A stretch of DNA of 64,000 nucleotides from Candidatus Latescibacterota bacterium (GTDB taxonomy: Bacteria; Latescibacterota; UBA2968; UBA8231), in the NCBI GenBank assembly GCA_965203175.1, contig OZ241867.1, positions 1,472,001 through 1,536,000 of the forward strand. The letters run 5' to 3'. The notes below the pieces were generated by a model that saw nothing but the letters and a program-made list of their open reading frames with translations, was not told the DNA's origin and did no database searches. This document shows, piece by piece, positions 1-64,000 of the stretch. Position 1 is the first letter of the stretch. Each line of letters starts with the position of its first letter. A program made the position numbers and the translations under genes.

Positions 1-1841
1 GGGGGTAGCAGGTTGCCCGCATCGTCCACGCCCTCCCAAGTAGCCGAAAACCGGCCACTGGCCGCTGTACTATGGGCCACCTCGCATCGCTTCACTCCCG
101 CCAGATCGTAGAGATTGATCGTCACGGGCACATCACCGCTGAGGTTTACCAGATCGTATTCAATTTGTAGCACATCGTTGACGCCATCGCCGTTGGGAGT
201 GAAAAGCCGCGGCGCGAGCCACAATGCCTTGACCGCTGGATTGGCCACCGTACTCAACCCGACACTTAGGGTATTGCTCTCGGCCAGATCATCGGCGTTC
301 CCCGCCGTGATGCGCTGGCGCACTTCATGGGGGAGTTGGCTGTCGAAGACCCGGCCCGAAAACACCGTGCCCACCTGAAAGACCTCGGCCTGAAATTCGA
401 CCTCGACCAACTCGCCCGTGCGGTTGAGATCAATTCGCGGTACTTGTACCACAAAGCTCTTCGCGTCTCTTTCCGCGATGGTAAAATCCTGTTCTTCGCC
501 GCCAATGTACACTGCGTCAATGCTCGTGACCTCTATGGGGGTGTCGATCTCAATGCTGTCGAAGCCGAGATCACTCTGCTCTAAGTTGGGCAGGATTTTG
601 TAGATGAATTGGACGACCTCGCCCACCTCGACTTGGTGCGGAACGATCTCGGCCAACACTTGGCTGGCCACCGGGGGTTGGGAGACATTAAACTGCAAGT
701 ACTCCATGCGTCCGGCCGCAAGGGCTCGCTCCGAGAGGAAGTCCGCCTTGAACTGCAAGTAGCGCCGAGGCCGTGAACCCACTAATTCGGAATGGCCCCG
801 ATCGAAATCGAGCGGCGGCGTCCAGAACTCCCAACTTTCGTTATCCGGACTAATCCCGGCTTTCTCGCCTTCCTCCAGTCTTTTATAGCGGTCTAGGGTG
901 AGCGGTTCGCCGCTGACTGCAAAGCGAGAGCGCTCGTCGCCTCTGAACGTGAAGCGCCAATAGAAATTGGGATCCGTGTCGTCGCCGCTGCGCATGCTCA
1001 GATTGACCGTTGCGCCCTGATCTCGGCTGCCCGACCAAGTCAACTCACCTAGGCTAGAAGCCATGCCCAAATCAATGACATTGGATATATAGCTGGCCTG
1101 CGAGGCAAAGCCATCCCCGAAGATCTCAAATTCGGCGATCTCCCAATTGCCAATGGGTGCCTTAAAAAGAATTTCGGCAATGGGCCGGTCGGGCAGTTCC
1201 AAATCGAGAAAGGGCTCCAAATTATTGGCAACCGAGAACACGACATCGTAATCGAGAAAAGCCCCGCGCCAATGGTATCGCCCTTCTCGAGTTCCCTTTT
1301 TGCGCGAATCGCCATCGTTAGTGCCTATCTCGAACACCTCGATGAAGCGCTGGTGAGCAAAGCGCTCCGTGGTGGAAATTTTGATGCGGCGGATGGGAAA
1401 CAGTCCTTTTAACTCAAACCAGATGCCCTTCTTGCACGGCGAGCAGTCGGCCGACTGGCTGCGGCCACTTCCCAAATAAGCAGTGGTCAGATCCCCGTCC
1501 ATCAAGAAGTCTAAGAGGGCTTCCGATTGCCAACCGTAGGAATTGTTCGAGCGTATGCCGCCGCCCCGTTCCCGAATCAGGGGCGTCAGATTGACGGCGG
1601 GGTCTAGGCGCTGAGGCTCGATAGAATGGGGCGCGACCTCCAAGAGGTCTATCCTACCGAGCTGTTTTTCGTCCACATCAGCCCAAGACAACTGGATAAA
1701 TTCAAAGTCCCCATCCACTTCCGGCGGCGGCAGCTCCTCGCCGCCGATGCGATACACGGTGAGCGCCTCGACCGCAGCTAGCCCATAGCAAAAGCTCCCT
1801 ACTAGAGCAGCCGACAAAAGTCGCAGCAAATTCCCTCTCAT
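1..1841 (-). CDS. Secreted discoidin/F5-8-like protein with C-terminal FTPNGDGVND + FlgD-Ig domain (3' end runs off the window)
   Basis: Not in the ORF track; translated by hand from ATG at 1841: signal peptide MRGNLLRLLSAALVGSFCYGLAAVEA, then LMDGDLTTAY, EIAEFEIFGDGF, PRRYLQF, LFTPNGDGVNDV, LYDLAG, WEGVDDAGNLLPP. Open to position 1; paralogue of 8730-10979 and 15721-18321. Confidence 0.85.
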   Translation of the reverse strand, partial: MRGNLLRLLSAALVGSFCYGLAAVEALTVYRIGGEELPPPEVDGDFEFIQLSWADVDEKQLGRIDLLEVAPHSIEPQRLDPAVNLTPLIRERGGGIRSNNSYGWQSEALLDFLMDGDLTTAYLGSGRSQSADCSPCKKGIWFELKGLFPIRRIKISTTERFAHQRFIEVFEIGTNDGDSRKKGTREGRYHWRGAFLDYDVVFSVANNLEPFLDLELPDRPIAEILFKAPIGNWEIAEFEIFGDGFASQASYISNVIDLGMASSLGELTWSGSRDQGATVNLSMRSGDDTDPNFYWRFTFRGDERSRFAVSGEPLTLDRYKRLEEGEKAGISPDNESWEFWTPPLDFDRGHSELVGSRPRRYLQFKADFLSERALAAGRMEYLQFNVSQPPVASQVLAEIVPHQVEVGEVVQFIYKILPNLEQSDLGFDSIEIDTPIEVTSIDAVYIGGEEQDFTIAERDAKSFVVQVPRIDLNRTGELVEVEFQAEVFQVGTVFSGRVFDSQLPHEVRQRITAGNADDLAESNTLSVGLSTVANPAVKALWLAPRLFTPNGDGVNDVLQIEYDLVNLSGDVPVTINLYDLAGVKRCEVAHSTAASGRFSATWEGVDDAGNLLP

Positions 1842-1881
1842 TATCTACTTCCTACACCGGTAGATGATCTAGATAATAAAT

Positions 1882-1917
1882 AAAAGAAGGGGAGGAATAG
1901 AATTCCCCCCCTTCTTT
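1882..1917 (-). terminator. Rho-independent terminator after the CBM9-like gene
   Basis: Inverted repeat AAAGAAGGGG-AGGAAT...ATTCC-CCCCTTCTTT; T-rich tail on the minus strand, ~30 nt after the stop at 1947. Confidence 0.75.
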
Positions 1918-1946
1918 ATGAGGCGCTTATGCGGCGCAAGAACCGC

Positions 1947-2867
1947 TTACTTGCCGAATGAAGCCTTGATCTGGCCCCAAGTGTTGTCTTCAACGGCTGT
2001 GGGCTCGATACCTTCAAAGGCGGACTCGTCAACGCCCAGCATCACCCAATCGGCAAAGAAATCAGCGTCGCCGAAGGACTCGACGTTGGGACCGATAGCC
2101 CAGCGCGAATGGCAGTTACAATCGTCGGATAGCTCGGCATCAGTATCGAAGACGTGCCCTGTAAGGCCGATGATCTCGTCCTGCTGGAAGTCGTGGAGGA
2201 CGCTTCCGGCGGGATCTTCCCAGTTGAAGTCGTCCCAATAGACGCTCCACCATTCGGCCCGTTGGCGCATCTCCTCAAAGGAATTGGGAGCCGTGCCGCT
2301 AAACCAATAGGCGTGATCGGAGTACGGCGGCGTGTCGTACCAGGTAGCCTGGGTCATCCAGAACCAGTTCCACTCTCCTTCACGGGCTTGGCCATTGTCG
2401 AACCAATAGTGGCTGATTTGGGCATGGCGACCGCGCTGGCGTGCCTTCTCCTCGTCGGTTTGGCCTTCCAGATCCCAGAAGGAGCCGCCCGAGTGATCGG
2501 CGTCCACAGTCGTTTCGATCGACTCGTTGCCCAACTGGTACTTGTCGTCGAAGCGCTCGTAGGCCCAGTAGATGCGGTTGGTTTCCTCGTTCCAAGTGGG
2601 AATCCAGCGGAAGGAAATCGAGGACACGTCCAAATCGCCGGTGTAGATCCACGCCCGAGTCGTGCTCTGTACGACGTTCTGCTCGGTGATCCAAAATTCC
2701 TCGGGAATGATATCCCACTCGCTCAGATCGGCATCTAAGACCGGCAAGTGAGTCTCAGGCCATTGCCACACCGCGCCGATAAAATCGGGCGGATCGTGGG
2801 CTTGTACCTGGGAGTTCAAGCCAAGCAAAAGCACGGGGGTAAATAAGACGGATAAAACTTTCTTCAA
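1947..2867 (-). CDS. Secreted CBM9/DOMON-like protein with C-terminal TWGxIK motif
   Basis: TTG start with AGGAGG SD; signal peptide; PVLDADLSEW and ESIETTVDAD motifs; Trp-rich; ends TAVEDNTWGQIKASFGK. Confidence 0.75.
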   Translation of the reverse strand: MKKVLSVLFTPVLLLGLNSQVQAHDPPDFIGAVWQWPETHLPVLDADLSEWDIIPEEFWITEQNVVQSTTRAWIYTGDLDVSSISFRWIPTWNEETNRIYWAYERFDDKYQLGNESIETTVDADHSGGSFWDLEGQTDEEKARQRGRHAQISHYWFDNGQAREGEWNWFWMTQATWYDTPPYSDHAYWFSGTAPNSFEEMRQRAEWWSVYWDDFNWEDPAGSVLHDFQQDEIIGLTGHVFDTDAELSDDCNCHSRWAIGPNVESFGDADFFADWVMLGVDESAFEGIEPTAVEDNTWGQIKASFGK

Positions 2868-2967
2868 AGCGACCCTCCTTCTTAGAGGTGTGAGGTTTTG
2901 CAGGTTTATGTACTTGATTTCTACGCTTCTGTAATTAATAAAAATAGACTATAAGGTCAAGCAAAAA

Positions 2968-5883
2968 TCACTTTAAGCCGGCGATAATCGACAGAAAACT
3001 CAAGCCCGAGGTCTCGATTTCTCGGCTCCGGTCAACTACCTCTATCGAGCGGCGGTCGAGGCGGATGCCCACTTGAGTAGTTAGCTCATACCCTAAGTAT
3101 TGGCTGATATTGGTGAGTTGAAGCGCCAAAACCGAGCCGCGAAAATCCCCGGTGAACAGCCCCTCCTCCAACTCATCTTCTCCTTCGAGGTCGAAGAAAG
3201 AGCGCTGCTCCAAGCCGAACTCGAACTCGGTGGTCTCAAGCACGGGGATGCTGCCGACAAAGAAAAAGAGGCCGTCCCAAGAGCGCCGCTCGTCGAATGC
3301 TCGGCTAAAGGGCACCTCGCGCAGAAATTCGCTCTTGAATTTGGGCCTGAGACTCAGCGACCGCCAAGAAAAGACATATTCTATCTTATTGATCAGCCCG
3401 ACAAAGCCCGAGGTCTGTCGCCCATTGCGCCCCTCGGGGCCCAGCGGGTCAAAGTCCACCACAGAATCGCCGGCCTCATCCGATGCGTCGCGCAAAAATT
3501 CGACCTCGCTGGCGCGCTGCCGCCAAGTCTCCCACTTAAAGCGATGCAGGGTCTGCCACAAATGCGGGCTAGAGTACTCCCAATCGACGTAAAAAGTGTT
3601 GATCCAAGTGTTCTCCGCAGCTAGGGGATCCAATACCGGCACATTGCTGCCAGCCGACTCGGACGCCGCGCCGAATGTGCTCCTAGGGATGATCCATTGC
3701 ACCAAGTGGTCGGCGATCGCGTCTTCGGCCTTCTTAACCATGTCGAAAATCCGCAGACGGCCCCACCGCGACCCGCTCTGCTCCAAGATGAACATTCCAT
3801 AGCTAGTCAGATTGCGGTGGTCGGTTGCCAAGCGGATTTGCCGCAATTGACCTACCCGTAGCTGGATACCCGGTGCCACCTCGATCCCGCCGAAGACGTT
3901 GTACCCCCAGTGATCTCGCTTGTAGGGATAGTCCGGCTCTTGATCGTTCTCAAAGCGCTCCACCCACCTATTGTTGTTGAGATCAATGCCGAAGAGAAAT
4001 TCCGGGCGATCCGCGGCATAGCGCAAAAAAGGCTCGTCGTAGTCGGGGAAAAAATTTACCCGATCGACGGTGCTATTCTGATTGAAATCCGATATGAAGT
4101 CGCGATTCTCGTCATAACCGGGGAAAACCGCCGGATCGGACACGCCGCGGACCTCGATTTCGCGGCGGCGCTCGGTGGGGACAAAGCTGCCCTCGCCCAC
4201 CCGCAGCCAGTCGGGCTGCCGGTCGTTGTCGTCGTTGTCATCTACAAATTCGTAGTGCAGGTTGACGGCCTCGGGGGCGTAGTCCGACACCCCGTCTCGA
4301 TTGACGGTCAGGACGCTGGTGCGGTACCCATTTTCCATACCAAATCCCTCGCCCCTAAAGCTCCAAGGCCCCTCCCGGAAGGCCAAATTGACCAACCATC
4401 CTACTTCATGGGAATCCCCCTCAATGCCGCTGATCGCACGATGGGAATCGCGACCTATGCTGGGGTATTTTCGGTACTGGGTATTGAGGTTTATTTCTCC
4501 GTAAAAATCGAAGCCGTGAAAATCCCGCACCTCGGCCGTCAGACCGACGATCTGGTTGGCCGTAGGTAGCCCATAGTCGAAGACGACCTCGCGCTGATTC
4601 AGTTGGTTCTTGATATTGCCATCGGCCCGCGCCACAGGTAAAAATTGCGGCACGTTAAATTTGTCCGTCTGCCTATTGGAACTGACCCCGACGCGGTAAT
4701 CGTTGGCTAGCACGAGGCGAAAGCGCACGTCTCGAATGGCGCTAATCGCGGCTTCGGCCTCAGATAGGGTGAGATCTAGGTGTTGCTGGAAGAGCGCACG
4801 CAAGGTTCCCTCTTCCCCCGTCGTCTCCCTAGGAGCCAAGTGATATTGCAAAATGATCTGGTCGGCACCATCGGCCGTTAGAAATCCCCGGTCTATCTTC
4901 CCTCCCGCAATGGTCGGTCTAAAGCCGATACTGCTGCTGAGGATGACGGTATCCCGCTCCACGTGAACTAGCCGGTCCCCAATCATCTCCTGACGGCTTA
5001 GGGTAGTGCGGATCTCGATCTCCTCGCTAACCAAGACGGCACCACCTTCGCCATCTTCTGGCGAGTCGTCCGAGAGCCGTACCAAGAGCAGATCAACTCG
5101 CTGAGCCAGTTGCCCCGCCGTCAGGGCACCCTTGAACACATTCCCTTGGAAGCTCTCGTTGCTGCCGGTGTTGTTGTGGCTGTTGACGAAGTTCATCCCC
5201 AACGTAAAAGAATCAGTCAAGTCGGCTTCAACTCGACCCGCGGTGAGGTTGGTAGCGTACTGGAAACGCGCGGTGCCCCCCGAAAGGAGCGGGAACGAAA
5301 TCCGCGAGAAAAGCCCCGTAGCGCGAAAGCGGTCTGCGGCAAAGTCAGCTACTACCCCGTTAAACCCCGCCTTGCGGAAAGTCATCGGCGTTAGGGTAGT
5401 CCATATCTCGTCTCCGACCATCACCGAATAGCGGTACTGGCCTTTGGAGTCCCCAGATATGACCAAGCGACTAAACCAGTTGTTGTACGGAGCACTTTTC
5501 CTGATGGAGGAACTCTCGGCGATCAGTGGTTTTGTCTGGCGCCAGTCGTACACCAGCCAGCCTCGCGTAATGAGGCGCCCGAAGGGATCGTAGAAGAGAT
5601 CCCCCTCTGACGCGGGGTTGATATAGCGCCTGTGGGCTTGGCGGGCGTAGTTGGTGTACTCCCACTGATTGCGGCCAAATTCGCCAAACAGGGGGGCCGG
5701 TATGTACCAGCGCTGCACAGTCGGATCCAGCGCCTCCATATAAGTAGTTACGCCGGGCACGTGGTAAATGACGCGGTCTCCCACCCGATCCCCTAGACGG
5801 CCCCCGTAGTCGACTTGCGCAGCGGCAACCCCCCACAGACCCAACCCGGCTAAGGCAGCCAATGTGATGTAACGCGCCTTCAT
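2968..5883 (-). CDS. Large exported hypothetical protein (971 aa), Asp-rich Ca-binding-like motifs, probable beta-barrel C-terminus
   Basis: Signal peptide; DDNDDNDRQPDW, DENRDFISDFNQN, GIDLNNN motifs; alternating strands ending SFLSIIAGLK; paralogue of the upstream gene. Confidence 0.8.
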   Translation of the reverse strand: MKARYITLAALAGLGLWGVAAAQVDYGGRLGDRVGDRVIYHVPGVTTYMEALDPTVQRWYIPAPLFGEFGRNQWEYTNYARQAHRRYINPASEGDLFYDPFGRLITRGWLVYDWRQTKPLIAESSSIRKSAPYNNWFSRLVISGDSKGQYRYSVMVGDEIWTTLTPMTFRKAGFNGVVADFAADRFRATGLFSRISFPLLSGGTARFQYATNLTAGRVEADLTDSFTLGMNFVNSHNNTGSNESFQGNVFKGALTAGQLAQRVDLLLVRLSDDSPEDGEGGAVLVSEEIEIRTTLSRQEMIGDRLVHVERDTVILSSSIGFRPTIAGGKIDRGFLTADGADQIILQYHLAPRETTGEEGTLRALFQQHLDLTLSEAEAAISAIRDVRFRLVLANDYRVGVSSNRQTDKFNVPQFLPVARADGNIKNQLNQREVVFDYGLPTANQIVGLTAEVRDFHGFDFYGEINLNTQYRKYPSIGRDSHRAISGIEGDSHEVGWLVNLAFREGPWSFRGEGFGMENGYRTSVLTVNRDGVSDYAPEAVNLHYEFVDDNDDNDRQPDWLRVGEGSFVPTERRREIEVRGVSDPAVFPGYDENRDFISDFNQNSTVDRVNFFPDYDEPFLRYAADRPEFLFGIDLNNNRWVERFENDQEPDYPYKRDHWGYNVFGGIEVAPGIQLRVGQLRQIRLATDHRNLTSYGMFILEQSGSRWGRLRIFDMVKKAEDAIADHLVQWIIPRSTFGAASESAGSNVPVLDPLAAENTWINTFYVDWEYSSPHLWQTLHRFKWETWRQRASEVEFLRDASDEAGDSVVDFDPLGPEGRNGRQTSGFVGLINKIEYVFSWRSLSLRPKFKSEFLREVPFSRAFDERRSWDGLFFFVGSIPVLETTEFEFGLEQRSFFDLEGEDELEEGLFTGDFRGSVLALQLTNISQYLGYELTTQVGIRLDRRSIEVVDRSREIETSGLSFLSIIAGLK

Positions 5884-5885
5884 CC

Positions 5886-8669
5886 TTACAGTCCGGCGTA
5901 GATGGTGATAAAGCTAGTGGTCTCGGTCCGGCCTTTGGTGAGCTTGTCGAAGACCCGAGGTTCTACCTCCCGCACCGTCTCGGTGAAGGTGCGGCCGATG
6001 CGTAGGCCAAGCTGCGTCGTCAGCTTGTAACCCAAATAGTTCGAGTTGTTGGTTAGCTGCACCGCAAAAACCGCAGAGCGCAAATCACCGGTCTCTTCGG
6101 CGATGCCTTGCTCGACCATATCCTCCTCCTGCTGTACCAGTTCGTTGAACTGGGCCAACTCCACCCCAAAGTCGACTACGCTGCTGTTGAGTAGGGGTAC
6201 TTGAGCCAGAAGCGAGGCAATCCCAGTCCATTGTTTTAAGTCTTCTTCGGCTAGCACAAAGGCGTCTTGACGGAAGTACTCACTTTTGAGCCTAGGCTGT
6301 AGGAGGAAGCGGCCTAGGTGCAGCTTGTACTCGAATTTGTTGATCAAGCCCAAGAGGGAGGACGAACCGGCCAGTGTCCGGCCGTCGATGTCGCGAGCCT
6401 CATCTTGGGCTTGGCTGTAGTGCTCGTATTTGAGTTTGTTGACGATCTCGAAATTGGCAATGGCGGTGTAGTCTACCCCCAGCCACGCGGTGTTGATCCA
6501 GGTATCGGGAAAGACCAGCATATCCGCCACCAGCGGCGGCGTGGGCGCGTCGAGGAAGGGTAGCGGTGCCCGCCGGTCATCGGGAATGGTGTCCGCGACC
6601 CGCTTGAGCATATCGAAGACCCGCACCCGCCCAAAACCGGGGTAATCCTTGTCGAGGGTGAACATGGCATACGCGGTTTGGTTGTCCCGATCGTCCGAGA
6701 GCATGCGCTCGTCGAGCCGCCCTACCAGTAAGCGCGCCTCGGGTAAGAGGTGGATGCCAAAAAAGACATTGTAACCGCGCCGGTCGGGCTTGTAGGGATA
6801 GTCGGCCAACTCGTCATCTTCAAAGCGGTCGATCCAGCCGTTGTTGTTGAGGTCAATGCCAAAGAGGAATTCGGGCCGATCAACGTGATAGCGCAAAAAC
6901 GGCTCTTCGTAGTCGGGAATGGAGTTGGGCACCGAGCGGTTGTCGTTTTGGTTGAAGTCCGAAATGAAGTCGAGGTTTTCGTCCCAGCCAGGAAACACCT
7001 CCCGGTCATTGGCCTGTGAGCCTACCCGAGCCCAGTCGGGCCGGCGGTCTTGGTCGTCGTTGTCGGCGACAAATTCGTAAACCGAGCGGATGGGATCGTC
7101 GTAGAACACGTCCCCCCCGGGCAGGGAGACAAAAGCCGAGGTCGAATAGTCGGCATCCACCGAATAGGCTTCGCCATAAGTAAAAAACGGGTAGGCCTCT
7201 TTGGCCAGATTGAAGATAGTGGCCTGACCACTCTCCGCAGAGATCTCGTGCCCTTCGTTGGCGTTGAATAGGGCGGCATTCGGGTACTGGAAATAGCGCA
7301 GGTTGTTGTTCCATTCGCCGTAGAAATCAAATCCCCACACGTTCTTGCCTTCGATAGTGAATCCGGCGATCATGTTGGCCGAAGGCAAGCCGTAGTTGAA
7401 AAGAACCCGCTGGGCGTTGGATATGTCTTTTATATTGCCGGAGGCCCGCCTTATGTTGATGAGAACCGGATCGGCTTCTTCAATGACTTGGTTGGTCAGC
7501 GGCGGCGGCGGCACCGGGCGCGTGCCCGTCTGCAGATTGGACCACATTTCGACCTTGAAATCATTGGCTAGCACATAGTCGAACTCCACTTCGACTATAG
7601 AAGTTAGATCCGGCCCCACATACGCCGGGTCCGTAAAGTCGTAATTGAGGATGATTCGCTCGGTGCCGTCGGCGGCCACAAAGCCAGTGCGCGGAAAGCC
7701 GCCGAATACGGTCGGCCACTCCGCTCCCTCGCGCACCACCTCGTCCAACGTCAAGACCGTCTCTAGACCCGTCTCGAAATCGCGACTCTTGATGCGTATA
7801 TCGTGGCTGAAAAGGGCTGCGCCGCCCTCTTCGTCCTCGGGGCTGTCGTCGCTGAGGACGATAGCTATGGCCGTAACCGGCGTACTGGTCTGGCCCGAGG
7901 TGAGGTTGCCCGCGAGGAGATTGCCTTCAAACATGTCCAAGGTGGTATTGGCGTTGTGGGCGTTGACCAAGGTCCCGCCCACCGTAATAAAGTCGCCTAC
8001 CTGAGCGAGAGCCCGGCCACCGAGCAGAGAGGTCGAATTGGACTGCCGCCTAGGATTGATGGTCACGCCCACGGCCGGATCATTGATCCGCGAGGCCAGT
8101 ACGGTGGCGGCGTATTTGTCCGAGGCGAAGTCGATCTGGACTCCGTTGAAATTCGGCTTGGAAAAAGTCATCGGCGTGAGGGTGGTGCGAATCGCGTTGC
8201 CCACGGTAATGGCGTAGGAGTACTGGCCCCTAGAGTCGCCGCTTACGGTTACCGAACTGAAGAACTGCTCGAATTGGCGGCCCTTGAAAATACCACTGCC
8301 CAGCTCTTGGGGCTGATCTTGGCGCCAGTCGTACACCAGCCAGCCGCGGTTGATATAGTTGCCGAAAAAATCGTAGAAGTAGTCGCCCTCTAAGTTGGTG
8401 TTGATATAGCGCTGGTACTGGTCGCGGGCGTAATTGGAGTACTCCCATTGGCGCCACCTGAACTCGTAGTAGAGTTCTTGGGGCACGTACCATCTCTGTA
8501 CGGCGGGATCTAGGGCTCCAAAGAGTACACCTGGGCCCCGGGGCTCAAAACTGACTTCGCCGCCGCGCTGAATCCCTAGGCGGGTGCCGTAGTTTTGGGC
8601 GTGGAGCACGGTTTGGAACGCGACCAACAGTGCCAGCCCAATCGTTAAATTCACTCCGCGGACATTCAA
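5886..8669 (-). CDS. Large exported hypothetical protein (~927 aa), paralogue of 2968-5883
   Basis: Likely TTG start at 8669 after GGAGG (ORF open to 8684); shares ALDPxVQRWY, QWEYxNYAR, RGWLVYDWRQ, TTLTPMTF and RPEFLFGIDLNNN blocks; ends SFITIYAGL; 2-nt gap to the next gene. Confidence 0.8.
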   Translation of the reverse strand: MNVRGVNLTIGLALLVAFQTVLHAQNYGTRLGIQRGGEVSFEPRGPGVLFGALDPAVQRWYVPQELYYEFRWRQWEYSNYARDQYQRYINTNLEGDYFYDFFGNYINRGWLVYDWRQDQPQELGSGIFKGRQFEQFFSSVTVSGDSRGQYSYAITVGNAIRTTLTPMTFSKPNFNGVQIDFASDKYAATVLASRINDPAVGVTINPRRQSNSTSLLGGRALAQVGDFITVGGTLVNAHNANTTLDMFEGNLLAGNLTSGQTSTPVTAIAIVLSDDSPEDEEGGAALFSHDIRIKSRDFETGLETVLTLDEVVREGAEWPTVFGGFPRTGFVAADGTERIILNYDFTDPAYVGPDLTSIVEVEFDYVLANDFKVEMWSNLQTGTRPVPPPPLTNQVIEEADPVLINIRRASGNIKDISNAQRVLFNYGLPSANMIAGFTIEGKNVWGFDFYGEWNNNLRYFQYPNAALFNANEGHEISAESGQATIFNLAKEAYPFFTYGEAYSVDADYSTSAFVSLPGGDVFYDDPIRSVYEFVADNDDQDRRPDWARVGSQANDREVFPGWDENLDFISDFNQNDNRSVPNSIPDYEEPFLRYHVDRPEFLFGIDLNNNGWIDRFEDDELADYPYKPDRRGYNVFFGIHLLPEARLLVGRLDERMLSDDRDNQTAYAMFTLDKDYPGFGRVRVFDMLKRVADTIPDDRRAPLPFLDAPTPPLVADMLVFPDTWINTAWLGVDYTAIANFEIVNKLKYEHYSQAQDEARDIDGRTLAGSSSLLGLINKFEYKLHLGRFLLQPRLKSEYFRQDAFVLAEEDLKQWTGIASLLAQVPLLNSSVVDFGVELAQFNELVQQEEDMVEQGIAEETGDLRSAVFAVQLTNNSNYLGYKLTTQLGLRIGRTFTETVREVEPRVFDKLTKGRTETTSFITIYAGL

Positions 8670-8729
8670 TGCCCATCCTCCCAATTCTGCATGGTAAAAT
8701 TCATCGCGAGGAAATCTCCTCGCCTAGCA

Positions 8730-10979
8730 TCAATACGCTACCCCGACAACCCCCACCCGTTTCTCCTCTCCGGTCCCCGCATCCAAAGCAACGGAAAAGA
8801 TATAATGGCCTGGAGGGACCGCATTGTCTTCATCGTCGCGCCCGTCCCAAAAACGGGGGAATCGACCGCTCACATCCAAGCCTTCGTAGAGGTTGCGGAT
8901 TAGCCGGCCACTCAAATCGTAGATCCCAAGCCGCACCCGAGTCGGATGGGCGATGTTGGTGATATCGTAGGTAATGGCCGCCCGCTCGTTGACCCCGTCG
9001 CCATTCGGGGTAAAAACGCTGGGGACGGCTGCCACATTCACTAGCAGCTCGTCGGTGATCGGCACGTTGACAAAGAGGTTTTCTGGATCGAGAGTACCCA
9101 CGGCTCTGCGGTCGGGATCATCCATGCCCTCCCGACTCAAATCTGCGGCATTACCGGCCAACACCACTTGACCCAACACCTCGTTGTCGGCGTTGAGCGC
9201 CCGGCTGGCAAAGCGAGTTCCTAGGCGTAGGACCGTATTCTCAAATTCCAAGGTCAAGAGCACCCCATCCTCCTCAATCCGCGGGAAGGCCATGACCAAG
9301 GCGTCGTCGCGCACAGCCACTACGCTAAAGCCATTCTGCTCGACTGGAAGATCCGCGAGGGACAAGCCGGAAAAATCCGCCGTTGCTGCCGTGCCGTCGG
9401 GCTGGCGTATTTCCACTTGGCCAATCGATTCGGTGCGCAGCGGTGTGCTGATTTCAAAGCGGTCAAAGCCCGCATTCTGGGGCTTGGATTTGACCAAGAC
9501 TCCATACGTGAAGCGGGTAGCTTGGCCTAAAATAGCGGTGCGAGGCAAAATCTCGCCGATGAGAGAGTCGGCGAAAACGGGCTGGAAAACATCCCAAGCC
9601 ACCCCGCCGATGCCAGTAGCTGCATCGACATCGGCGTTGAAGAATTCGATCATAACTTGAAAATAGCGCCGCGGACTAGGCGAAACGATCAGCGTCCCCG
9701 CCCCTTGCACCTGCAGTTGGTCTGGGGCCACAATCCCCTCGGGCGAATAGGGGGGAGACCAAGGGCTCCAATTGGTGAGGTCTTCGCGAATTACCGATTT
9801 TTGGCCGCTCGCTAGCTTGTTGTAGCTCGCTTGGTCAAGGGTGATCTGGGCCCGCTGTGCAAAAGGCAACTGGCCAAAACTCAAAAGCGCCTCGCGCCCG
9901 TCTATCTCTTCGTTGTCGAGGACGTTGGCGACCAGATTTTTGAGTTCGCTGTCTTCTACATCTTCGGCCTCCTTCCAAGGCACGTCGATCGGGATGTCGA
10001 AAACGGTATCGCCTCGCTGTTCAACGCGGCCAGAGGATTGGCTGCCGATTCGGGTGAACTCGACCGGCTGGGGATCAACCCCAGAGCGGGTGCGGACCTG
10101 CACCCTAGAGCGAGTTGGATCGCCCACCTGCTCTTCAACCCAGCGCAAGCGGCCCAAAAGCGCTTGGTCGCCAAAGTCGAATACGTTGGAAATGTACACG
10201 GCCTGTGGCACAAAGCCCTCGCTGAACACTTGAAACTCGGCGATCTCAAAGTCCGCGGCCGTCAGAGACTTGAGCCGCAAAAAGCGCACGAAGCGGGTGG
10301 GGATTCGCACGTCCACCACCGCTTCTTGGTTCTGCCCCTCAAAGGCGACAGTTTCCCAGATCAGACTGCCCTCGCGGCGCGATTCGGGCTGGCCGTCATT
10401 GACGAAAATTTCGTAGCCCTTCAAAAAGTCGTCTTGGGACTGGAAATCAGGTGCCGGAAAGGCCGGATCGGCGTTGCGCGGAAAAAATTTGAACCGATTG
10501 ACGCCAAAGATGGCCCCCAAATCGAATTCGATGAGTAGGCCAAAGGCCCCGGTGCCCCCCGTGCCCGAGGATTTCAGCACTAGAGCGGTGTTTCCGTCGT
10601 CGTCGAACATCTGGGGAAAATCGGCTTCGAGAAAGCGGAAGGAGGGAATGGGCGTGAAGACGCTGCCACCGCGCTTCTTAGAGTTGACGCCGATCAATAT
10701 GTTGTCCGTCGTATCGGCCTGCTGCGGAAAGATCCAACGTTCGCGCTCAAAGGGCGCAAAGTCGATGACGCCGCCGGGCGCATTGGACTGATCGACAGTC
10801 GCCGGATCGAGGATTACTAGGGCCGGAATCTCCCCACCACCACTCTCCCAAGACAACCCACCCTCGCCCCCCAGTTGGACAACCTCTATTTGGGCACCAA
10901 CCGGCGACTGGGCGAGGGCTAAAAACAGAATAAGCACCCTAAGCGCGATCCGCCGCCTGTAGTCCTTTCGACCTGCCAT
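8730..10979 (-). CDS. Secreted discoidin-like protein with C-terminal FTPNGDGVN + FlgD-Ig domain
   Basis: Signal peptide from Met at 10979 (ORF open to 11066); FDLGAIFGVNRFKFFPR, VRFLRLKS, EIAEFQVF; C-terminal VFTPNGDGVNE...IYDLSGRLIR...WDGRDDEDNAVPPGHY...VGVAY. Confidence 0.85.
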   Translation of the reverse strand: MAGRKDYRRRIALRVLILFLALAQSPVGAQIEVVQLGGEGGLSWESGGGEIPALVILDPATVDQSNAPGGVIDFAPFERERWIFPQQADTTDNILIGVNSKKRGGSVFTPIPSFRFLEADFPQMFDDDGNTALVLKSSGTGGTGAFGLLIEFDLGAIFGVNRFKFFPRNADPAFPAPDFQSQDDFLKGYEIFVNDGQPESRREGSLIWETVAFEGQNQEAVVDVRIPTRFVRFLRLKSLTAADFEIAEFQVFSEGFVPQAVYISNVFDFGDQALLGRLRWVEEQVGDPTRSRVQVRTRSGVDPQPVEFTRIGSQSSGRVEQRGDTVFDIPIDVPWKEAEDVEDSELKNLVANVLDNEEIDGREALLSFGQLPFAQRAQITLDQASYNKLASGQKSVIREDLTNWSPWSPPYSPEGIVAPDQLQVQGAGTLIVSPSPRRYFQVMIEFFNADVDAATGIGGVAWDVFQPVFADSLIGEILPRTAILGQATRFTYGVLVKSKPQNAGFDRFEISTPLRTESIGQVEIRQPDGTAATADFSGLSLADLPVEQNGFSVVAVRDDALVMAFPRIEEDGVLLTLEFENTVLRLGTRFASRALNADNEVLGQVVLAGNAADLSREGMDDPDRRAVGTLDPENLFVNVPITDELLVNVAAVPSVFTPNGDGVNERAAITYDITNIAHPTRVRLGIYDLSGRLIRNLYEGLDVSGRFPRFWDGRDDEDNAVPPGHYIFSVALDAGTGEEKRVGVVGVAY

Positions 10980-11090
10980 GAATTGTAGCATGGTTGGCAT
11001 ATCTGTCTGATTCGACTGCTCTGGGCTAAGGCAAATAACTGTATGAAATACGAGAGGATACAGCAACCAAAATCCGGCAACGCATAGCAG

Positions 11091-12437
11091 CTACGGTTGG
11101 TTCGCTTCAATCCGGATCTCGCCCGTAAACCCACCGGCGATCAAACGCTCCACTAGGGCCTTAGCTTCGGTGCTCGGCAGGTTTCTATTGGCCCGAATCG
11201 CCAGCCGACCACCTACTCTTTCGAGCGTTGCCAAGCCCGCTACACTCTGCAATTTCTCGTTAAATTGGATGAATAAATGGCCTTCAATAGTCCTGAGTTC
11301 GCGCAGCCCAATCAGATTCGTCAGGGCACTGTTGCCGAAGATGGATAGCACCCCCCTTATTCGGCTTAGGCGGTGTAGCCCTTCCAAACTGAGCAGTGCG
11401 CCATTATCGACGACCAGCAAATCCCCGCCGACGTAGTCTAGGCGGCGCAGACCTGCCAAATTTTGCAGCGCACTATTGTCGATGATCAAGAGGAGCCCCT
11501 CAATGCGGGCCAAGCGGGCCAAGCCCTCGAGATCGGGCAGGACGCTATTGGCCTGAATCAGCAAATCCCCGCCGATGCGCTGGCACCCGGCCAAGCCCGC
11601 CAACGATACCAGCGCATCGTTTTGCTCGACTCTCAGACTGCCCCCGATCTGACTCAGGTTGCCCAAGCCCGCCAAGCGCTCCAGACGGGCGTTGCCGATG
11701 ACCAATACATTCCCAGCGACGCGCTCGAGTTGTTCTAGGCCTGCCAGCTCGACCAAGGCTCTATTTCTCTTGATCCGCAAAAAGTCGCCCACATCCTCCA
11801 GCCGCCGCAGTCCTCCCAACGCTTGCAACGCCCGATTGCGCTCTATGGCCAGCCCGCCCTTTAGGCGCTTGATTCCCTCCAACCCCACCAGACTTTCTAG
11901 CGATCCATTGCCGACGACGAGAACCTGCCCTTCTATCGCCTCCAATCGCTCCAGCCCATCAATGTGGGCGAGACGGCGATTGAATTGAATCCTGAGCGAC
12001 TCGCCCACGCGACTAATCCGACGCAATCCCTTCAGGCCGACCAAGGCATCGTTGCGCTCGACTATTAAGCTACCCCCCAATTCCTCCAGAGACCACAATC
12101 CCTCCAAATCCACGAGTTTGGGATTGCGCCGGATTCGCAGACTGCCCCCAATCCGCTTTAGGTGGTGCAGGCCCTCCAAACTTTGCAACGAATCACAATG
12201 TTCAATGCTCAGATCGCCTCCTATATATTCGAGCTGCTCCAACCCACGCAGCGTTTTCAGTTGGTCGCTCTGCACGAGCAAATGCCCTTCGACAGACCGG
12301 CCCGTCAAAGCGCGTAGGTCGGCTGCCGAATCGATGACAAACCCTTCTGCTGGTTTGTTCGACTCAGCCGCTTGTACCGGGCCAACACTCCAACATAACA
12401 TCCCCATTAGCAGTGCAACCAAGGCTCTATGATCCAT
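11091..12437 (-). CDS. Secreted receptor L-domain / leucine-rich repeat protein
   Basis: Signal peptide MDHRALVALLMGMLCWSVGPVQA, then about 15 tandem 25-aa repeats LxGLxxLxxIGGxLxIxxNxxLxxL. Confidence 0.9.
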   Translation of the reverse strand: MDHRALVALLMGMLCWSVGPVQAAESNKPAEGFVIDSAADLRALTGRSVEGHLLVQSDQLKTLRGLEQLEYIGGDLSIEHCDSLQSLEGLHHLKRIGGSLRIRRNPKLVDLEGLWSLEELGGSLIVERNDALVGLKGLRRISRVGESLRIQFNRRLAHIDGLERLEAIEGQVLVVGNGSLESLVGLEGIKRLKGGLAIERNRALQALGGLRRLEDVGDFLRIKRNRALVELAGLEQLERVAGNVLVIGNARLERLAGLGNLSQIGGSLRVEQNDALVSLAGLAGCQRIGGDLLIQANSVLPDLEGLARLARIEGLLLIIDNSALQNLAGLRRLDYVGGDLLVVDNGALLSLEGLHRLSRIRGVLSIFGNSALTNLIGLRELRTIEGHLFIQFNEKLQSVAGLATLERVGGRLAIRANRNLPSTEAKALVERLIAGGFTGEIRIEANQP

Positions 12438-12486
12438 TGTGGATTCTCGGGCTAAAATTCCCTTGGTCAACGCGAAGGACCCAAAG

Positions 12487-14106
12487 TCAGCGAGTAGGTT
12501 GGACTACCCGTATAATCTGATTGGCGTCAACAGCGGCCAACGTCTGCACTTGGCCGTCGGGCCAGCGAATCGCGATATCCGCCTTCGTCGCCCGGCCGAG
12601 GCCAAAGTGAAGGCGGGGATCGTGACTGGATAGATAGCTCCCCCCGGACTGGCGCTCCCGAACCTGACGCACACCACCAGCGGTAACAGTGACGTGGGTA
12701 CCCAGTGCATCCCGCTGACTAGTACCGACCAAGAGGAGTTCGATCCAGTGCTGGCGATTGCCCCCGTCGTTGCGCAATAGACGAGGCCGCCCGGCCACGG
12801 TGGTCGCCAGCAAATCCAGATCGCCGTCGTTGTCCCAATCGGCTGACGCCGCGCCGCGAACCACGCTCTCAACGACAAAGTCGGCACCCAATTGGTCGGA
12901 GACTTCTTCAAAGTGGGCACCACCTTGGTTGCGCAGCATAAGGTCGGGCTGGGCGTAGAAAAGGTCGCCGTCGAGTTGCTCAATATTATCCACCACGTGC
13001 CCATTGCCGACATACAAATCGAGGTCGCCGTCGTTGTCGTAGTCCATAAATTTGGTCCCGAACCCCAAGGGCAGATAGCTGGGTGCCCCCAAGCCGAAGT
13101 GGGCGGTAAAATCGGCAAAGCGTCCCCGGCCATCGTTCCAGTAGAGGGTGTTGGTCTCGCGCGAGTAATTGGTCACGAAAAGATCGGCGTACCCGTCGTT
13201 GTCGAAATCGCCGAAATCTACTCCCATACCGGCTTCGGCGTGCCCATCTTCGTTGTATTGCACTCCAGCTCTCAGGCCGATCTCGACAAAGCGCGTTCCT
13301 TGGTTTTCATAGAGAAAATTCGGCGTGCCGTCGTTGGCCACGTAAATATCCGTATCGCCGTCCAAATCGCTGTCTGCAAAGGCCACGCCCAGTCCCCGGC
13401 CCACCGCGCGGATACCCAGCCTCTTGGTCACATCGACAAAGCGTCTCCCCTCGTTGCGATAAAGCACATCCCCAATGGGTGCGTAGGTACTCGGCTCGCA
13501 GTAAAAGCGAAGCGCCCCCCGCTGGCATTGGATATTGCCCTGCAAGCTGAAATGCACATAATTGGCCACAAAAAGGTCCAAATCCCCATCGTTGTCGAAA
13601 TCCAAAAATCCGGTGCTGGTGCCCCAGCGCCCGTCGCCCACACCAGCTCTTTGGGTGACGTCCGCAAAGCGCCCCTCACCGTCATTGCTCAACAGCACAT
13701 TGGGACCGAAGTTGGTCGCGTAGAGATCTTGATCCCCATCGTTGTCGAAATCGCCCGCCGCACATCCCATGCCGTAGCCCCGGTCGCCAGCTCCAGACGC
13801 AACAGTGAGATCGGCGAAAGTCCCATCGCCAGCGTTGCGATAGAGATGGTTAATGGGCGGGATCGGGGGAAGGGTCCCCGAGAGATGGGCACCATTGATC
13901 AGGTAGAGGTCCTGCCAGCCGTCCCCATCGGCATCAAAAAACGCCGCGCCTGCGCCAAAGGTCTCAACATAGTAGTATTCGCCTTGAGCGCCGTTGTAGT
14001 GCTGGAAGTCAATCCCGGCTTCTTGGGAGACTTCCCGGTAGCGCACCTGGGCCTCTGCCGCAGCGACAAAAGCGCACAAGATGGACAATACTGCGTATCT
14101 TCTCAT
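12487..14106 (-). CDS. CRTAC1-family protein (FG-GAP-like repeats + ASPIC/UnbV domain)
   Basis: Repeated DxDNDGDxDLxVxN motifs; C-terminal GGSYLSSHDPRLHFGLG...IRWPDG; signal peptide. Confidence 0.93.
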   Translation of the reverse strand: MRRYAVLSILCAFVAAAEAQVRYREVSQEAGIDFQHYNGAQGEYYYVETFGAGAAFFDADGDGWQDLYLINGAHLSGTLPPIPPINHLYRNAGDGTFADLTVASGAGDRGYGMGCAAGDFDNDGDQDLYATNFGPNVLLSNDGEGRFADVTQRAGVGDGRWGTSTGFLDFDNDGDLDLFVANYVHFSLQGNIQCQRGALRFYCEPSTYAPIGDVLYRNEGRRFVDVTKRLGIRAVGRGLGVAFADSDLDGDTDIYVANDGTPNFLYENQGTRFVEIGLRAGVQYNEDGHAEAGMGVDFGDFDNDGYADLFVTNYSRETNTLYWNDGRGRFADFTAHFGLGAPSYLPLGFGTKFMDYDNDGDLDLYVGNGHVVDNIEQLDGDLFYAQPDLMLRNQGGAHFEEVSDQLGADFVVESVVRGAASADWDNDGDLDLLATTVAGRPRLLRNDGGNRQHWIELLLVGTSQRDALGTHVTVTAGGVRQVRERQSGGSYLSSHDPRLHFGLGRATKADIAIRWPDGQVQTLAAVDANQIIRVVQPTR

Positions 14107-14197
14107 ATACTAACTGCTTGGCTACTTTGACCGGCAATCTAACCGCATCGACGAACCGGGACCCCTCGTGCAAATACACCTAAAAAACGGGCGCTCA

Positions 14198-15724
14198 ATG
14201 GCCCGCGTTCACCTACCCTGCAAAAAGGTCTTGGCTTGGCTTGGAGCCGCCTTTTGTCTCCTCATCTGCGCCTGTGGACCCAAGGAACGCGATCCTTTGG
14301 TCCGTGCCGGGATGTACGCCTTTGCTCAGGAGCGCTACAGCGAAGCTATCGTCGCCTTTCACAAGGCATTGGCCTCACGCGCCGACGATTGCGAAGTCCA
14401 CCACTATCTCGCTCGCTCTTACCTAGCACTGGGCAAATTTCCCCAAGCCCTGCGCGCGATCGAACACGCGATTGAACTAGCCCCCCAAAAGGACCAGACG
14501 CGCTCCGAGTTATACGAAGTCCTCGGCATCATCCACACGGCTCGCTACACCTCCAGAGCGTATAGCCAAAACCAGCACCGTGATGTCGAAGCAGCGCGAG
14601 CCGCCTTTGAGCAAGCGACCGCGCTCGATCCCCGCCGAGCAACAGCGTACTACAACTTGGGCTTACTGTACGGCTATCGCAAAGAAGTAGATCAGGCTCA
14701 AGCAGCGTACACGGCGGCCTTGGAGGCAGATTCAACCTTGGCACCGGCCTACAAGAAATTGGGCAAAATCCAGCGGGAAAAGGGGTTCCCACCCGAGGCA
14801 GCTACGGCCTTCAAAAAAGCGGTACGCTTCGACCCGCAGGACGCCGAAGCGCACTTTCTCTTGGGATTGGCCCAGCGCGATATGGGCGATAATGAGGCGG
14901 CTTTGCAGGCGCTACTCAAGGCCACCGAACTCAACCCCGACTCGCCCAAGCTCCGCCTCAACCTTGGCAATGTCTATCTCCGGTTGGGCCGCCGCGAAGA
15001 GGGCAAGCGGGAAATGGCCCGTTCCGAAAGCCTGCGCCAACAGCATCGGGGCTTGCACTCCGAAATCTCCCCGCCGGCGCACAGATCGCTCTCCATCGGC
15101 TCGGCGCGGGATCACTACAATATGGGCTTGAAGCACCAAATGGTCGGCGAAACTGACCAAGCTTTATTAGAGTTTCGTCGCGCGGTCGAAATCAAACCCG
15201 ATCACAAAGACGCCCACATCGGCCTCGGCCTCCTCCTCGCCGAGCAAGGCCGGCAAAGACAGGCAGCCCGGTATTTCCAGCGGGCCATCGAGCTGGATCC
15301 AGAAAATCCCGTTCTGTACGTACATCTAGGCAATGCTCACTATCAGTCGGAATCACTCGCAAGGGCGGCCCAAACCTTCGCCAAGGCGGCCCAACTCGAC
15401 ACTTCCCTCGTCGAGCCTCACTACATGCTTGGTTTGATCGCCGCCCAAGAACGCCGGTTCAAAGTAGCCACGCGACTTTTTGCCCAAGTCACGGCCCTCG
15501 CCCCCCAGTACGCCAAAGCCCACTTCAACCTAGGAGTAGCCCATGCCCAACTCGGAGACTTTGCCGCGGCCCGGACCGCCTACCAACGCTTTGTCGAATT
15601 GGAGCCCGAAGATGGGCGCGGACACCTCTACTTGGGCGATGCCTGCGAAGCGCTCGGCCTGCTCGAAGAGAGTCGCAAGCATCGAGCGCGTGGTCAGCAG
15701 CTTTTGGAACGAGACGAAAACTAA
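14198..15724 (+). CDS. Tetratricopeptide-repeat protein, probable lipoprotein
   Basis: Many TPR units (AYYNLG, AHFLLG, AHFNLG); hydrophobic N-terminus with lipobox-like ICAC. Start uncertain (14168 or 14198). Confidence 0.9.
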   Translation: MARVHLPCKKVLAWLGAAFCLLICACGPKERDPLVRAGMYAFAQERYSEAIVAFHKALASRADDCEVHHYLARSYLALGKFPQALRAIEHAIELAPQKDQTRSELYEVLGIIHTARYTSRAYSQNQHRDVEAARAAFEQATALDPRRATAYYNLGLLYGYRKEVDQAQAAYTAALEADSTLAPAYKKLGKIQREKGFPPEAATAFKKAVRFDPQDAEAHFLLGLAQRDMGDNEAALQALLKATELNPDSPKLRLNLGNVYLRLGRREEGKREMARSESLRQQHRGLHSEISPPAHRSLSIGSARDHYNMGLKHQMVGETDQALLEFRRAVEIKPDHKDAHIGLGLLLAEQGRQRQAARYFQRAIELDPENPVLYVHLGNAHYQSESLARAAQTFAKAAQLDTSLVEPHYMLGLIAAQERRFKVATRLFAQVTALAPQYAKAHFNLGVAHAQLGDFAAARTAYQRFVELEPEDGRGHLYLGDACEALGLLEESRKHRARGQQLLERDEN

Positions 15725-18321
15725 TAGGCCACGGCTAGCGTGCGCACCAATTCCTCCTGACCTAGCTCAGCGCCTGACGTATTGGCATCCAGCCGCAAAT
15801 GCATTGCGTACACCCCCGGCGGCACGAGCGACCCTTTTTCGTTCCTTCCGTCCCATCCCATTTCGTAAATTCCCGAGGCAAAATCTCGCTGCTCGGTTAG
15901 CTGGCGCACCAAGCGTCCCTGCAAATCGTAGATAGTGGCCTCAACCCGCTGACTGCCCTCCACTAAAACCACTGAAAAGCGCAACGTCACCTCGTCGTTG
16001 ACCCCATCCCCATTTGGCGTCAATACCGCTGGCTCGACCACTAAATCCGCAAAAATCGAGCGACTCTGCGGCTGCCCCACTACCAATAGCCGATTGCTGC
16101 CGACCGTCTCCACAGCTTCCCCTGGATCGACGCGCTGCCAGATCCCCTCCCCATCTTCTCCTTGACGCAGTTGCACCTTTAGCGGGCCACCGCGAGAAAA
16201 CAGCCGCCCCGCAAAGTCTATCCGCAACGCCGTCACTTCGCTTCCCGGCTCTAGCGGGGCAAAGGACAAATGCACCCGGTCCGCCGCTGCGGCCAGCACC
16301 TCCGCCTCCAAGGGTGAAAAATCCTCCCCATCCGCACTCCCCAACAACCCGTCATACGTTAGTTCCATGCCCGCTGGTGCTTCCAACAACAACTCGTTGA
16401 ATCCCCCATCCCCTGCGCCGAACTCGGGTCGCACATACACCGAAAAAGGTACCTCAGCCGCCAGCCGATCCACCTGACTGGGCACTACCTCTCCCAAGAG
16501 GCGCCGCGCCACCGGCTCGGCAAAATTCAGCCGCAGCCCTGACAAACTCGCCGCCACATCCGGTGCGGCCGAGCGCAACGTCGCCCGCACCTTGAGAAAC
16601 TCCCGTGGCGACGGCGAAGTAATAGGGCTGCCTCCCGGCTCGTCGTAGGGCACACTCCACGGCTCCCAGTCTGCGCCGGCGACTTCCTCGGACACAGTCT
16701 CACCGCGAAAAATGCTCAATAGTTTGTTGTAGGCCGCTTCGGAGATTTCGGTTCCATCCTTTTTGAAATAGTGCACGATCTCGCCCAAGGTGTCGCCGGT
16801 GCGGGTCTGAAGCAGCACCTCGGTGCCAGGCGGCGCGTGCGCATCCCACTCGAGGGAAACCAAGTTGCGGCTGCCCCCCAACCGGATCAGGTCCGACTCG
16901 AGTTGCACCTCTGGCAAGAACCCCTCGCCAAAAAGTTGTATCTCGCTCATCCTGATAGCGCTCCGGTTGGGAAGGCGCACATGTTCTACTTCAAACACCA
17001 AGCGAAAAAAGCGACCCTTTACCGGATCGAAGTCATTGCCATCGACGGTGAGGGCCCCCGCGACGCTCCGCTTTACTTGCTCGCGCCGCACGGCAGTGAT
17101 CCACTTGAGGCCCCCGTCCACCTCCCGCGAACCGTCCGAAAATTCCAATCGATGGTTCCCAGGGGCGTACTCCGTGAAACTCATCCTGTGGCTATGGATC
17201 CAGAAGAACGAGCCCAAATCAATGAACAACTCGTCCTCTAACCGATTCTCGATGCTGAATAGGTCCAGCCCCTCTACGCTGGTTATATCGCCGTCGATCA
17301 TCAATTGGGGATTGATGCTGCCGGGCACTGTAATAGAAATGGAGCCATTGCGCCGCAAGGCCCCACTGGCCAAATCGTCGCCTTGGGTCCAGACTTCGAG
17401 TTCGGCCAACCGGGGCCGCTCGCGCCGAAAGTAGCGTATCGTTCCCCGCCGCTGAGGATCGAGAGCCTCGTACACTTCCTGTTTGACCACGATCTCCCGC
17501 CCGTCGGCTTGGCGCTTGCTATATTCGATGAGCCCTCTATCCTCGGAGGGTAGCTGATCGTACTCCTCTGGGGATACTTCTCGGCCACGGCCAAAATCGC
17601 TGGCCTGCACAACCACTTGGACAAAGCGTCCCACGGCCCGACGCTGATCGAGCCCTACTGGGTCGAGTTCGACTTCAAAGGTTCGCTGGCTTTTGTTGGG
17701 CTTTAGTGTCTGGAGCACCGGAAAGAACTCGAGGCTCGACCCGCCGATTGCCTGTACTGGCTTCTGTCCGTCCGATACCAGTACATCGAATAAAAGAAAG
17801 GGATCGCCCATTCCCTCCTCGACGAATTTTAGCGCGATCTTGTTGATGAAGACAACGCGGCCCAAATCCACGGTAAACCACCACTGAGACGATAGATCTA
17901 CATTTTCAGCGATCGGATCGGGTTCCCAATACGTGGTCAAGTCGCCATCTAGGGCGGCGACGACTCCTTCGCGGTTGGAACCACCTTGAATGGCGTCGAG
18001 CAGGACGATGTCTTCAGGCTCTTTCTTTTTTTTAGCGATATAATCTGGAGGGTTATAGCGCAGAAAATCGACGATATCTAGGGCGGCGTTGGTGTTTTTG
18101 TGGACGCGATTGGGCCGCACCTCTCCGAGTGGGGAAATCTGGATCGTACCGGGCGCAAATTCCCAGTGATCCCAGTGATCGGGTCCGACGACGACTTGAT
18201 TCGCACTGCGGTCGATCCGATGGCCTGCTTGAGCCAGCAAATCCCCGACCCCATTCGACCAAAGCAAAAGCACGGCGCTGACCACTATAAGGCGCGAGAA
18301 GTGTTTCGTGCGGATATTCAT
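15721..18321 (-). CDS. Secreted protein with two discoidin-like domains and C-terminal LTPNGDGVND + FlgD-Ig domain
   Basis: ALDGDLTTYW...VDLGR and MIDGDITS...IDLGS repeats; VLTPNGDGVNDE...IYDLQGRLVR...WDGRNEKGSLVPPGVY...LAVAY. Confidence 0.88.
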   Translation of the reverse strand: MNIRTKHFSRLIVVSAVLLLWSNGVGDLLAQAGHRIDRSANQVVVGPDHWDHWEFAPGTIQISPLGEVRPNRVHKNTNAALDIVDFLRYNPPDYIAKKKKEPEDIVLLDAIQGGSNREGVVAALDGDLTTYWEPDPIAENVDLSSQWWFTVDLGRVVFINKIALKFVEEGMGDPFLLFDVLVSDGQKPVQAIGGSSLEFFPVLQTLKPNKSQRTFEVELDPVGLDQRRAVGRFVQVVVQASDFGRGREVSPEEYDQLPSEDRGLIEYSKRQADGREIVVKQEVYEALDPQRRGTIRYFRRERPRLAELEVWTQGDDLASGALRRNGSISITVPGSINPQLMIDGDITSVEGLDLFSIENRLEDELFIDLGSFFWIHSHRMSFTEYAPGNHRLEFSDGSREVDGGLKWITAVRREQVKRSVAGALTVDGNDFDPVKGRFFRLVFEVEHVRLPNRSAIRMSEIQLFGEGFLPEVQLESDLIRLGGSRNLVSLEWDAHAPPGTEVLLQTRTGDTLGEIVHYFKKDGTEISEAAYNKLLSIFRGETVSEEVAGADWEPWSVPYDEPGGSPITSPSPREFLKVRATLRSAAPDVAASLSGLRLNFAEPVARRLLGEVVPSQVDRLAAEVPFSVYVRPEFGAGDGGFNELLLEAPAGMELTYDGLLGSADGEDFSPLEAEVLAAAADRVHLSFAPLEPGSEVTALRIDFAGRLFSRGGPLKVQLRQGEDGEGIWQRVDPGEAVETVGSNRLLVVGQPQSRSIFADLVVEPAVLTPNGDGVNDEVTLRFSVVLVEGSQRVEATIYDLQGRLVRQLTEQRDFASGIYEMGWDGRNEKGSLVPPGVYAMHLRLDANTSGAELGQEELVRTLAVAY

Positions 18322-18463
18322 CGGCGGCACCTTTCAAAACCGTGAAAAATCCGAGTTTTAAGGGTACATGCGGAGGAATCTAACGCCCCTTTGGTCGAGA
18401 AACAACATTTGTCTATCCTATGAGGATGTATAGAGGACTTGACAACTTCGAGAAAGGAACGCG

Positions 18464-19831
18464 ATGGAACTGAATTGGCGAGAAATCGACCGCTGGATTT
18501 TTGGCGAGGCTTGGACCGGCTCGCAGATCGGCGAACACGTGGAGATGTTGTGCGAACAGATCGGGCCGCGCTGGGCTTCTTCGGAGGGGGAGCGCCAAGC
18601 GGTGGAGTATCTGCGGGAGCAATTTGCGCAGGCGGGACTGGCCGATGCGGCGCTGGAGGAATTTGCGCTGAATACCTGGGCGTACGAACGGGCAGAAGCA
18701 ACAGTGGAGGATATGGAGATCGACCTCTTGCCCTACAACCGCTGTCCTCCGTGCGACCTCGAAGCCCCGATCGTCAATGCGGGCTATGGCACAGAACACG
18801 AGATCGACCAAGTGCGCGGCCAACTCAAAGGAAGCATCGCGGTGATGCACCTAGCACTGGAGCCTTTTACCTCGCCCTCGCCGCCCAACGTGCGGCTTGA
18901 AGCGCTATGCGACGCCGACGCAGTGGCGGTGGTGGCGATTGATCCAAAAGACGGGCGGCGGGCGGAGTACCACAACGGCGGAGATTGGCGCGAGCCAGAA
19001 ACCGCTGAGTTGCCCATTCCAGCCGTGACGACCTCGCGGGAGCACGGAGCTCTGTTGCAGAAGTGGGCCAGCGAGGGCAAGCGGCTCAAGCTAACCGTTG
19101 AGAGCCGGTTTTACCAAGCACCGGCGCACAATGTGGTCGCTTCGATTCCCGGAGCGCAGTGGCCTGGGGAGCGGCTGATGTTGGGTGGGCACCACGACAC
19201 GGTGTACGGCGCACCGGGGGGCAACGACAATGCCTCGGGCACCATTGCAGTGATGGAGACGGCGCGGGTACTGGCCGGACTAAAATCAGCGCTCGGCGTC
19301 GAGCCGGGGATGAGCCTGTGCTTTGCGACGTACAGCGCCGAGGAGCAGATCTTCCAGGGGTCGATTGAGTACGTGCGGCAACACTGCGTCGCAAAACCGC
19401 GGCTGGCGATCAATCTCGACGAGCTATCGACCGGGTCAATCAAAGGGGTAGTGCTGGGGTTTGGGCATCTGCGCGACTTGGTGCAGGCCCAGTTCAATGC
19501 AATGGGCGACGGGTTAAAGTGCCACGTCATGTCCCAACTCGACGCGTCTTCAGACCACTTTCCCTTTTTGCGCGAGGGCATTGACGCGGCGCATCTGTGG
19601 CGCTGGCGCTTTAGCGGCCGCCATGCCGACTCCGACTATCACCACGAGCCAGCCGACACCGCCGACAAGCTCAACGTGCGGGAGTTAAAAGAATACGTCG
19701 GGCAGCTAGCGCGACTGTTGTTGCGGCTGTCGCACGTAGCACCCGAGGAGTGGCCGGAGAACCCGGTAACCAAGGAGGCGGTAGCAGAACGGCTGGCGGC
19801 CGAGCGCGGGACGGTGGTGCGGGTGTTTTAG
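18464..19831 (+). CDS. M28-family metallopeptidase with PA domain
   Basis: GGHHDT, GGNDNASG, SAEE, NLD, SDHFPF and YHH motifs. Confidence 0.9.
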   Translation: MELNWREIDRWIFGEAWTGSQIGEHVEMLCEQIGPRWASSEGERQAVEYLREQFAQAGLADAALEEFALNTWAYERAEATVEDMEIDLLPYNRCPPCDLEAPIVNAGYGTEHEIDQVRGQLKGSIAVMHLALEPFTSPSPPNVRLEALCDADAVAVVAIDPKDGRRAEYHNGGDWREPETAELPIPAVTTSREHGALLQKWASEGKRLKLTVESRFYQAPAHNVVASIPGAQWPGERLMLGGHHDTVYGAPGGNDNASGTIAVMETARVLAGLKSALGVEPGMSLCFATYSAEEQIFQGSIEYVRQHCVAKPRLAINLDELSTGSIKGVVLGFGHLRDLVQAQFNAMGDGLKCHVMSQLDASSDHFPFLREGIDAAHLWRWRFSGRHADSDYHHEPADTADKLNVRELKEYVGQLARLLLRLSHVAPEEWPENPVTKEAVAERLAAERGTVVRVF

Positions 19832-19933
19832 AAGCGGTCTGCGAATGAATGCCTGACATTCGGAAGTGGGCGACTGCAAACACGGCACTCGGGCATCCGA
19901 CGGCTTCTTAGACCGAGAATTGAGATCGTCTCT

Positions 19934-21040
19934 CTAAGCCAAAGAACAATCCCCCTCGAATACCCGGCGCATGGCGGGCGTGATCTCGCCCGTCGCCTCT
20001 GCTCGCTCGGCCCAATGGGCGGGCGTCCCTTCGTTCCACTTGGCCGGGCTGGCCTTGGGGTCGGGCGTCCGGTAGGCCATCAGTAGTCCCCAGCGCGTGG
20101 GCGCATCTAGGTCGCGGTGGCCGACGTGATGCGGCATGTGGTGGACGAAGGAAACCATGCTACCCGGCGGCAGCGACAAGCGCTCAATCCGCAGCGGCTC
20201 GCCGGTAAAGGCGTGGATTTTGCCTTCTATCCAGTTGGTCTGCATTTCGTCGTCGTACTCGGTCCTTGTAGAATTCCACCGATAGGGAATGCGGTAGAGG
20301 TGGGAGCCAGGGATAACGGCCAACTCACCGCCTCCATCGCCGATCCCCATCCCTTCGGGATAGCACAGAGTGCGGACGCATTGCTGCGCTAGGAATTGGG
20401 CGGTTAGCGCGTGGCCGTCGCCGATTTCGCTTTCGATTTCGTACTGCCCTTGGCGATACGGGTGCGCGTGCCAGCGCCGTCCCCTCGATCCCGCCGGCCG
20501 GTTGAGCATCAGGCAGTGGTCGATCAGGAAGCGCTGGCCGAGAAGCTGACCGAAGAGTTCCACCATCTGCGGGTGGCTAGTGGTGACGTCGAGAATAAAA
20601 TCGTCGTACGCGAGCGGGAAGTATTCGGGCATCATCCCCTGCCACTCGAATTCCGCAGCGACCGACGTGGAACCAGATTCGAAAAGCCCCTGTTCGTACA
20701 TGTAAGCCCGGAGTTCCGGCGACATAAAGCTCATCTGCTCCGACCCGTCGCAACAGGATGCTAGGAACTCAGGAGTCGTCTGCTCTGGTGCCAGTTCGGG
20801 CAGCCCACGGCTTGCGTAGTCGATGGCGGCCCAGTCCGTATCTACCACGATGGCGTCGTTCATCCGTTGTAGCTTTTGCAGACTGGTCGTCCAGCGCTGT
20901 TGTCCGGCGTCGGTTAGAACGCCTTCCCAGACCCAATAGCCTTCCCGTTCAAAAAAAGCGCGGTCGAAGGCGGCTAGGACTTCGGGGCGCAAGAGGTCGT
21001 GCAGGCGACCGGCTGGAGTGGGATCTTGGGATGCTTGCAT
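19934..21040 (-). CDS. PhyH-like Fe(II)/2OG dioxygenase, divergent
   Basis: FFEREGYWVWEGVL, WHAH, LAVIPGSH, PGSMVSF..HMPH, RWGL. Confidence 0.75.
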   Translation of the reverse strand: MQASQDPTPAGRLHDLLRPEVLAAFDRAFFEREGYWVWEGVLTDAGQQRWTTSLQKLQRMNDAIVVDTDWAAIDYASRGLPELAPEQTTPEFLASCCDGSEQMSFMSPELRAYMYEQGLFESGSTSVAAEFEWQGMMPEYFPLAYDDFILDVTTSHPQMVELFGQLLGQRFLIDHCLMLNRPAGSRGRRWHAHPYRQGQYEIESEIGDGHALTAQFLAQQCVRTLCYPEGMGIGDGGGELAVIPGSHLYRIPYRWNSTRTEYDDEMQTNWIEGKIHAFTGEPLRIERLSLPPGSMVSFVHHMPHHVGHRDLDAPTRWGLLMAYRTPDPKASPAKWNEGTPAHWAERAEATGEITPAMRRVFEGDCSLA

Positions 21041-21057
21041 AGAGGTCTTGGGCAGTT

Positions 21058-21090
21058 GAGAACCCCGCGCTGTTTCGGCGCGGGGTTCTC
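21058..21090. terminator. GC-rich hairpin, probable terminator of the cyclase gene
   Basis: Perfect 13-bp stem GAGAACCCCGCGC-TGTTTCG-GCGCGGGGTTCTC. Confidence 0.7.
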
Positions 21091-21099
21091 CATTCCAGT

Positions 21100-22077
21100 T
21101 CAGCGGATGGCGAGCGGCCGCCCCGGCGATCCCGTGCCGCCTTTAAAGCGGGTCGGCGTAAATATAAAGAGGAACTCGTACACTTCGTCGGCCAACACTT
21201 CTTCAAAGACCATGTTCTCCAAGTTGAAGATGCCGTTCTTGGTGATGAGTTCTTGGTGGACTGGGAAGACCAATTTAGGGTCGGGACCGGGCACGACTTC
21301 AGTGGTCCACTGATCCGAGCCGATCATCGAGGGTTTCATGGAGATGATCCACTCGCTCGCCTCCATGCCGATGCCGGGCGGGTTGGTGTTGTAGGTATCC
21401 GGGTCCTTCCACAGCTTGGACCAGCCGTAGTTGAAGAGCAGGGCGTCGCCCTCCTGGATGTCGCTTTCGGCCATCCCCTGCCTTGCGAGTGCGCCGCGGA
21501 TATCGGCGGCAGTGACCTCGTAGCTGTGGTCGAGGTGTTCGACGCCCTTGTAGCCGGCAATGTCGATGAGTATGCCGCGGGTGATGAAGGGACGCACGTG
21601 TTCGATGCCCAGTTTGGTCACTCCATAAGGAGTGGCCATCTCGTCGGCGGTAAAGCCATTGTAGAACACGTCCTGGATCGAGCCGTCGGCCATCTCCATG
21701 CGCGTGCCGATGTGGGCCAGCCCGTCGAACTGCGTGCCGACTTGGCCGATCTCGGCGCAGAGGAACTCGTCGAAGTACATGAGCATGTTGTTCTCGCCGA
21801 AGGGGCCGCCGGTGGGCGCGCCGGGGATGATCATCGCATACGTGCGCTCGCCAAACAGCGGCATGCCGCGCTCGTATACCTGGCCCAGCTCGTACATCTT
21901 GCCGGTCTTGACTAGCTGCACGGCCTTGAGGATGATTTCGGCGGTGATGCGGTTGGATGCGCCGGCTTGGTCGTCGGCTCCCCACGGCGAGGGCCACCAA
22001 GGCCCTTGTTCGCGGGTCTGGGAAAAGCACGGCAGGGACAAGGCGAGCACGAGGATCGCCGAAGTGAGCGATTTCAT
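21100..22077 (-). CDS. Cyclase family (kynurenine formamidase-like) protein, exported
   Basis: WGADDQAGASN, QVGTQFDGLAH, TRGILID, NLEN, GGTGSPGRPLAIR; signal peptide; SD before 22077. Confidence 0.9.
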   Translation of the reverse strand: MKSLTSAILVLALSLPCFSQTREQGPWWPSPWGADDQAGASNRITAEIILKAVQLVKTGKMYELGQVYERGMPLFGERTYAMIIPGAPTGGPFGENNMLMYFDEFLCAEIGQVGTQFDGLAHIGTRMEMADGSIQDVFYNGFTADEMATPYGVTKLGIEHVRPFITRGILIDIAGYKGVEHLDHSYEVTAADIRGALARQGMAESDIQEGDALLFNYGWSKLWKDPDTYNTNPPGIGMEASEWIISMKPSMIGSDQWTTEVVPGPDPKLVFPVHQELITKNGIFNLENMVFEEVLADEVYEFLFIFTPTRFKGGTGSPGRPLAIR

Positions 22078-22150
22078 GAGTTTCTCCTTGATAAATGGGT
22101 CGCGGAAATGCACCGCGATGGTATAAGGAAATTGCGGCCCTGAATCAAGC

Positions 22151-22603
22151 TCAGACGAACTTGACTACCACCAACAGCACGATGACGATCACCAGCACAG
22201 TGGGCACTTCGTTGAGAATGCGGAAGAACCGCTCGCTCTTTTGATTCTCACCGCGTGCAAAAGCCTTGCGGTAGGAGGAAAGCATGCCGTGGAGGGCCGC
22301 CATGGCGAGCACTAGCACCAATTTGATGTGTATCCAATAGCCGGTGCCCGGCGCACCGGCACCCGTGGCGATGATTAACAGAATGCCAGTAACAAAAGAA
22401 ACGATCATCGCCGGATTCATAATCACCCTCAGCAACTTGCGCTCCATGACCTTGAAGGTCTCGTCGGCTTCGGAGTTAGGGGTAACTTGGCAGTGATAGA
22501 CATAGAGGCGCGGCAGATAGAACATGCCGACCATCCAAGCGATGACGAAGATGACGTGGATGGCTTTGAGCCACAGGTAGTACTCGCTTGCAAATGCACT
22601 CAT
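22151..22603 (-). CDS. hemJ: Protoporphyrinogen oxidase HemJ
   Basis: WLKAIHVIFVIAWMVGMFYLPRLYVYH, MERKLLRVIMNPAM, FRILNEVPT, VVVKF. Confidence 0.95.
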   Translation of the reverse strand: MSAFASEYYLWLKAIHVIFVIAWMVGMFYLPRLYVYHCQVTPNSEADETFKVMERKLLRVIMNPAMIVSFVTGILLIIATGAGAPGTGYWIHIKLVLVLAMAALHGMLSSYRKAFARGENQKSERFFRILNEVPTVLVIVIVLLVVVKFV

Positions 22604-22632
22604 AGGAAGGAACTCCTCTACGCGGAGACGCG

Positions 22633-23271
22633 CTAGGTGCGCGTCGTCGCCAGCGCCGCTTCGTGGAGGGCGCTGACTGTTTCAGCCTCTAGGTCAATGT
22701 CGATGTTGGGAATGGACTTGGAGCGACCGATGAAGAGCGTTGCGTAAAATGCGCAAGCCGCTAGGTAGGACCCTGCGAAGTTGGGATGGCTTTGGTCCTT
22801 GTCGTGGAGGACGATATCGGGATGCGCCGCTAGACAGTGCCGCCAAGCTAGGCCTACGGGCACGACGGTCGCGCCGATCTCGCGCCCCACTTCGGTGTAG
22901 GTCTCGCTCAAGGCGGCTTGGGTCTCGGGAGCGTTTTGCCGCGCCCAAGTCATATAGAGCACCGTCTGCGCCTGTGCCACTTTAATTACGGCGTCGAACT
23001 CACGGATGTTTTCTCCAGTGCGCTTGGGATTTTTCACCGGCAGGGTGCTTTGCTCCTGCAACACGACGTAATCCCAGCCGGACGCCTGCAAGCGCTCGTG
23101 TGCCTCGCCTTTATTCAAGTGCATCCTGAGCGAGGCCCCGCCAGCGCTGATGAGTTCGCATTCCAACTCGCCTTTGCCGCCGGCGTGGACGAGTTGGGCG
23201 AGGAGGCCGGGCAGATCGTTGCGCGCGGTGAAACTGTTGCCTATGAAAAGAACGCGGGTGATATTGGCCAT
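22633..23271 (-). CDS. SGNH/GDSL hydrolase-like protein
   Basis: VLFIGNSFT, WDYVVLQEQS, DQSHPNFAGSYLAAC. Confidence 0.88.
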   Translation of the reverse strand: MANITRVLFIGNSFTARNDLPGLLAQLVHAGGKGELECELISAGGASLRMHLNKGEAHERLQASGWDYVVLQEQSTLPVKNPKRTGENIREFDAVIKVAQAQTVLYMTWARQNAPETQAALSETYTEVGREIGATVVPVGLAWRHCLAAHPDIVLHDKDQSHPNFAGSYLAACAFYATLFIGRSKSIPNIDIDLEAETVSALHEAALATTRT

Positions 23272-23341
23272 GGTCAGTCTTCTGTTTGGGTTGAGGTGCG
23301 TCCTGCTCAACATAAACACCGCTTCGCCTCGCGCCAAGTTG
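23221..23341. repeat. Direct repeat A copy 1 (promoter + 5' end of the SGNH gene)
   Basis: 121-bp ungapped match to 25903-26023; 19 mismatches by manual count (~84% identity). Confidence 0.9.
23309..23337 (-). promoter_or_regulatory. Putative sigma70 promoter TTGGCG-N17-TATGTT
   Basis: Both hexamers and the 17-nt spacing are conserved in the second copy at 25991-26019. Confidence 0.55.
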
Positions 23342-23421
23342 CCATCCCAATGGTCTGGTATTCGACGCGCAGACCCTTGATGTCAGCGATTTTTGTGCAA
23401 TCTACTCTTGGAGAACTTCAG

Positions 23422-24189
23422 ATGGGACGAAATGTCGAGCAGTACGAGCGAGACGGGTATTGTATCGCGGATGAGCAGATCGCGCCGGACGATGTGTTGG
23501 CAAAGGCGTTGCAGGGGATGGTGGCAGTGCGCGATGGAAAGTTTGATATGGGGATGCCGCCGACCGAGCATCCCGGGTACGATCCAGCCGTGTTGTGCAA
23601 GATCAACAATCCGCATCGGTCGGATACAGGACTCCATGGATTGGTGACCTGTCCACAAGTAGGACGCAAGGTCGCCGAGATCACAGGTGCCCAGCGAGTG
23701 CAGGTGTGGGCAAGTCAGTTGCTGATCAAGCCGCCGGGGTCCGCAGCCGCAGGGCACGTCGGCTGGCATCAAGACCGGCAGTACTGGCGCATGTGGCAGC
23801 AGGCCGAAGGGCTTTTTACAGCGTGGATCGCGCTGTGCGATGTGGGAGAGGAGTTGGGACCGATGCGCTTTGTGCGCGGATCGCACCGTTGGGGCTTTTT
23901 AGACCAAGGCAATTTCTTCGACAAGGACCAGCACAAGCTGCGCGATGACATTGCGGTACCAGCGGACAAGACTTGGGAGGAAGTGTCGGCATTGATGCCC
24001 TTAGGTGGGCTTAGCGTCCACCACTGCCTGACCTATCACGGCTCCAATGCCAATGTCTCGGATGCGGCGCGCTGGAGCTTGGCCGTGCATCTACGCGACG
24101 AAAGGGCCGTGCCAGTGCCCGGCGACCAGAGCTACTACACCACGCATTTAGACGATCCCCAGATTTGCCCAGTGATGTACGAAGCCTAG
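23422..24189 (+). CDS. PhyH-family dioxygenase
   Basis: YERDGY, GWHQD, TAWIAL, MRFVRGSH, TYHGS, RWS; GGAG SD before ATG 23422. Confidence 0.92.
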   Translation: MGRNVEQYERDGYCIADEQIAPDDVLAKALQGMVAVRDGKFDMGMPPTEHPGYDPAVLCKINNPHRSDTGLHGLVTCPQVGRKVAEITGAQRVQVWASQLLIKPPGSAAAGHVGWHQDRQYWRMWQQAEGLFTAWIALCDVGEELGPMRFVRGSHRWGFLDQGNFFDKDQHKLRDDIAVPADKTWEEVSALMPLGGLSVHHCLTYHGSNANVSDAARWSLAVHLRDERAVPVPGDQSYYTTHLDDPQICPVMYEA

Positions 24190-24194
24190 CGTCG

Positions 24195-24953
24195 TTACTC
24201 GGGTGTAGAAGCGCCGAAGGCTGCGGCAAAAGCCCGCGACTTGGGATTGAGTACCGAGTAGAAGGCGCGAACCTCTGGATCGGAATGGTCGCGCCAGAGC
24301 CGAGCGGGCAGGGTCGTGTAGTTGCTCAAATGAGGTTGGTCGCGGCGACCGTAATAGATCTGGACGGATTTGCGTTCCTGTTGCGTCGGGCGGATAGTCG
24401 CCGCGTGCAGCACTGAGAGATTGAAGAGCACCACGGTGCCGGCCGGACCGTGCAGATCGACGATCCCGCCGCGGGCGAGCTGGTCTTCCTGGTCCAAAAT
24501 GGGCGCATCGGCAGCTTCGGGAGAGAGGGAGAAACAGTGGGTGGTCTCGTCGACGTCGGCCAAATAGACGAGGACGTGGACATACTGGGTGCGCAGAGGG
24601 TGCTGCTGCCAGTGCGGGCGGTCGCGATGCCAGCGTCGCCAGCCTTCCCCTTCGTAGGGTGCCATGTGGCGCAGGCAGGCTTCAGAGAGACAGATGGGGG
24701 CACCGAGCAGCGTTTCCACTGCGTCGAGGATTTGCGGGTGATGGATGATTTCTTCGACTGCGGGCCAAGTGATCAGAGGATCGCAGTTGACGGTCTGGTA
24801 GGCACTCTCCAAGGGACGCCAAAAGGCGCGGCCCCAAGTTGTGCGGTCCTCGTCAAAGCCCTGGCGCAGACGGGCGGCGTCTTGGTCGGAGAAAAGTTGG
24901 CCTAGAGCAACGTAGCCATTGCAGCGAAAGAATTCGTAGTCTGCTGTATTCAT
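24195..24953 (-). CDS. PhyH-family dioxygenase
   Basis: FFRCNGY, WHRD, GPAGTVVLFNLSVLHA, RKS. Confidence 0.88.
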   Translation of the reverse strand: MNTADYEFFRCNGYVALGQLFSDQDAARLRQGFDEDRTTWGRAFWRPLESAYQTVNCDPLITWPAVEEIIHHPQILDAVETLLGAPICLSEACLRHMAPYEGEGWRRWHRDRPHWQQHPLRTQYVHVLVYLADVDETTHCFSLSPEAADAPILDQEDQLARGGIVDLHGPAGTVVLFNLSVLHAATIRPTQQERKSVQIYYGRRDQPHLSNYTTLPARLWRDHSDPEVRAFYSVLNPKSRAFAAAFGASTPE

Positions 24954-24974
24954 CGGCGTTCTTCGGGATAAGGA

Positions 24975-25859
24975 TCAGCGCGCGAACCAGCGAATCGGGT
25001 GGCGTCGCGTTCCATCGGCAAAGGCGAGCGAATAGGGGTCGCACTGTCGATAGACGACCGCTCCGTCGGTGCGCAGCACCAGCCAGCCAAAGTCCCAGCC
25101 CTTGCTCTGGTAGAGCATGGGAATACTCGGCCGGACGCGAATGACCGGATGCGATCCGGCAATAAAGAGTTGTTGCTCGACATAGTAATAGCCCGAGCCG
25201 GTCTCGACGAAAACCTCGTGGGTTAGATCATCCCCTTCTCCGGTCAGGTCCGCGCACAAACCGCCAATGCCGACCTTGATGGCCGCGCCGTCGCCAAAGG
25301 CGGAGGCGAGGGCGTCGATCGAGCCGGAGAGGATGTGACCGTGGGCGTCGTGGTGCAGCACTTCCTCCCACGTGTCGGCGACGTAAAACTTATAAATGTC
25401 AAAGTCGTAAATGAAATTGTGGCTGGGGGCGTTGGTCGCTGGGTCATGGCTGTCGAGCAAGTGGTACTTGGGCATGGGGTGCGGTCCCCCCTCGGGTGCG
25501 GGCACGGTCTTTTGCCCGTCGAGGTGGGGACGGCCTAGGGCTTGGTGGCCGTCTTGATTGTAGAGGAAGAACGACATCGAAGGCCGCGGCCCAAATCCGT
25601 CGGGCAAGGACACGGGCTGGCGCAGGCTCATCAGGCCGGCGGCCCAGCGGTCTTCGACCAGATACGTCACGGCAAACTCGGCCACCTCATGCACCTTCTC
25701 GTCGCTGGAGGAGCGCACATCGATGTGCTCGTTGTGGCGAAATTCAGTGTAGATGCGCAGGTCTGCGCCACGGCGGATAGCGCGGACTAAAGCTTCTTGG
25801 CTACCGGCGACGATCTCGCGCGACGAATCTAGTATTAAGGGACAGGTCCAGGAGGGCAT
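24975..25859 (-). CDS. Hypothetical protein with an internal two-fold repeat
   Basis: 294 aa; two W..L..D......GS..AL..A...GA.[LI][RK] units. Confidence 0.8.
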   Translation of the reverse strand: MPSWTCPLILDSSREIVAGSQEALVRAIRRGADLRIYTEFRHNEHIDVRSSSDEKVHEVAEFAVTYLVEDRWAAGLMSLRQPVSLPDGFGPRPSMSFFLYNQDGHQALGRPHLDGQKTVPAPEGGPHPMPKYHLLDSHDPATNAPSHNFIYDFDIYKFYVADTWEEVLHHDAHGHILSGSIDALASAFGDGAAIKVGIGGLCADLTGEGDDLTHEVFVETGSGYYYVEQQLFIAGSHPVIRVRPSIPMLYQSKGWDFGWLVLRTDGAVVYRQCDPYSLAFADGTRRHPIRWFAR

Positions 25860-25863
25860 AGCG

Positions 25864-25953
25864 CTATTCCTTACTACCGCCGCTGACCAGTCGGATCAAT
25901 GTGCGGGCGGTAAAGTTATTGCCAATGAAAAGAGCGCGGGTGATATTGGCCAT
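25864..25953 (-). pseudogene. Truncated remnant of an SGNH hydrolase paralogue (29 aa)
   Basis: MANITRALFIGNNFTARTLIRLVSGGSKE* versus intact MANITRVLFIGNSFTARNDLPGLLAQLVHAGGKGE. Confidence 0.8.
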
Positions 25954-26023
25954 AGTCGGTCCTCAATGTGGGTTGCGGTGCATCTTGCTCAACATATACA
26001 CCGCTTTGCCCCGCGCCAAGTTG
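25903..26023. repeat. Direct repeat A copy 2
   Basis: ~84% identical to 23221-23341. Confidence 0.9.
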
Positions 26024-26118
26024 GAAATTAGCCTTGCACACCGTACCTACTCAGGGCATTTTGTCGATAAAGGCTCCTGCAAACAATCTTCCAACCATCC
26101 ATCATAGGGAGAACAGCC

Positions 26119-27000
26119 ATGATTGAACACGCCAACACCTCGCGCTCAATCACCGCAGAAACGGTGGAAATGTCCGCCGATGAGAAGTACCTCTTCGACC
26201 TGCTCGGATTTTTGATCGTGCGGGACGTGCTCAGCGAGGAACACCTGAAGCTAGCCAACGAAGCTATCGACTCGATGGAGCTCACACCGAGCCCGGAGTA
26301 CTTTGGCGACTCCGTTGCTTTGAAGGGTGAGAACACCTCGACACGCCTCGGCAACAGCGAGGGCTTTTTGGAATTGCCGCGGCCGTTCTGCGAGCCCTTC
26401 AGAGAAATGCTGGCGCATCCCAAAACCATCCCCCACCTCAACACGATCCTCGGGGAAGGATGGCGGCTCGACCACGGTCCTGGTCTGATCGCGATGGACA
26501 AGGGATGTTCTGGCGGTATGTTGCACGGCAATTTCGACAACGCCCCCTATTTCTACCGCGAGGGTAAGATCTTCACCGGCCTCTGCGTCATCGAATACCT
26601 GCTCGCCGATGAAGGGCCGGGCGACGGCGGCATCAGCGTCATTGCCGGCAGCCACAAGGCCAACGTGACCTGTCCGGCCAAGATGCTCAGATGGGAACAG
26701 TACCAGGAATACGTGACCGAGATAAACGCCAAAGCGGGCGACGCCGTCATCTTCAGCGAGGCGTGCACCCACGGCACCCTCCCGTGGAATGCCGACCACC
26801 AGCGCCGCGCCATCCTCTACAAGTACAACACCGGTCACATGGCATGGGGCGGAGGCGGAGTGCGCGGCCGGCGGCCGTCCTACTGGGACGAGCTTACCGC
26901 TCCCCAGCAGGCAGCTCTGCTCTTGCCCTCACATCATTCCCGCAGACCCAAGCCGAGCAACGACTACGCAGGACTCGCCGAGGTGGTCGATTCGGTGTGA
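26119..27000 (+). CDS. PhyH-family dioxygenase, non-canonical H-G-N motif
   Basis: YLFDLLGFLIVRDVL, MLHGN, VIAGSHK, KAGDAVIFSEACTHGT, RRAILYKY. Confidence 0.88.
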   Translation: MIEHANTSRSITAETVEMSADEKYLFDLLGFLIVRDVLSEEHLKLANEAIDSMELTPSPEYFGDSVALKGENTSTRLGNSEGFLELPRPFCEPFREMLAHPKTIPHLNTILGEGWRLDHGPGLIAMDKGCSGGMLHGNFDNAPYFYREGKIFTGLCVIEYLLADEGPGDGGISVIAGSHKANVTCPAKMLRWEQYQEYVTEINAKAGDAVIFSEACTHGTLPWNADHQRRAILYKYNTGHMAWGGGGVRGRRPSYWDELTAPQQAALLLPSHHSRRPKPSNDYAGLAEVVDSV

Positions 27001-27011
27001 GGTAACTACTT

Positions 27012-28190
27012 CTAAGGCAGGGCTTCGAGGAGACGATCGATATCCTCGTGGTTGTTGTACACTGAAGGTGAGAGGCGCATCTTGTTGCCGAAACGCATCG
27101 CTATATGAACATTAGCACTTCTGCAACTGGCCAGGGCAGCTTCGGGGTGCGGCGCTACGAAGGAAAGTATGGGGCTTTCGTTCCCCTGCGGCGTGATCGA
27201 TTGGTACCCCCGCTTCGGCAGTTCCTCCTGCAGGCGATCGGTCAGATCTCTCGCGTGGTTGCGGATTCTATCGACTCCAAGGCGCAGGATGTACTGCAAG
27301 CTCTCTTGGGCGCACACGACTCCTTCGTACGAGGGGTAACTGACCTCGTAGGCACCGACTCCGGTCGGGGATGAAAACGATATATCCTCACTGGCCGAAT
27401 CGGGCTCTTCTACCCAGGGGCGATAGTTGAGTCTCACACCACCCGTGGGTTGAGACGGTTTGAGCACGTCGAGCTGCAAATCAGAACGAACGTACAAAAA
27501 CCCGAACCCCTTGACGCCCATCAGCCACTTAAATGTCGAACAAGCCGCAAAGTCGATGCCCATCGCCTTGACGTCGATCGGAACGCCGCCCGCGGCCTGC
27601 ATAATATCGACATACAGATATGCGCCGTTGTCGTGAGCTAGCTTGCTCAGCGCCGCGACATCTGCGACATACCCATTGACGTTTGACACCAGTGCCACTG
27701 AAATCAGCCGGGTGTTGCCATCGACCGCGTCTTCCATGGCGGCCATGTCGATTTGCCAGTTGCGATGTGTCGCCAATACTGGCGACAGACTGCTCTTGAC
27801 GATCCGCACGTCGAGACCTTGCTGCTCGCGAAACTTGTAGTTGGATATGCAAGGGCTAAAGTTCAGGTCCGATATCACCACATTGCCGCCAGCCAGATGA
27901 TCCCGCAAGCCGTTGAGGATATTGCTCTCCGATTCCACCGTGCTGCGCGCAAAGGCGATTTCACCGGGGTCGGCGTTGATGAGCTGGGCAAATAGGGCCT
28001 TGGCTTGGTCGCGCGGCGGTGCCCAAGCCGGCCACCACGGCTCCCCTACCTCGTTGGCGACCCAATCGACGTACCGGTGCAGGGCCGTGGCCGAGTGCAC
28101 ACTGATCGGATGCGACGAGGCGTTGTCGAAGTACGCCATGGTCCGCGCGCGCGGGAAGTCTTCGCGCACTCTCTCGAAAAGATCTGTCAT
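27012..28190 (-). CDS. Aminotransferase class V / PLP-dependent enzyme
   Basis: YFDNAS, VDIMQAAG, CSTFKWLMG (PLP Lys), RLSPSVYN. Confidence 0.92.
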   Translation of the reverse strand: MTDLFERVREDFPRARTMAYFDNASSHPISVHSATALHRYVDWVANEVGEPWWPAWAPPRDQAKALFAQLINADPGEIAFARSTVESESNILNGLRDHLAGGNVVISDLNFSPCISNYKFREQQGLDVRIVKSSLSPVLATHRNWQIDMAAMEDAVDGNTRLISVALVSNVNGYVADVAALSKLAHDNGAYLYVDIMQAAGGVPIDVKAMGIDFAACSTFKWLMGVKGFGFLYVRSDLQLDVLKPSQPTGGVRLNYRPWVEEPDSASEDISFSSPTGVGAYEVSYPSYEGVVCAQESLQYILRLGVDRIRNHARDLTDRLQEELPKRGYQSITPQGNESPILSFVAPHPEAALASCRSANVHIAMRFGNKMRLSPSVYNNHEDIDRLLEALP

Positions 28191-28260
28191 ACTCGGCTCT
28201 CCTCGTATAAAACCTGCATTATACTCAAATGTTGTTTTTGACCACCACCGTCTGCGGCAA

Positions 28261-28851
28261 CTACAGATCCTTGTACCAAGTCAGTTGCACCTCGTCTAGG
28301 CCCTCGGTACGGTAGGCGTAGAGATGGACATGACCGAGTTTGGCACCCATGCGAGCGTAGAAGCGACAAGCGGGGACGTTGATATTTTGGGTTTCGATCT
28401 TGAGTTGGGTGCAACCCCGCTGCTTGGCGCAGGTCTCGGCGCGTTGGAAGAGCGTCCTGCCCACGCCACGTCCTTGATATTCGGGCCGCACGCGGATGTC
28501 CCAGAGACCGGCTAAGTCTTCGCGCCCTTCGCAGTAGTCTAAGCCCTCGCCGTGAAAGGCGACAATGGCCCCGCCGATGCGCTCTTGTTCCCTGTATGCG
28601 GCGAGGACAATCCACCGCGAGAGGTCCCATGTTCTCCGGGTCCAGCGCTCGGGGCCGCCGGAGTGATCGTAGTTTTTGATATAGGGCGGATCGATGGGTT
28701 CTTCGACCAGCCGAATTCCCTCCAAGCCATTGTCGGAGAGTTCGATGCGCAAGCGACTTCTTACTTCAAGCGCGATGGGCACTTGGCCGTATTCGAATAG
28801 GACGTCGATGCTTTCTTCTTGGATGCGAAAATTTATCGGTGTCCTCGACAT
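28261..28851 (-). CDS. GNAT acetyltransferase (streptothricin acetyltransferase-like)
   Basis: LWDIRVRPEYQGRGVG, IETQNINVPACRFY; start coupled to the upstream stop (TAATG). Confidence 0.9.
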   Translation of the reverse strand: MSRTPINFRIQEESIDVLFEYGQVPIALEVRSRLRIELSDNGLEGIRLVEEPIDPPYIKNYDHSGGPERWTRRTWDLSRWIVLAAYREQERIGGAIVAFHGEGLDYCEGREDLAGLWDIRVRPEYQGRGVGRTLFQRAETCAKQRGCTQLKIETQNINVPACRFYARMGAKLGHVHLYAYRTEGLDEVQLTWYKDL

Positions 28852-29771
28852 TAGGAGGCGCTCTTGCCCAAGGTGCTGCACATCGATCCGACGACCACCA
28901 GTATGGTGCCGCCGATGGCGGGTTTGTTGAGGGGTTCCATGGGGACTAGGTTGGGGTCGAAGAGGGCTAGCAGGCCCATCACGGCCATCGTGACCAGAGG
29001 AGTCAGCGAGACTAGCGCGCCCATGCGCGAAGCCTCCATCCGCTTGAGCGATTCGGCGAAGCTGAGATAGGAGATGAGGGTGAAGACGACCGAGCAGGCC
29101 AAGAGCAAGCAGGGAATGGCCGGCAGGTCGAATATGCGGCTCGGCTGGGCCAAGGGCAGGAAGAGCATCGTGCCAAACCAATAGACTAAGGCCATAATCG
29201 AGGTCGAGGGCAGATGCCGCAGCAGGGGTTTTTGCGCCAGCATGAAAACTCCCCAGAGGATGGCCGAGGCAAAGACGAGCCACACGCCGATGCCGTAGTT
29301 TTCCAACACGAAGAGCAGCTCGGAAAAGCGCTGATTAAAAAAGAGTCCCATGCCCACGATCAGCACACCGAGGCCGACCCACTGCAGACGACTAAAGGCT
29401 TCTTTGAAGAAGATCAACCCGCCCAAGAGCACAATTATTGGCGAAAACTGCATCACGATCTGAGCCGAACCAGGCGAGATGCGGCTCAGCCCCATCAGAT
29501 ACGTCAGGTAATTGCCGCCGAGACCGAGGACGCAAACCACTGCTAGAACCGAAGCTGCGCCGCGAATCCGAAAAGGAGACGCGAGCCCGTAGCGAAAGTG
29601 GATGACGGGAATCAGCATAGCCCCCGCGAGCAGAAAGCGGTACCAGGTAACCGTAAAGGGGTCCAACGATTGCAACAACAGCTTGAGCACCACGGGCAGG
29701 GCACCCCACAGCAGCAGGGTGATAGCGGCGAGGGTCAGCCCCAGCGATCGACGCTCAATCCGGTCGCTCAC
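28851..29771 (-). CDS. DMT/EamA family transporter
   Basis: About 10 TM segments; LLWGALPVVLK, TWYRF, FFKEAF. Confidence 0.93.
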   Translation of the reverse strand: MSDRIERRSLGLTLAAITLLLWGALPVVLKLLLQSLDPFTVTWYRFLLAGAMLIPVIHFRYGLASPFRIRGAASVLAVVCVLGLGGNYLTYLMGLSRISPGSAQIVMQFSPIIVLLGGLIFFKEAFSRLQWVGLGVLIVGMGLFFNQRFSELLFVLENYGIGVWLVFASAILWGVFMLAQKPLLRHLPSTSIMALVYWFGTMLFLPLAQPSRIFDLPAIPCLLLACSVVFTLISYLSFAESLKRMEASRMGALVSLTPLVTMAVMGLLALFDPNLVPMEPLNKPAIGGTILVVVGSMCSTLGKSAS

Positions 29772-29776
29772 AGTTG

Positions 29777-30910
29777 CTAAGACGCCCTCAGCCTCTCGAC
29801 GACCCCTTCATCCACCTCAATCCCCAACCCCGGTCCAGTCGGCACGCGCCCAAAGCTGTCCTCTTGGTCAAACGGCACTGCGCATAGTTCTTGGCGGATG
29901 GCGCTCGGCGTGCGGTCGAATTCCATCACCGGCTCCTGCATATAGGGCTGGACGTTGCGCGCTGGTGGGCAGGGCGGCAAGGTGGCGGCAAGGTGCAACG
30001 TGGCGGCGATCATGACGGGCGATCCCCAGACGTGGGGGTTGATCTGAACGCCGCAGGCGTTGGCCATGGCGCAGATGCGCTGCATTTCAGTGATGCCGCC
30101 GCAGTGCATGATGTCGGGCTGGACGATATCGTACGCGCGGCGCGTCAGGTAGGGCTTGAATTCATAGCGGGTGCGCAGGTTTTCGCCGCCGGCAATGGCC
30201 ATGGGCAGCGCGGCTTTGACTTCCAGATAGGCGTCCAAGTCTTGGGCGTTGACCGGCTCTTCAAACCACACCAGATCCAGATCGGCCAGCTTCTGGCCAA
30301 TGCGAATCGCCGTGGTGGCGTTGTAGGCTTCGTTGGCATCGACCATGAGATGAATGTCCGGGCCGATGGCATCGCGCAGGGCGCGGACGCGCGCGACATC
30401 CTCGGCGATGGACAGCCCCCCGACCTTGGTCTTCATTCCCTTGAAGCCTGCGGTCACATAGCCCCGCGCCTCGTCGAGCAGGCGGTCGGGAAACTCGCCT
30501 TCGGTATAGTAGAGGCCGGTGGCATAGACGGCAACTTTATCGCGGACCTTGCCGCCGAGGAGCGCGCAGACCGGGAGGCTGGTGGCTTTGCCTGCGAGAT
30601 CCCAAAGGGCGATGTCGAGCGCGGAAAGGGCGCTGCCGGCTAGGCCGACTGCGTTGTTGCCGTTGTAGAGAGCGTGAAACATGCGCTCCCACAGCCCCGC
30701 GCGATCCATGGGGTCTTGGCCGATGAGCAGCGGAGCGAGCAAGCCGTCGATGAGACCGGCGGCCGCGCCTTCGCCCCAGCCGATGAGGCCGTCGTCCGTG
30801 GTGACTTTAACGAGCGTGGTGCTGCGCTGGTCGAGCCAGCCTTGGGACCAGCCAAAGGGCTGCTCAAGGGGGCAGGCGAGGTCGAAGGTTTCGATGGCGG
30901 CGATTTTCAT
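29777..30910 (-). CDS. Mandelate racemase/muconate lactonizing enzyme family (sugar-acid dehydratase-like)
   Basis: GWGE, ALDIALWDLAGK, KTK, MVDAN, WFEEP, GGE, QPD, PH, PGLG. Confidence 0.93.
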   Translation of the reverse strand: MKIAAIETFDLACPLEQPFGWSQGWLDQRSTTLVKVTTDDGLIGWGEGAAAGLIDGLLAPLLIGQDPMDRAGLWERMFHALYNGNNAVGLAGSALSALDIALWDLAGKATSLPVCALLGGKVRDKVAVYATGLYYTEGEFPDRLLDEARGYVTAGFKGMKTKVGGLSIAEDVARVRALRDAIGPDIHLMVDANEAYNATTAIRIGQKLADLDLVWFEEPVNAQDLDAYLEVKAALPMAIAGGENLRTRYEFKPYLTRRAYDIVQPDIMHCGGITEMQRICAMANACGVQINPHVWGSPVMIAATLHLAATLPPCPPARNVQPYMQEPVMEFDRTPSAIRQELCAVPFDQEDSFGRVPTGPGLGIEVDEGVVERLRAS

Positions 30911-30924
30911 ATAAGTCCTTGAGG

Positions 30925-30953
30925 TTGACAGTTGTGGGGGGTGAATATAGGGT
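30925..30953 (+). promoter_or_regulatory. Putative sigma70 promoter TTGACA-N17-TAGGGT
   Basis: Consensus -35 with 17-nt spacer, ahead of the 30983-38479 co-directional run. Confidence 0.5.
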
Positions 30954-30982
30954 ATGCAAGTTTGCGGATAAAGGAGACCGAC

Positions 30983-32121
30983 ATGAAAATCACCGAGGTG
31001 AAATTGCTAGTGTTGGAAGACCCAAGCAGCAAGGGGCGCGGCGGTCACAGTATCGCGCGGGTAGAAGGGTTGCGGAGGATCCAATACACGCACCAGGGAA
31101 GGCCAAACCAGGAATTGCGCCCGGCGCGGCAGAGCTTTTTGGAAGTCCATACGGACGAGGGAATCGTCGGACGCAGCGACACATCGATGACGCCCTATCA
31201 GGCCGACATCGTGCGGTATCACGCGATGGGACGGAGCCCGTGGGAGCGCGAGGGGTTGTTTCAGCAGTTTTGGAAGGGGACCCGATGGGTGTACCAGCCC
31301 CCAGGGTGGTTTGGGGCGTTCGATAACTGTCTGTGGGACATTTTGGGCAAGGCCGCGGGCTTGCCAGTCTATGCGTTAGTGGGGCGTGTGCGGCCGCGAC
31401 TGCCCGCGTATCTGACCGGTGGGGATACGGACATAGAGGGATATCTCAGCGCTATAGAACTCGGCAAGGAAATGGGCATTGGGGCGTACAAGTTTCACAC
31501 GTACAAAGGAGGAAAGGCCGATATCCCCATTTACAGAGCCGTGCGCGACGCCGTAGGACCGGACTACGAGTTGATCACCGATCCAGTGTGTTCCTATGAC
31601 TTGCGCGAGGCCATTGAAGTGGGCGCGTGCTAGAAGAACTGGATTTTGTGTGGTTGGAAGAGCCGATGCACGAGCAGAAAATGAATCAATATCAGGAACT
31701 GTGCCGAGCGTTGACCATTCCGGTGATGGGCACCGAGATGCTGATGCACGACATCGACCTGACGGCGCAATGGCTGATCCAAGGAGCGACCGATCGCCTG
31801 CGAGGCAATGCCCGGCACGGGACGACTCAGGTGCTGAAGCTGGCGCATCTGGCCGAGTTGCACGGAGCGAATATCGAACTGAATGGCAGCGGGGCATTGG
31901 ATGGGCTGGTACACGCGCACTTGGGCTGCTGTATCGACAACACGGATTTCTACGAGTTTTTCGGGGCAACGGCCGACAGCCTGCGGCAGACCGGGGCGCA
32001 GTGGGGCTTGCTCAACGCGCCCTTGATTGAAGAAGGGCACATCGCGCCCCCGGATGGGCCGGGTTGGGGTGCGGAGTGGGACGAGGAGAAGTTCAGTTCG
32101 CTGGTGGCTGAAGAGCACTGA
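30983..32121 (+). pseudogene. Enolase-superfamily (MR/MLE) gene split by a 1-nt frameshift near 31620
   Basis: The 5' ORF ends AIEVGAC*; the 3' ORF starts VLEELDFVWLEEP. Adding one base to GAAGTGGGCGCGTGCTAG restores EVGRVLEELDF. Could be an assembly indel. Confidence 0.8.
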
Positions 32122-32133
32122 GAAGGAGGACGC

Positions 32134-32994
32134 ATGAAAAGCTGGCAACCCACCCAAGTCCAAGTCCGCTCCTGGGAGGAAAAGGGCTATTTCACAGTGT
32201 CTGGGGTCGCAACCGCCGACCAAGCGGCGGAGATGCGCGGAGTGATCAAGAACGTCCTGTACACGCCCGAGCCCGAGAACGTGCGCACGGACGCCGACCC
32301 CATGGACCCAATGGGCGCTGCACCCGAGGCGCGGGCGCAGCGCTTTCGCAAGTTCAACCGCTGGTGCCACACCGCGCCGCTAGTCTGGCACACGGTACAC
32401 GCCGGGGCGATGGCACCGCTGGCGCAGTACTACTTGGGCGACGATATCCTGCTCAAGTTCAGCAGCGTCTTCGTCAAGCCGGCCAAGACCGGCGCGGCCA
32501 CGCCTTGGCACCAAGACAACGGGCTGTGGCGCGATGGCGAGACCGAGCCGTTCAACTTTTGGATGGCCCTCGACCCAGCCAAACGCGAAAATGGCTGCCT
32601 GCAGTTCATTCCAGGAAGCCACAAAACCGAGATCGTCGAGCACGTGCTCTACGCCGACAGCATCCACGGTGAGCTACCGAGGGAGCGGGTCACAGCCCTA
32701 AAAGCTGAGCGCGGCGTCGAGCACATTGAGCTGGCACCAGGCGATGTCGTCTGCTGGCACAGCAGCATGTGGCACTACAGTCCGGTCAACGAGAGTCCTC
32801 AGAGCCGGATCGGCATCGCTGGCGTCTATACCACGCCGGCCCTGGCCGACCGCTCGCCGCGCACTTGGGGCAATCTCCATTGGGTGCTGCGAAAAGGCGC
32901 GTTGTGCCAGAATTTTCCGCCGGACGAATACGAAGTACATGGAGAAAACAAGTCGCCGCTCCAGCCATTTCCGCGAGCCGAACAACGTTCATAA
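32134..32994 (+). CDS. PhyH-family dioxygenase
   Basis: TPWHQD, WMALD, NGCLQFIPGSH, PGDVVCWH..WHYS, SR. Confidence 0.93.
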   Translation: MKSWQPTQVQVRSWEEKGYFTVSGVATADQAAEMRGVIKNVLYTPEPENVRTDADPMDPMGAAPEARAQRFRKFNRWCHTAPLVWHTVHAGAMAPLAQYYLGDDILLKFSSVFVKPAKTGAATPWHQDNGLWRDGETEPFNFWMALDPAKRENGCLQFIPGSHKTEIVEHVLYADSIHGELPRERVTALKAERGVEHIELAPGDVVCWHSSMWHYSPVNESPQSRIGIAGVYTTPALADRSPRTWGNLHWVLRKGALCQNFPPDEYEVHGENKSPLQPFPRAEQRS

Positions 32995-33015
32995 AACCAA
33001 AAGGGATTGCACAAG

Positions 33016-33936
33016 ATGAGCGAAGCATATGTAGTCGATAAGAATCTGGGGCAGCCGTTGCTGTTGGAGGAAGGCGACCTGCCGCAAAAAAACGCCGATG
33101 GCGAGCCGGTCGTCGCGCTGACCGACGAGCAGAAATACCTCTTCGATGTTCACGGGTGGCTCTTGGTGCCCGGGGTCTTGGCCGACGACGAGATTGAAGC
33201 CATGCGCGAGTACGCCTTGCGCGTGCAGAACCACCCGGAGTCACTTCCGGAACACGAGCGTTCCCTTGTCGCTGGGCCGCTGGAGAAGCTGACCGATCAT
33301 CCGGTTGTAGTGGGTTTCCTCAACGAATTTCTGGCGTTCCCAGGGCTGTCGAGCACCGAGTGCTACGGGTTTAGGATGGAGGGCAGCAACTTGCGCAACC
33401 CAGCGGCGACCCCCGACCGAGAGGGCGTTTTCAACCCGCACAATGGCAGCGGCTTCTTCCGCTTTGCCGTGGATTCGCACCACTACCAGAGCATTCCCGG
33501 CAAGTCCTTCAGCGGGTTGACGCGAGTGGTGTGGGAACTGGCTCCAGTCAAAATGCGGCAAGGCGGCACGCTCTTAGCCACGGGGAGCCACAAGGCTGCA
33601 TACCCCTCTCCCGAATCGATTCAGGACCCGCATTCGGCCGTGTGGGAAACATACGAGTGCCCGGCTGGGTCCGTGCTGTTTTTTACCGAGGCGCTCGCGC
33701 ACAGCACCTCGCCGTGGACCAATGCCGACAACGAGCGGGTGGGAATCTTTAACCTCTATAATAGCGTTGGCTCGCGCTGGAGTTCGTGGTTGCCGCCGGC
33801 CGAACTCGTCGCGCAGATGCCGCCGATGCGGCAGACCCTATTTCGCGGCACGTACTGCGCCGACAACGTACCGGGCTTTCGCTACGGCGGCCAAAACCAG
33901 CGGGACCGGCCGGTCGCCAAAAAGGAAAGCGACTGA
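33016..33936 (+). CDS. PhyH-family dioxygenase with H-N-G motif
   Basis: YLFDVHGWLLVPGVL, PHNG, TGSHK, PAGSVLFFTEALAHST, ERV. Confidence 0.87.
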   Translation: MSEAYVVDKNLGQPLLLEEGDLPQKNADGEPVVALTDEQKYLFDVHGWLLVPGVLADDEIEAMREYALRVQNHPESLPEHERSLVAGPLEKLTDHPVVVGFLNEFLAFPGLSSTECYGFRMEGSNLRNPAATPDREGVFNPHNGSGFFRFAVDSHHYQSIPGKSFSGLTRVVWELAPVKMRQGGTLLATGSHKAAYPSPESIQDPHSAVWETYECPAGSVLFFTEALAHSTSPWTNADNERVGIFNLYNSVGSRWSSWLPPAELVAQMPPMRQTLFRGTYCADNVPGFRYGGQNQRDRPVAKKESD

Positions 33937-34949
33937 TGTATATCCAAGACCAAGTTTCCATCGGCGAACTCGACGCCGAGCATCTGAGCTTCTTTCGCGC
34001 GATTGGGGTGGACTCGATCCATCTGGACTTGCGCGGGGGCGCGCCCGCCGCCGGGCGTCGGGGTGGCACCGGCTCGGCGAATACGTCGCTGGCACAGGAT
34101 ATAAAGGCCGGCAAGGACTGCACCGATGCATTGGCGCAGGCGCGGGAAAAGGTCGAGGCGCACGGCATGAAGCTGAACAATATCTTCATGCCCGCTTGGG
34201 AGGAGATCACCTTGGCCGAAGAGGACATGGACGAGAAGATCGGCCACTGGTGCAAGATGCTGGAGAGCGTGGGCCAAGCCGGCATTGCCTGCGTGGGCTG
34301 GAACTTTAAACCCATGGGCAATTTTCGCACCCCTGCGGATACGGGTAGGGGCGGCGTGCAATACAGTACGTTCGACTACGCAGTTTTTGCGAAAAACCGG
34401 CCCGAACCGCACGACCCGCCAGTGGACGAGGCGCAGATGTGGGCGCGGATGGAGCGATTTTTAGCGGCGGCGATCCCCGCGGCCGAAAAGGCGGGTGTAC
34501 GGATGGCCCTGCACCCGGACGACCCGCCGATTCCCGAGCCGCTAGGGGGCGTGGCGCAGATTTGTTCGACCCTAGAGCAGTTCCGCAAGATCTTCTTCGA
34601 GATCGCGCCGAGCGACAGCAATTGCATGCTCTTTTGCCAAGGGTGCATGACCGAGTTGCTGGGGCCAGAAAAGATCTACGATGCGATCGCCGAGATGGCT
34701 GCAAAGGACAAGATCGCGTGGGTGCATTTCCGCAATGTGCGCGGGCAGTTGCCGCGATTTACCGAGGTGTTCTTAGACGAGGGAGAGGTGGATATGCGGC
34801 GAGCGATGGAGGTGTATCGGGATAATGGTTTCAATGGGCCGTATATGATGGATCATACGCCGTCCTTTGCGCATGGGTACGGGTCGTTGTACGGGAAGGC
34901 GTATGCGATTGGGTATATTCGAGCGTTGATCCAGATGGTGTACGGGTGA
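33936..34949 (+). CDS. uxuA: Mannonate dehydratase (UxuA)-like protein
   Basis: RMALHPDDPP, FCQG, VHFRNVRG, EVFLDEG, MDHTP, AYAIGYIRAL; TGATG coupling. Family-level call. Confidence 0.8.
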   Translation: MYIQDQVSIGELDAEHLSFFRAIGVDSIHLDLRGGAPAAGRRGGTGSANTSLAQDIKAGKDCTDALAQAREKVEAHGMKLNNIFMPAWEEITLAEEDMDEKIGHWCKMLESVGQAGIACVGWNFKPMGNFRTPADTGRGGVQYSTFDYAVFAKNRPEPHDPPVDEAQMWARMERFLAAAIPAAEKAGVRMALHPDDPPIPEPLGGVAQICSTLEQFRKIFFEIAPSDSNCMLFCQGCMTELLGPEKIYDAIAEMAAKDKIAWVHFRNVRGQLPRFTEVFLDEGEVDMRRAMEVYRDNGFNGPYMMDHTPSFAHGYGSLYGKAYAIGYIRALIQMVYG

Positions 34950-34986
34950 ATCGGGTGTAAACGCAGGACGACTTGGAGGAGAGACT

Positions 34987-35847
34987 ATGCCAGTATTGAG
35001 CAAAGAAGATCGGGCCTTCTGGGAGGAGAACGGCTATGTAATCGTCCACAACGCCGTGCCCCAGGAAAACTTGGACGCGATGGTAGCGGCGATCTGGGAA
35101 TTTCTGGAGATGGACCCAGAATGCGAAGAGGATTGGTACAAGTACCAGCCCTATACCCGCGACAATCGGTGCTCGCCGATATCAGCGGCGGGCATGGTCG
35201 AAATCTACCAGCACCAAGCCTTGTGGGATAATCGGCAGTACCCCAAGGTGCATCAGGCTTTTGCCGAGATCTGGGGCGAGGAGAAACTGTGGGTCTCGCT
35301 GGACCGGGCCAATATGAAACCGCCAGCGCGCGAGGATCGGCCCGAATGGTGCAACAAGGGGATGATTCACTGGGACGTCGATACGGCACAGCAGCCGGTG
35401 TCCTTTGGGGTGCAAGGGGTGCTGTATTTGACGGATACGGCAGAGGACCAAGGCGGCTTCCAGTGCGTACCCGGCTTTCACCGGATGTTCGACGAATGGG
35501 TCAAGACTCAGCCGGCGGATCGCAATACGCGCAAACCCGATCTAACAGAGCTGACGGTCGAATCGATTGCGGGCCAAGCCGGAGACCTGCTGATCTGGCA
35601 TCGGTTGTTGGCCCACGGCAACGGCCACAATCGGTCCGATCGTCCGCGATTGGCGCAGTATATCACCATGAAGCCAGCACCTGCAGACGCAGAAGCCACA
35701 CGCCAGGAGCGGATCACGGCTTGGCAGGAGCGGCGACCGACGCCCCGCTGGCCCGGCGATGAGCGAGATTGGGAACACCAGCATCAGCAGCCAGCCAAGT
35801 TAACTTCCCTAGGACGGAAGCTCTTGGGAGCAGATCCGTGGAATTAA
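34987..35847 (+). CDS. PhyH-family dioxygenase
   Basis: FWEENGY, IHWD, GGFQCVPGFH, AGDLLIWH..LAHGN, PRLAQY. Confidence 0.92.
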   Translation: MPVLSKEDRAFWEENGYVIVHNAVPQENLDAMVAAIWEFLEMDPECEEDWYKYQPYTRDNRCSPISAAGMVEIYQHQALWDNRQYPKVHQAFAEIWGEEKLWVSLDRANMKPPAREDRPEWCNKGMIHWDVDTAQQPVSFGVQGVLYLTDTAEDQGGFQCVPGFHRMFDEWVKTQPADRNTRKPDLTELTVESIAGQAGDLLIWHRLLAHGNGHNRSDRPRLAQYITMKPAPADAEATRQERITAWQERRPTPRWPGDERDWEHQHQQPAKLTSLGRKLLGADPWN

Positions 35848-35871
35848 AACAGACCTTTAAGGAGCGATTCA

Positions 35872-36753
35872 ATGAGTAAGAAAATCAACCGCGCCGTCGA
35901 ACTCCTCGCCGAGGATCAGCCCATCTACTACACAGGTGCCCACGCCGGACACGTGCTGACCTACGAACAGGGCAAAGAGGACGCTGCAACTTGGGCCGAC
36001 TACATCAACGTCGGAATGGAACACGGCTCGTTCGACATGACCGGACTAGATGAGTACTTGCGCGGCTTAATCGCCGGCGGGCCAACCCGCAGCGGGCACC
36101 GAACTCCGGCGATCATCGTCGAGGCCCCAGTCGAGGGCCGATCCGAGGAGATCGTCCGCTACAACGCTTGGCAGTTTCGGCAGATCCTAGGCCGAGGCGC
36201 ACACGGAATTCTGCTTTGCCAAGCCGAATCGGCCGGGGCCGTCCGGGCCTTTGTCGAGTCGTGCCGTTATCCTATCAACACCATCGGCGTCGGTGCCGAG
36301 TTGGGCCAAGGTACGCGCGGCGTTGGCTCAGAAGGGGTGTGTGCAGGCGTGTGGGGCGCGAGCCGCGACGAGTATCTAACCAAGGCCGATCCTTGGCCGC
36401 TCAATCCAGAAGGCGAGTTGCTGTTGGGGCTGAAGATCGAGTCGGTGGCGGCCCTGCCCCACATCGAGGAAATCCTGTCCGTACCGGGGATCGGCTTTGC
36501 CGAAATGGGTCCGGGCGATTTGAGCATTTCGCTGGGGTATCGGACGATGCCGCAGCCGTGGCCCGCAGAGATGCAGGAGACGCACGAGCGGGTCAAGGCG
36601 GCGTGCCGGCAAAACGGCGTGGCCTTTTTGGACGGGTCCACACCCGAGACGGTTGCGGAGAAAATTGACGCTGGGGCGCGCGTGTTCTCAGGGGGAAATG
36701 AAGAAACAGCCCGAGTAGGGCGAGCGCACACTCAGCGAAAGATGCCGGCGTAG
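35872..36753 (+). CDS. HpcH/HpaI aldolase/citrate lyase family protein, divergent
   Basis: GMEHG, CRYP, KIES, EMGPGDLSISLG. Confidence 0.85.
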   Translation: MSKKINRAVELLAEDQPIYYTGAHAGHVLTYEQGKEDAATWADYINVGMEHGSFDMTGLDEYLRGLIAGGPTRSGHRTPAIIVEAPVEGRSEEIVRYNAWQFRQILGRGAHGILLCQAESAGAVRAFVESCRYPINTIGVGAELGQGTRGVGSEGVCAGVWGASRDEYLTKADPWPLNPEGELLLGLKIESVAALPHIEEILSVPGIGFAEMGPGDLSISLGYRTMPQPWPAEMQETHERVKAACRQNGVAFLDGSTPETVAEKIDAGARVFSGGNEETARVGRAHTQRKMPA

Positions 36754-36754
36754 C

Positions 36755-38479
36755 ATGACGGGCGACAACAAGAAGCTCCGCAGTGCGGGGTGGTTTGGCG
36801 ACGAGTGGCACCAGGGGTTTGTATCCCGAGGCTGGACCAAAAACCAAGGCCATCCCGAGCAGATGTTCGATGGCCGACCCGTGATCGGGATCTGCAACAC
36901 GTGGTCGGACTTGAATCCTTGCAACGCCCATCTGCGGATCTTGGCCGAGCAGGTCAAGCGCGGGGTGTACGAGGCCGGGGGCTTTCCGCTCGAATTTCCG
37001 GTTACCTCGCTCGGCGAGACGCTGATGAAGCCGACGACCATGCTCTACCGCAACTTGGCGAGTATGGACGTGGAGGAAAGCATCCGCGCCAATCCGCTCG
37101 ACGGAGTGGTGCTGCTAACTAGCTGCGACAAAACGACGCCAGCCTGTCTGATGGGAGCGGCGAGCGTAGATTTGCCAACCATTGCGGTGACGGGCGGGCC
37201 GATGCTCAACGGCAAGTTCCGCAATGAGAATATCGGCTCTGGCACAGATGTCTATCGCTTTACCACCGAGCTGCGGGCCGGGAGCATCTCGCGCTTGGAT
37301 TACCTAGAGGCCGAGGCCGGGATTTCGCGCTCGGACGGCCACTGCATGACCATGGGCACGGCCTCGACAATGGCCTGCATGGTCGAGACTGTCGGTCTGA
37401 CGCTGCCGAGCGGCGCGGCGATCCCAGGGCCGGATGCGCGGCGCAAGCGCTTGGGGCATCTGGCGGGCAATCGCATCGTCGAGATGGTGAGAGAAGACTT
37501 GCGCATGTCGCGCATTTTGACGCGACCAGCCATAGAAAACGCCATCAAAGTCAACGCCGCGCTGGGCGGTTCGACCAACTTCGTGGTGCATCTGTTGGCC
37601 ATCGCCGGGCGGCTCGGCGTCGAGTTGGAACTGGACGACTTCGACCGCTTGGGCAGCCGCATGCCGCACTTGGTCAACCTAATGCCCTCGGGCGAATATC
37701 TGATGGAGGACTTCTTCTACGCCGGGGGTTTGCCCGCCGTGATCCAAGAGCTGAAAGAACATCTGCACATGGATACCTTGACGGTGACGGGCAAGACGCT
37801 CGGCGAAAATACCTCGGGTGCCCAATGCTACAACAGAGCGGTCATCGCCGCGATTGACAAGCCGCTCAAGGAGGCGGCTGGGATCGCCGTACTCCGGGGC
37901 AATCTCTGCCCGGATGGGGCGATTATCAAGCCGTCGGCCGCCTCGCCCGAGCTGATGCAGCATTGCGGACGAGCCGTGGTGTTCGAAAGTATAGAAGACT
38001 ATCGGGAGCGGATTGACGATCCCAATCTCGACGTGGACAGAGACAGCGTACTGGTCTTGAAGGGCATCGGCCCCAAAGGTTTTCCCGGTATGCCCGAAGC
38101 CGGGAAGTTCGGATTGCCCAAGAAGCTGTTGCAGCAGGGCGTGCGCGACATGGTTTGCATCTCGGACGGACGGATGAGCGGCACGGCCTACGGCACAGTG
38201 ATTCTGCACGTCGCGCCCGAAGCCGCCGTGGGCGGCCCGCTGGCCTTGGTGCAGGACGGCGACCTGATCGAGTTGGACGTGGAAAAGCGGTCGTTGAACA
38301 TGGCCTTGCCCGACGAGGAGCTACAAAAAAGGCGGCAAGCGTGGACGCCGCCCGCGCCGGTCGTCACACGGGGATATGCCGGCCTGTATGTCAAGCACGT
38401 GCTCCAAGCCGACAAGGGCGCTGACTTGGACATCTTGGTCGGCGGTTCCGGGCCGGATGTCTATCGGGAGCCGAGGTAG
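36755..38479 (+). CDS. IlvD/Edd-family dehydratase (sugar-acid subgroup)
   Basis: [41 protein letters not shown]. Confidence 0.93.
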
Positions 38480-38559
38480 TTAGCTACCGCTGCTGAGTAC
38501 GGCTATAGCCTCGACTTCGACGAGTAGATCCGTCTCAGAACTTTATTCTTGCACTGGTA

Positions 38560-39678
38560 TTACTGCCAGAGCGGCTCCCCGTCCTCCATCATACTCTGCA
38601 AAAACACCTCGTTCAGATCCACTCCCAGCCCCGGCTTTTCGTTCAGCACTACGTGCCCTTCCTGAATCACCGGCTCGTCGGCGAGAACCACGTCATTCCA
38701 AGTCGGGTCGTCGTAGCGATGGAATTCCAAGGCGAGAAAATTGGGCACACTGGCGCAGACGTGGGCGTCGGCCACGGTGCTCAAGGCGCTGGAATTGTTG
38801 TGCGGGGCAAAGGGGATGTAGTAGGTCTCGGCCATGTTGGCGATCTTGCGACACTCCGATAGGCCACCGCACTTGGAAATGTCGGGCATGATGATATCGA
38901 CCGCCTGCTGTTCGAGCATGTCGCGGAAACCGTAGCGCAAATAAGCGTTCTCTCCGGCGCAGATCGGGGTGCGGGTCGAGTCGGTGATGCGCTTGAGGGC
39001 GTCGATATTCTCGGGCGGCACCGGCTCTTCGAGCCACATCAGATTCAGGCCCTCGAGCGCGTGGGCGAACTTCATCCCAGCGGTGGCGTCGTAGCGCCCG
39101 TGCAGGTCAATGGCCAAGTCCATGTGGGGGCCGACGGCCTCGCGGATCTGGTGCGCTTGGTCGACTAGATCCTCCAGCTCGGCAGGGGCCACAGACCAGT
39201 TCCAAGGATCGAGCTTTTCCGGGTGGCTCGCGTCGTCGAGATCAAACTTAATCGCGGTAAAGCCTTTTGCACGCGCGTCCTCGGCGCGCTCTTTGTAGTC
39301 CGAATGGGCGCTATCGACGTACAGGCGCACCCGGTCGCGGAACTTGCCGCCCAAGAGCCGGTAAACGGGTATGCCTTGGGCCTTGCCAGCCAAGTCCCAA
39401 AGCGCGACTTCAAGGCCGGTCAGCGCCGAAATCGCCAAGCCGGACATGCCGCCGCGGAAGATGTAACTGCGGCGGATGCCTTCAAAGAGCGCATCGACAT
39501 CGCGCGGGTCTTGGCCGATGAGCTGAGCGGCCATGGTCTGGGTGGAGCCGCGCCAGCCGCCATCGACGTGGCTGGCCTCGCCGGTGCCGTACATGCCCTC
39601 GTCGGTGTGGATGCGGACGTAACGGTAGAGATAGTGGTTTACGCGCACTTGAGCGGTTTTGACATCCGTGATCTTCAA
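38560..39678 (-). CDS. MR/MLE family dehydratase (galactonate/gluconate dehydratase-like)
   Basis: KFD, IDLHG, WLEEP, AGEN, MPD, APHN, LEFH. Confidence 0.92.
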   Translation of the reverse strand: MKITDVKTAQVRVNHYLYRYVRIHTDEGMYGTGEASHVDGGWRGSTQTMAAQLIGQDPRDVDALFEGIRRSYIFRGGMSGLAISALTGLEVALWDLAGKAQGIPVYRLLGGKFRDRVRLYVDSAHSDYKERAEDARAKGFTAIKFDLDDASHPEKLDPWNWSVAPAELEDLVDQAHQIREAVGPHMDLAIDLHGRYDATAGMKFAHALEGLNLMWLEEPVPPENIDALKRITDSTRTPICAGENAYLRYGFRDMLEQQAVDIIMPDISKCGGLSECRKIANMAETYYIPFAPHNNSSALSTVADAHVCASVPNFLALEFHRYDDPTWNDVVLADEPVIQEGHVVLNEKPGLGVDLNEVFLQSMMEDGEPLWQ

Positions 39679-39693
39679 TGGAGACCCTTTCTT

Positions 39694-40371
39694 CTATATG
39701 TACAGTTGGCCGATGGCGCGCGTGGCCGCGTCGCAGTACCAGAGCACGCCCTCGTGGATGGTCAGCCCGTGAACTTCGGTGGGGACCTCGACGCGGACCA
39801 CCTCCCAGATGCGCCCGTCTTCGGGATCGAGGCGGTTGATGGTGCCGGCCGAGGTGTCGGCGACCCAGAGGGTGCCGTCGTCAGCCCAAGCTAAGCCGTG
39901 AACCCGAAGACCGGGGACGCGAAAGGAATGAACTTCCTCCCAAGTGTCAGCATCTATCACGTGAACGAATTGCGAAGGCGGCGAAGCCACGTACACCTTG
40001 CCGTCCTTCCACTCGAGGCCGTGAGCCCCCGTGACGCGGCCATTCTCCTGGTCGGCGACCCAAGCGACGACGCCATTGCCGGGCGAATCTAGCTTGGCAA
40101 TGGTCTGGCCCGTAGCCGGATCGAGGCGGGCGATCTTGAGTTCAAAGGTCGAAGCGATCCACAGCGATCCGTCGCCGAGCGTAATGCCGCTGGAGTGTGC
40201 GGTATCGGTCTGGGCTTCAAAGAGGACTTCGCCGCTGTCGTAGTCGAATTTGTAGATCTTGAGGTCCACTTGGTCGATGCACCAGAGGCCGTCGGGCGCG
40301 GCTTGCAGTCCGTTGGGCTGGGGTCCGGGGCATTTGAAACGCTCTTCAACGCGGGCGATTTGGACGGTCAT
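39694..40371 (-). CDS. Beta-propeller protein (Vgb/SMP-30-like)
   Basis: Repeated [PH]xG[LI]x[AW]..g.LW blades. Confidence 0.75.
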   Translation of the reverse strand: MTVQIARVEERFKCPGPQPNGLQAAPDGLWCIDQVDLKIYKFDYDSGEVLFEAQTDTAHSSGITLGDGSLWIASTFELKIARLDPATGQTIAKLDSPGNGVVAWVADQENGRVTGAHGLEWKDGKVYVASPPSQFVHVIDADTWEEVHSFRVPGLRVHGLAWADDGTLWVADTSAGTINRLDPEDGRIWEVVRVEVPTEVHGLTIHEGVLWYCDAATRAIGQLYI

Positions 40372-40400
40372 AGAATTGCTTTCTTTGCTAGGGGTTGGGA

Positions 40401-41180
40401 TTAGGCCGGCAGGCCCATGAGGTAGTTCCAGTTCTGACGGCGAATGGCGCGCTCCTTGTAGTGGTCACTCTGGGATACGCCTAGCGGATTGGTGAAGTTG
40501 AGGATGTTGGTCACGTCCTCGGCCCGGTCGCGCTCGTTCCAGTCGGCGGGCTTGTTGGCCGCCTCGGGGTCGTGATTCCAAGTGGGTGCTGTGTTGTCCT
40601 GAGTGCGGCGAAAGAGGAACTTGATCATGTGGCGCTTGTGCGGCGAGCGGTTGGCCGCGGTGCCGTGCCAGAGGTCGTAGTGCGTAAAAGCCACGGTACC
40701 GGCCTTGACCACGAGCGGCACTTGGCCGCGGATGTTGGTGTACGTGGCCATGCGGTCCGTCGGCGCGTTGCGGAACTGGGTGCCGGGGACGATGATCGTC
40801 GGCCCCATGTCGGGCGTGACATCGGTCGGGTAGTACAGCCCAAGAAAGCGGTTGAGCAGCACGTCGCGGTTGTTGAGGCCGTCTTGGTGCCAGTTCATGT
40901 GCGGAGAGTTCGGCTGCTTGCAGTGCCAGTGGCGATGCGACTGCACCTCGTAGTCCGGGCCGAGCAGGCTGACGAGCGCGCCTGTGACGGCCGGATGGTC
41001 GAGCACTTGCCAGAGCTCGGGCACGGCTTCGGTGATGGCGTCGCCGGGATTGTAGTCCAAAGCGTCGAGTTGGGCAGCGATGGACTCGTTGAGCCCGGCG
41101 GGCAATTCCGGCTCGACGAGGTGGTAGCCGGTGACGAGGAAACGGGCTACTTCGGCGTCGCTGAGCAGATGCTCATTCAT
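40401..41180 (-). CDS. PhyH-family dioxygenase
   Basis: WHQD, GPTIIVPGT, KAGTVAFTHYDLWHG, RHMIKF; similar to the N-domain of 49824-51155. Confidence 0.9.
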   Translation of the reverse strand: MNEHLLSDAEVARFLVTGYHLVEPELPAGLNESIAAQLDALDYNPGDAITEAVPELWQVLDHPAVTGALVSLLGPDYEVQSHRHWHCKQPNSPHMNWHQDGLNNRDVLLNRFLGLYYPTDVTPDMGPTIIVPGTQFRNAPTDRMATYTNIRGQVPLVVKAGTVAFTHYDLWHGTAANRSPHKRHMIKFLFRRTQDNTAPTWNHDPEAANKPADWNERDRAEDVTNILNFTNPLGVSQSDHYKERAIRRQNWNYLMGLPA

Positions 41181-41457
41181 CGGCGATAACCTCCATTTTC
41201 TGCAGGATGAATTCATAGCCAATCACGTCCAACTCCCTGTCGTCGAACGGAGCTTGTAGGTGGGGGAATTGGACGATTTGCCAGCCGTCCACTACGGCGT
41301 CGTGTACGGTTGCGTAGGGCCAATCGGGTGCTGATTCAGCGTGGATTTCGGGCGCAAAGCCCGCGACCGGCTCAATGAGCGTTAGGCCGATGATGTTGGA
41401 CATGACGCTAGGAGTGCGCGCCTGCAGGTAGAGCAGGCGTTGGCGGGGTGCGTCCAT
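41173..41457 (-). CDS. Small hypothetical protein (94 aa) coupled to PhyH
   Basis: AGGAG SD; PYATVHDAVVDGWQIVQFP motif; overlaps the PhyH start by 8 nt. Confidence 0.75.
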   Translation of the reverse strand: MDAPRQRLLYLQARTPSVMSNIIGLTLIEPVAGFAPEIHAESAPDWPYATVHDAVVDGWQIVQFPHLQAPFDDRELDVIGYEFILQKMEVIADE

Positions 41458-41540
41458 CGGGGTTGAATTACTCCTGTCGTGCGGGGTGTACAACGCGGCG
41501 TTAATATAGAACGACCGTGCTTTGTAGCCAATGACGCCTC

Positions 41541-41569
41541 TTGATAGTAACTCCTCTCTTCCTTAGCTT
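41541..41569 (+). promoter_or_regulatory. Putative sigma70 promoter TTGATA-N17-TAGCTT
   Basis: Upstream of the aldo/keto reductase. Confidence 0.45.
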
Positions 41570-41609
41570 GCCCTGCCGCATGGAATTCTACTAGAGGAGA
41601 AAATATAAG

Positions 41610-42581
41610 GTGCAGTACAAGATCCTAGGCCGTACAGGCGTCAAAGTGTCTTCCCTGTGCTACGGTACCATGGCCTTTGGCGGCGATGCGGACGAGGCGA
41701 CCTCCGGGCAGATGTATCGCTACTGCCGCGAGTTGGGGATCAATTTCTTCGACACGGCCAATGTCTATTCCAACGGGCTTTCCGAGAAGATATTGGGCCG
41801 ATTGATCCAAGGCGAGCGCGACGAGTTGGTAATCAATTCGAAAGTCTGCGGCGCGATGGGCGACGGCCCCAATGACCGAGGCCTGTCGCGACGGCATATT
41901 GTGCAGGCCGTAGAAGCCAGTCTCAGACGGCTGCAGACGGACCGCCTCGATCTGTACTTCGTCCACAATTTCGACGAAGATACGCCGGTGGAAGAGACCC
42001 TCGCCGCGCTCGACGACTTGGTGCGCGGCGGCAAAATCCTCTATCCGGCCGTGAGCAACTGGGCCGCTTGGCAAATTGCCAAATCCCTCGGCCACTGCGC
42101 CCGCGAGGGACTGGCACCCTTTGCGTGCATTCAGCCCATGTACAGCTTGGCCAAGCGGCAAGTGGAAGTAGAAATCCTGCCACTGGCCCGCTCAGAGGGC
42201 TTGGGCGTGATTGCCTACAGCCCTTTAGGAGGCGGCTTGCTGACCGGCAAGTACGGGATCGACAAGCGGCCCGAGCGGGGTCGTCTCTTGCAGCAGGACA
42301 ACTACATCAAACGCTACGCCAATCCCGTGTTCTACGAAGTCGCCGAGCGCTTCGTGCGCTATGCCGGCGACCAAGACGTACATCCGGTGACCTTAGCCGT
42401 CGCGTGGGTCATGGGACATCGAGACGTGACCGCGCCGATCATCGGCGGGCGCGACCTAGACCAGTTAAAGCCATCGCTCGCCGCGCTCGACTTTGCCATG
42501 TCGGCCGAGATGCGCGCCGAGGTATCGGCGCTTTCGATCGCACCGCCGCCAGCTACCGACCGCGACGAGGAACTGTTTTAA
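41610..42581 (+). CDS. Aldo/keto reductase
   Basis: FFDTANVY, NSK, SLRRLQTDRLDLYFVH, YSPLGGGLLTGKY. Confidence 0.95.
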   Translation: MQYKILGRTGVKVSSLCYGTMAFGGDADEATSGQMYRYCRELGINFFDTANVYSNGLSEKILGRLIQGERDELVINSKVCGAMGDGPNDRGLSRRHIVQAVEASLRRLQTDRLDLYFVHNFDEDTPVEETLAALDDLVRGGKILYPAVSNWAAWQIAKSLGHCAREGLAPFACIQPMYSLAKRQVEVEILPLARSEGLGVIAYSPLGGGLLTGKYGIDKRPERGRLLQQDNYIKRYANPVFYEVAERFVRYAGDQDVHPVTLAVAWVMGHRDVTAPIIGGRDLDQLKPSLAALDFAMSAEMRAEVSALSIAPPPATDRDEELF

Positions 42582-42592
42582 AGGAGAAAAAC

Positions 42593-43381
42593 ATGAGACC
42601 CAACAAGCTGCGCGAAAAACTCAACGCCGGAGAGCCCACGCTAGGCACCCACATCCACACCACTTGGCCTTCGATCGTCGAAGCCCTAGGGCATACGGGC
42701 GAGTACGACTACGTGGAATTTGTCGCCGAGTATGGCCCCTTTGACCTGCACGACTTGGACAACCTCGCCCGAGCCGCCGAGCTATGGGACTTGGGAACGA
42801 TGATCAAGGTTGATGCCGAAAACCGCGCTTATGTGTCCCAACGGGCCATAGGGTCGGGTTTCGGCAGCGTGCTCTTTGCCGATGTGCGCGACCCAGACGA
42901 CGCGCGGGCTTGTGTGCGCTGCGTGCGCGCCGACGCGCCCGGGGACGAAGGCACCTATGGAGTAGCTATGCGGCGCATCGCCTATATGAGCTATGGCGGC
43001 ACCCCGGAATACGTCCAAGCGCTACGCGACGTAGTCGTGGTGTTGATGATCGAAAAGGAAAGTGCCGTCGCCGACCTAGCGGCCATGCTCTCAGTAGAAG
43101 GAGTCGAGATGGTCCAGTGGGGAGGGGCCGATTACTCCATGAGCGTCGGCAAGGCCGGCCAGCGCGGCGTGCCGGAAATTGCCGCCGCCGAAGAAAAGGT
43201 CTTTAAGACGGCCTTGGAAATGGGCGTCCATCCGCGCGCCGAAATCAACACAGCCGACGATGCCAAGCGCTTTCTCGACATGGGGGTGCGGCACTTCTGC
43301 GTGGGCACGGATATAGCGGTGCTGTACGGGTATTGGCGCGATCAAGGTGAGGCGATGAGGCGGGCGCTGGAAGGCGAGTAG
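42593..43381 (+). CDS. HpcH/HpaI aldolase family protein, divergent
   Basis: AGGAG SD; NKLREKL..GEPTLG, YDYVEFVAEY, MIEK, WGGADYSMSVG. Confidence 0.87.
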   Translation: MRPNKLREKLNAGEPTLGTHIHTTWPSIVEALGHTGEYDYVEFVAEYGPFDLHDLDNLARAAELWDLGTMIKVDAENRAYVSQRAIGSGFGSVLFADVRDPDDARACVRCVRADAPGDEGTYGVAMRRIAYMSYGGTPEYVQALRDVVVVLMIEKESAVADLAAMLSVEGVEMVQWGGADYSMSVGKAGQRGVPEIAAAEEKVFKTALEMGVHPRAEINTADDAKRFLDMGVRHFCVGTDIAVLYGYWRDQGEAMRRALEGE

Positions 43382-43412
43382 GCCAGCAACGCTGCTAGTG
43401 GACTAACGATGG

Positions 43413-43441
43413 GGCCCGCCCTTGCCCGGCGGGCCTTTTTA
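43413..43441 (+). terminator. Rho-independent terminator
   Basis: GGCCCGCC-CTTGCCC-GGCGGGCC-TTTTT between convergent genes. Confidence 0.8.
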
Positions 43442-43443
43442 TG

Positions 43444-44226
43444 TCACCGCCGCCATACGCTCGTCCGCAGCCCTTCGATACCTTCGGACAAGGCGCGGCG
43501 ATAGAGCCACAAGTCGCCGCCATACGCTATGCAGCGGAAGCCTCGGCGCAGCATCTCTGTTCCTTCTTCAATGGTATTGACCAAGTAGCCAGCGGCTTTG
43601 CCTTGGCGCTCGCAGGCATCGACGACGCGGTCGAGGGCGGCGGTGAATTCGGGGTGGTCAAACTGCCCGGGAATCCCTAAGAAGTTGCTCAAGTCGAAAC
43701 CTCCAATCCACAGTATATCAATCCCATCTACCGCGGCGATGCGATCGACGTTTTCGAGCCCGGGGCGGTTTTCGATCTGAGCGATCAGCAAGCCTTCGGT
43801 GTTGGCGTGGTCGATCTTGCCGACGATGGAGCCTTCGGCGAAGTGGTCGTGGGCGATTTGAAAGGCTGCGCCGCGCTGGCCAATGGGCGGGTACTTGCCC
43901 GATTGCACGATGACCTCGGTCTGCTGCGCGTCGCTAATCATCGGCACCATGACGCCTCGGGCCCCCACGTCGAGGACGCGGGCGATGAAGTGATATTGAG
44001 TCGCCGGCACCCGCACAAACGGCTCGATGTGGTCGGCGTTGGTGGTGGCGATCAGGTCGCGTACCGTCTCGACGCTCCAGCCGGTGTGCTCCATGTCGTA
44101 CATAATGAATTCAGCGCCAGCCTCGGCAGAGAGACGGGCAATGCCCGGGGTGCAAAACTCGAAGGTCATAGTGCCGATGACCGTGCCACCCTCTTTGAGG
44201 GTGCGTTTGACTTTGTTGGGTTTCAT
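43444..44226 (-). CDS. HpcH/HpaI aldolase (GarL/RhmA-like)
   Basis: DMEH, VRVP, LDVGARGVMVP, KYPPIGQRG, QIE, DLS. Confidence 0.93.
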   Translation of the reverse strand: MKPNKVKRTLKEGGTVIGTMTFEFCTPGIARLSAEAGAEFIMYDMEHTGWSVETVRDLIATTNADHIEPFVRVPATQYHFIARVLDVGARGVMVPMISDAQQTEVIVQSGKYPPIGQRGAAFQIAHDHFAEGSIVGKIDHANTEGLLIAQIENRPGLENVDRIAAVDGIDILWIGGFDLSNFLGIPGQFDHPEFTAALDRVVDACERQGKAAGYLVNTIEEGTEMLRRGFRCIAYGGDLWLYRRALSEGIEGLRTSVWRR

Positions 44227-45293
44227 CCGAGTTGTCCGGCCTCCGTACGGGGGTCGCTAGCTCGATAGCGGTTCAGTTTTTCTTTGAGAAGGGGGTGTTC
44301 GGCAGCTTGATGATTGACGAGGTGTTGAGGCAAGCAGCCGGAGGCTACTTCGACAAGGCTAGTGCAGGCGCTGCGGCCGATGAGGCGGAAGCACTCGTCG
44401 GTCCAGCAAAGCCCGTGCGGGGCGACGATGGTCTGATCGGTGAGTGCCAACACCGGCTCGTCTTGGGAGACAGGTTCTGTTTCAAAGACGTCGAGGCCGG
44501 CACCGGCGATCTGACCCTGTTGCAGGGCGCGGGTGAGGGCCTGCTGATCGACGATGGGGCCGCGGGCCGTGTTGATGAGGTAGGCGCTTTCTTTCATCAG
44601 CGAGAACTCGCGCTCGCCGATGAGGTGATGGGTCTCCTCAGTGAGCGCGCAACAGATACAGACGTAATCGGCGCTTTGCAGCAACTGATCGAGCTCGACC
44701 AGTTCGGCACCAGCGGCGCGGGCCTGTGCAGCATCGACAAAAGGGTCGGCGGCAATGCAGCGAATGCCAAAGGGCTTGGCCAAGGTGCAGATCTCGCGGC
44801 CGATATTGCCCAAGCCGACCAGCCCCAGCGTGCGACCCGTGACGCCCATGCCTATGTAGTCGAGGCGCTCGTGCCAGCGCCCCTCGCGCACCAAGCGATC
44901 CTTGGCCAGCATCTTGTGGCTGAGGGCCAAGAGATACGTCAGGGCCATGACCGCCACTGGCCGGCGCACGCCGTCGGGGGTAATCGTCAAGAGCACGCCC
45001 TGCTCATTGCACGCTGCCACGTCAACGCTGTCGTAGCCAACGCCGAAGCGGGCGACGATCGCCAGCTTGTCCACTCCCTGCAAGGTCTCGGCGCTGACTA
45101 TCGAGGCGAGAACTAGCAGGCCGTCGTAGCCGCGGATCTGATCGGGGCGCAGTTTGGTGGTGTTTTCAGCTAGAAACTCCCACTCGACCTTTGGGGCTTC
45201 GTCGAGCAGGTCGAGACCAATATCGCCGAAGCCGAGAGTACCGTCGGCCTTGAGAAAGTCGCGGGTGACGCCGATGCGAAAAGTTGTAGTCAT
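44223..45293 (-). CDS. D-isomer-specific 2-hydroxyacid dehydrogenase
   Basis: RFGVGYD, GLGNIG, NTARG, LDVFETEP, APH. Confidence 0.93.
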   Translation of the reverse strand: MTTTFRIGVTRDFLKADGTLGFGDIGLDLLDEAPKVEWEFLAENTTKLRPDQIRGYDGLLVLASIVSAETLQGVDKLAIVARFGVGYDSVDVAACNEQGVLLTITPDGVRRPVAVMALTYLLALSHKMLAKDRLVREGRWHERLDYIGMGVTGRTLGLVGLGNIGREICTLAKPFGIRCIAADPFVDAAQARAAGAELVELDQLLQSADYVCICCALTEETHHLIGEREFSLMKESAYLINTARGPIVDQQALTRALQQGQIAGAGLDVFETEPVSQDEPVLALTDQTIVAPHGLCWTDECFRLIGRSACTSLVEVASGCLPQHLVNHQAAEHPLLKEKLNRYRASDPRTEAGQLG

Positions 45294-45365
45294 GGCGACA
45301 AACAAGATAGGGCCTGACGGGCAGCTATCAAGGGGAGAGGCGGCTGTATGGGGTAGGGGTCACGT

Positions 45366-45449
45366 TGTCTGCGATTAGATACAGAAAAGCGGCTGCACAA
45401 CGGAGACCTCGCCAGATAAAAAAGGTGGTTCGCATTTTGCTTATCTGTT
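45366..45449. repeat. Direct repeat B copy 1 (intergenic)
   Basis: Matches 47742-47824; shared core CGCCAGATAAAAAAGGTGGTT. Confidence 0.85.
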
Positions 45450-45490
45450 CCTGGTGACTACCTTAACTCTAACTGAGGAGCAATACTGGG

Positions 45491-46054
45491 ATGGCCCCTG
45501 AAACATCTGAGATAACCACTCGCGACGTGTTGCAGCAGATCAACCGCCGCTTGGAACTGATTGAAAGCGACGTGCGAGCGGTCAGCGAGAAGTTGGATGT
45601 GTCAGTTCAGACACTGAATGATAAGATCGACACGTCGGCTCAGGATATGGATGGGAAGCGGGAGGTGTCGTTTCAGACGCTGAACGAGAAGATTGATGCG
45701 TCGGATAGGAAGCGGGAGGTGTCATTTCAGACGCTGAATGATAAGATTGATGCGTCGGATAGGAAGCGGGAGGTGTCATTTCAGACGCTGAATGATAAGA
45801 TTGATGCGTCGGTTCAGGGTCTGGATGAGAAGCGAGAGGCATCGGCTCAGACGCTAAATGATAAGATCGACACGTCGGCTCAGACGCTAAATGATAAGAT
45901 CGACACGTCGGCTCAGACGCTAAATGATAAGATCGACACGTCGGCTCAAAAGCTCCACGAGAAGATCGACACTTATTTTCGCTGGACCATCGGCATCGTA
46001 CTAGCTAGCTGGCTGTCCACCATGAGCGCGATCCTGTTCAAAGGCTCCTTGTAG
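45491..46054 (+). CDS. Coiled-coil repeat protein with C-terminal TM anchor (DUF1640/CCDC90-like)
   Basis: GAGGAG SD; QTLNDKIDxS repeats; C-terminal FRWTIGIVLASWLSTMSAILFK. Confidence 0.85.
   Translation: MAPETSEITTRDVLQQINRRLELIESDVRAVSEKLDVSVQTLNDKIDTSAQDMDGKREVSFQTLNEKIDASDRKREVSFQTLNDKIDASDRKREVSFQTLNDKIDASVQGLDEKREASAQTLNDKIDTSAQTLNDKIDTSAQTLNDKIDTSAQKLHEKIDTYFRWTIGIVLASWLSTMSAILFKGSL
45654..45949 (+). repeat. Coding tandem repeats: ~3 x 54 bp, then 3 identical x 33 bp
   Basis: TCGGCTCAGACGCTAAATGATAAGATCGACACG at 45842, 45875 and 45908; the 54-bp unit encodes DRKREVSFQTLNDKIDAS. Confidence 0.9.
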
Positions 46055-46102
46055 CCTACCCTTCCTCCCAGTTCCTGCGATCACCTGCGCTATGTCGCCT
46101 CG

Positions 46103-47623
46103 CTAGTCGTGCCGCAGATCCTCGCGCTCCATCCACAGGCGCAAGATGCGCGGCGATTGCCGCAGATAGTAGAGATAGGGCCGATCCTGCCAGTGCTTTT
46201 TGGCGGTGCGCTTGTTGTCGTGGGGATGCATGTTGTACTTCCCCCGATAATCGACGACGGTCTTCTTGTGGTTGTCGAGGGCAATGGTCAGAATGCGCTG
46301 CGGCAGCTTGGCCGGATAGGTTAGCTGCATCGACCACACCGACCGCTCGCCCTCCGAGCAGCGCCGGGCATACGAGGCGGCGCAGTGGTGCATGACGCGC
46401 CCTTCAGCTAGCAGGTCGAGCGTGGTGCGCAGCTCGCGTATTGACCAACGCACGCGCTCGCCCGAGAAAGCGTCTTCTTCTTCCCACGCGAATCCGCGAA
46501 AACCAGACGCCTCCCACGCGTCTTTCTCGCCGAGGGCGTAGTCGTCGGCGTTGAGGTCGCCGTGCCACTCGTCAACCAAGCGCAGCAGCTTAGTGATGCT
46601 ACGGCCCTTCATCGAGAAATTCGGCTGAGCCGGTGGCCCTTCAATGAACTGGCCGTTGGGGCCGGGCAATCGCTGGGGCACGAATTTCTGGTAGTGGATA
46701 TAATCGACAATCGGGCCGATGTAAGTGGGTTCCAGCATGGGTTGATTGGCAAAAAAGAGCATCACCGTCTCCCAGAACGGCTCGTCTCGCTGGTAGTCCT
46801 TCAGCCGCGTGGATAAAACGGCCCGACACGTGCGTCCACCCATGCCAGCGAATTGCGCCCAGCGCAGAGCGCGCGAAACCGACCAGCGCCGATGGGCGCT
46901 GGGAAAAAGGTGCGCCATGCGCTTAGTTAGCCGCAGCGGCAGGTCGGCCTTGCGGATGTTCTGGCCGATGCCGATGTGCTTGAACCACTCCTGCTCGCGG
47001 TGCGCTGTCGGAAGATCTCCTTGGAGGAAGGCGGTGTCCATAAAAGGCGGCACCTCGTAGCGGGCTAGTAGATACCGGGTAAGGCTGCGGAACTGTGCCC
47101 GAGGGCTGAGGTGATCGGTGCGCCATTCCTCGACGGGCCGGAGCCAGTCGCCGTAGTGGCGGGCGAGCTGCCCAAGGGCGTCCTCGTAGTTGTTGCCCTC
47201 TTCGCGCGTCCGATTGAGGAATCCCATTTTGAGGCCGAGGAGGTCGGCGCGTCGCTCCACGTGCTTGAGCAGGCGATAGAGGGCTTGACGGCGCTGAGGG
47301 TCCTCGGCCGCGGCGAAGAGCGCGACGAGCTTCCGGCTGAGCGGATACATCTCATCTGGAGGGATCTCGCCGCGGAAGGCCCGGTCAATGAGGCGGGCGC
47401 GGCCCGGGGTGTGGCTGCGGCCGGGGTGCGGCGCGATCGGCCGCAAAGTGTCGGCGGCGAGTTGACGCTCGATTGCGAGCTGACTTTCGGTTTTGTCGCG
47501 CTGGATTGCCAGGCCGTTTTTGCGGCACCAGATGATATAGCTCGAAAGGGACGGGAAGCCGAGCGTTGCGGCGTAGTGCCGGAGGGCGTCGTCAAATGCT
47601 GGCCGGGCCAATGCAGTCGTCAT
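46103..47623 (-). CDS. PcfJ domain-containing protein
   Basis: IVDYI, FSMKGRS..LLRLVDEWH, ELRT..DLLAEGRVMHHCAASY...SVWSM...LTIAL. Confidence 0.87.
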   Translation of the reverse strand: MTTALARPAFDDALRHYAATLGFPSLSSYIIWCRKNGLAIQRDKTESQLAIERQLAADTLRPIAPHPGRSHTPGRARLIDRAFRGEIPPDEMYPLSRKLVALFAAAEDPQRRQALYRLLKHVERRADLLGLKMGFLNRTREEGNNYEDALGQLARHYGDWLRPVEEWRTDHLSPRAQFRSLTRYLLARYEVPPFMDTAFLQGDLPTAHREQEWFKHIGIGQNIRKADLPLRLTKRMAHLFPSAHRRWSVSRALRWAQFAGMGGRTCRAVLSTRLKDYQRDEPFWETVMLFFANQPMLEPTYIGPIVDYIHYQKFVPQRLPGPNGQFIEGPPAQPNFSMKGRSITKLLRLVDEWHGDLNADDYALGEKDAWEASGFRGFAWEEEDAFSGERVRWSIRELRTTLDLLAEGRVMHHCAASYARRCSEGERSVWSMQLTYPAKLPQRILTIALDNHKKTVVDYRGKYNMHPHDNKRTAKKHWQDRPYLYYLRQSPRILRLWMEREDLRHD

Positions 47624-47697
47624 GGGCACTTTCCTGAGAAGAGTTAATAAAGTAAAAGGCGCGAAAAGAGCGTAATCATGTCAACGAGAAAATCTCG

Positions 47698-47824
47698 GAT
47701 GAGATAGGCACTCTCCTTCATCAGTGAGAGCCCGCACTCGCTGTCTGTCATTAGATGCAGAAAGCGGCTACACAACAGCGACTCCGCCAGATAAAAAAGG
47801 TGGTTTGTATTTTGATTATCCGCT
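47698..47824. repeat. Deleted, diverged copy of 44574-45449 (44-bp dehydrogenase fragment fused to repeat B copy 2)
   Basis: 47698-47741 matches 44574-44617 (8/44 mismatches; LSLMKESAYLI vs FSLMKESAYLI); 47742-47824 matches 45366-45449. Confidence 0.85.
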
Positions 47825-47851
47825 TGAGCGGCCCCCAAAGCTTGGATCACT

Positions 47852-48715
47852 TTAGATGTGAGTTGGCCGGGTCTCGGCGGGCTGATAGTTTAGGGCTTGG
47901 GCAAATTCATCGGGTGTTTTATATCCGAGGCTACTATGGGGTCGTTGCTGGTTGTACAGGCACCGATAGTCCTCCACGACGACGCGGGCTTCGGCGATCG
48001 AAAAGAAGATTTCTGGCGTAAGACACTCGGCTCGAAAACGGCTATGAAAACTTTCGATGAGGCCATTTTGCCACGGGCTACCCGGCTCGATATACAGCGT
48101 CTGGATGTCGGCGGCAGCGCACCAATCCTGAATGAGTCGGGCGATAAATTCCGAGCCATTATCCGAGCGCATAAACGCCGGTGCGCCCCACGCTTCGACC
48201 AGCGCTTGAAGCGTATCCAACACGTGGTCACTGGGGATCGAACGCGCCGGGTGAATGACCAAACACTGCCGGGTATATTCATCTACGACCGTCAGCATCT
48301 TCACCGGCCGACCGTCGGTGGTTCGATCCAAAATGAAATCCCATGACCAGACATGGCCGGGATAGGCCGCCTGCACCGGAGTGCGCCGCGCCGACCGGGG
48401 GCACCGTTTCCGGCGCTCCACCGGTGGTACGCCTAACCCGGCTTGCCGCCGCACCCGCTGGACGCGTTTGCGATTGACCGTCCAACCCTCGCGGCATAAG
48501 AGCTGATGAATAAGCCGATAGCCCCAGCGCGGATGCTGTTTCGACAAGGTGATAATGCGCTGCTCCAGCCGCTGCCGCCGGTCGGTGGGGCCTTGCGGCC
48601 GATGATAATAACTCGAGGGCGCCAGCCCGACCACAAGGCAGGCCCGCCGCGTCGAGCACATCCCCTGTTCGGCGACATAGTGGACGGCTCGTTTTTTATG
48701 CGACGGGCTTACCAT
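47852..48715 (-). CDS. IS3 transposase OrfB (DDE integrase core)
   Basis: WSWDF, DEYTR, SDNGSEF, PWQNGLIESF, RPHSSLGY. Confidence 0.95.
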   Translation of the reverse strand: MVSPSHKKRAVHYVAEQGMCSTRRACLVVGLAPSSYYHRPQGPTDRRQRLEQRIITLSKQHPRWGYRLIHQLLCREGWTVNRKRVQRVRRQAGLGVPPVERRKRCPRSARRTPVQAAYPGHVWSWDFILDRTTDGRPVKMLTVVDEYTRQCLVIHPARSIPSDHVLDTLQALVEAWGAPAFMRSDNGSEFIARLIQDWCAAADIQTLYIEPGSPWQNGLIESFHSRFRAECLTPEIFFSIAEARVVVEDYRCLYNQQRPHSSLGYKTPDEFAQALNYQPAETRPTHI

Positions 48716-48984
48716 TTTTTTGCGTTGATCGCTTGCAACACCCGATTATCCAGCATCGCTTCGGCCAGCATCTTTTTCAACTCGGCGTTTTCTTTTTCTA
48801 ACGCTTTCAAGCGCTTGGCATCGGCTACATCCATACCGCCGTATTGCTTTTTCCAGCGATAGAAGGTGCCTTCGGCGATGTTATGCACGCGACAGAGTTC
48901 GGCCACCGTTTGGCCGCCATCCGCCTGCCGCAAAATGCGGATAATTTGCTCGACAGTACGAGATTTGCTCCCTTTGCGCTTCAT
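48709..48984 (-). CDS. IS3 transposase OrfA (HTH)
   Basis: ELCRVHNI..GTFYRWKKQYGG, KRLKALEKEN; A7 slippery run (GCAAAAAAATGGTAA) for a -1 frameshift into orfB. Confidence 0.95.
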   Translation of the reverse strand: MKRKGSKSRTVEQIIRILRQADGGQTVAELCRVHNIAEGTFYRWKKQYGGMDVADAKRLKALEKENAELKKMLAEAMLDNRVLQAINAKKW

Positions 48985-49118
48985 GAGTATGCTCCTCGTT
49001 AAGAAACAAGAAAATACTCACATCCAAACCTGTCCAGGTTTAAGGGGGCAGGCCATCACTCTCTTATTTTCGGTTCCTGCGGACCGAAGGGGTAGATCGA
49101 AACATGAGGAGAGGAATT

Positions 49119-49709
49119 ATGACGATCTTTAGGTCGCTATTCTCATTGCTCATAATAAGTTCGATACCTTTATGGGGACAAGAGATTAAAAGAGAACTTC
49201 AACCTGTGGAACTAGGAGTGACGGTAGAAGACTATCAAGAACTTGTCGAAAAAGACAAAACCTATTTGAGGATCTGCACATTTCTAGATAACAAAGAAAA
49301 GGTATATGTTAGGCATGTATTGGACAGAGAGCTGAAATCTATAAGCGGGCAAATAAAAATAGTAAAAAATAGCAATAAAAACCCTGAAGGAATAGACTAT
49401 CTAATGAATGTAAAAGTGATAAAACGCAATGATCTGCAACTGAATCCGAATGTGAAGTATTTCATAACCCGGCTACCTACATGGAGAGCTGATAAATCAG
49501 ATAGGTCTATAGGCAAGGAGCCAGGCATCTTATCACTAATAGAGCTAGTACACGTAAAAACTAAAAGAACAATAACAAAGTGGTATTCCTACTGCAAAAT
49601 TAGCTATAAAGAGGGCATTTTGATGCTAGATGAGCCATTTATAGAGGAGAAGTTAAGAAAGAAGATGATAAAAATATTCAGTGAAGGAATTAATATTGAG
49701 CATGATTAA
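49119..49709 (+). CDS. AT-rich orphan hypothetical protein with signal peptide
   Basis: Open 196 aa; GAGG SD; visibly lower GC and ATA/AGA codons compared with the flanks. Confidence 0.7.
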   Translation: MTIFRSLFSLLIISSIPLWGQEIKRELQPVELGVTVEDYQELVEKDKTYLRICTFLDNKEKVYVRHVLDRELKSISGQIKIVKNSNKNPEGIDYLMNVKVIKRNDLQLNPNVKYFITRLPTWRADKSDRSIGKEPGILSLIELVHVKTKRTITKWYSYCKISYKEGILMLDEPFIEEKLRKKMIKIFSEGINIEHD

Positions 49710-49823
49710 AAGTAAAACAAGCTTAAAACAAGCTCGATGAGTTGGGCTGCTAGTAGCGTAAGAGTTCGACCTCAAACTACCCTATCTACTTCAAGATTTA
49801 TTCGGCTCTTCCTTACCTGACTA

Positions 49824-51155
49824 TTAAATACCGATGCGCTCTAGGGCCACGGCCGCATTGGCGCGGGCGTAGCGATCCTCGTCGTCGATGTTTTTGCGCA
49901 GGGCGGGCACAGCTTCGGCGGCGGCTGGGCCGATCTTGGCCAGTGAGAGTGCGGCGTTGTGGCGGACCCAGCTCTCGGAATCTCGCAGGCGATGGCTCAG
50001 GGCGGGCACGGCATCGGCGGCGGTCGGACCGATATTGCCCAATGCCTCAACCGCGTTGCGCCGCACCCACTCGGCCTCGTCGTCGAGGACGCGGATGAGA
50101 TGGGGCACGGTGTCAGACGCTGTGGTTCCCAAGTCGCCGAGTACATCGGCGGCCGCGGCGCGCAGCCACCAGTCGTTTTCGCCGAGCAGTTCTACCATGT
50201 GGGGCACAGCGGGACGGCCAACAGCGGAAAGGGCAAAGACCGCGTCGAGTTGGTTGGGGTTAGTGTGTTCGTTCGCTAGGTTGGCTTCAAGACGCGCTTT
50301 GGCCTCGCAACTCAGCGCATTCAAGAGGACGGGCATTGCTTCCTCGCCGCGCGCAGCCAACGCATATACGGCGCGCAGCCGCTTGGCTTCGACTTCGGCG
50401 TCTAGAGCCTGACGCAATTCGTCGAGCGAAACCGCCGTAGAGGCTGCGGTGCCATTGGTGCCGCGCATCCAATCCCAAGCGCGACGACACAGATCGGCGG
50501 GTGGGTCGGTGCCTTCGGCTTGCCAAGTGCCGTCGCGATGGTCCCACGAGGGCGTCTGCGGCTCGCCCATGCGGGTGAAGAGGAACTTGACCATGAAGCG
50601 GTCGCGGTCGCTGGCGTTGGGCATGGCGCGGTGCCAGAGGTCGTAGTGAACGATGGTCACCGTTCCGGCCCGGCCGCAGAGAGGCTGTTCTTCCCGCTCG
50701 TAGGCTTGTTCAGACGAATTATAGTACTGAGTGGCCGGCAAAATCGCGGTCGGACCCATGTCCAAGCTAACGTCCTGCGGATAGTAGAAGGCCATGGTCC
50801 AGCGAGTGCGGTGGTGACGGACGTTCTGGTCGTTTTCATAGCTGTCTTGGTGCATGCCTTGGCCTTGGGACCCACTGGGATTGTGGTGGCAGTGGCGGTG
50901 CGGGTGGATGAGGTAGGAAGGGCCGAGGAGGCTCTGAAGTGCACCGTCAACAGCGGGGTCGCGGAGGATTTGATATAGGTCCGGGACTTTGGGGAGGATG
51001 TCGTTACCGGGATTGCCTTCGGTAGCAAATAGGGTTTCGATTTGGCGGTGGATATTTTGGTGGACCGCGGGCGGGTGAGCGGTTTGCACAGTGGTATAGC
51101 CATTGGTCAAGTAGGCTTGGACTTGGGCGTCGGTCAGGAGGATGGGTGCGGGCAT
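49824..51155 (-). CDS. PhyH dioxygenase fused to HEAT/PBS-lyase repeats
   Basis: MHQD, HYDLWHRA; C-terminal VRRNAVEALGNIG.AADAVPAL repeats. Confidence 0.92.
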   Translation of the reverse strand: MPAPILLTDAQVQAYLTNGYTTVQTAHPPAVHQNIHRQIETLFATEGNPGNDILPKVPDLYQILRDPAVDGALQSLLGPSYLIHPHRHCHHNPSGSQGQGMHQDSYENDQNVRHHRTRWTMAFYYPQDVSLDMGPTAILPATQYYNSSEQAYEREEQPLCGRAGTVTIVHYDLWHRAMPNASDRDRFMVKFLFTRMGEPQTPSWDHRDGTWQAEGTDPPADLCRRAWDWMRGTNGTAASTAVSLDELRQALDAEVEAKRLRAVYALAARGEEAMPVLLNALSCEAKARLEANLANEHTNPNQLDAVFALSAVGRPAVPHMVELLGENDWWLRAAAADVLGDLGTTASDTVPHLIRVLDDEAEWVRRNAVEALGNIGPTAADAVPALSHRLRDSESWVRHNAALSLAKIGPAAAEAVPALRKNIDDEDRYARANAAVALERIGI

Positions 51156-51336
51156 GAGGCAGGCCTTTTTGGTGTATAGAAGGATCAACGCATTGGTAAA
51201 GAATAACGATAATTGGCCATGCAGATTGCAAGCGCCGCTGTCTCAAGTCAGTTAATACCACCACTTGACGCGGCGTTTTTAATTCTGCATAGAGAGCGGC
51301 ACAAAAACTAGCTGCTTCCCGGACAAAGGAGGGATT

Positions 51337-53097
51337 GTGTCGGGTCTGGATTACGCGCTGATGGCGCTCTACATGCTCTTTTTGGTGGGGATGGGACTGT
51401 ACTACAGGAGATTCGCCCAACAGAGCATGGAAAATTACTTCTTGGGTGGGCGCAAGATGAAGGGGTGGATGAGCGGCACCAGCTATGCGGTCACCTGCAT
51501 GAACGCCGACGTAGCGCCAGCGTACTGCGGCATGACGGTCATCACCGGGACCTTTATCTGCTGGTGGTATTTGAGCCGCTTCGGGTTGGCGCTGATGATC
51601 GGTGGGCTGCTCTTTGCCGCGTGCTGGCGGCGGTTGAAAATTTTTACCTCGCCGGAATTTTACGAACTCCGCTTTGGCGGTGCGGCCGCGCCGACGATGC
51701 GCGCTTGGGTCTCTATGCGCAGCGCGTTTATCGCAGTGGTAGCTTGGACCGGGGCAGGGCTTTTGGGGCTGACAAAAGTGTCCGAGGCGCTCTTGGGCTG
51801 GTCGCGCTTTGAGACCTTTTTGCTGGTCATTCCGATCATCTTGGTCTATGTAGTGCTCTCCGGCTACATGGGCGTGGTGATATCGGATTTGATCCAAACC
51901 GTGATCATGATCGCATCCTCGCTGATATTGATGGGCTTGGTCTGGGCCGACTTCGGCGGGCCGACAGGGCTCTATCAGGCACTGGTCACGCAGTTTGGGG
52001 AAGGGGTCGTTAGCTGGCATCCGCCGATGAGTCACGAACTTTTGGGGGTGGTGGGGATTATCGCTTGGACGATGGGGACCGCGATCGGCTATGGCGGCGA
52101 TGTGGCCCCGATGGCCGGAGCGATGGAGGGCCAACGGCTGCTCTCGTGCCGCAACAGCCGCGAGGCAACGCGGATGTACGTCTGGACCGAGATCGTGCTT
52201 TTCCTAATGCTAGCGGTGTTGACTCTGCCGGCTCTGGGGGCGATGGTCAAATGGCCGGGCCTGCACGACGGCAGCATGGACAAGGAACTGGCCTACGGTC
52301 TCTTATTGGGCCACTATCTGCCCTCAGGCCTTTTGGGGCTGGCGCTGGTGGCGATGTTCGCGTCAATCATGTCCACGGTGGACTCCAACATGAACTTCGG
52401 GGCCCAAGTCTTTATCAACGACGTGTATCGCCGCTTTATCAAGCGCGGCGCTGAGATGGGTCACTACATGGGCGTCGGTCGGGTGGTGATGCTGGCGATC
52501 ATGGGCCTTTCGCTGGCGGTCGCGCTACAGGCCGAGAACGTCATCGATATCGCGGTCTTCATGCTCGGGCTTTCTTCAGCCGAACTGACGGCCAATTGGG
52601 GCCAGTGGTGGTGGTGGCGCTTTAACGGCAAGGCGCGATTGGCCGCCTCGTTCGGCGGGCCGGTAGTCTTTCTCCTGAACAAGTACCTGGTTTTCGCCTA
52701 TTGGATAGACGCGGGGCAGGATGCGGCGTATGTGATAGTTCTCTCGTCGATTGCTGCGACGTGCCTGCTCTGGATCGCGGTGGCGCTCTGCACCGAGCCA
52801 GAGCCAGAGGAAAAGCTCTTGGCTTTCTACAAAGAGGCGCGGCCGATGGGGTGGTGGGGGCCGATCGCGCAAAAGGTGGGGGTTGAGACCGGTGGCGGCA
52901 CGCCAATTATGCACGGCCTAGGTCTCGCCCTGCTTGGTGCGGTGGCCGTGGGAGGGGGCATTATCGGTTTTTCGGGATTTTACGTGGGGCGTTGGACCGT
53001 AGCGTTGGTCGGCGGGTTGGTGGCGCTGGTGCTGGGGGTAGCGTTGCGAGGGGCGTACACTCGATATATGCGTCGGGTGGGCGCGGACGAAGGGTAA
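51337..53097 (+). CDS. Sodium:solute symporter (SSS)
   Basis: YFLGGR, EFYELRF, QRLLSC, ASIMSTVDS..N, DVYRR; many TMs. Confidence 0.93.
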   Translation: MSGLDYALMALYMLFLVGMGLYYRRFAQQSMENYFLGGRKMKGWMSGTSYAVTCMNADVAPAYCGMTVITGTFICWWYLSRFGLALMIGGLLFAACWRRLKIFTSPEFYELRFGGAAAPTMRAWVSMRSAFIAVVAWTGAGLLGLTKVSEALLGWSRFETFLLVIPIILVYVVLSGYMGVVISDLIQTVIMIASSLILMGLVWADFGGPTGLYQALVTQFGEGVVSWHPPMSHELLGVVGIIAWTMGTAIGYGGDVAPMAGAMEGQRLLSCRNSREATRMYVWTEIVLFLMLAVLTLPALGAMVKWPGLHDGSMDKELAYGLLLGHYLPSGLLGLALVAMFASIMSTVDSNMNFGAQVFINDVYRRFIKRGAEMGHYMGVGRVVMLAIMGLSLAVALQAENVIDIAVFMLGLSSAELTANWGQWWWWRFNGKARLAASFGGPVVFLLNKYLVFAYWIDAGQDAAYVIVLSSIAATCLLWIAVALCTEPEPEEKLLAFYKEARPMGWWGPIAQKVGVETGGGTPIMHGLGLALLGAVAVGGGIIGFSGFYVGRWTVALVGGLVALVLGVALRGAYTRYMRRVGADEG

Positions 53098-53145
53098 CGA
53101 GATGGGCAGATGCAAGCCAGCGTGGCATTGACGCGGTAGCTGGAC

Positions 53146-53907
53146 TCACTCGACGATTCGCTTCAGCACCTCTTGCTCAAGTGCTGACAGCGTCTCGTAG
53201 AAGCTGCGCCGCACAGGATTGTGATGCCTGAGACCAATCAGCCTATACCAAGCTCTTTCAAAAGAAAACACTGCGACGGGACGGGGAGTATCGGTCGTAT
53301 TGGGCGTGCCACGATGTAGGCACCGAGGATCGCGGATCAATACGTCACCGACCTTCAACAGCAACTTGCGTAGCGGCACATCGCCCTTCTCGATTCTCTC
53401 TAGGGCTTCTGGACGCGGCAGCAGATGCGTGCCGTCGGCCACCTCAAAAGGACCGTTGTCCTCGCGCACATCAACCATGGCAAAGTTCACCGTGATGATG
53501 GCCGGTGGCGGCACGTGCCCAGGCTCCTCAGGAAACAGCGGCGGCACATCGCCGTGCCATTCCTGGTACACGCTGCCTTTGGCCGGCGTGTCCGTTGCGT
53601 ACTGGACCATCTCGGCATCATCTCCTAGTAGTCGCCTAACAATGGCGATGATACCGGGATCGCCGTGAATGCCGGACTGATAAAAAGGAGATTCAAAAGG
53701 CAACTGTATATAGTGCCGCATTGGACCCCGGTTGGGCGAGGTGCGGATTTCGTCGAGGTGGTCCTCGTACACGGACGTGAAGGCCGCAGCAACTGCTGCT
53801 ACCGCGTCCACGGGTAGGTGCTGTTCGAGAACAGTGTAGCCGATTTGGCGTACCCAAGCCGCGTGCTCTGCGATCCGCTCTTCGGTCATTCCCACGATCC
53901 TAGCCAT
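53146..53907 (-). CDS. PhyH-family dioxygenase
   Basis: QEWHGD, NGPFEVADGTH, GDVLIRDPRCLHRGTPN, PRP; GGAG SD before 53907. Confidence 0.9.
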   Translation of the reverse strand: MARIVGMTEERIAEHAAWVRQIGYTVLEQHLPVDAVAAVAAAFTSVYEDHLDEIRTSPNRGPMRHYIQLPFESPFYQSGIHGDPGIIAIVRRLLGDDAEMVQYATDTPAKGSVYQEWHGDVPPLFPEEPGHVPPPAIITVNFAMVDVREDNGPFEVADGTHLLPRPEALERIEKGDVPLRKLLLKVGDVLIRDPRCLHRGTPNTTDTPRPVAVFSFERAWYRLIGLRHHNPVRRSFYETLSALEQEVLKRIVE

Positions 53908-53923
53908 GCCAATCTCCGCATTG

Positions 53924-54712
53924 CTACGGCGCTTCCGGCGCTGGGCGCGCCGCTGGCGTCGCTGAGAATGCGTCCTCCCCCTCGCCCGCAATGATGGCAG
54001 AAAACTGCACGTATCCCCACATGTGGGGCTCGTGCATATTGATCACCCCCATCGGCGACCACACCCAGTTGTCGCAGGGAACGCCTTCCCTTTTCAAATA
54101 ACCGCCCTTGTAACGCTCGAACTCCCATTCGACACGAGAGAAGTTGACCCGCCAGCGGTCGCCGGGATTGGGAGGACAGGCAGTGCCAGCGTATCGCTCC
54201 ATGCTGCTCCAAGGGATGGCCACCTCCACCGACCAGCCCCGATCCACATCGTCCGAGCAATTGAGGGTGCCGTCGATCTGCACGGCGTGCTTGATGCCCT
54301 CAAAGTCGAAGCCCCAGTCGGCCTCGCCGCCGCGATTGTATTGCTTGGGCAGATATAGATCCCAAGCCACGTTGAGCGGGTTGATCTCAAATTCCATATA
54401 GTGTTCGCCATCGTCGTCCGGGTCGATGAAGATCTCGAAATCATTGTCTTCGCAAATGACCGAGTCTCGCTTGGTCAGCGTGCCCCACACGTGCGGCTCT
54501 TCCATATCGGCACCAAAGTAGAAATAGTCGTCGTCCCACAGCATAGCGACCCGAGTGGCAAAGCGAGGCAGGGGCTTTTTGTCTCCTTCGATGTCGACGA
54601 ACAAGGGAGTGCGAGGGGCGCGCTTCCAGGAGGCTTCAGTGAGGTGGCCATCGATGGTGAGCGTTTCTTTGACTCGGTAGCACATGTATTGTTCGGGGAT
54701 GATCTGGCTCAT
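53924..54712 (-). CDS. Carbohydrate-binding family 9-like (DOMON) protein
   Basis: IDGHLTEASW, LWDDDYFYF, DFEIFIDP, EFEINP, WSVEVAIPW, WRVNFSR. Confidence 0.9.
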   Translation of the reverse strand: MSQIIPEQYMCYRVKETLTIDGHLTEASWKRAPRTPLFVDIEGDKKPLPRFATRVAMLWDDDYFYFGADMEEPHVWGTLTKRDSVICEDNDFEIFIDPDDDGEHYMEFEINPLNVAWDLYLPKQYNRGGEADWGFDFEGIKHAVQIDGTLNCSDDVDRGWSVEVAIPWSSMERYAGTACPPNPGDRWRVNFSRVEWEFERYKGGYLKREGVPCDNWVWSPMGVINMHEPHMWGYVQFSAIIAGEGEDAFSATPAARPAPEAP

Positions 54713-55443
54713 TGATCGTTTCCTTGGTTTTTGAGGATAGGCCGGGTGAGGTCTGAGAGACGCAATCGCTGCTTGCCGTGGTCGTCAAAATTGTCTGGGG
54801 CTAACCAAGTTAGGAAAGCTTTTTCCAGCTCCGGCCACTCTGAATCAATGGCTGCGTACCACGCAGTGTCCCGATTGCGGCCATTATAGACCGTTGCTTG
54901 GCGAAAAATCCCCTCAAACGAAAATCCCAGCCGTTGGGCGGCTGCCCGCGATGCTTGGTTCAGGCTGTCGCACTTCCAACAATAGCGTCGATAGCCCAAT
55001 TCGAATGCCTGCTTCATCATGAGGTACATGGCTTCGGTGGCCAATGGCGTTCGCTGTAGCTGCGGGGAATAGTGGATGTGCCCCACCTCAATAGCGCCGC
55101 TTGCAGGTGCGATGTTGAGATAGCTCGCAACGCCGCATGCTGCCTCAATACGCTTGTCCACAATGGCAAAGAACAGCGGATCGTCACCTAGGCACTTCTC
55201 GTTCATCCAGTCTCGGCAACTGTCTTGGTCGGAGAATGGGCCGTATGCCAAGTAGGTCCAATTCTTGCCTTCTGTATCAGAGGCATTGGCCTGATACAAG
55301 TCGTCAAGATGGCTATCGACTTGCAGTGGCTCCAACCGACAAAGGCGACCTTCTATGCACTCTCGCGGCGGATTGGGTGGTGGCGTCCAATCCGGCAGTG
55401 CGAAGCTGATCGGCTGTCCAAGGCTGTTGGTACGATTGCTCAT
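54709..55443 (-). CDS. GNAT acetyltransferase, RimJ/RimL-like
   Basis: IEVGHI, LGYRR..WKCDSLN.ASRAAAQRLGFSFEGIFRQ, RNRDTAWY. Confidence 0.93.
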   Translation of the reverse strand: MSNRTNSLGQPISFALPDWTPPPNPPRECIEGRLCRLEPLQVDSHLDDLYQANASDTEGKNWTYLAYGPFSDQDSCRDWMNEKCLGDDPLFFAIVDKRIEAACGVASYLNIAPASGAIEVGHIHYSPQLQRTPLATEAMYLMMKQAFELGYRRYCWKCDSLNQASRAAAQRLGFSFEGIFRQATVYNGRNRDTAWYAAIDSEWPELEKAFLTWLAPDNFDDHGKQRLRLSDLTRPILKNQGNDQ

Positions 55444-55523
55444 ATCATACGCAGCGCACTCTCTCTGGCCGCTATCTTCCCATATTGCACAACGCGTCTT
55501 CGCGTCCCCGAACCGTGCAGCGA

Positions 55524-56495
55524 TTAGGCACAGACGGCCGCGTCCGCATTCCAGCGGTTGAAAGGGGTATGCGCCTCTTGCGCCAGCCGGTCACGCGTGT
55601 CGCGCCATAGCCTTTCCCACGCCACTGGATCGCGCAAGACGCTTTCTGGATTAGCTCTGCTGCGAGCGACAAAGCCGGGGAAGAGATCGCGGCCCGTGGG
55701 CTGGCCGATTGGATTGTAGCGCAAGTCAAAGCTCCAGCGCACGTCGTCGCTGTTGTTGGCCAGCGAGCCGTGGATGGTGTGTTGAGTGAGGAAAAGCACA
55801 TCGCCGGGCTGCATGGGCACTGGCATCGCCGCGTCCATGTCCATAAACAACTCGGGTATCCACAGCCCCCCCGGTCCTCCCGGGCAGTGAGTTTGCAGCC
55901 CTCGCCGATGGCTGCGGGGCATAATCCGCAAACAGCCGTTTTCGAGCGTCGCCTCATTGAGCGGGAACCACACCGTCAAGACCTCCGAGTCGTCGGCTTC
56001 GGGCAGGACCACGCCGTTGTCTTGGTGCCAGTTGGTGGCGCTGACTAGGGCTTGGCCGTTGTGGTTTTTGGGCACTAGGCGCTCAGGCGGTTTGAGGCGC
56101 ACGTGCTGGACGGGGTTGGACCAAATCTCCGGGCCGACGATGGACTCGACCGCGTCGAGGAGGTCGGGGTTGGTAATGCAGCGAAAGACGGCTGGCCCGG
56201 CCCAAAAGGGAGTGTCGGCATCGATACCCGTCTGGGGCAGGGAGAAGTCGAAGTACTGGGCGTGGATCTGGCCGCTCTCGACGACGATTTGCGTCAGGCG
56301 CTTGCCAAAGGGCAGGTCGTCGTACGTGGATGCGATCTGGCCAGCTTGGTAGAGCTCGCGAGCGAGCTTGTCGAGGACGCCGTGGTATTCGTCGATAATG
56401 GGCTGGATGACCTCGTCCACATCGAGCATCCCTCTCACTAGTAGGTAGCCTTCTTCGTCAAAGTGTGCGAGTTGTTCGTCCGTCAAGCATAGCAT
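55524..56495 (-). CDS. PhyH-family dioxygenase
   Basis: FDEEGY, WHQD, NGCL..PRSH, PGDVLF...IHGS, RWSFDLRY; GGAGG SD before 56495. Confidence 0.93.
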   Translation of the reverse strand: MLCLTDEQLAHFDEEGYLLVRGMLDVDEVIQPIIDEYHGVLDKLARELYQAGQIASTYDDLPFGKRLTQIVVESGQIHAQYFDFSLPQTGIDADTPFWAGPAVFRCITNPDLLDAVESIVGPEIWSNPVQHVRLKPPERLVPKNHNGQALVSATNWHQDNGVVLPEADDSEVLTVWFPLNEATLENGCLRIMPRSHRRGLQTHCPGGPGGLWIPELFMDMDAAMPVPMQPGDVLFLTQHTIHGSLANNSDDVRWSFDLRYNPIGQPTGRDLFPGFVARSRANPESVLRDPVAWERLWRDTRDRLAQEAHTPFNRWNADAAVCA

Positions 56496-56587
56496 ATGCT
56501 TTCCTCCGTGGGTTGAAGGATTCAATCTGCGCTTGAATATAGCGCGATATGGTCCGTTTGCGAATAGTTGAAAGGAGAAGCGCCGCA

Positions 56588-57517
56588 ATGGCTATGGATT
56601 TTCCCAAACTCGATGAAGCCCTGCGCTTGGAACGCTTGACGCCGCCGATAGACAAAGTGCGGATAGTGCTCGACACTGATACGTACAACGAAATCGACGA
56701 CCAGTTCGCAGTGGTCCAAGCGCTACTCTCGCCCGATCAGCTCGCGGTCGAGGCGATCTACGCGGCGCCTTTCTACAACATCCGTTCGTCTGGACCGGGC
56801 GACGGAATGGAGAAAAGCTACGCGGAAATCCTGCGGCTATTGGAGCGGTTGGACATTGCGCCGGAGGGCTTGGTGTTCCGGGGAGCGACGGATATACTGC
56901 GGGACGACGCGCCGCAGGAAAGCGCGGCGGTCGATGACCTAATCGCCAAGGCCAAAACCACCGACCCGCTCTACGTGATAGCTATCGGCGCGCTGACCAA
57001 CGTGGCCTCGGCTATCCTGCAAGATCCTGCCATAATCGAGCGAATCGTCGTGGTCTGGCTCGGCGGCCACGCGCTCTACTGGCCGACCGCGGACGAATTC
57101 AACCTCCAAGGCGATCTCGTAGCAGCGCAGGTAGTCTTCGACTGTGGCGTCCCCTTCGTCCAGATTCCATGCCACCCCGTGGCCTCGCACTTGCAGACGA
57201 CGCTGGCGGAGCTGGAGCGCTTCGTCAAGGGGCGGGGGACAATTGGCGACTATCTGGTCGAGATATTCGCCGCCTATGCCCAAGGCCACTTCGCCGCTTC
57301 CAAGGTAATTTGGGACATGTCGGCAGTTGCTTGGCTACTCGACGCATCGTGGGTACCGACCGACGTGGTACATAGCCCGGTGCTGACCGAGCAGAAGACT
57401 TGGAGCCACGACCCGTCGCGGCACTTTATGCGGGTGGCGCGAACGGTGCGGCGCGATGCGATTTTCGGGGACTTATTCGAGAAATTGCAGAAATGGGCGG
57501 AAAAGCTCGACGCATAG
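56588..57517 (+). CDS. Nucleoside hydrolase (IUNH) family protein
   Basis: DTDTYNEIDD, IGALTNVA, WLGG, EFN, WD. Confidence 0.9.
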   Translation: MAMDFPKLDEALRLERLTPPIDKVRIVLDTDTYNEIDDQFAVVQALLSPDQLAVEAIYAAPFYNIRSSGPGDGMEKSYAEILRLLERLDIAPEGLVFRGATDILRDDAPQESAAVDDLIAKAKTTDPLYVIAIGALTNVASAILQDPAIIERIVVVWLGGHALYWPTADEFNLQGDLVAAQVVFDCGVPFVQIPCHPVASHLQTTLAELERFVKGRGTIGDYLVEIFAAYAQGHFAASKVIWDMSAVAWLLDASWVPTDVVHSPVLTEQKTWSHDPSRHFMRVARTVRRDAIFGDLFEKLQKWAEKLDA

Positions 57518-57535
57518 CAGGCCGATTGTCAATCA

Positions 57536-57564
57536 TTGCGCCGGAGCCAGTCGATTTGTAGCAT
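57536..57564 (+). promoter_or_regulatory. Putative promoter TTGCGC-N17-TAGCAT, likely giving a leaderless topB mRNA
   Basis: The -10 box ends 6 nt before ATG 57571; no SD present. Confidence 0.45.
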
Positions 57565-57570
57565 AAATCC

Positions 57571-60054
57571 ATGGCCACCGTCGTCCTCACCGAAAAGCCC
57601 AGCGTGGCGCGCGACATTGCCCGAGTCCTAAGAGCCAACAAACGCGGCCAAGGCTACGTCGAAGGCAACGGCTATATCGTCACTTGGGCATTAGGGCATC
57701 TCGTGCAATTCGCCGAGCCGGACGATTACGGCCCGCCTTGGAAGGGCCGCTGGTCCTTTGCCCAGCTACCGATGATCCCCGAGCAGTGGAAACTCAAGAC
57801 GACGCGCTCGACCTCCGACCAGTACCAAATCGTCAAAAAACTGATCAACAGTCCCCAGACGGAGCGCGTCATCTGCGCCACGGACGCCGGACGCGAGGGC
57901 GAACACATCTTTCGCCTGATATACGAGCACGCCCGCTGCAAAAAGCCGTTTAGCAGGCTGTGGGTTTCGAGCCTGACCGACGAGGCGATCCAGAGCGGCT
58001 TCCGAGCCCTGCAGGAAGGAGCGGCCTTCGATCATCTCGCTGCGGCTGCGCGGGCGCGCGGCCAAGCCGATTGGCTGATGGGCATGAACCTGACCCGCGC
58101 CTATACCGTCCACAACAAAGCGCTCTGCACCATTGGCCGCGTGCAGACGCCGACCCTGTCCATGGTAGTCAAGCGCGACGCGGCGATTGCCAGCTTTGTA
58201 AAGGCGTACTTTTACGAGTTAGTAGCGCAGTTAGAAGAGGGCTTTGCCGCCAAGTACTGCAAGGACGGCCAGACGCGCATCGACAAGAAGGAGGAAGCCG
58301 AGCGCCTGCATCGCCAACTCAGCCCCAACAAGGTCGGCACCGTCCGCAAAATCGAGAAGAAAGTCAAAAGAAACCGGCCTCCCCCCCTCTACGACCTCAA
58401 CAATCTCCAGCGCGACGCCAACCGCTGCTTTGGCTTTACCGCGGCGCAAACCCTCGAACGCGCCCAAGCCCTGTACGAAACCCACAAGCTCATCACGTAC
58501 CCGCGCACCGAGAGCCGCCACATCTCCGAAGACATGGTGCCCAAGTTGCCCGGTATCCTCGAAAAGCTAGCGCACCCGCAGGCATCAGTCGCGCTGGAGC
58601 GCCTGCGCGGCGGACATCGGCTCAGCAGAGCGTATGTCGATCGCACCAAACTAACCGATCACCACGCCATTATTCCCACCGGACAACAGCCCGCCCCCAA
58701 TCTCGCACCAGACTTACAGAAGGTGTACGACTTGGTGGTGGCGCGCTTTGTCGGCATCTTTCTGCCCGACCAACAGGTCGAGGAGACGACCGTCTTGCTC
58801 GACATCGGCGGTGCCGACTTTGTTGCCAAAGGGTCTGTCGTCTTAGAGGCGGGCTGGACGGTCGTCGCCATACGGCCTCCAAACACTGCAAAGAGTAAAG
58901 AGAAGGAAGACGACGACCAGCGGGCGCTCCCGCCGCTGCAACAAGGTCAGCAAGTTCACGTAACGAGCATGGATGTGGTCGAAAAGGAAACCCAGCCGCC
59001 GCGGCCCTACACAGACGCCACGCTCCTAGCGGCGATGAAGAACGCCGGCCGCGAAATCGAGGACGACGAGTTGGCCGCGGCCATGAAGGAATCGGGGCTG
59101 GGCACGCCGGCCACGCGAGCCGAAACCATCGAAAAGCTGATTCGCACCGGCTATGTAGTCCGCGACCGCAAGGCGATCACCTCGACGGAGAAGGGCAAAG
59201 CACTCGTAGGTTTGGTGGCCGAATCCTTGCGCAGCCCAGAGCTGACGGGCGAGTGGGAGCAACAACTCAAGGAAATCGAGGAAGGGCAGCGGCCAGTAGC
59301 GGGGTTCTACGAAGGAATCGCCGATTTGGTGAGGACGCTAGTGCCCAAGGTCCAGCAAGGACCGGCACTCTCGCCCGAGCAAGCGGCGCAAGCACAAGGC
59401 AAGCAAAGGGGCAAAGGTAAGGGCCGCGGCAAAGTGTTAGGGCCTTGTCCCAAGTGCAAAGAAGGCCAAGTAGTAGAAAACGCCAAAGCGTATGGATGCA
59501 GCCGCTACCGGGAGGGTTGCAACTTCACTATCTGGAAGACGGTGGCGCGCAAGAAGCTGACCGAAAAACAGGCGCGATTGTTGATGGCCAATGGCCGCAC
59601 CGAAAAGATGCAGGGCTTTATCTCCAAGGCCGGTAAGAAGTTTGCAGCGCGGCTCAAATTCGACGATGAGTTCAAGGTTGTCTTCGAGTTTGATGAGCGG
59701 CCGCGGAATGGCTCCTCAAAGTCGGAGGGACGCCCCTCGCTCCACGAGAAGCCGCCAGAGGAGACCACCCAATCCACCTCCGCCCTCACCTGTCCCAAGT
59801 GCCAACAGGGCCAAATCATCGAGGGCCAACGCGGCTTTGGCTGCAATCGCTATCGCGAGGGGTGCGACTTCGTGGTGTGGAAGGAAATGGCGGGCAAGAA
59901 GCTGACCGAAAAGCAAATCCACACCTTGATCGCCAAAGGCAAAACCGGAGTGATCAAGGGCTTCAAAAGCAAAAAAGGCAGCAAATTCGACGCACGGTTG
60001 AAGCTCGGGCCGGAGTGCAAGGCCGCGTTTGATTTTCCCGCCGATGCGCGCTGA
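57571..60054 (+). CDS. topB: DNA topoisomerase III with two C-terminal Cys-containing repeats
   Basis: EKPSVA, ATDAGREGE, GRVQTPT, ITYPRT, DHHAI, GLGTPATRA; two CPKC..G..C...C.F..WK / GF.SK.G.KF.ARL repeats. Confidence 0.95.
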   Translation: MATVVLTEKPSVARDIARVLRANKRGQGYVEGNGYIVTWALGHLVQFAEPDDYGPPWKGRWSFAQLPMIPEQWKLKTTRSTSDQYQIVKKLINSPQTERVICATDAGREGEHIFRLIYEHARCKKPFSRLWVSSLTDEAIQSGFRALQEGAAFDHLAAAARARGQADWLMGMNLTRAYTVHNKALCTIGRVQTPTLSMVVKRDAAIASFVKAYFYELVAQLEEGFAAKYCKDGQTRIDKKEEAERLHRQLSPNKVGTVRKIEKKVKRNRPPPLYDLNNLQRDANRCFGFTAAQTLERAQALYETHKLITYPRTESRHISEDMVPKLPGILEKLAHPQASVALERLRGGHRLSRAYVDRTKLTDHHAIIPTGQQPAPNLAPDLQKVYDLVVARFVGIFLPDQQVEETTVLLDIGGADFVAKGSVVLEAGWTVVAIRPPNTAKSKEKEDDDQRALPPLQQGQQVHVTSMDVVEKETQPPRPYTDATLLAAMKNAGREIEDDELAAAMKESGLGTPATRAETIEKLIRTGYVVRDRKAITSTEKGKALVGLVAESLRSPELTGEWEQQLKEIEEGQRPVAGFYEGIADLVRTLVPKVQQGPALSPEQAAQAQGKQRGKGKGRGKVLGPCPKCKEGQVVENAKAYGCSRYREGCNFTIWKTVARKKLTEKQARLLMANGRTEKMQGFISKAGKKFAARLKFDDEFKVVFEFDERPRNGSSKSEGRPSLHEKPPEETTQSTSALTCPKCQQGQIIEGQRGFGCNRYREGCDFVVWKEMAGKKLTEKQIHTLIAKGKTGVIKGFKSKKGSKFDARLKLGPECKAAFDFPADAR

Positions 60055-60055
60055 T

Positions 60056-60634
60056 ATGGCCCTTCAACGCTGCCCGTGGCTCGACCTCGACAAACCCGAT
60101 TACGTCGCGTACCACGACCGCGAGTGGGGCGTCCCAGTCCACGACGACCGCAAGCACTTCGAGTTTCTCACCCTCGAATCCGCCCAAGCCGGCCTCAGTT
60201 GGTACACCGTCCTTCGCAAGCGAGCCAACTACCGCCAAGCCTTCGCCGAATTCGATCCCGCCAAGGTCGCCCGCTTCAGCGCGGTTACGGTCGAACAAAT
60301 GCTCCAAGACCCCGGGCTCATTCGCAACCGCCGCAAGATTGGCGCGGCCGTAGAAAACGCCCGGCACTTCCTCGCCGTGCAGGACGAATTCGGCAGCTTC
60401 AGCGCCTATATCTGGCGCTTTGTCGATGGCGAGCCAATAGTCAACGAGTTTCGCACTCTCGCCGATTTACCAGCCACCAGCCGCGAATCCGATGCCTTGA
60501 GCAAAGACCTCAAAAGCCGCGGTTTCAAATTCATCGGCTCGACCGTCATCTACGCCCACATGCAGGCCACCGGCATGGTCAACGACCACGTACTCGACTG
60601 CTTCCGCCGCAGTCAGATTCTCAACGCGGGATAG
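60056..60634 (+). CDS. tag: DNA-3-methyladenine glycosylase I
   Basis: RCPW, YHDREWG, LESAQAGLSW, IRNRRKI, GFKFIG, NDH..C. Confidence 0.96.
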   Translation: MALQRCPWLDLDKPDYVAYHDREWGVPVHDDRKHFEFLTLESAQAGLSWYTVLRKRANYRQAFAEFDPAKVARFSAVTVEQMLQDPGLIRNRRKIGAAVENARHFLAVQDEFGSFSAYIWRFVDGEPIVNEFRTLADLPATSRESDALSKDLKSRGFKFIGSTVIYAHMQATGMVNDHVLDCFRRSQILNAG

Positions 60635-60687
60635 CACTCCCACCGTTTCCATGCTCAACAACGCACCCAATGCAGCAGTCTGAAAAA

Positions 60688-60716
60688 TTGTCAAACTAGC
60701 GCGGCTTGCGTATCGT
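60688..60716 (+). promoter_or_regulatory. Putative sigma70 promoter TTGTCA-N17-TATCGT
   Basis: Near-consensus, upstream of 60755. Confidence 0.5.
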
Positions 60717-60754
60717 TTCCGACCCAACCCCTTCACCCCACCAAGGAGCCTCTC

Positions 60755-61753
60755 ATGCACGTCGGCACCCAGCAGTTCAATACATCGGACGAAGACCTCG
60801 AATATCTGGCCCGTCACGGAGTCTTCAACAAGAACGAAAACTTCATTGCGTTCCACCGCGAATACGGTTGGGACGTCGAAGAGTTGGTCGCCAAGAAGGA
60901 GAAGTGCGCTCGCTTCGGCATCAATATGGAGATGGTCGCCCTGCCCATAGCCCAATTCAACGTCAACGGCGAGGCCGTCCCCAACTTCATGATGGGCAAC
61001 TACGAAGAGGGCGATAAGGAAATCAATCTAGTCATCAACATGGTGCGGCAGGCGGCCGAAGCCGGCATCCCTGCCATCAAATACTACCTCTGCGCCCTCG
61101 AAAACCAGCGCACCGAAAGCACGCCTCCCGGCCGCGGCGGCTCCATCTACAGCACTTGGGATCTCGAAAAGGCCGACGCCGATACGCCGCGCTACGACAA
61201 ACCAGTCACCGCAGAGGAAAACTGGCGTCGCATCACCTACTTCTTGGAGCGGGTCATCCCGGTCGCCACCGAGTGCAAGATCCGCATGGCCTGCCATCCC
61301 TGCGACCCCTGGCTACCGCCCGGCTATAGGAGCGTCGATCGCGTGATGGGGGGCTTTGACGGCTTCAAGCACTTTATCGAGATCTGTCCCAGCCCCTATC
61401 ACGGCGTCAATCTCTGCTTGGGCTGCATGGCCGAAAGCGTCGAAGACCCGCTCAACGAGGTCCCCGAGATCATCCGCTATTTAGGCTCGCGCAACAAGAT
61501 TTTTCTCTGCCACTTCCGCAACATCGTCGGCAAGCGCAACAAGTTTCAAGAGGTCTGGCCGGATGAAGGGGTGATGAACATGCACCGCAACATGCAGGCG
61601 CTCAAAGAAGTGGGCTACCAGCACATGTGCGTCCCCGATCACGCGCCCGGGCACAAGGATCCCCACAGTATGCGCCAAGCTTTCGCCTACGAGTTCGGCT
61701 ATATCCAAGCCATGATCCAAGCGGTGATGGACGAGAATGGAGCGAGCGCGTGA
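60755..61753 (+). CDS. uxuA: Mannonate dehydratase (UxuA)-like protein
   Basis: MACHPCDP, LCLG, HFRNI, EVWPDEG, PDHAP, FGYIQA. Family-level call. Confidence 0.78.
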   Translation: MHVGTQQFNTSDEDLEYLARHGVFNKNENFIAFHREYGWDVEELVAKKEKCARFGINMEMVALPIAQFNVNGEAVPNFMMGNYEEGDKEINLVINMVRQAAEAGIPAIKYYLCALENQRTESTPPGRGGSIYSTWDLEKADADTPRYDKPVTAEENWRRITYFLERVIPVATECKIRMACHPCDPWLPPGYRSVDRVMGGFDGFKHFIEICPSPYHGVNLCLGCMAESVEDPLNEVPEIIRYLGSRNKIFLCHFRNIVGKRNKFQEVWPDEGVMNMHRNMQALKEVGYQHMCVPDHAPGHKDPHSMRQAFAYEFGYIQAMIQAVMDENGASA

Positions 61754-61822
61754 CCACATTTTGCAGCGCAGAGACCGGCAAGGGGCTACTAGCGGCCTCT
61801 TGCCGATCTCGCTAGGTAGCCC

Positions 61823-62635
61823 ATGAACACCGCCCATCCACTGCGCGACATCGAGCGCATTGACGGGCCGCCCGGCCCGTATCTCGCAGCAATCGGCACC
61901 ATCTTTGCCACCTTCGGCGCGCCCACCCAAGACTCGGGCAATGTCTCCTATGGCGTGCAGGTCGGCGGCGAGCGCTTCTTCGTCAAAACCACCGATCCCG
62001 AGGCCGAGGTATTCGGCGACTACACCGCCCGCGTGGCGCTCCTGTACAATGCGGCTCGACTCAGGAGCAGTTGCAATCATCCGACCTTGCCAGCGCTGCA
62101 TCGCATCGTCGAAACTTCACACGGTCCGGCACTTGTGTACGACTGGATTGACGGCGAGTGCCTATACGGTGGACGCGACGATCCGCAATCGGCGCATCAG
62201 CGATTTCGCCACCTGCCCGCCGACGCCATTCTCGCTGTGCTCGACTCGATCTACGACTTGCACGTCCAGCTCGTCCGACTCGGGTGGATTGCCGTGGACT
62301 TCTACGATGGCTGTCTGATGTACGACTTCGAACGTCAAGCTGTGCACGTTGTGGATCTCGATAACTATCACTTGGGGGTATTCACCAATCAGATGGGGCG
62401 GATGTTTGGCTCGACTCGCTTTATGGCTCCAGAGGAATTCGAGCGCGGCGCGCTAATCGACGAGCGCACGACCGTCTTCACCATGGGCCGCACCGCATTC
62501 GTATGCCTCGGCGACGATATCGGCGGCGCGATGGAGGAGGTCGTACGCCGCGCCTGTCGCCAAGAGCGCGAAGCACGCTACCGCTCTATGGAGGAATTTT
62601 ACGCGGCTTGGCAGCAGGCGCGGCGGTTAGGATAG
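61823..62635 (+). CDS. Ser/Thr protein kinase-like protein
   Basis: FFVK, VYDWIDG, VDFYDGCL, VDLD, GSTRFMAPEE, TVFTMG, ARY. Confidence 0.85.
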   Translation: MNTAHPLRDIERIDGPPGPYLAAIGTIFATFGAPTQDSGNVSYGVQVGGERFFVKTTDPEAEVFGDYTARVALLYNAARLRSSCNHPTLPALHRIVETSHGPALVYDWIDGECLYGGRDDPQSAHQRFRHLPADAILAVLDSIYDLHVQLVRLGWIAVDFYDGCLMYDFERQAVHVVDLDNYHLGVFTNQMGRMFGSTRFMAPEEFERGALIDERTTVFTMGRTAFVCLGDDIGGAMEEVVRRACRQEREARYRSMEEFYAAWQQARRLG

Positions 62636-62730
62636 GTTCCGTCTGCTGTATCCTTCAGGTACCAACGCCGTATCGCCTAGTTCCCATTCTGCACTTTAAC
62701 ATCCCCACCGGCCTCAGAGCACATCCCCGC

Positions 62731-62745
62731 TGGCACGGTTCTTGT
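62731..62745 (+). promoter_or_regulatory. Possible sigma54 promoter TGGCAC-N5-TTGT
   Basis: One mismatch to TGGCAC-N5-TTGC (in the -12 GC); ~33 nt before the comM ATG. Confidence 0.35.
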
Positions 62746-62777
62746 TTCCTGTTACCTATTTCAAGGAAAGGAACCGC

Positions 62778-64000
62778 ATGCCCTCCACTGTCCTCTCGGC
62801 CGCCACGCTCGGGATTGACGCGTACCCGGTCCACGTCGAAGTCGATACCGACCGCAGCTTGCCGACCTTCACAGTCGTCGGCCTGCCCGACTCCGCAGTG
62901 CGCGAAAGCAAGGAGCGCGTCTTGGCGGCCATCAAAAACGCCGGCTATCAGTGGCCGCGCCGCAAGGTCACCATCAATCTCGCACCGGCCGATCGCAAAA
63001 AGGAAGGCTCGGCTTTTGACCTGCCCATAGCCGTCGGCGTCTTGGCGGCCTCCCGGCAGATCAAGCCCCTGGGGCTCGCCGAGTTCGCGCTCTTGGGCGA
63101 GTTATCGCTCAACGGCAACGTGCGCCCGGTGCACGGCATGCTTTCCATGGCCACATCCCTGCACCAGCAGGGCCTCTACGGCATGATCGTGCCGACGCAA
63201 AACGCCCGCGAGGCCGCCATCGCCAATGGACCGCTCGTCTATGGCGTCAGTTCGCTGAGCGAAGCCCTAGCCATTTTGACCGGCGACGCGCGCCAACGGC
63301 CCTACGAATTAAACGTGGAGGAAGTATTTCGCAGCAACGCCAACTACGGGGTTGACTTTGCGGACGTGCGCGGCCAAGATCACGCCAAGCGCGCCCTCGA
63401 AGTCGCCGCTAGCGGAGGGCACAATTTGCTCATGGTCGGGCCGCCTGGGTCGGGCAAGACCATGCTCGCCCGCCGCCTACCCACGATCCTCCCAGCGCCA
63501 ACCCTGCAAGAGGCGCTCGCCACCACCAAGATCCATTCAGTCGCTGGCGTCCTGTCCCCAGGCCAAGCCCTAGTCGCCACCCGGCCCTTCCGCGCCCCGC
63601 ACCACACCATCTCGGACGCTGGCCTCATCGGCGGCGGCGCATATCCCCGCCCGGGCGAGGTGTCGCTCTCCCATCACGGCGTGCTCTTCCTAGACGAGCT
63701 GCCCGAGTTCCGCCGCAACGTCGTCGAGGCCCTGCGCCAGCCGCTCGAAGACCACGCCGTCACCATCACGCGGGCGCAGATCGCGATCGCCTATCCAGCG
63801 GATTTTACCCTCGTCGCAGCGATGAATCCCTGCCCTTGCGGCTATCTTTCGGACGCCCGCCGCACCTGTACCTGCTCTCCGGCCGCAATCCGCCGCTATC
63901 GCGCGCGCGTTTCCGGGCCGCTCCTCGACCGCATCGACATCCACATCGAAGTGCCAGCCCTCGCCTACGACGACTTGGCCAACAAGCAAAGCGGCGAAGA
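62778..64000 (+). CDS. comM: YifB/ComM Mg-chelatase-like AAA+ ATPase (3' end runs off the window)
   Basis: Translated by hand: [80 protein letters not shown]. Confidence 0.95.

Follow-up and report, generated by a model that had tools for sequence, protein, structure and literature searches.

A repeated cell-envelope cassette of predicted giant outer-membrane barrels and secreted sugar-binding-type proteins in an uncultured Latescibacterota-type bacterium

Gene content of the locus

As shown in Table 1, nine ORFs (g1 to g9) fill positions 3-18330 of the window, the whole 64,000-nucleotide stretch of DNA analysed here. Eight of them lie on the minus strand, g8 being the sole gene on the plus strand. 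Families were assigned by a Pfam and NCBIfam profile search of all nine products, and no enzyme family was matched by any of them. When read by eye, all nine products have a hydrophobic, signal-peptide-like N-terminus, and that of g8 (...LLICAC) contains a Cys residue and is lipobox-like. The length of g5 was counted from the first TTG codon, and the true start is probably further in. An earlier note on this DNA had described nine exported-looking genes, eight of them on one strand, with no recognisable enzyme and with L-domain, CRTAC1-type, and TPR proteins among them; the ORF calls, the N-termini, and the family searches (Pfam matches of g6, g7, and g8 for the last point) agree with this description.

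The note had also treated the nine genes as a single module, which did not hold, since the locus is one of 40 and continues outside the window. The full ORF of g1 reaches 79 bases beyond the window start. A SurA-like PPIase gene comes after g1, just outside the window, and the cassette runs on for about 6 kb beyond the window start, into this chaperone gene. In the window cassette, no glycoside hydrolase, lyase, consistent inner-membrane importer, or regulator was found, and no ExbD gene was found near it.

Table 1. Genes and smaller features of the locus, in window positions
Feature	Position	Strand	Basis
g1, B-type discoidin-family protein	3-1841	-	ORF cut by window start
g2, CBM9-fold exported protein, 306 aa	1947-2867	-	AF2 and Foldseek
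g2 C-terminal tail TAVEDNTWGQIKASFGK, [ST]WGxIK tag, ends TWGQIK	1950..2000	-	homologue alignment
Codon of g2 His24	2796..2798	-	first residue past predicted signal-peptidase site (between VQA and H)
g3, second predicted giant barrel paralogue, 971 aa	2968-5883	-	40% identity to g4
g4, giant predicted outer-membrane beta-barrel, 932 aa	5886-8684	-	AF2, all-beta; no named family
g5, A-type discoidin-family protein, 778 aa	8730-11066	-	CHU_C, FlgD_ig
g5 CTD, last 101 aa, FTPNGDGVNE motif	8733..9035	-	sequence
g6, receptor L-domain repeat protein, 459 aa	11091-12470	-	Recep_L_domain 90.2 bits
g7, FG-GAP/ASPIC (CRTAC1-type) repeat protein, 539 aa	12487-14106	-	FG-GAP_3 158.5 bits, UnbV_ASPIC 82.3 bits
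g8, TPR protein, 518 aa, probable lipoprotein	14168-15724	+	TPR match; lipobox-like end
g9, C-type discoidin-family protein, 869 aa	15721-18330	-	F5_F8_type_C, FlgD_ig, CHU_C
g9 CTD, last 101 aa, LTPNGDGVND motif	15724..16026	-	sequence

The giant barrel proteins g3 and g4

The two proteins of about 950 aa that the earlier note had called paralogous (932 and 971 aa) are 40% identical over 974 aligned residues. The AF2 model of g4 (pLDDT 82.2, pTM 0.78) is an all-beta fold of some 24-26 long strands. Its structural matches by Foldseek and VIA-align are outer-membrane barrels only, with Z values of 9-13.7 and identities of 5-11%, and the structural neighbours are SlpA, LptD, MtrB, SprA, FimD, and BamA/TamA. 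The g3/g4 pair is predicted to form outer-membrane beta-barrels, in line with the note's view of an outer-membrane pair rather than soluble enzymes. The structural matches of g4 are of a kind that is generic for large barrels.

Neither g3 nor g4 matched a Pfam or NCBIfam family at E values up to 0.01, and neither had a PorP/SprF sequence match (PF11751 / TIGR03519) or a Plug or TonB_dep_Rec domain in Pfam. Every one of the 806 homologues of g4 is annotated as hypothetical, while the closest relatives of g3 (55-58% identity) were found in four sister cassettes. The gap from g4 to g3 is 2 bp, and that from g5, which lies upstream, to g4 is 45 bp.

The discoidin-family proteins and their C-terminal domain

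The C-terminal domain (CTD) of g5 scored 33.1 bits for CHU_C and 29.4 bits for FlgD_ig (Pfam cut-off 27 for both). In g9, an F5/8 type C domain at residues 123-194 (F5_F8_type_C, 31.3 bits; cut-off 28.2) is combined with a C-terminal CHU_C/FlgD_ig domain (30.6 and 33.5 bits, respectively), which also matches the CTD of PorU in NCBIfam. For CHU_C, g1 as cut by the window start scored 20.6 bits, whereas the complete gene scored 34.4 bits. Thus, the gathering score of PF13585 (27) is exceeded by g5, g9, and full-length g1. The NCBIfam type-B CTD model TIGR04131 (cut-off 35 bits) was not reached by g5 (24.1 bits) or g9 (21.6 bits), and no match to Por_Secre_tail, the type-A CTD profile considered beside FlgD_ig, was listed for g1-g9 in the Pfam search at E values up to 0.01.

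It was found that g1 and g5 are 26% identical over 655 aligned residues (E 2e-44), and that g9 shares 28-29% identity with each of them over about 400 residues, mainly in the C-terminal half. In the Pfam search, PF00754 (F5_F8_type_C) was matched by g9 and not by g5 or the window-cut g1. An Atlas lead connects the body of g5 to a cluster whose members carry F5_F8_type_C in 70% of cases. Of the earlier claim of three discoidin-like paralogues with the same CTD, the paralogy and the CTD are therefore retained, while discoidin likeness by sequence applies to g9 only and that of g5 is based on the Atlas lead.

The discoidin-family proteins fall into three position-specific subtypes, A (g5), B (g1), and C (g9), and only A is barrel-adjacent. 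Among the 11 best paralogues of g5, eight are flagged as preceding a barrel gene by 0-64 bp, and a ninth is barrel-adjacent by its coordinates (barrel gene at genome position 5693995). The closest paralogues of g9 belong to other cassettes, where they have no barrel gene next to them.

The CBM9-fold protein g2

In Foldseek, the g2 model (AF2, pLDDT 83.4) is matched best by 1i82_A, a CBM9 module (E 1.8e-7, TMt 0.70), with 7nwn also among the top hits, and Atlas places g2 with clusters carrying CBM9_1. No family was matched by g2 itself, the Pfam threshold of CBM9_1 (PF06452) being unmet, and one of its 36 homologues matched PF06452 (E 0.0012). On the modelled structure, g2 is CBM9-like by fold, not by Pfam threshold, so that the earlier designation as a CBM9-like TWGQIK protein stands as to fold and tail but not as to the profile. 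Residues W297, G298, and K301 of the tail are invariant across the 36 homologues, and proteins of six or more unrelated families in the window genome end in the [ST]WGxIK tail. His24 is conserved in 36/36 aligned homologues, and inspection by eye showed it in some 25 of 30 g2 paralogues.

Type IX secretion genes in the genome

In the genome, SprA_N scored 82 bits in one 2133-aa ORF, PorU scored 632.5 bits (cut-off 420), and a PorV-like gene (147.5 bits, under the cut-off of 250) lies directly after PorU. As judged from these profile matches, the genome encodes a T9SS core of SprA, PorU, and a PorV-like protein, and with these three the CTD proteins would most simply be T9SS cargo. This argues against the assembly distinct from the T9SS that the earlier note had supposed. 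The search for T9SS core genes suggested there was successful for these three, while GldM was not found in the genome and GldK was found below the cut-off only. Of the profiles suggested for the locus, CHU_C, FlgD_ig, and F5_F8_type_C gave matches, while PorP/SprF was found neither there nor in the genome, where the PorV-like ORF gave the best score (21.3 bits); as the PF11751 controls matched no genome at all, this is not proof of absence. About 31 conventional Plug-bearing TonB-dependent receptors (32 Plug matches) are all encoded elsewhere in the genome.

Repetition in the genome and distribution in the phylum

Intact barrel ORFs number 62 in the genome and are spread over 40 loci; the window genes are one of about 40 diverged copies of a repeated cell-envelope cassette. 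Among 63 barrel intervals, a CTD gene ends directly upstream on the same strand in 43, a second barrel precedes in 15, and neither neighbour is present in 5. Nearly all CTD-HMM matches in the genome (237/246) have their end no more than 40 aa before the stop codon. All 161 CTD ORFs with a [TS]PN.D motif have discoidin-family bodies, and 119 of them have a barrel gene no more than 12 kb away, against 16 of the 85 motif-less ORFs; 18% of the genome lies within this distance.

The same gene order was found in 79 related loci, so the neighbourhood is conserved in relatives. A CTD ORF lies just upstream of 74 of the 141 barrel ORFs in these loci; the others are behind another barrel (52), behind something else (12), or near the locus end (3). 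Most of these loci (59 of 79) also carry a CBM9-like ORF. The recurrence of the order in the 40 genome loci and the 79 related loci indicates more than chance.

In a phylum sample of 151 genomes, the barrel family occurs in 95 and the CBM9-like family in 91, every one of which is barrel-positive, while SprA occurs in 143, families free of the barrel included. CHU_C-like CTDs were found in 28/37 barrel-positive and 0/24 barrel-negative genomes of the sample. Thus, the barrel, CBM9-like, and CHU_C-like families co-occur across the phylum sample. The co-occurrence foreseen in the earlier note was seen at all three levels (genome, related loci, and phylum sample), and, as it had also expected, no gene matched a characterised system over its full length.

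Did the CTD diverge together with the barrel next to it? The distances of adjacent CTDs and barrels are weakly correlated (r 0.30), and the partial r is -0.09 when the protein body is controlled for. The distances of the bodies correlate with those of the barrels (0.65-0.68) whether or not the genes are adjacent, which is the expectation from shared duplication history alone. The CTD shows no co-divergence with the adjacent barrel beyond this common history.

Possible roles of the cassette

A literature search found no published description of a cassette of barrel and lectin genes. In the cassette, very large proteins predicted as outer-membrane barrels are combined with secreted proteins of sugar-binding type, and the role is probably the capture of molecules at the cell surface. 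I tentatively favour a reading in which lectin-like subunits, delivered by the T9SS, sit on dedicated giant barrels and capture a cassette-specific ligand. All cassette products would be exported by Sec. Subsequently, g4 and g3 would be inserted into the outer membrane with the help of the SurA-like chaperone, while g5 (A), g1 (B), and g9 (C) would cross it via the T9SS using the CHU_C/FlgD_ig-type CTD and then be held on the barrel(s) of their own cassette. The complex at the surface would bind its ligand, most likely a glycan, and g2, with the [ST]WGxIK tail as its separate sorting signal, would be an accessory binding subunit. The barrel would be a platform for the CTD or lectin-like proteins, and the captured ligand would probably pass through it as well. 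The predicted barrel fold, the T9SS core, the SurA-like gene, the gene order, the three subtypes, and the repetition and co-occurrence of the families favour this reading. Against it stand the lack of co-divergence of CTD and adjacent barrel, the CTD scores under the TIGR04131 cut-off, the GldM and GldK results, and the lack of a glycoside hydrolase, lyase, or consistent importer in the cassette and of ExbD near it; the Plug-bearing receptors elsewhere in the genome also make an extra importer unnecessary. The observation of the earlier note is confirmed and its interpretation partly supported, while the role proposed there, glycan capture or host adhesion, is putative.

Alternatively, the barrels may be stand-ins for PorP/SprF that recognise the CTD leaving SprA and tether the cargo, with no transport. 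This is close to the earlier note's view. The CTD-then-barrel order in 43/63 intervals resembles that of type-B substrates and PorP/SprF in PMC12618676, a resemblance the note had pointed out, but there are three CTD proteins per one or two barrels, the A type alone is adjacent, and no co-divergence of barrel and neighbouring CTD is seen. The lack of a PorP/SprF match in the genome search, with the same reservation about the PF11751 controls, would fit such a replacement, whereas the barrels have no sequence relationship to PorP/SprF and roughly three times the length. The restriction of CHU_C-like CTDs to barrel-positive genomes also fits, but in the window genome this CTD is confined to one body family, so the link to the barrel may reflect the body rather than the tag. 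I regard this explanation as rather unlikely.

It is less probable still that the same complex serves variable surface adhesion (in sponge-type habitats, for instance, to glycans of a host or of particles) rather than nutrient capture or uptake. That lectin-like, L-domain, and FG-GAP/ASPIC 'eukaryote-like' repeat proteins come in forty diversified copies, and that the cassette lacks degradative enzymes, is consistent with adhesion, although a barrel of at least 24 strands as an adhesin anchor is left unexplained. Sponge-metagenome-labelled runs of three studies (P3, P4, and P7) hold near-identical DNA (shares 0.44-0.91), but the barrel family is also present in relatives with no sponge label, such as a lake MAG (locus L074). 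Finally, that the barrels are export pores or ushers translocating the neighbouring discoidin-family proteins independently of the T9SS is very improbable, since the tight coupling of barrel and cargo genes (45-bp and 2-bp gaps), the ushers and two-partner or TamA-type transporters among the structural neighbours, and the GldM and GldK results are set against matches generic for large barrels, the presence of SprA, PorU, and PorV-like genes, CTDs that match T9SS families including the PorU CTD, and barrel adjacency in only one of the three cargo types.

Comparison with known systems

The g2 model has the same fold as the CBM9 of Thermotoga maritima Xyn10A (PDB 1i82; TMt 0.70). However, g2 is a stand-alone exported protein instead of an enzyme module, is about 110 aa longer, stays under the Pfam CBM9_1 threshold of the family, and has an invariant mature N-terminal His and the [ST]WGxIK tail.

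Like the SusC/SusD loci of Bacteroidota, the cassette is present as dozens of diversified loci per genome and pairs a large, here predicted, outer-membrane barrel with surface carbohydrate-binding-type proteins. In contrast, its barrels have no Plug or TonB_dep_Rec domain, there is no SusD, the putative surface proteins bear T9SS-type CTDs in place of lipid anchors, the window cassette has no glycoside hydrolases or regulators, and conventional Plug-bearing receptors are encoded elsewhere in the genome.

The cassette resembles the type-B CTD and PorP/SprF pairs (SprB-SprF of Flavobacterium johnsoniae) in the Sec signal and CHU_C (PF13585) CTD of the cargo, in the predicted outer-membrane barrel gene directly downstream of the cargo gene, in the genomic T9SS core, and in the many cargo-barrel pairs per genome. 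On the other hand, its barrel of about 930 aa belongs to an unnamed family unrelated in sequence to PorP/SprF proteins, which are about 300-400 aa in length. The cassette CTD has a hybrid character, with a FlgD_ig match beside that to CHU_C and a score under the TIGR04131 cut-off, three cargo subtypes go with one or two barrels, and the host lies outside Bacteroidota. The order of a type-B CTD cargo gene followed by a PorP/SprF gene is described in PMC12618676, which gives 12 type-B substrates for F. johnsoniae, against 40 cassette loci in the present genome.

Nine Genes and the Run They Belong to

The ORF listing and translation gave nine genes at the start of the window, g1 to g9, whose positions are collected in the table together with those of the other features. 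Signal peptides were assigned by eye alone. The gaps are 45 bp from g5 to g4, 2 bp from g4 to g3, and about 100 bp each from g3 to g2 and from g2 to g1. It was found by BLASTP that the discoidin-family proteins g1, g5, and g9 are mutually paralogous (26–29% identity, E 1e-30 to 1e-44) and that the two giant barrel proteins g3 and g4 share 40% identity (974 aa).

The family calls of the earlier note were upheld by Pfam and NCBIfam scans. The C-terminal domain (CTD) of g5 and g9 passes both the CHU_C model (33.1 and 30.6 bits, cut-off 27) and the FlgD_ig model (29.4 and 33.5 bits) of Pfam, and scores 24.1 and 21.6 bits with the NCBIfam type-B model, below the cut-off of 35. An F5/8 type C domain was detected by Pfam in g9 (31.3 bits vs. 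a cut-off of 28.2), while g6, g7, and g8 are a receptor L-domain protein, an FG-GAP/ASPIC protein, and a TPR protein, respectively. No Pfam or NCBIfam family was matched by g2, g3, or g4.

In the 18 kb examined before the window start, the minus-strand run goes on past g1. The remark that the set holds no recognisable enzyme is true of the nine genes, and a folding catalyst, the SurA-like PPIase, does belong to the wider run.

Features of the locus, its surroundings, and related loci in the same genome (C1, contig coordinates of the genome; L140, the stretch before the window start)
Feature	Location	Strand	Remarks
g1 to g9	window 3-18330	minus (eight of nine)	
Continuation of the run past g1	L140 11749-17893	minus	
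SurA-like double-PPIase	past g1	minus	556 aa
Second L-domain protein	past g1	minus	
Protein without family	past g1	minus	568 aa
Another FG-GAP/ASPIC protein	past g1	minus	
DUF6785/DUF6784 membrane protein	next after the minus run	opposite	
MFS/spermine-synthase-like protein	beyond the minus run	opposite	
Two further FG-GAP/ASPIC proteins and a TPR protein	beyond the minus run	opposite	
M28 peptidase	far side of g9	opposite to g9	followed by unrelated metabolism genes
g2 C-terminal tail	window 1950-2000		
g2 His24 codon	window 2796-2798		
Three PhyH-type dioxygenase genes with cyclase, UPF0093/CopD-like membrane protein, class-V aminotransferase, GNAT, and enolase-superfamily genes	window 22918-27000		
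Dip in G+C	window 48001-50000		0.50 vs. about 0.60 on both sides
FGE-sulfatase-domain protein with a sub-cut-off match to GldK	C1:2435972-2436928		locus L145
Divergent barrel set with ExbD pair	C1:2792466-2802397		
Divergent barrel set with ExbD pair	C1:6156224-6164888		
Divergent barrel set with ExbD pair	C1:6511325-6519563		

The Predicted Giant Barrels

The input to AlphaFold2 was an alignment in which g4 was joined by g3, 31 paralogues of the same genome, and 31 homologues from databases. The resulting model (pLDDT 82.2, pTM 0.78) is nearly all beta, with about 24–26 long strands and a beta domain inserted at roughly residues 270–430. The N-terminal 100 residues are conserved and of low model confidence. 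Residues 540–634 form an acidic loop without secondary structure and with many invariant Asp and Asn residues, which may bind calcium.

A Foldseek search of the PDB with g4 returned large outer-membrane barrels only, at low TM-scores (SlpA, LptD, MtrB, SprA, and FimD), and VIA-align against 48,161 chains also returned outer-membrane barrels only (Z 9–13.7). The barrel profile found nothing relevant among the PDB sequences, neither a relative nor a structure of the family. Since the fold matches are all outer-membrane barrels and the PDB holds no sequence relative, g3 and g4 are predicted to be outer-membrane barrels of a nameless family. The 806 homologues found by a word-indexed search are all annotated as hypothetical and have no Pfam domains, and their named sources are Latescibacterota MAGs or MAGs labelled Gemmatimonadota. 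In an exhaustive search of 1.84 billion cluster representatives, the profile matched 1291, 958, and 479 at E up to 1e-3, 1e-10, and 1e-30, respectively.

The CBM9-like Protein and Its Tail

The AlphaFold2 model of g2 (pLDDT 83.4) best matches the CBM9 modules 1i82 and 7nwn. The Atlas lead is also CBM9, and the Pfam CBM9 match stays under the threshold. A heme-binding DOMON subunit was considered and rejected; NxrC, EbdC, and the CDH cytochrome domain are weaker fold neighbours (E 4e-3 to 1e-2). His24 directly follows the predicted signal-peptidase cleavage site and is invariant in all 36 aligned homologues. It is accompanied by the conserved His125 (in a DADHSGG stretch) and His225, and about 25 of 30 g2 paralogues in the genome have the N-terminal His as judged by eye. 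Judged solely from this conserved N-terminal His, g2 could have a histidine-brace-type (copper) metal site.

The tail of g2, which also occurs in the further sequences L141–L150, reads TAVE-x2-[ST]WG-x-IK. Of the 35,586 ORFs of the same genome, 106 have W[GA]x[IVLM]K among their final 22 residues, vs. 6 at a control position. Of these 106 ORFs, 43 are CBM9-like, and the 19 other carriers scanned comprise 14 PD40 propellers, two Cache-domain proteins, a polysaccharide deacetylase, an FGE-sulfatase-domain protein, and an HmuY-like protein. Because unrelated families carry it, the [ST]WGxIK tail is a modular tag of exported proteins that are not related to each other and is not specific to the cassette, as the repeated set of barrel, discoidin-family, and CBM9-like genes is called here. 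No TM helix follows the tag. It is not mentioned in the literature searched, where tag words such as WGRIK gave unrelated papers only.

Forty Loci in One Genome

Copies were counted by searching the genome with the nine proteins (tblastn) and all ORFs with HMMs. The genome has 62 intact barrel ORFs in 40 loci, 246 CTD-bearing ORFs (237 with the CTD at the C-terminus), 48 CBM9-like ORFs, and 169 discoidin-family genes; neither the discoidin-family genes nor the barrel genes have functional names. In 43 of the 63 barrel intervals, a CTD gene ends directly upstream on the same strand, while 15 lie behind a second barrel and five have neither arrangement. The CTD ORFs that show a [TS]PN.D motif number 161, and every one has a discoidin-family body. 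A barrel gene is no further than 12 kb away for 119 of them, vs. 16 of the 85 motif-less CTD ORFs, where 18% of the genome is that close. Since this CTD type is confined to a single body family, the link to the barrel belongs to the protein family and not necessarily to the tag.

The closest paralogues of g5 lie next to a barrel gene: among the best 11, eight were flagged 0–64 bp upstream of one, and a ninth was recognised by coordinates (barrel at genome position 5693995). The relatives of g1 and g9 sit at other positions. Thus, the discoidin-family protein occurs in the cassettes as three position-specific subtypes.

Distribution across the Phylum

The Latescibacterota, all uncultured, have a wide distribution and are common members of sponge and sediment communities. 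When 185,579 species genomes were scanned with a pattern, at least 640 relatives turned up in the 680 candidate stretches listed. The best 79 loci among these matches all belong to Latescibacterota MAGs or MAGs labelled Gemmatimonadota; they are not independent, as many share a genome or stem from close relatives. Their 141 barrel ORFs include 74 with a CTD ORF just upstream, 52 behind another barrel, 12 in other settings, and three too near the locus end, and a CBM9-like ORF is present in 59 of the 79.

In a phylum sample of 151 genomes, which are related and hence not independent, the barrel family was found in 95. In the window's own family it is universal among the 63 genomes sampled, and it is absent from the 30, 19, and 2 sampled genomes of three other families. 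The CBM9-like family is present in 91 genomes, every one of them barrel-positive. CHU_C-like CTDs (E up to 1e-7) were found in 28 of 37 barrel-positive vs. none of 24 barrel-negative genomes. SprA was found in 143 of the 151, barrel-less families included. Therefore, type IX secretion (T9SS) is phylum-wide, while the triad of barrel, lectin, and CBM9-like protein is a lineage-restricted add-on.

Type IX Secretion in the Same Genome

The earlier note had proposed an assembly separate from the T9SS. This is corrected by the genome itself, which has a 2133-aa ORF matching SprA_N (82 bits), a PorU gene (632.5 bits vs. a cut-off of 420), and, directly 3′ of PorU, a PorV-like gene (147.5 bits, under its cut-off). 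At least 50 further ORFs of the genome match the last 80 positions of the PorU model. Since this core is present, the CTD proteins are most simply taken as T9SS cargo. GldK has sub-cut-off matches only. Neither PorP/SprF nor GldM was found in the genome, and both absences are weak because PF11751 and the GldM search matched no control genome either. FGE-sulfatase-domain proteins, for example that at L145, match the GldK model below its cut-off, and about nine of the 14 have a barrel gene no more than 10 kb away (coordinates read by hand). One that was scanned bears the WGxIK-type tail.

Contigs from four metatranscriptome-labelled runs contain pieces 90–99% alike, which come from relatives. 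The contigs of one run (X20), whose library may contain DNA, cover 2224–5732 (g2 and g3) and 5855–10813 (g4 and g5) of the window. The contig word depth peaks over g2 (window 1843–2456) in three of the four runs, and such depths cannot rank genes. Because the libraries may hold DNA and depth cannot rank genes, I claim neither an operon nor an expression level, and gaps in the contig coverage carry no meaning.

What the Cassette May Do

The reading that I tentatively favour, at a little short of even confidence, is that the cassette encodes a surface capture complex. Lectin-like subunits of three subtypes would be exported by the T9SS and would dock on one or two dedicated giant barrels. The CBM9-fold protein would be an accessory, and the SurA-like PPIase would act as a private chaperone of the complex.

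The barrel may be a channel as well as an anchor, and an anchor-only role is rather unlikely. In a mirror-tree test of 42 cassettes, distances were compared with barrel distances, giving r = 0.65 for the body of the adjacent gene and 0.68 for that of the non-adjacent gene. The values for the CTDs were 0.30 (adjacent) and 0.56 (non-adjacent), and the partial r of the adjacent CTD controlled for the body was −0.09. Thus, these 42 cassettes gave no sign of CTD-barrel co-evolution beyond the shared duplication history, which makes a CTD-specific anchor less likely without settling the matter. Complex prediction of g4 (residues 34–932) with the g5 CTD scored 0.00 in two runs without controls and counts neither way on binding.

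A bolder reading, which I consider unlikely, is that the giant barrels evolved independently as a third type of machine for capture and import at the outer membrane, next to TonB-dependent receptors and SusCD. The cassettes would then be forty substrate-specific channels whose surface receptors are delivered by the T9SS and not by lipidation. Plug-bearing TonB-dependent receptors gave 32 matches in the genome (31 above the cut-off), all located elsewhere. ExbD pairs lie 4–10 kb from three of four divergent barrel sets, each with two or three barrels of about 25% identity to g4, and such motor-linked triple-barrel sets would be the energised form. No ExbD gene lies near the canonical cassettes, that of the window included.

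An adhesion role for the complex is less probable still. That the barrel is a self-contained export pore is very improbable in a genome that has SprA and PorU.

No description of the cassette was found in the literature searched, nor any pairing of Latescibacterota with type IX secretion. In the main text of PMC12993501, the terms "secretion system", "type IX", "discoidin", "barrel", and "FlgD" are all missing.

Should the cassettes serve for capture at the cell surface, these bacteria would meet their substrates or hosts chiefly through them. The T9SS logic of cargo plus cognate barrel is not known to have been studied outside Bacteroidota, and a capture role would broaden it by one phylum and one barrel family. 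The barrels fail the sequence tests for PorP/SprF, and they also fail those for Plug and TonB_dep_Rec; thus, the cassette is placed in neither family. Nevertheless, it would work similarly to type-B CTD cargo with PorP/SprF, and its genomic logic is like that of the SusC/SusD loci of Bacteroidota.
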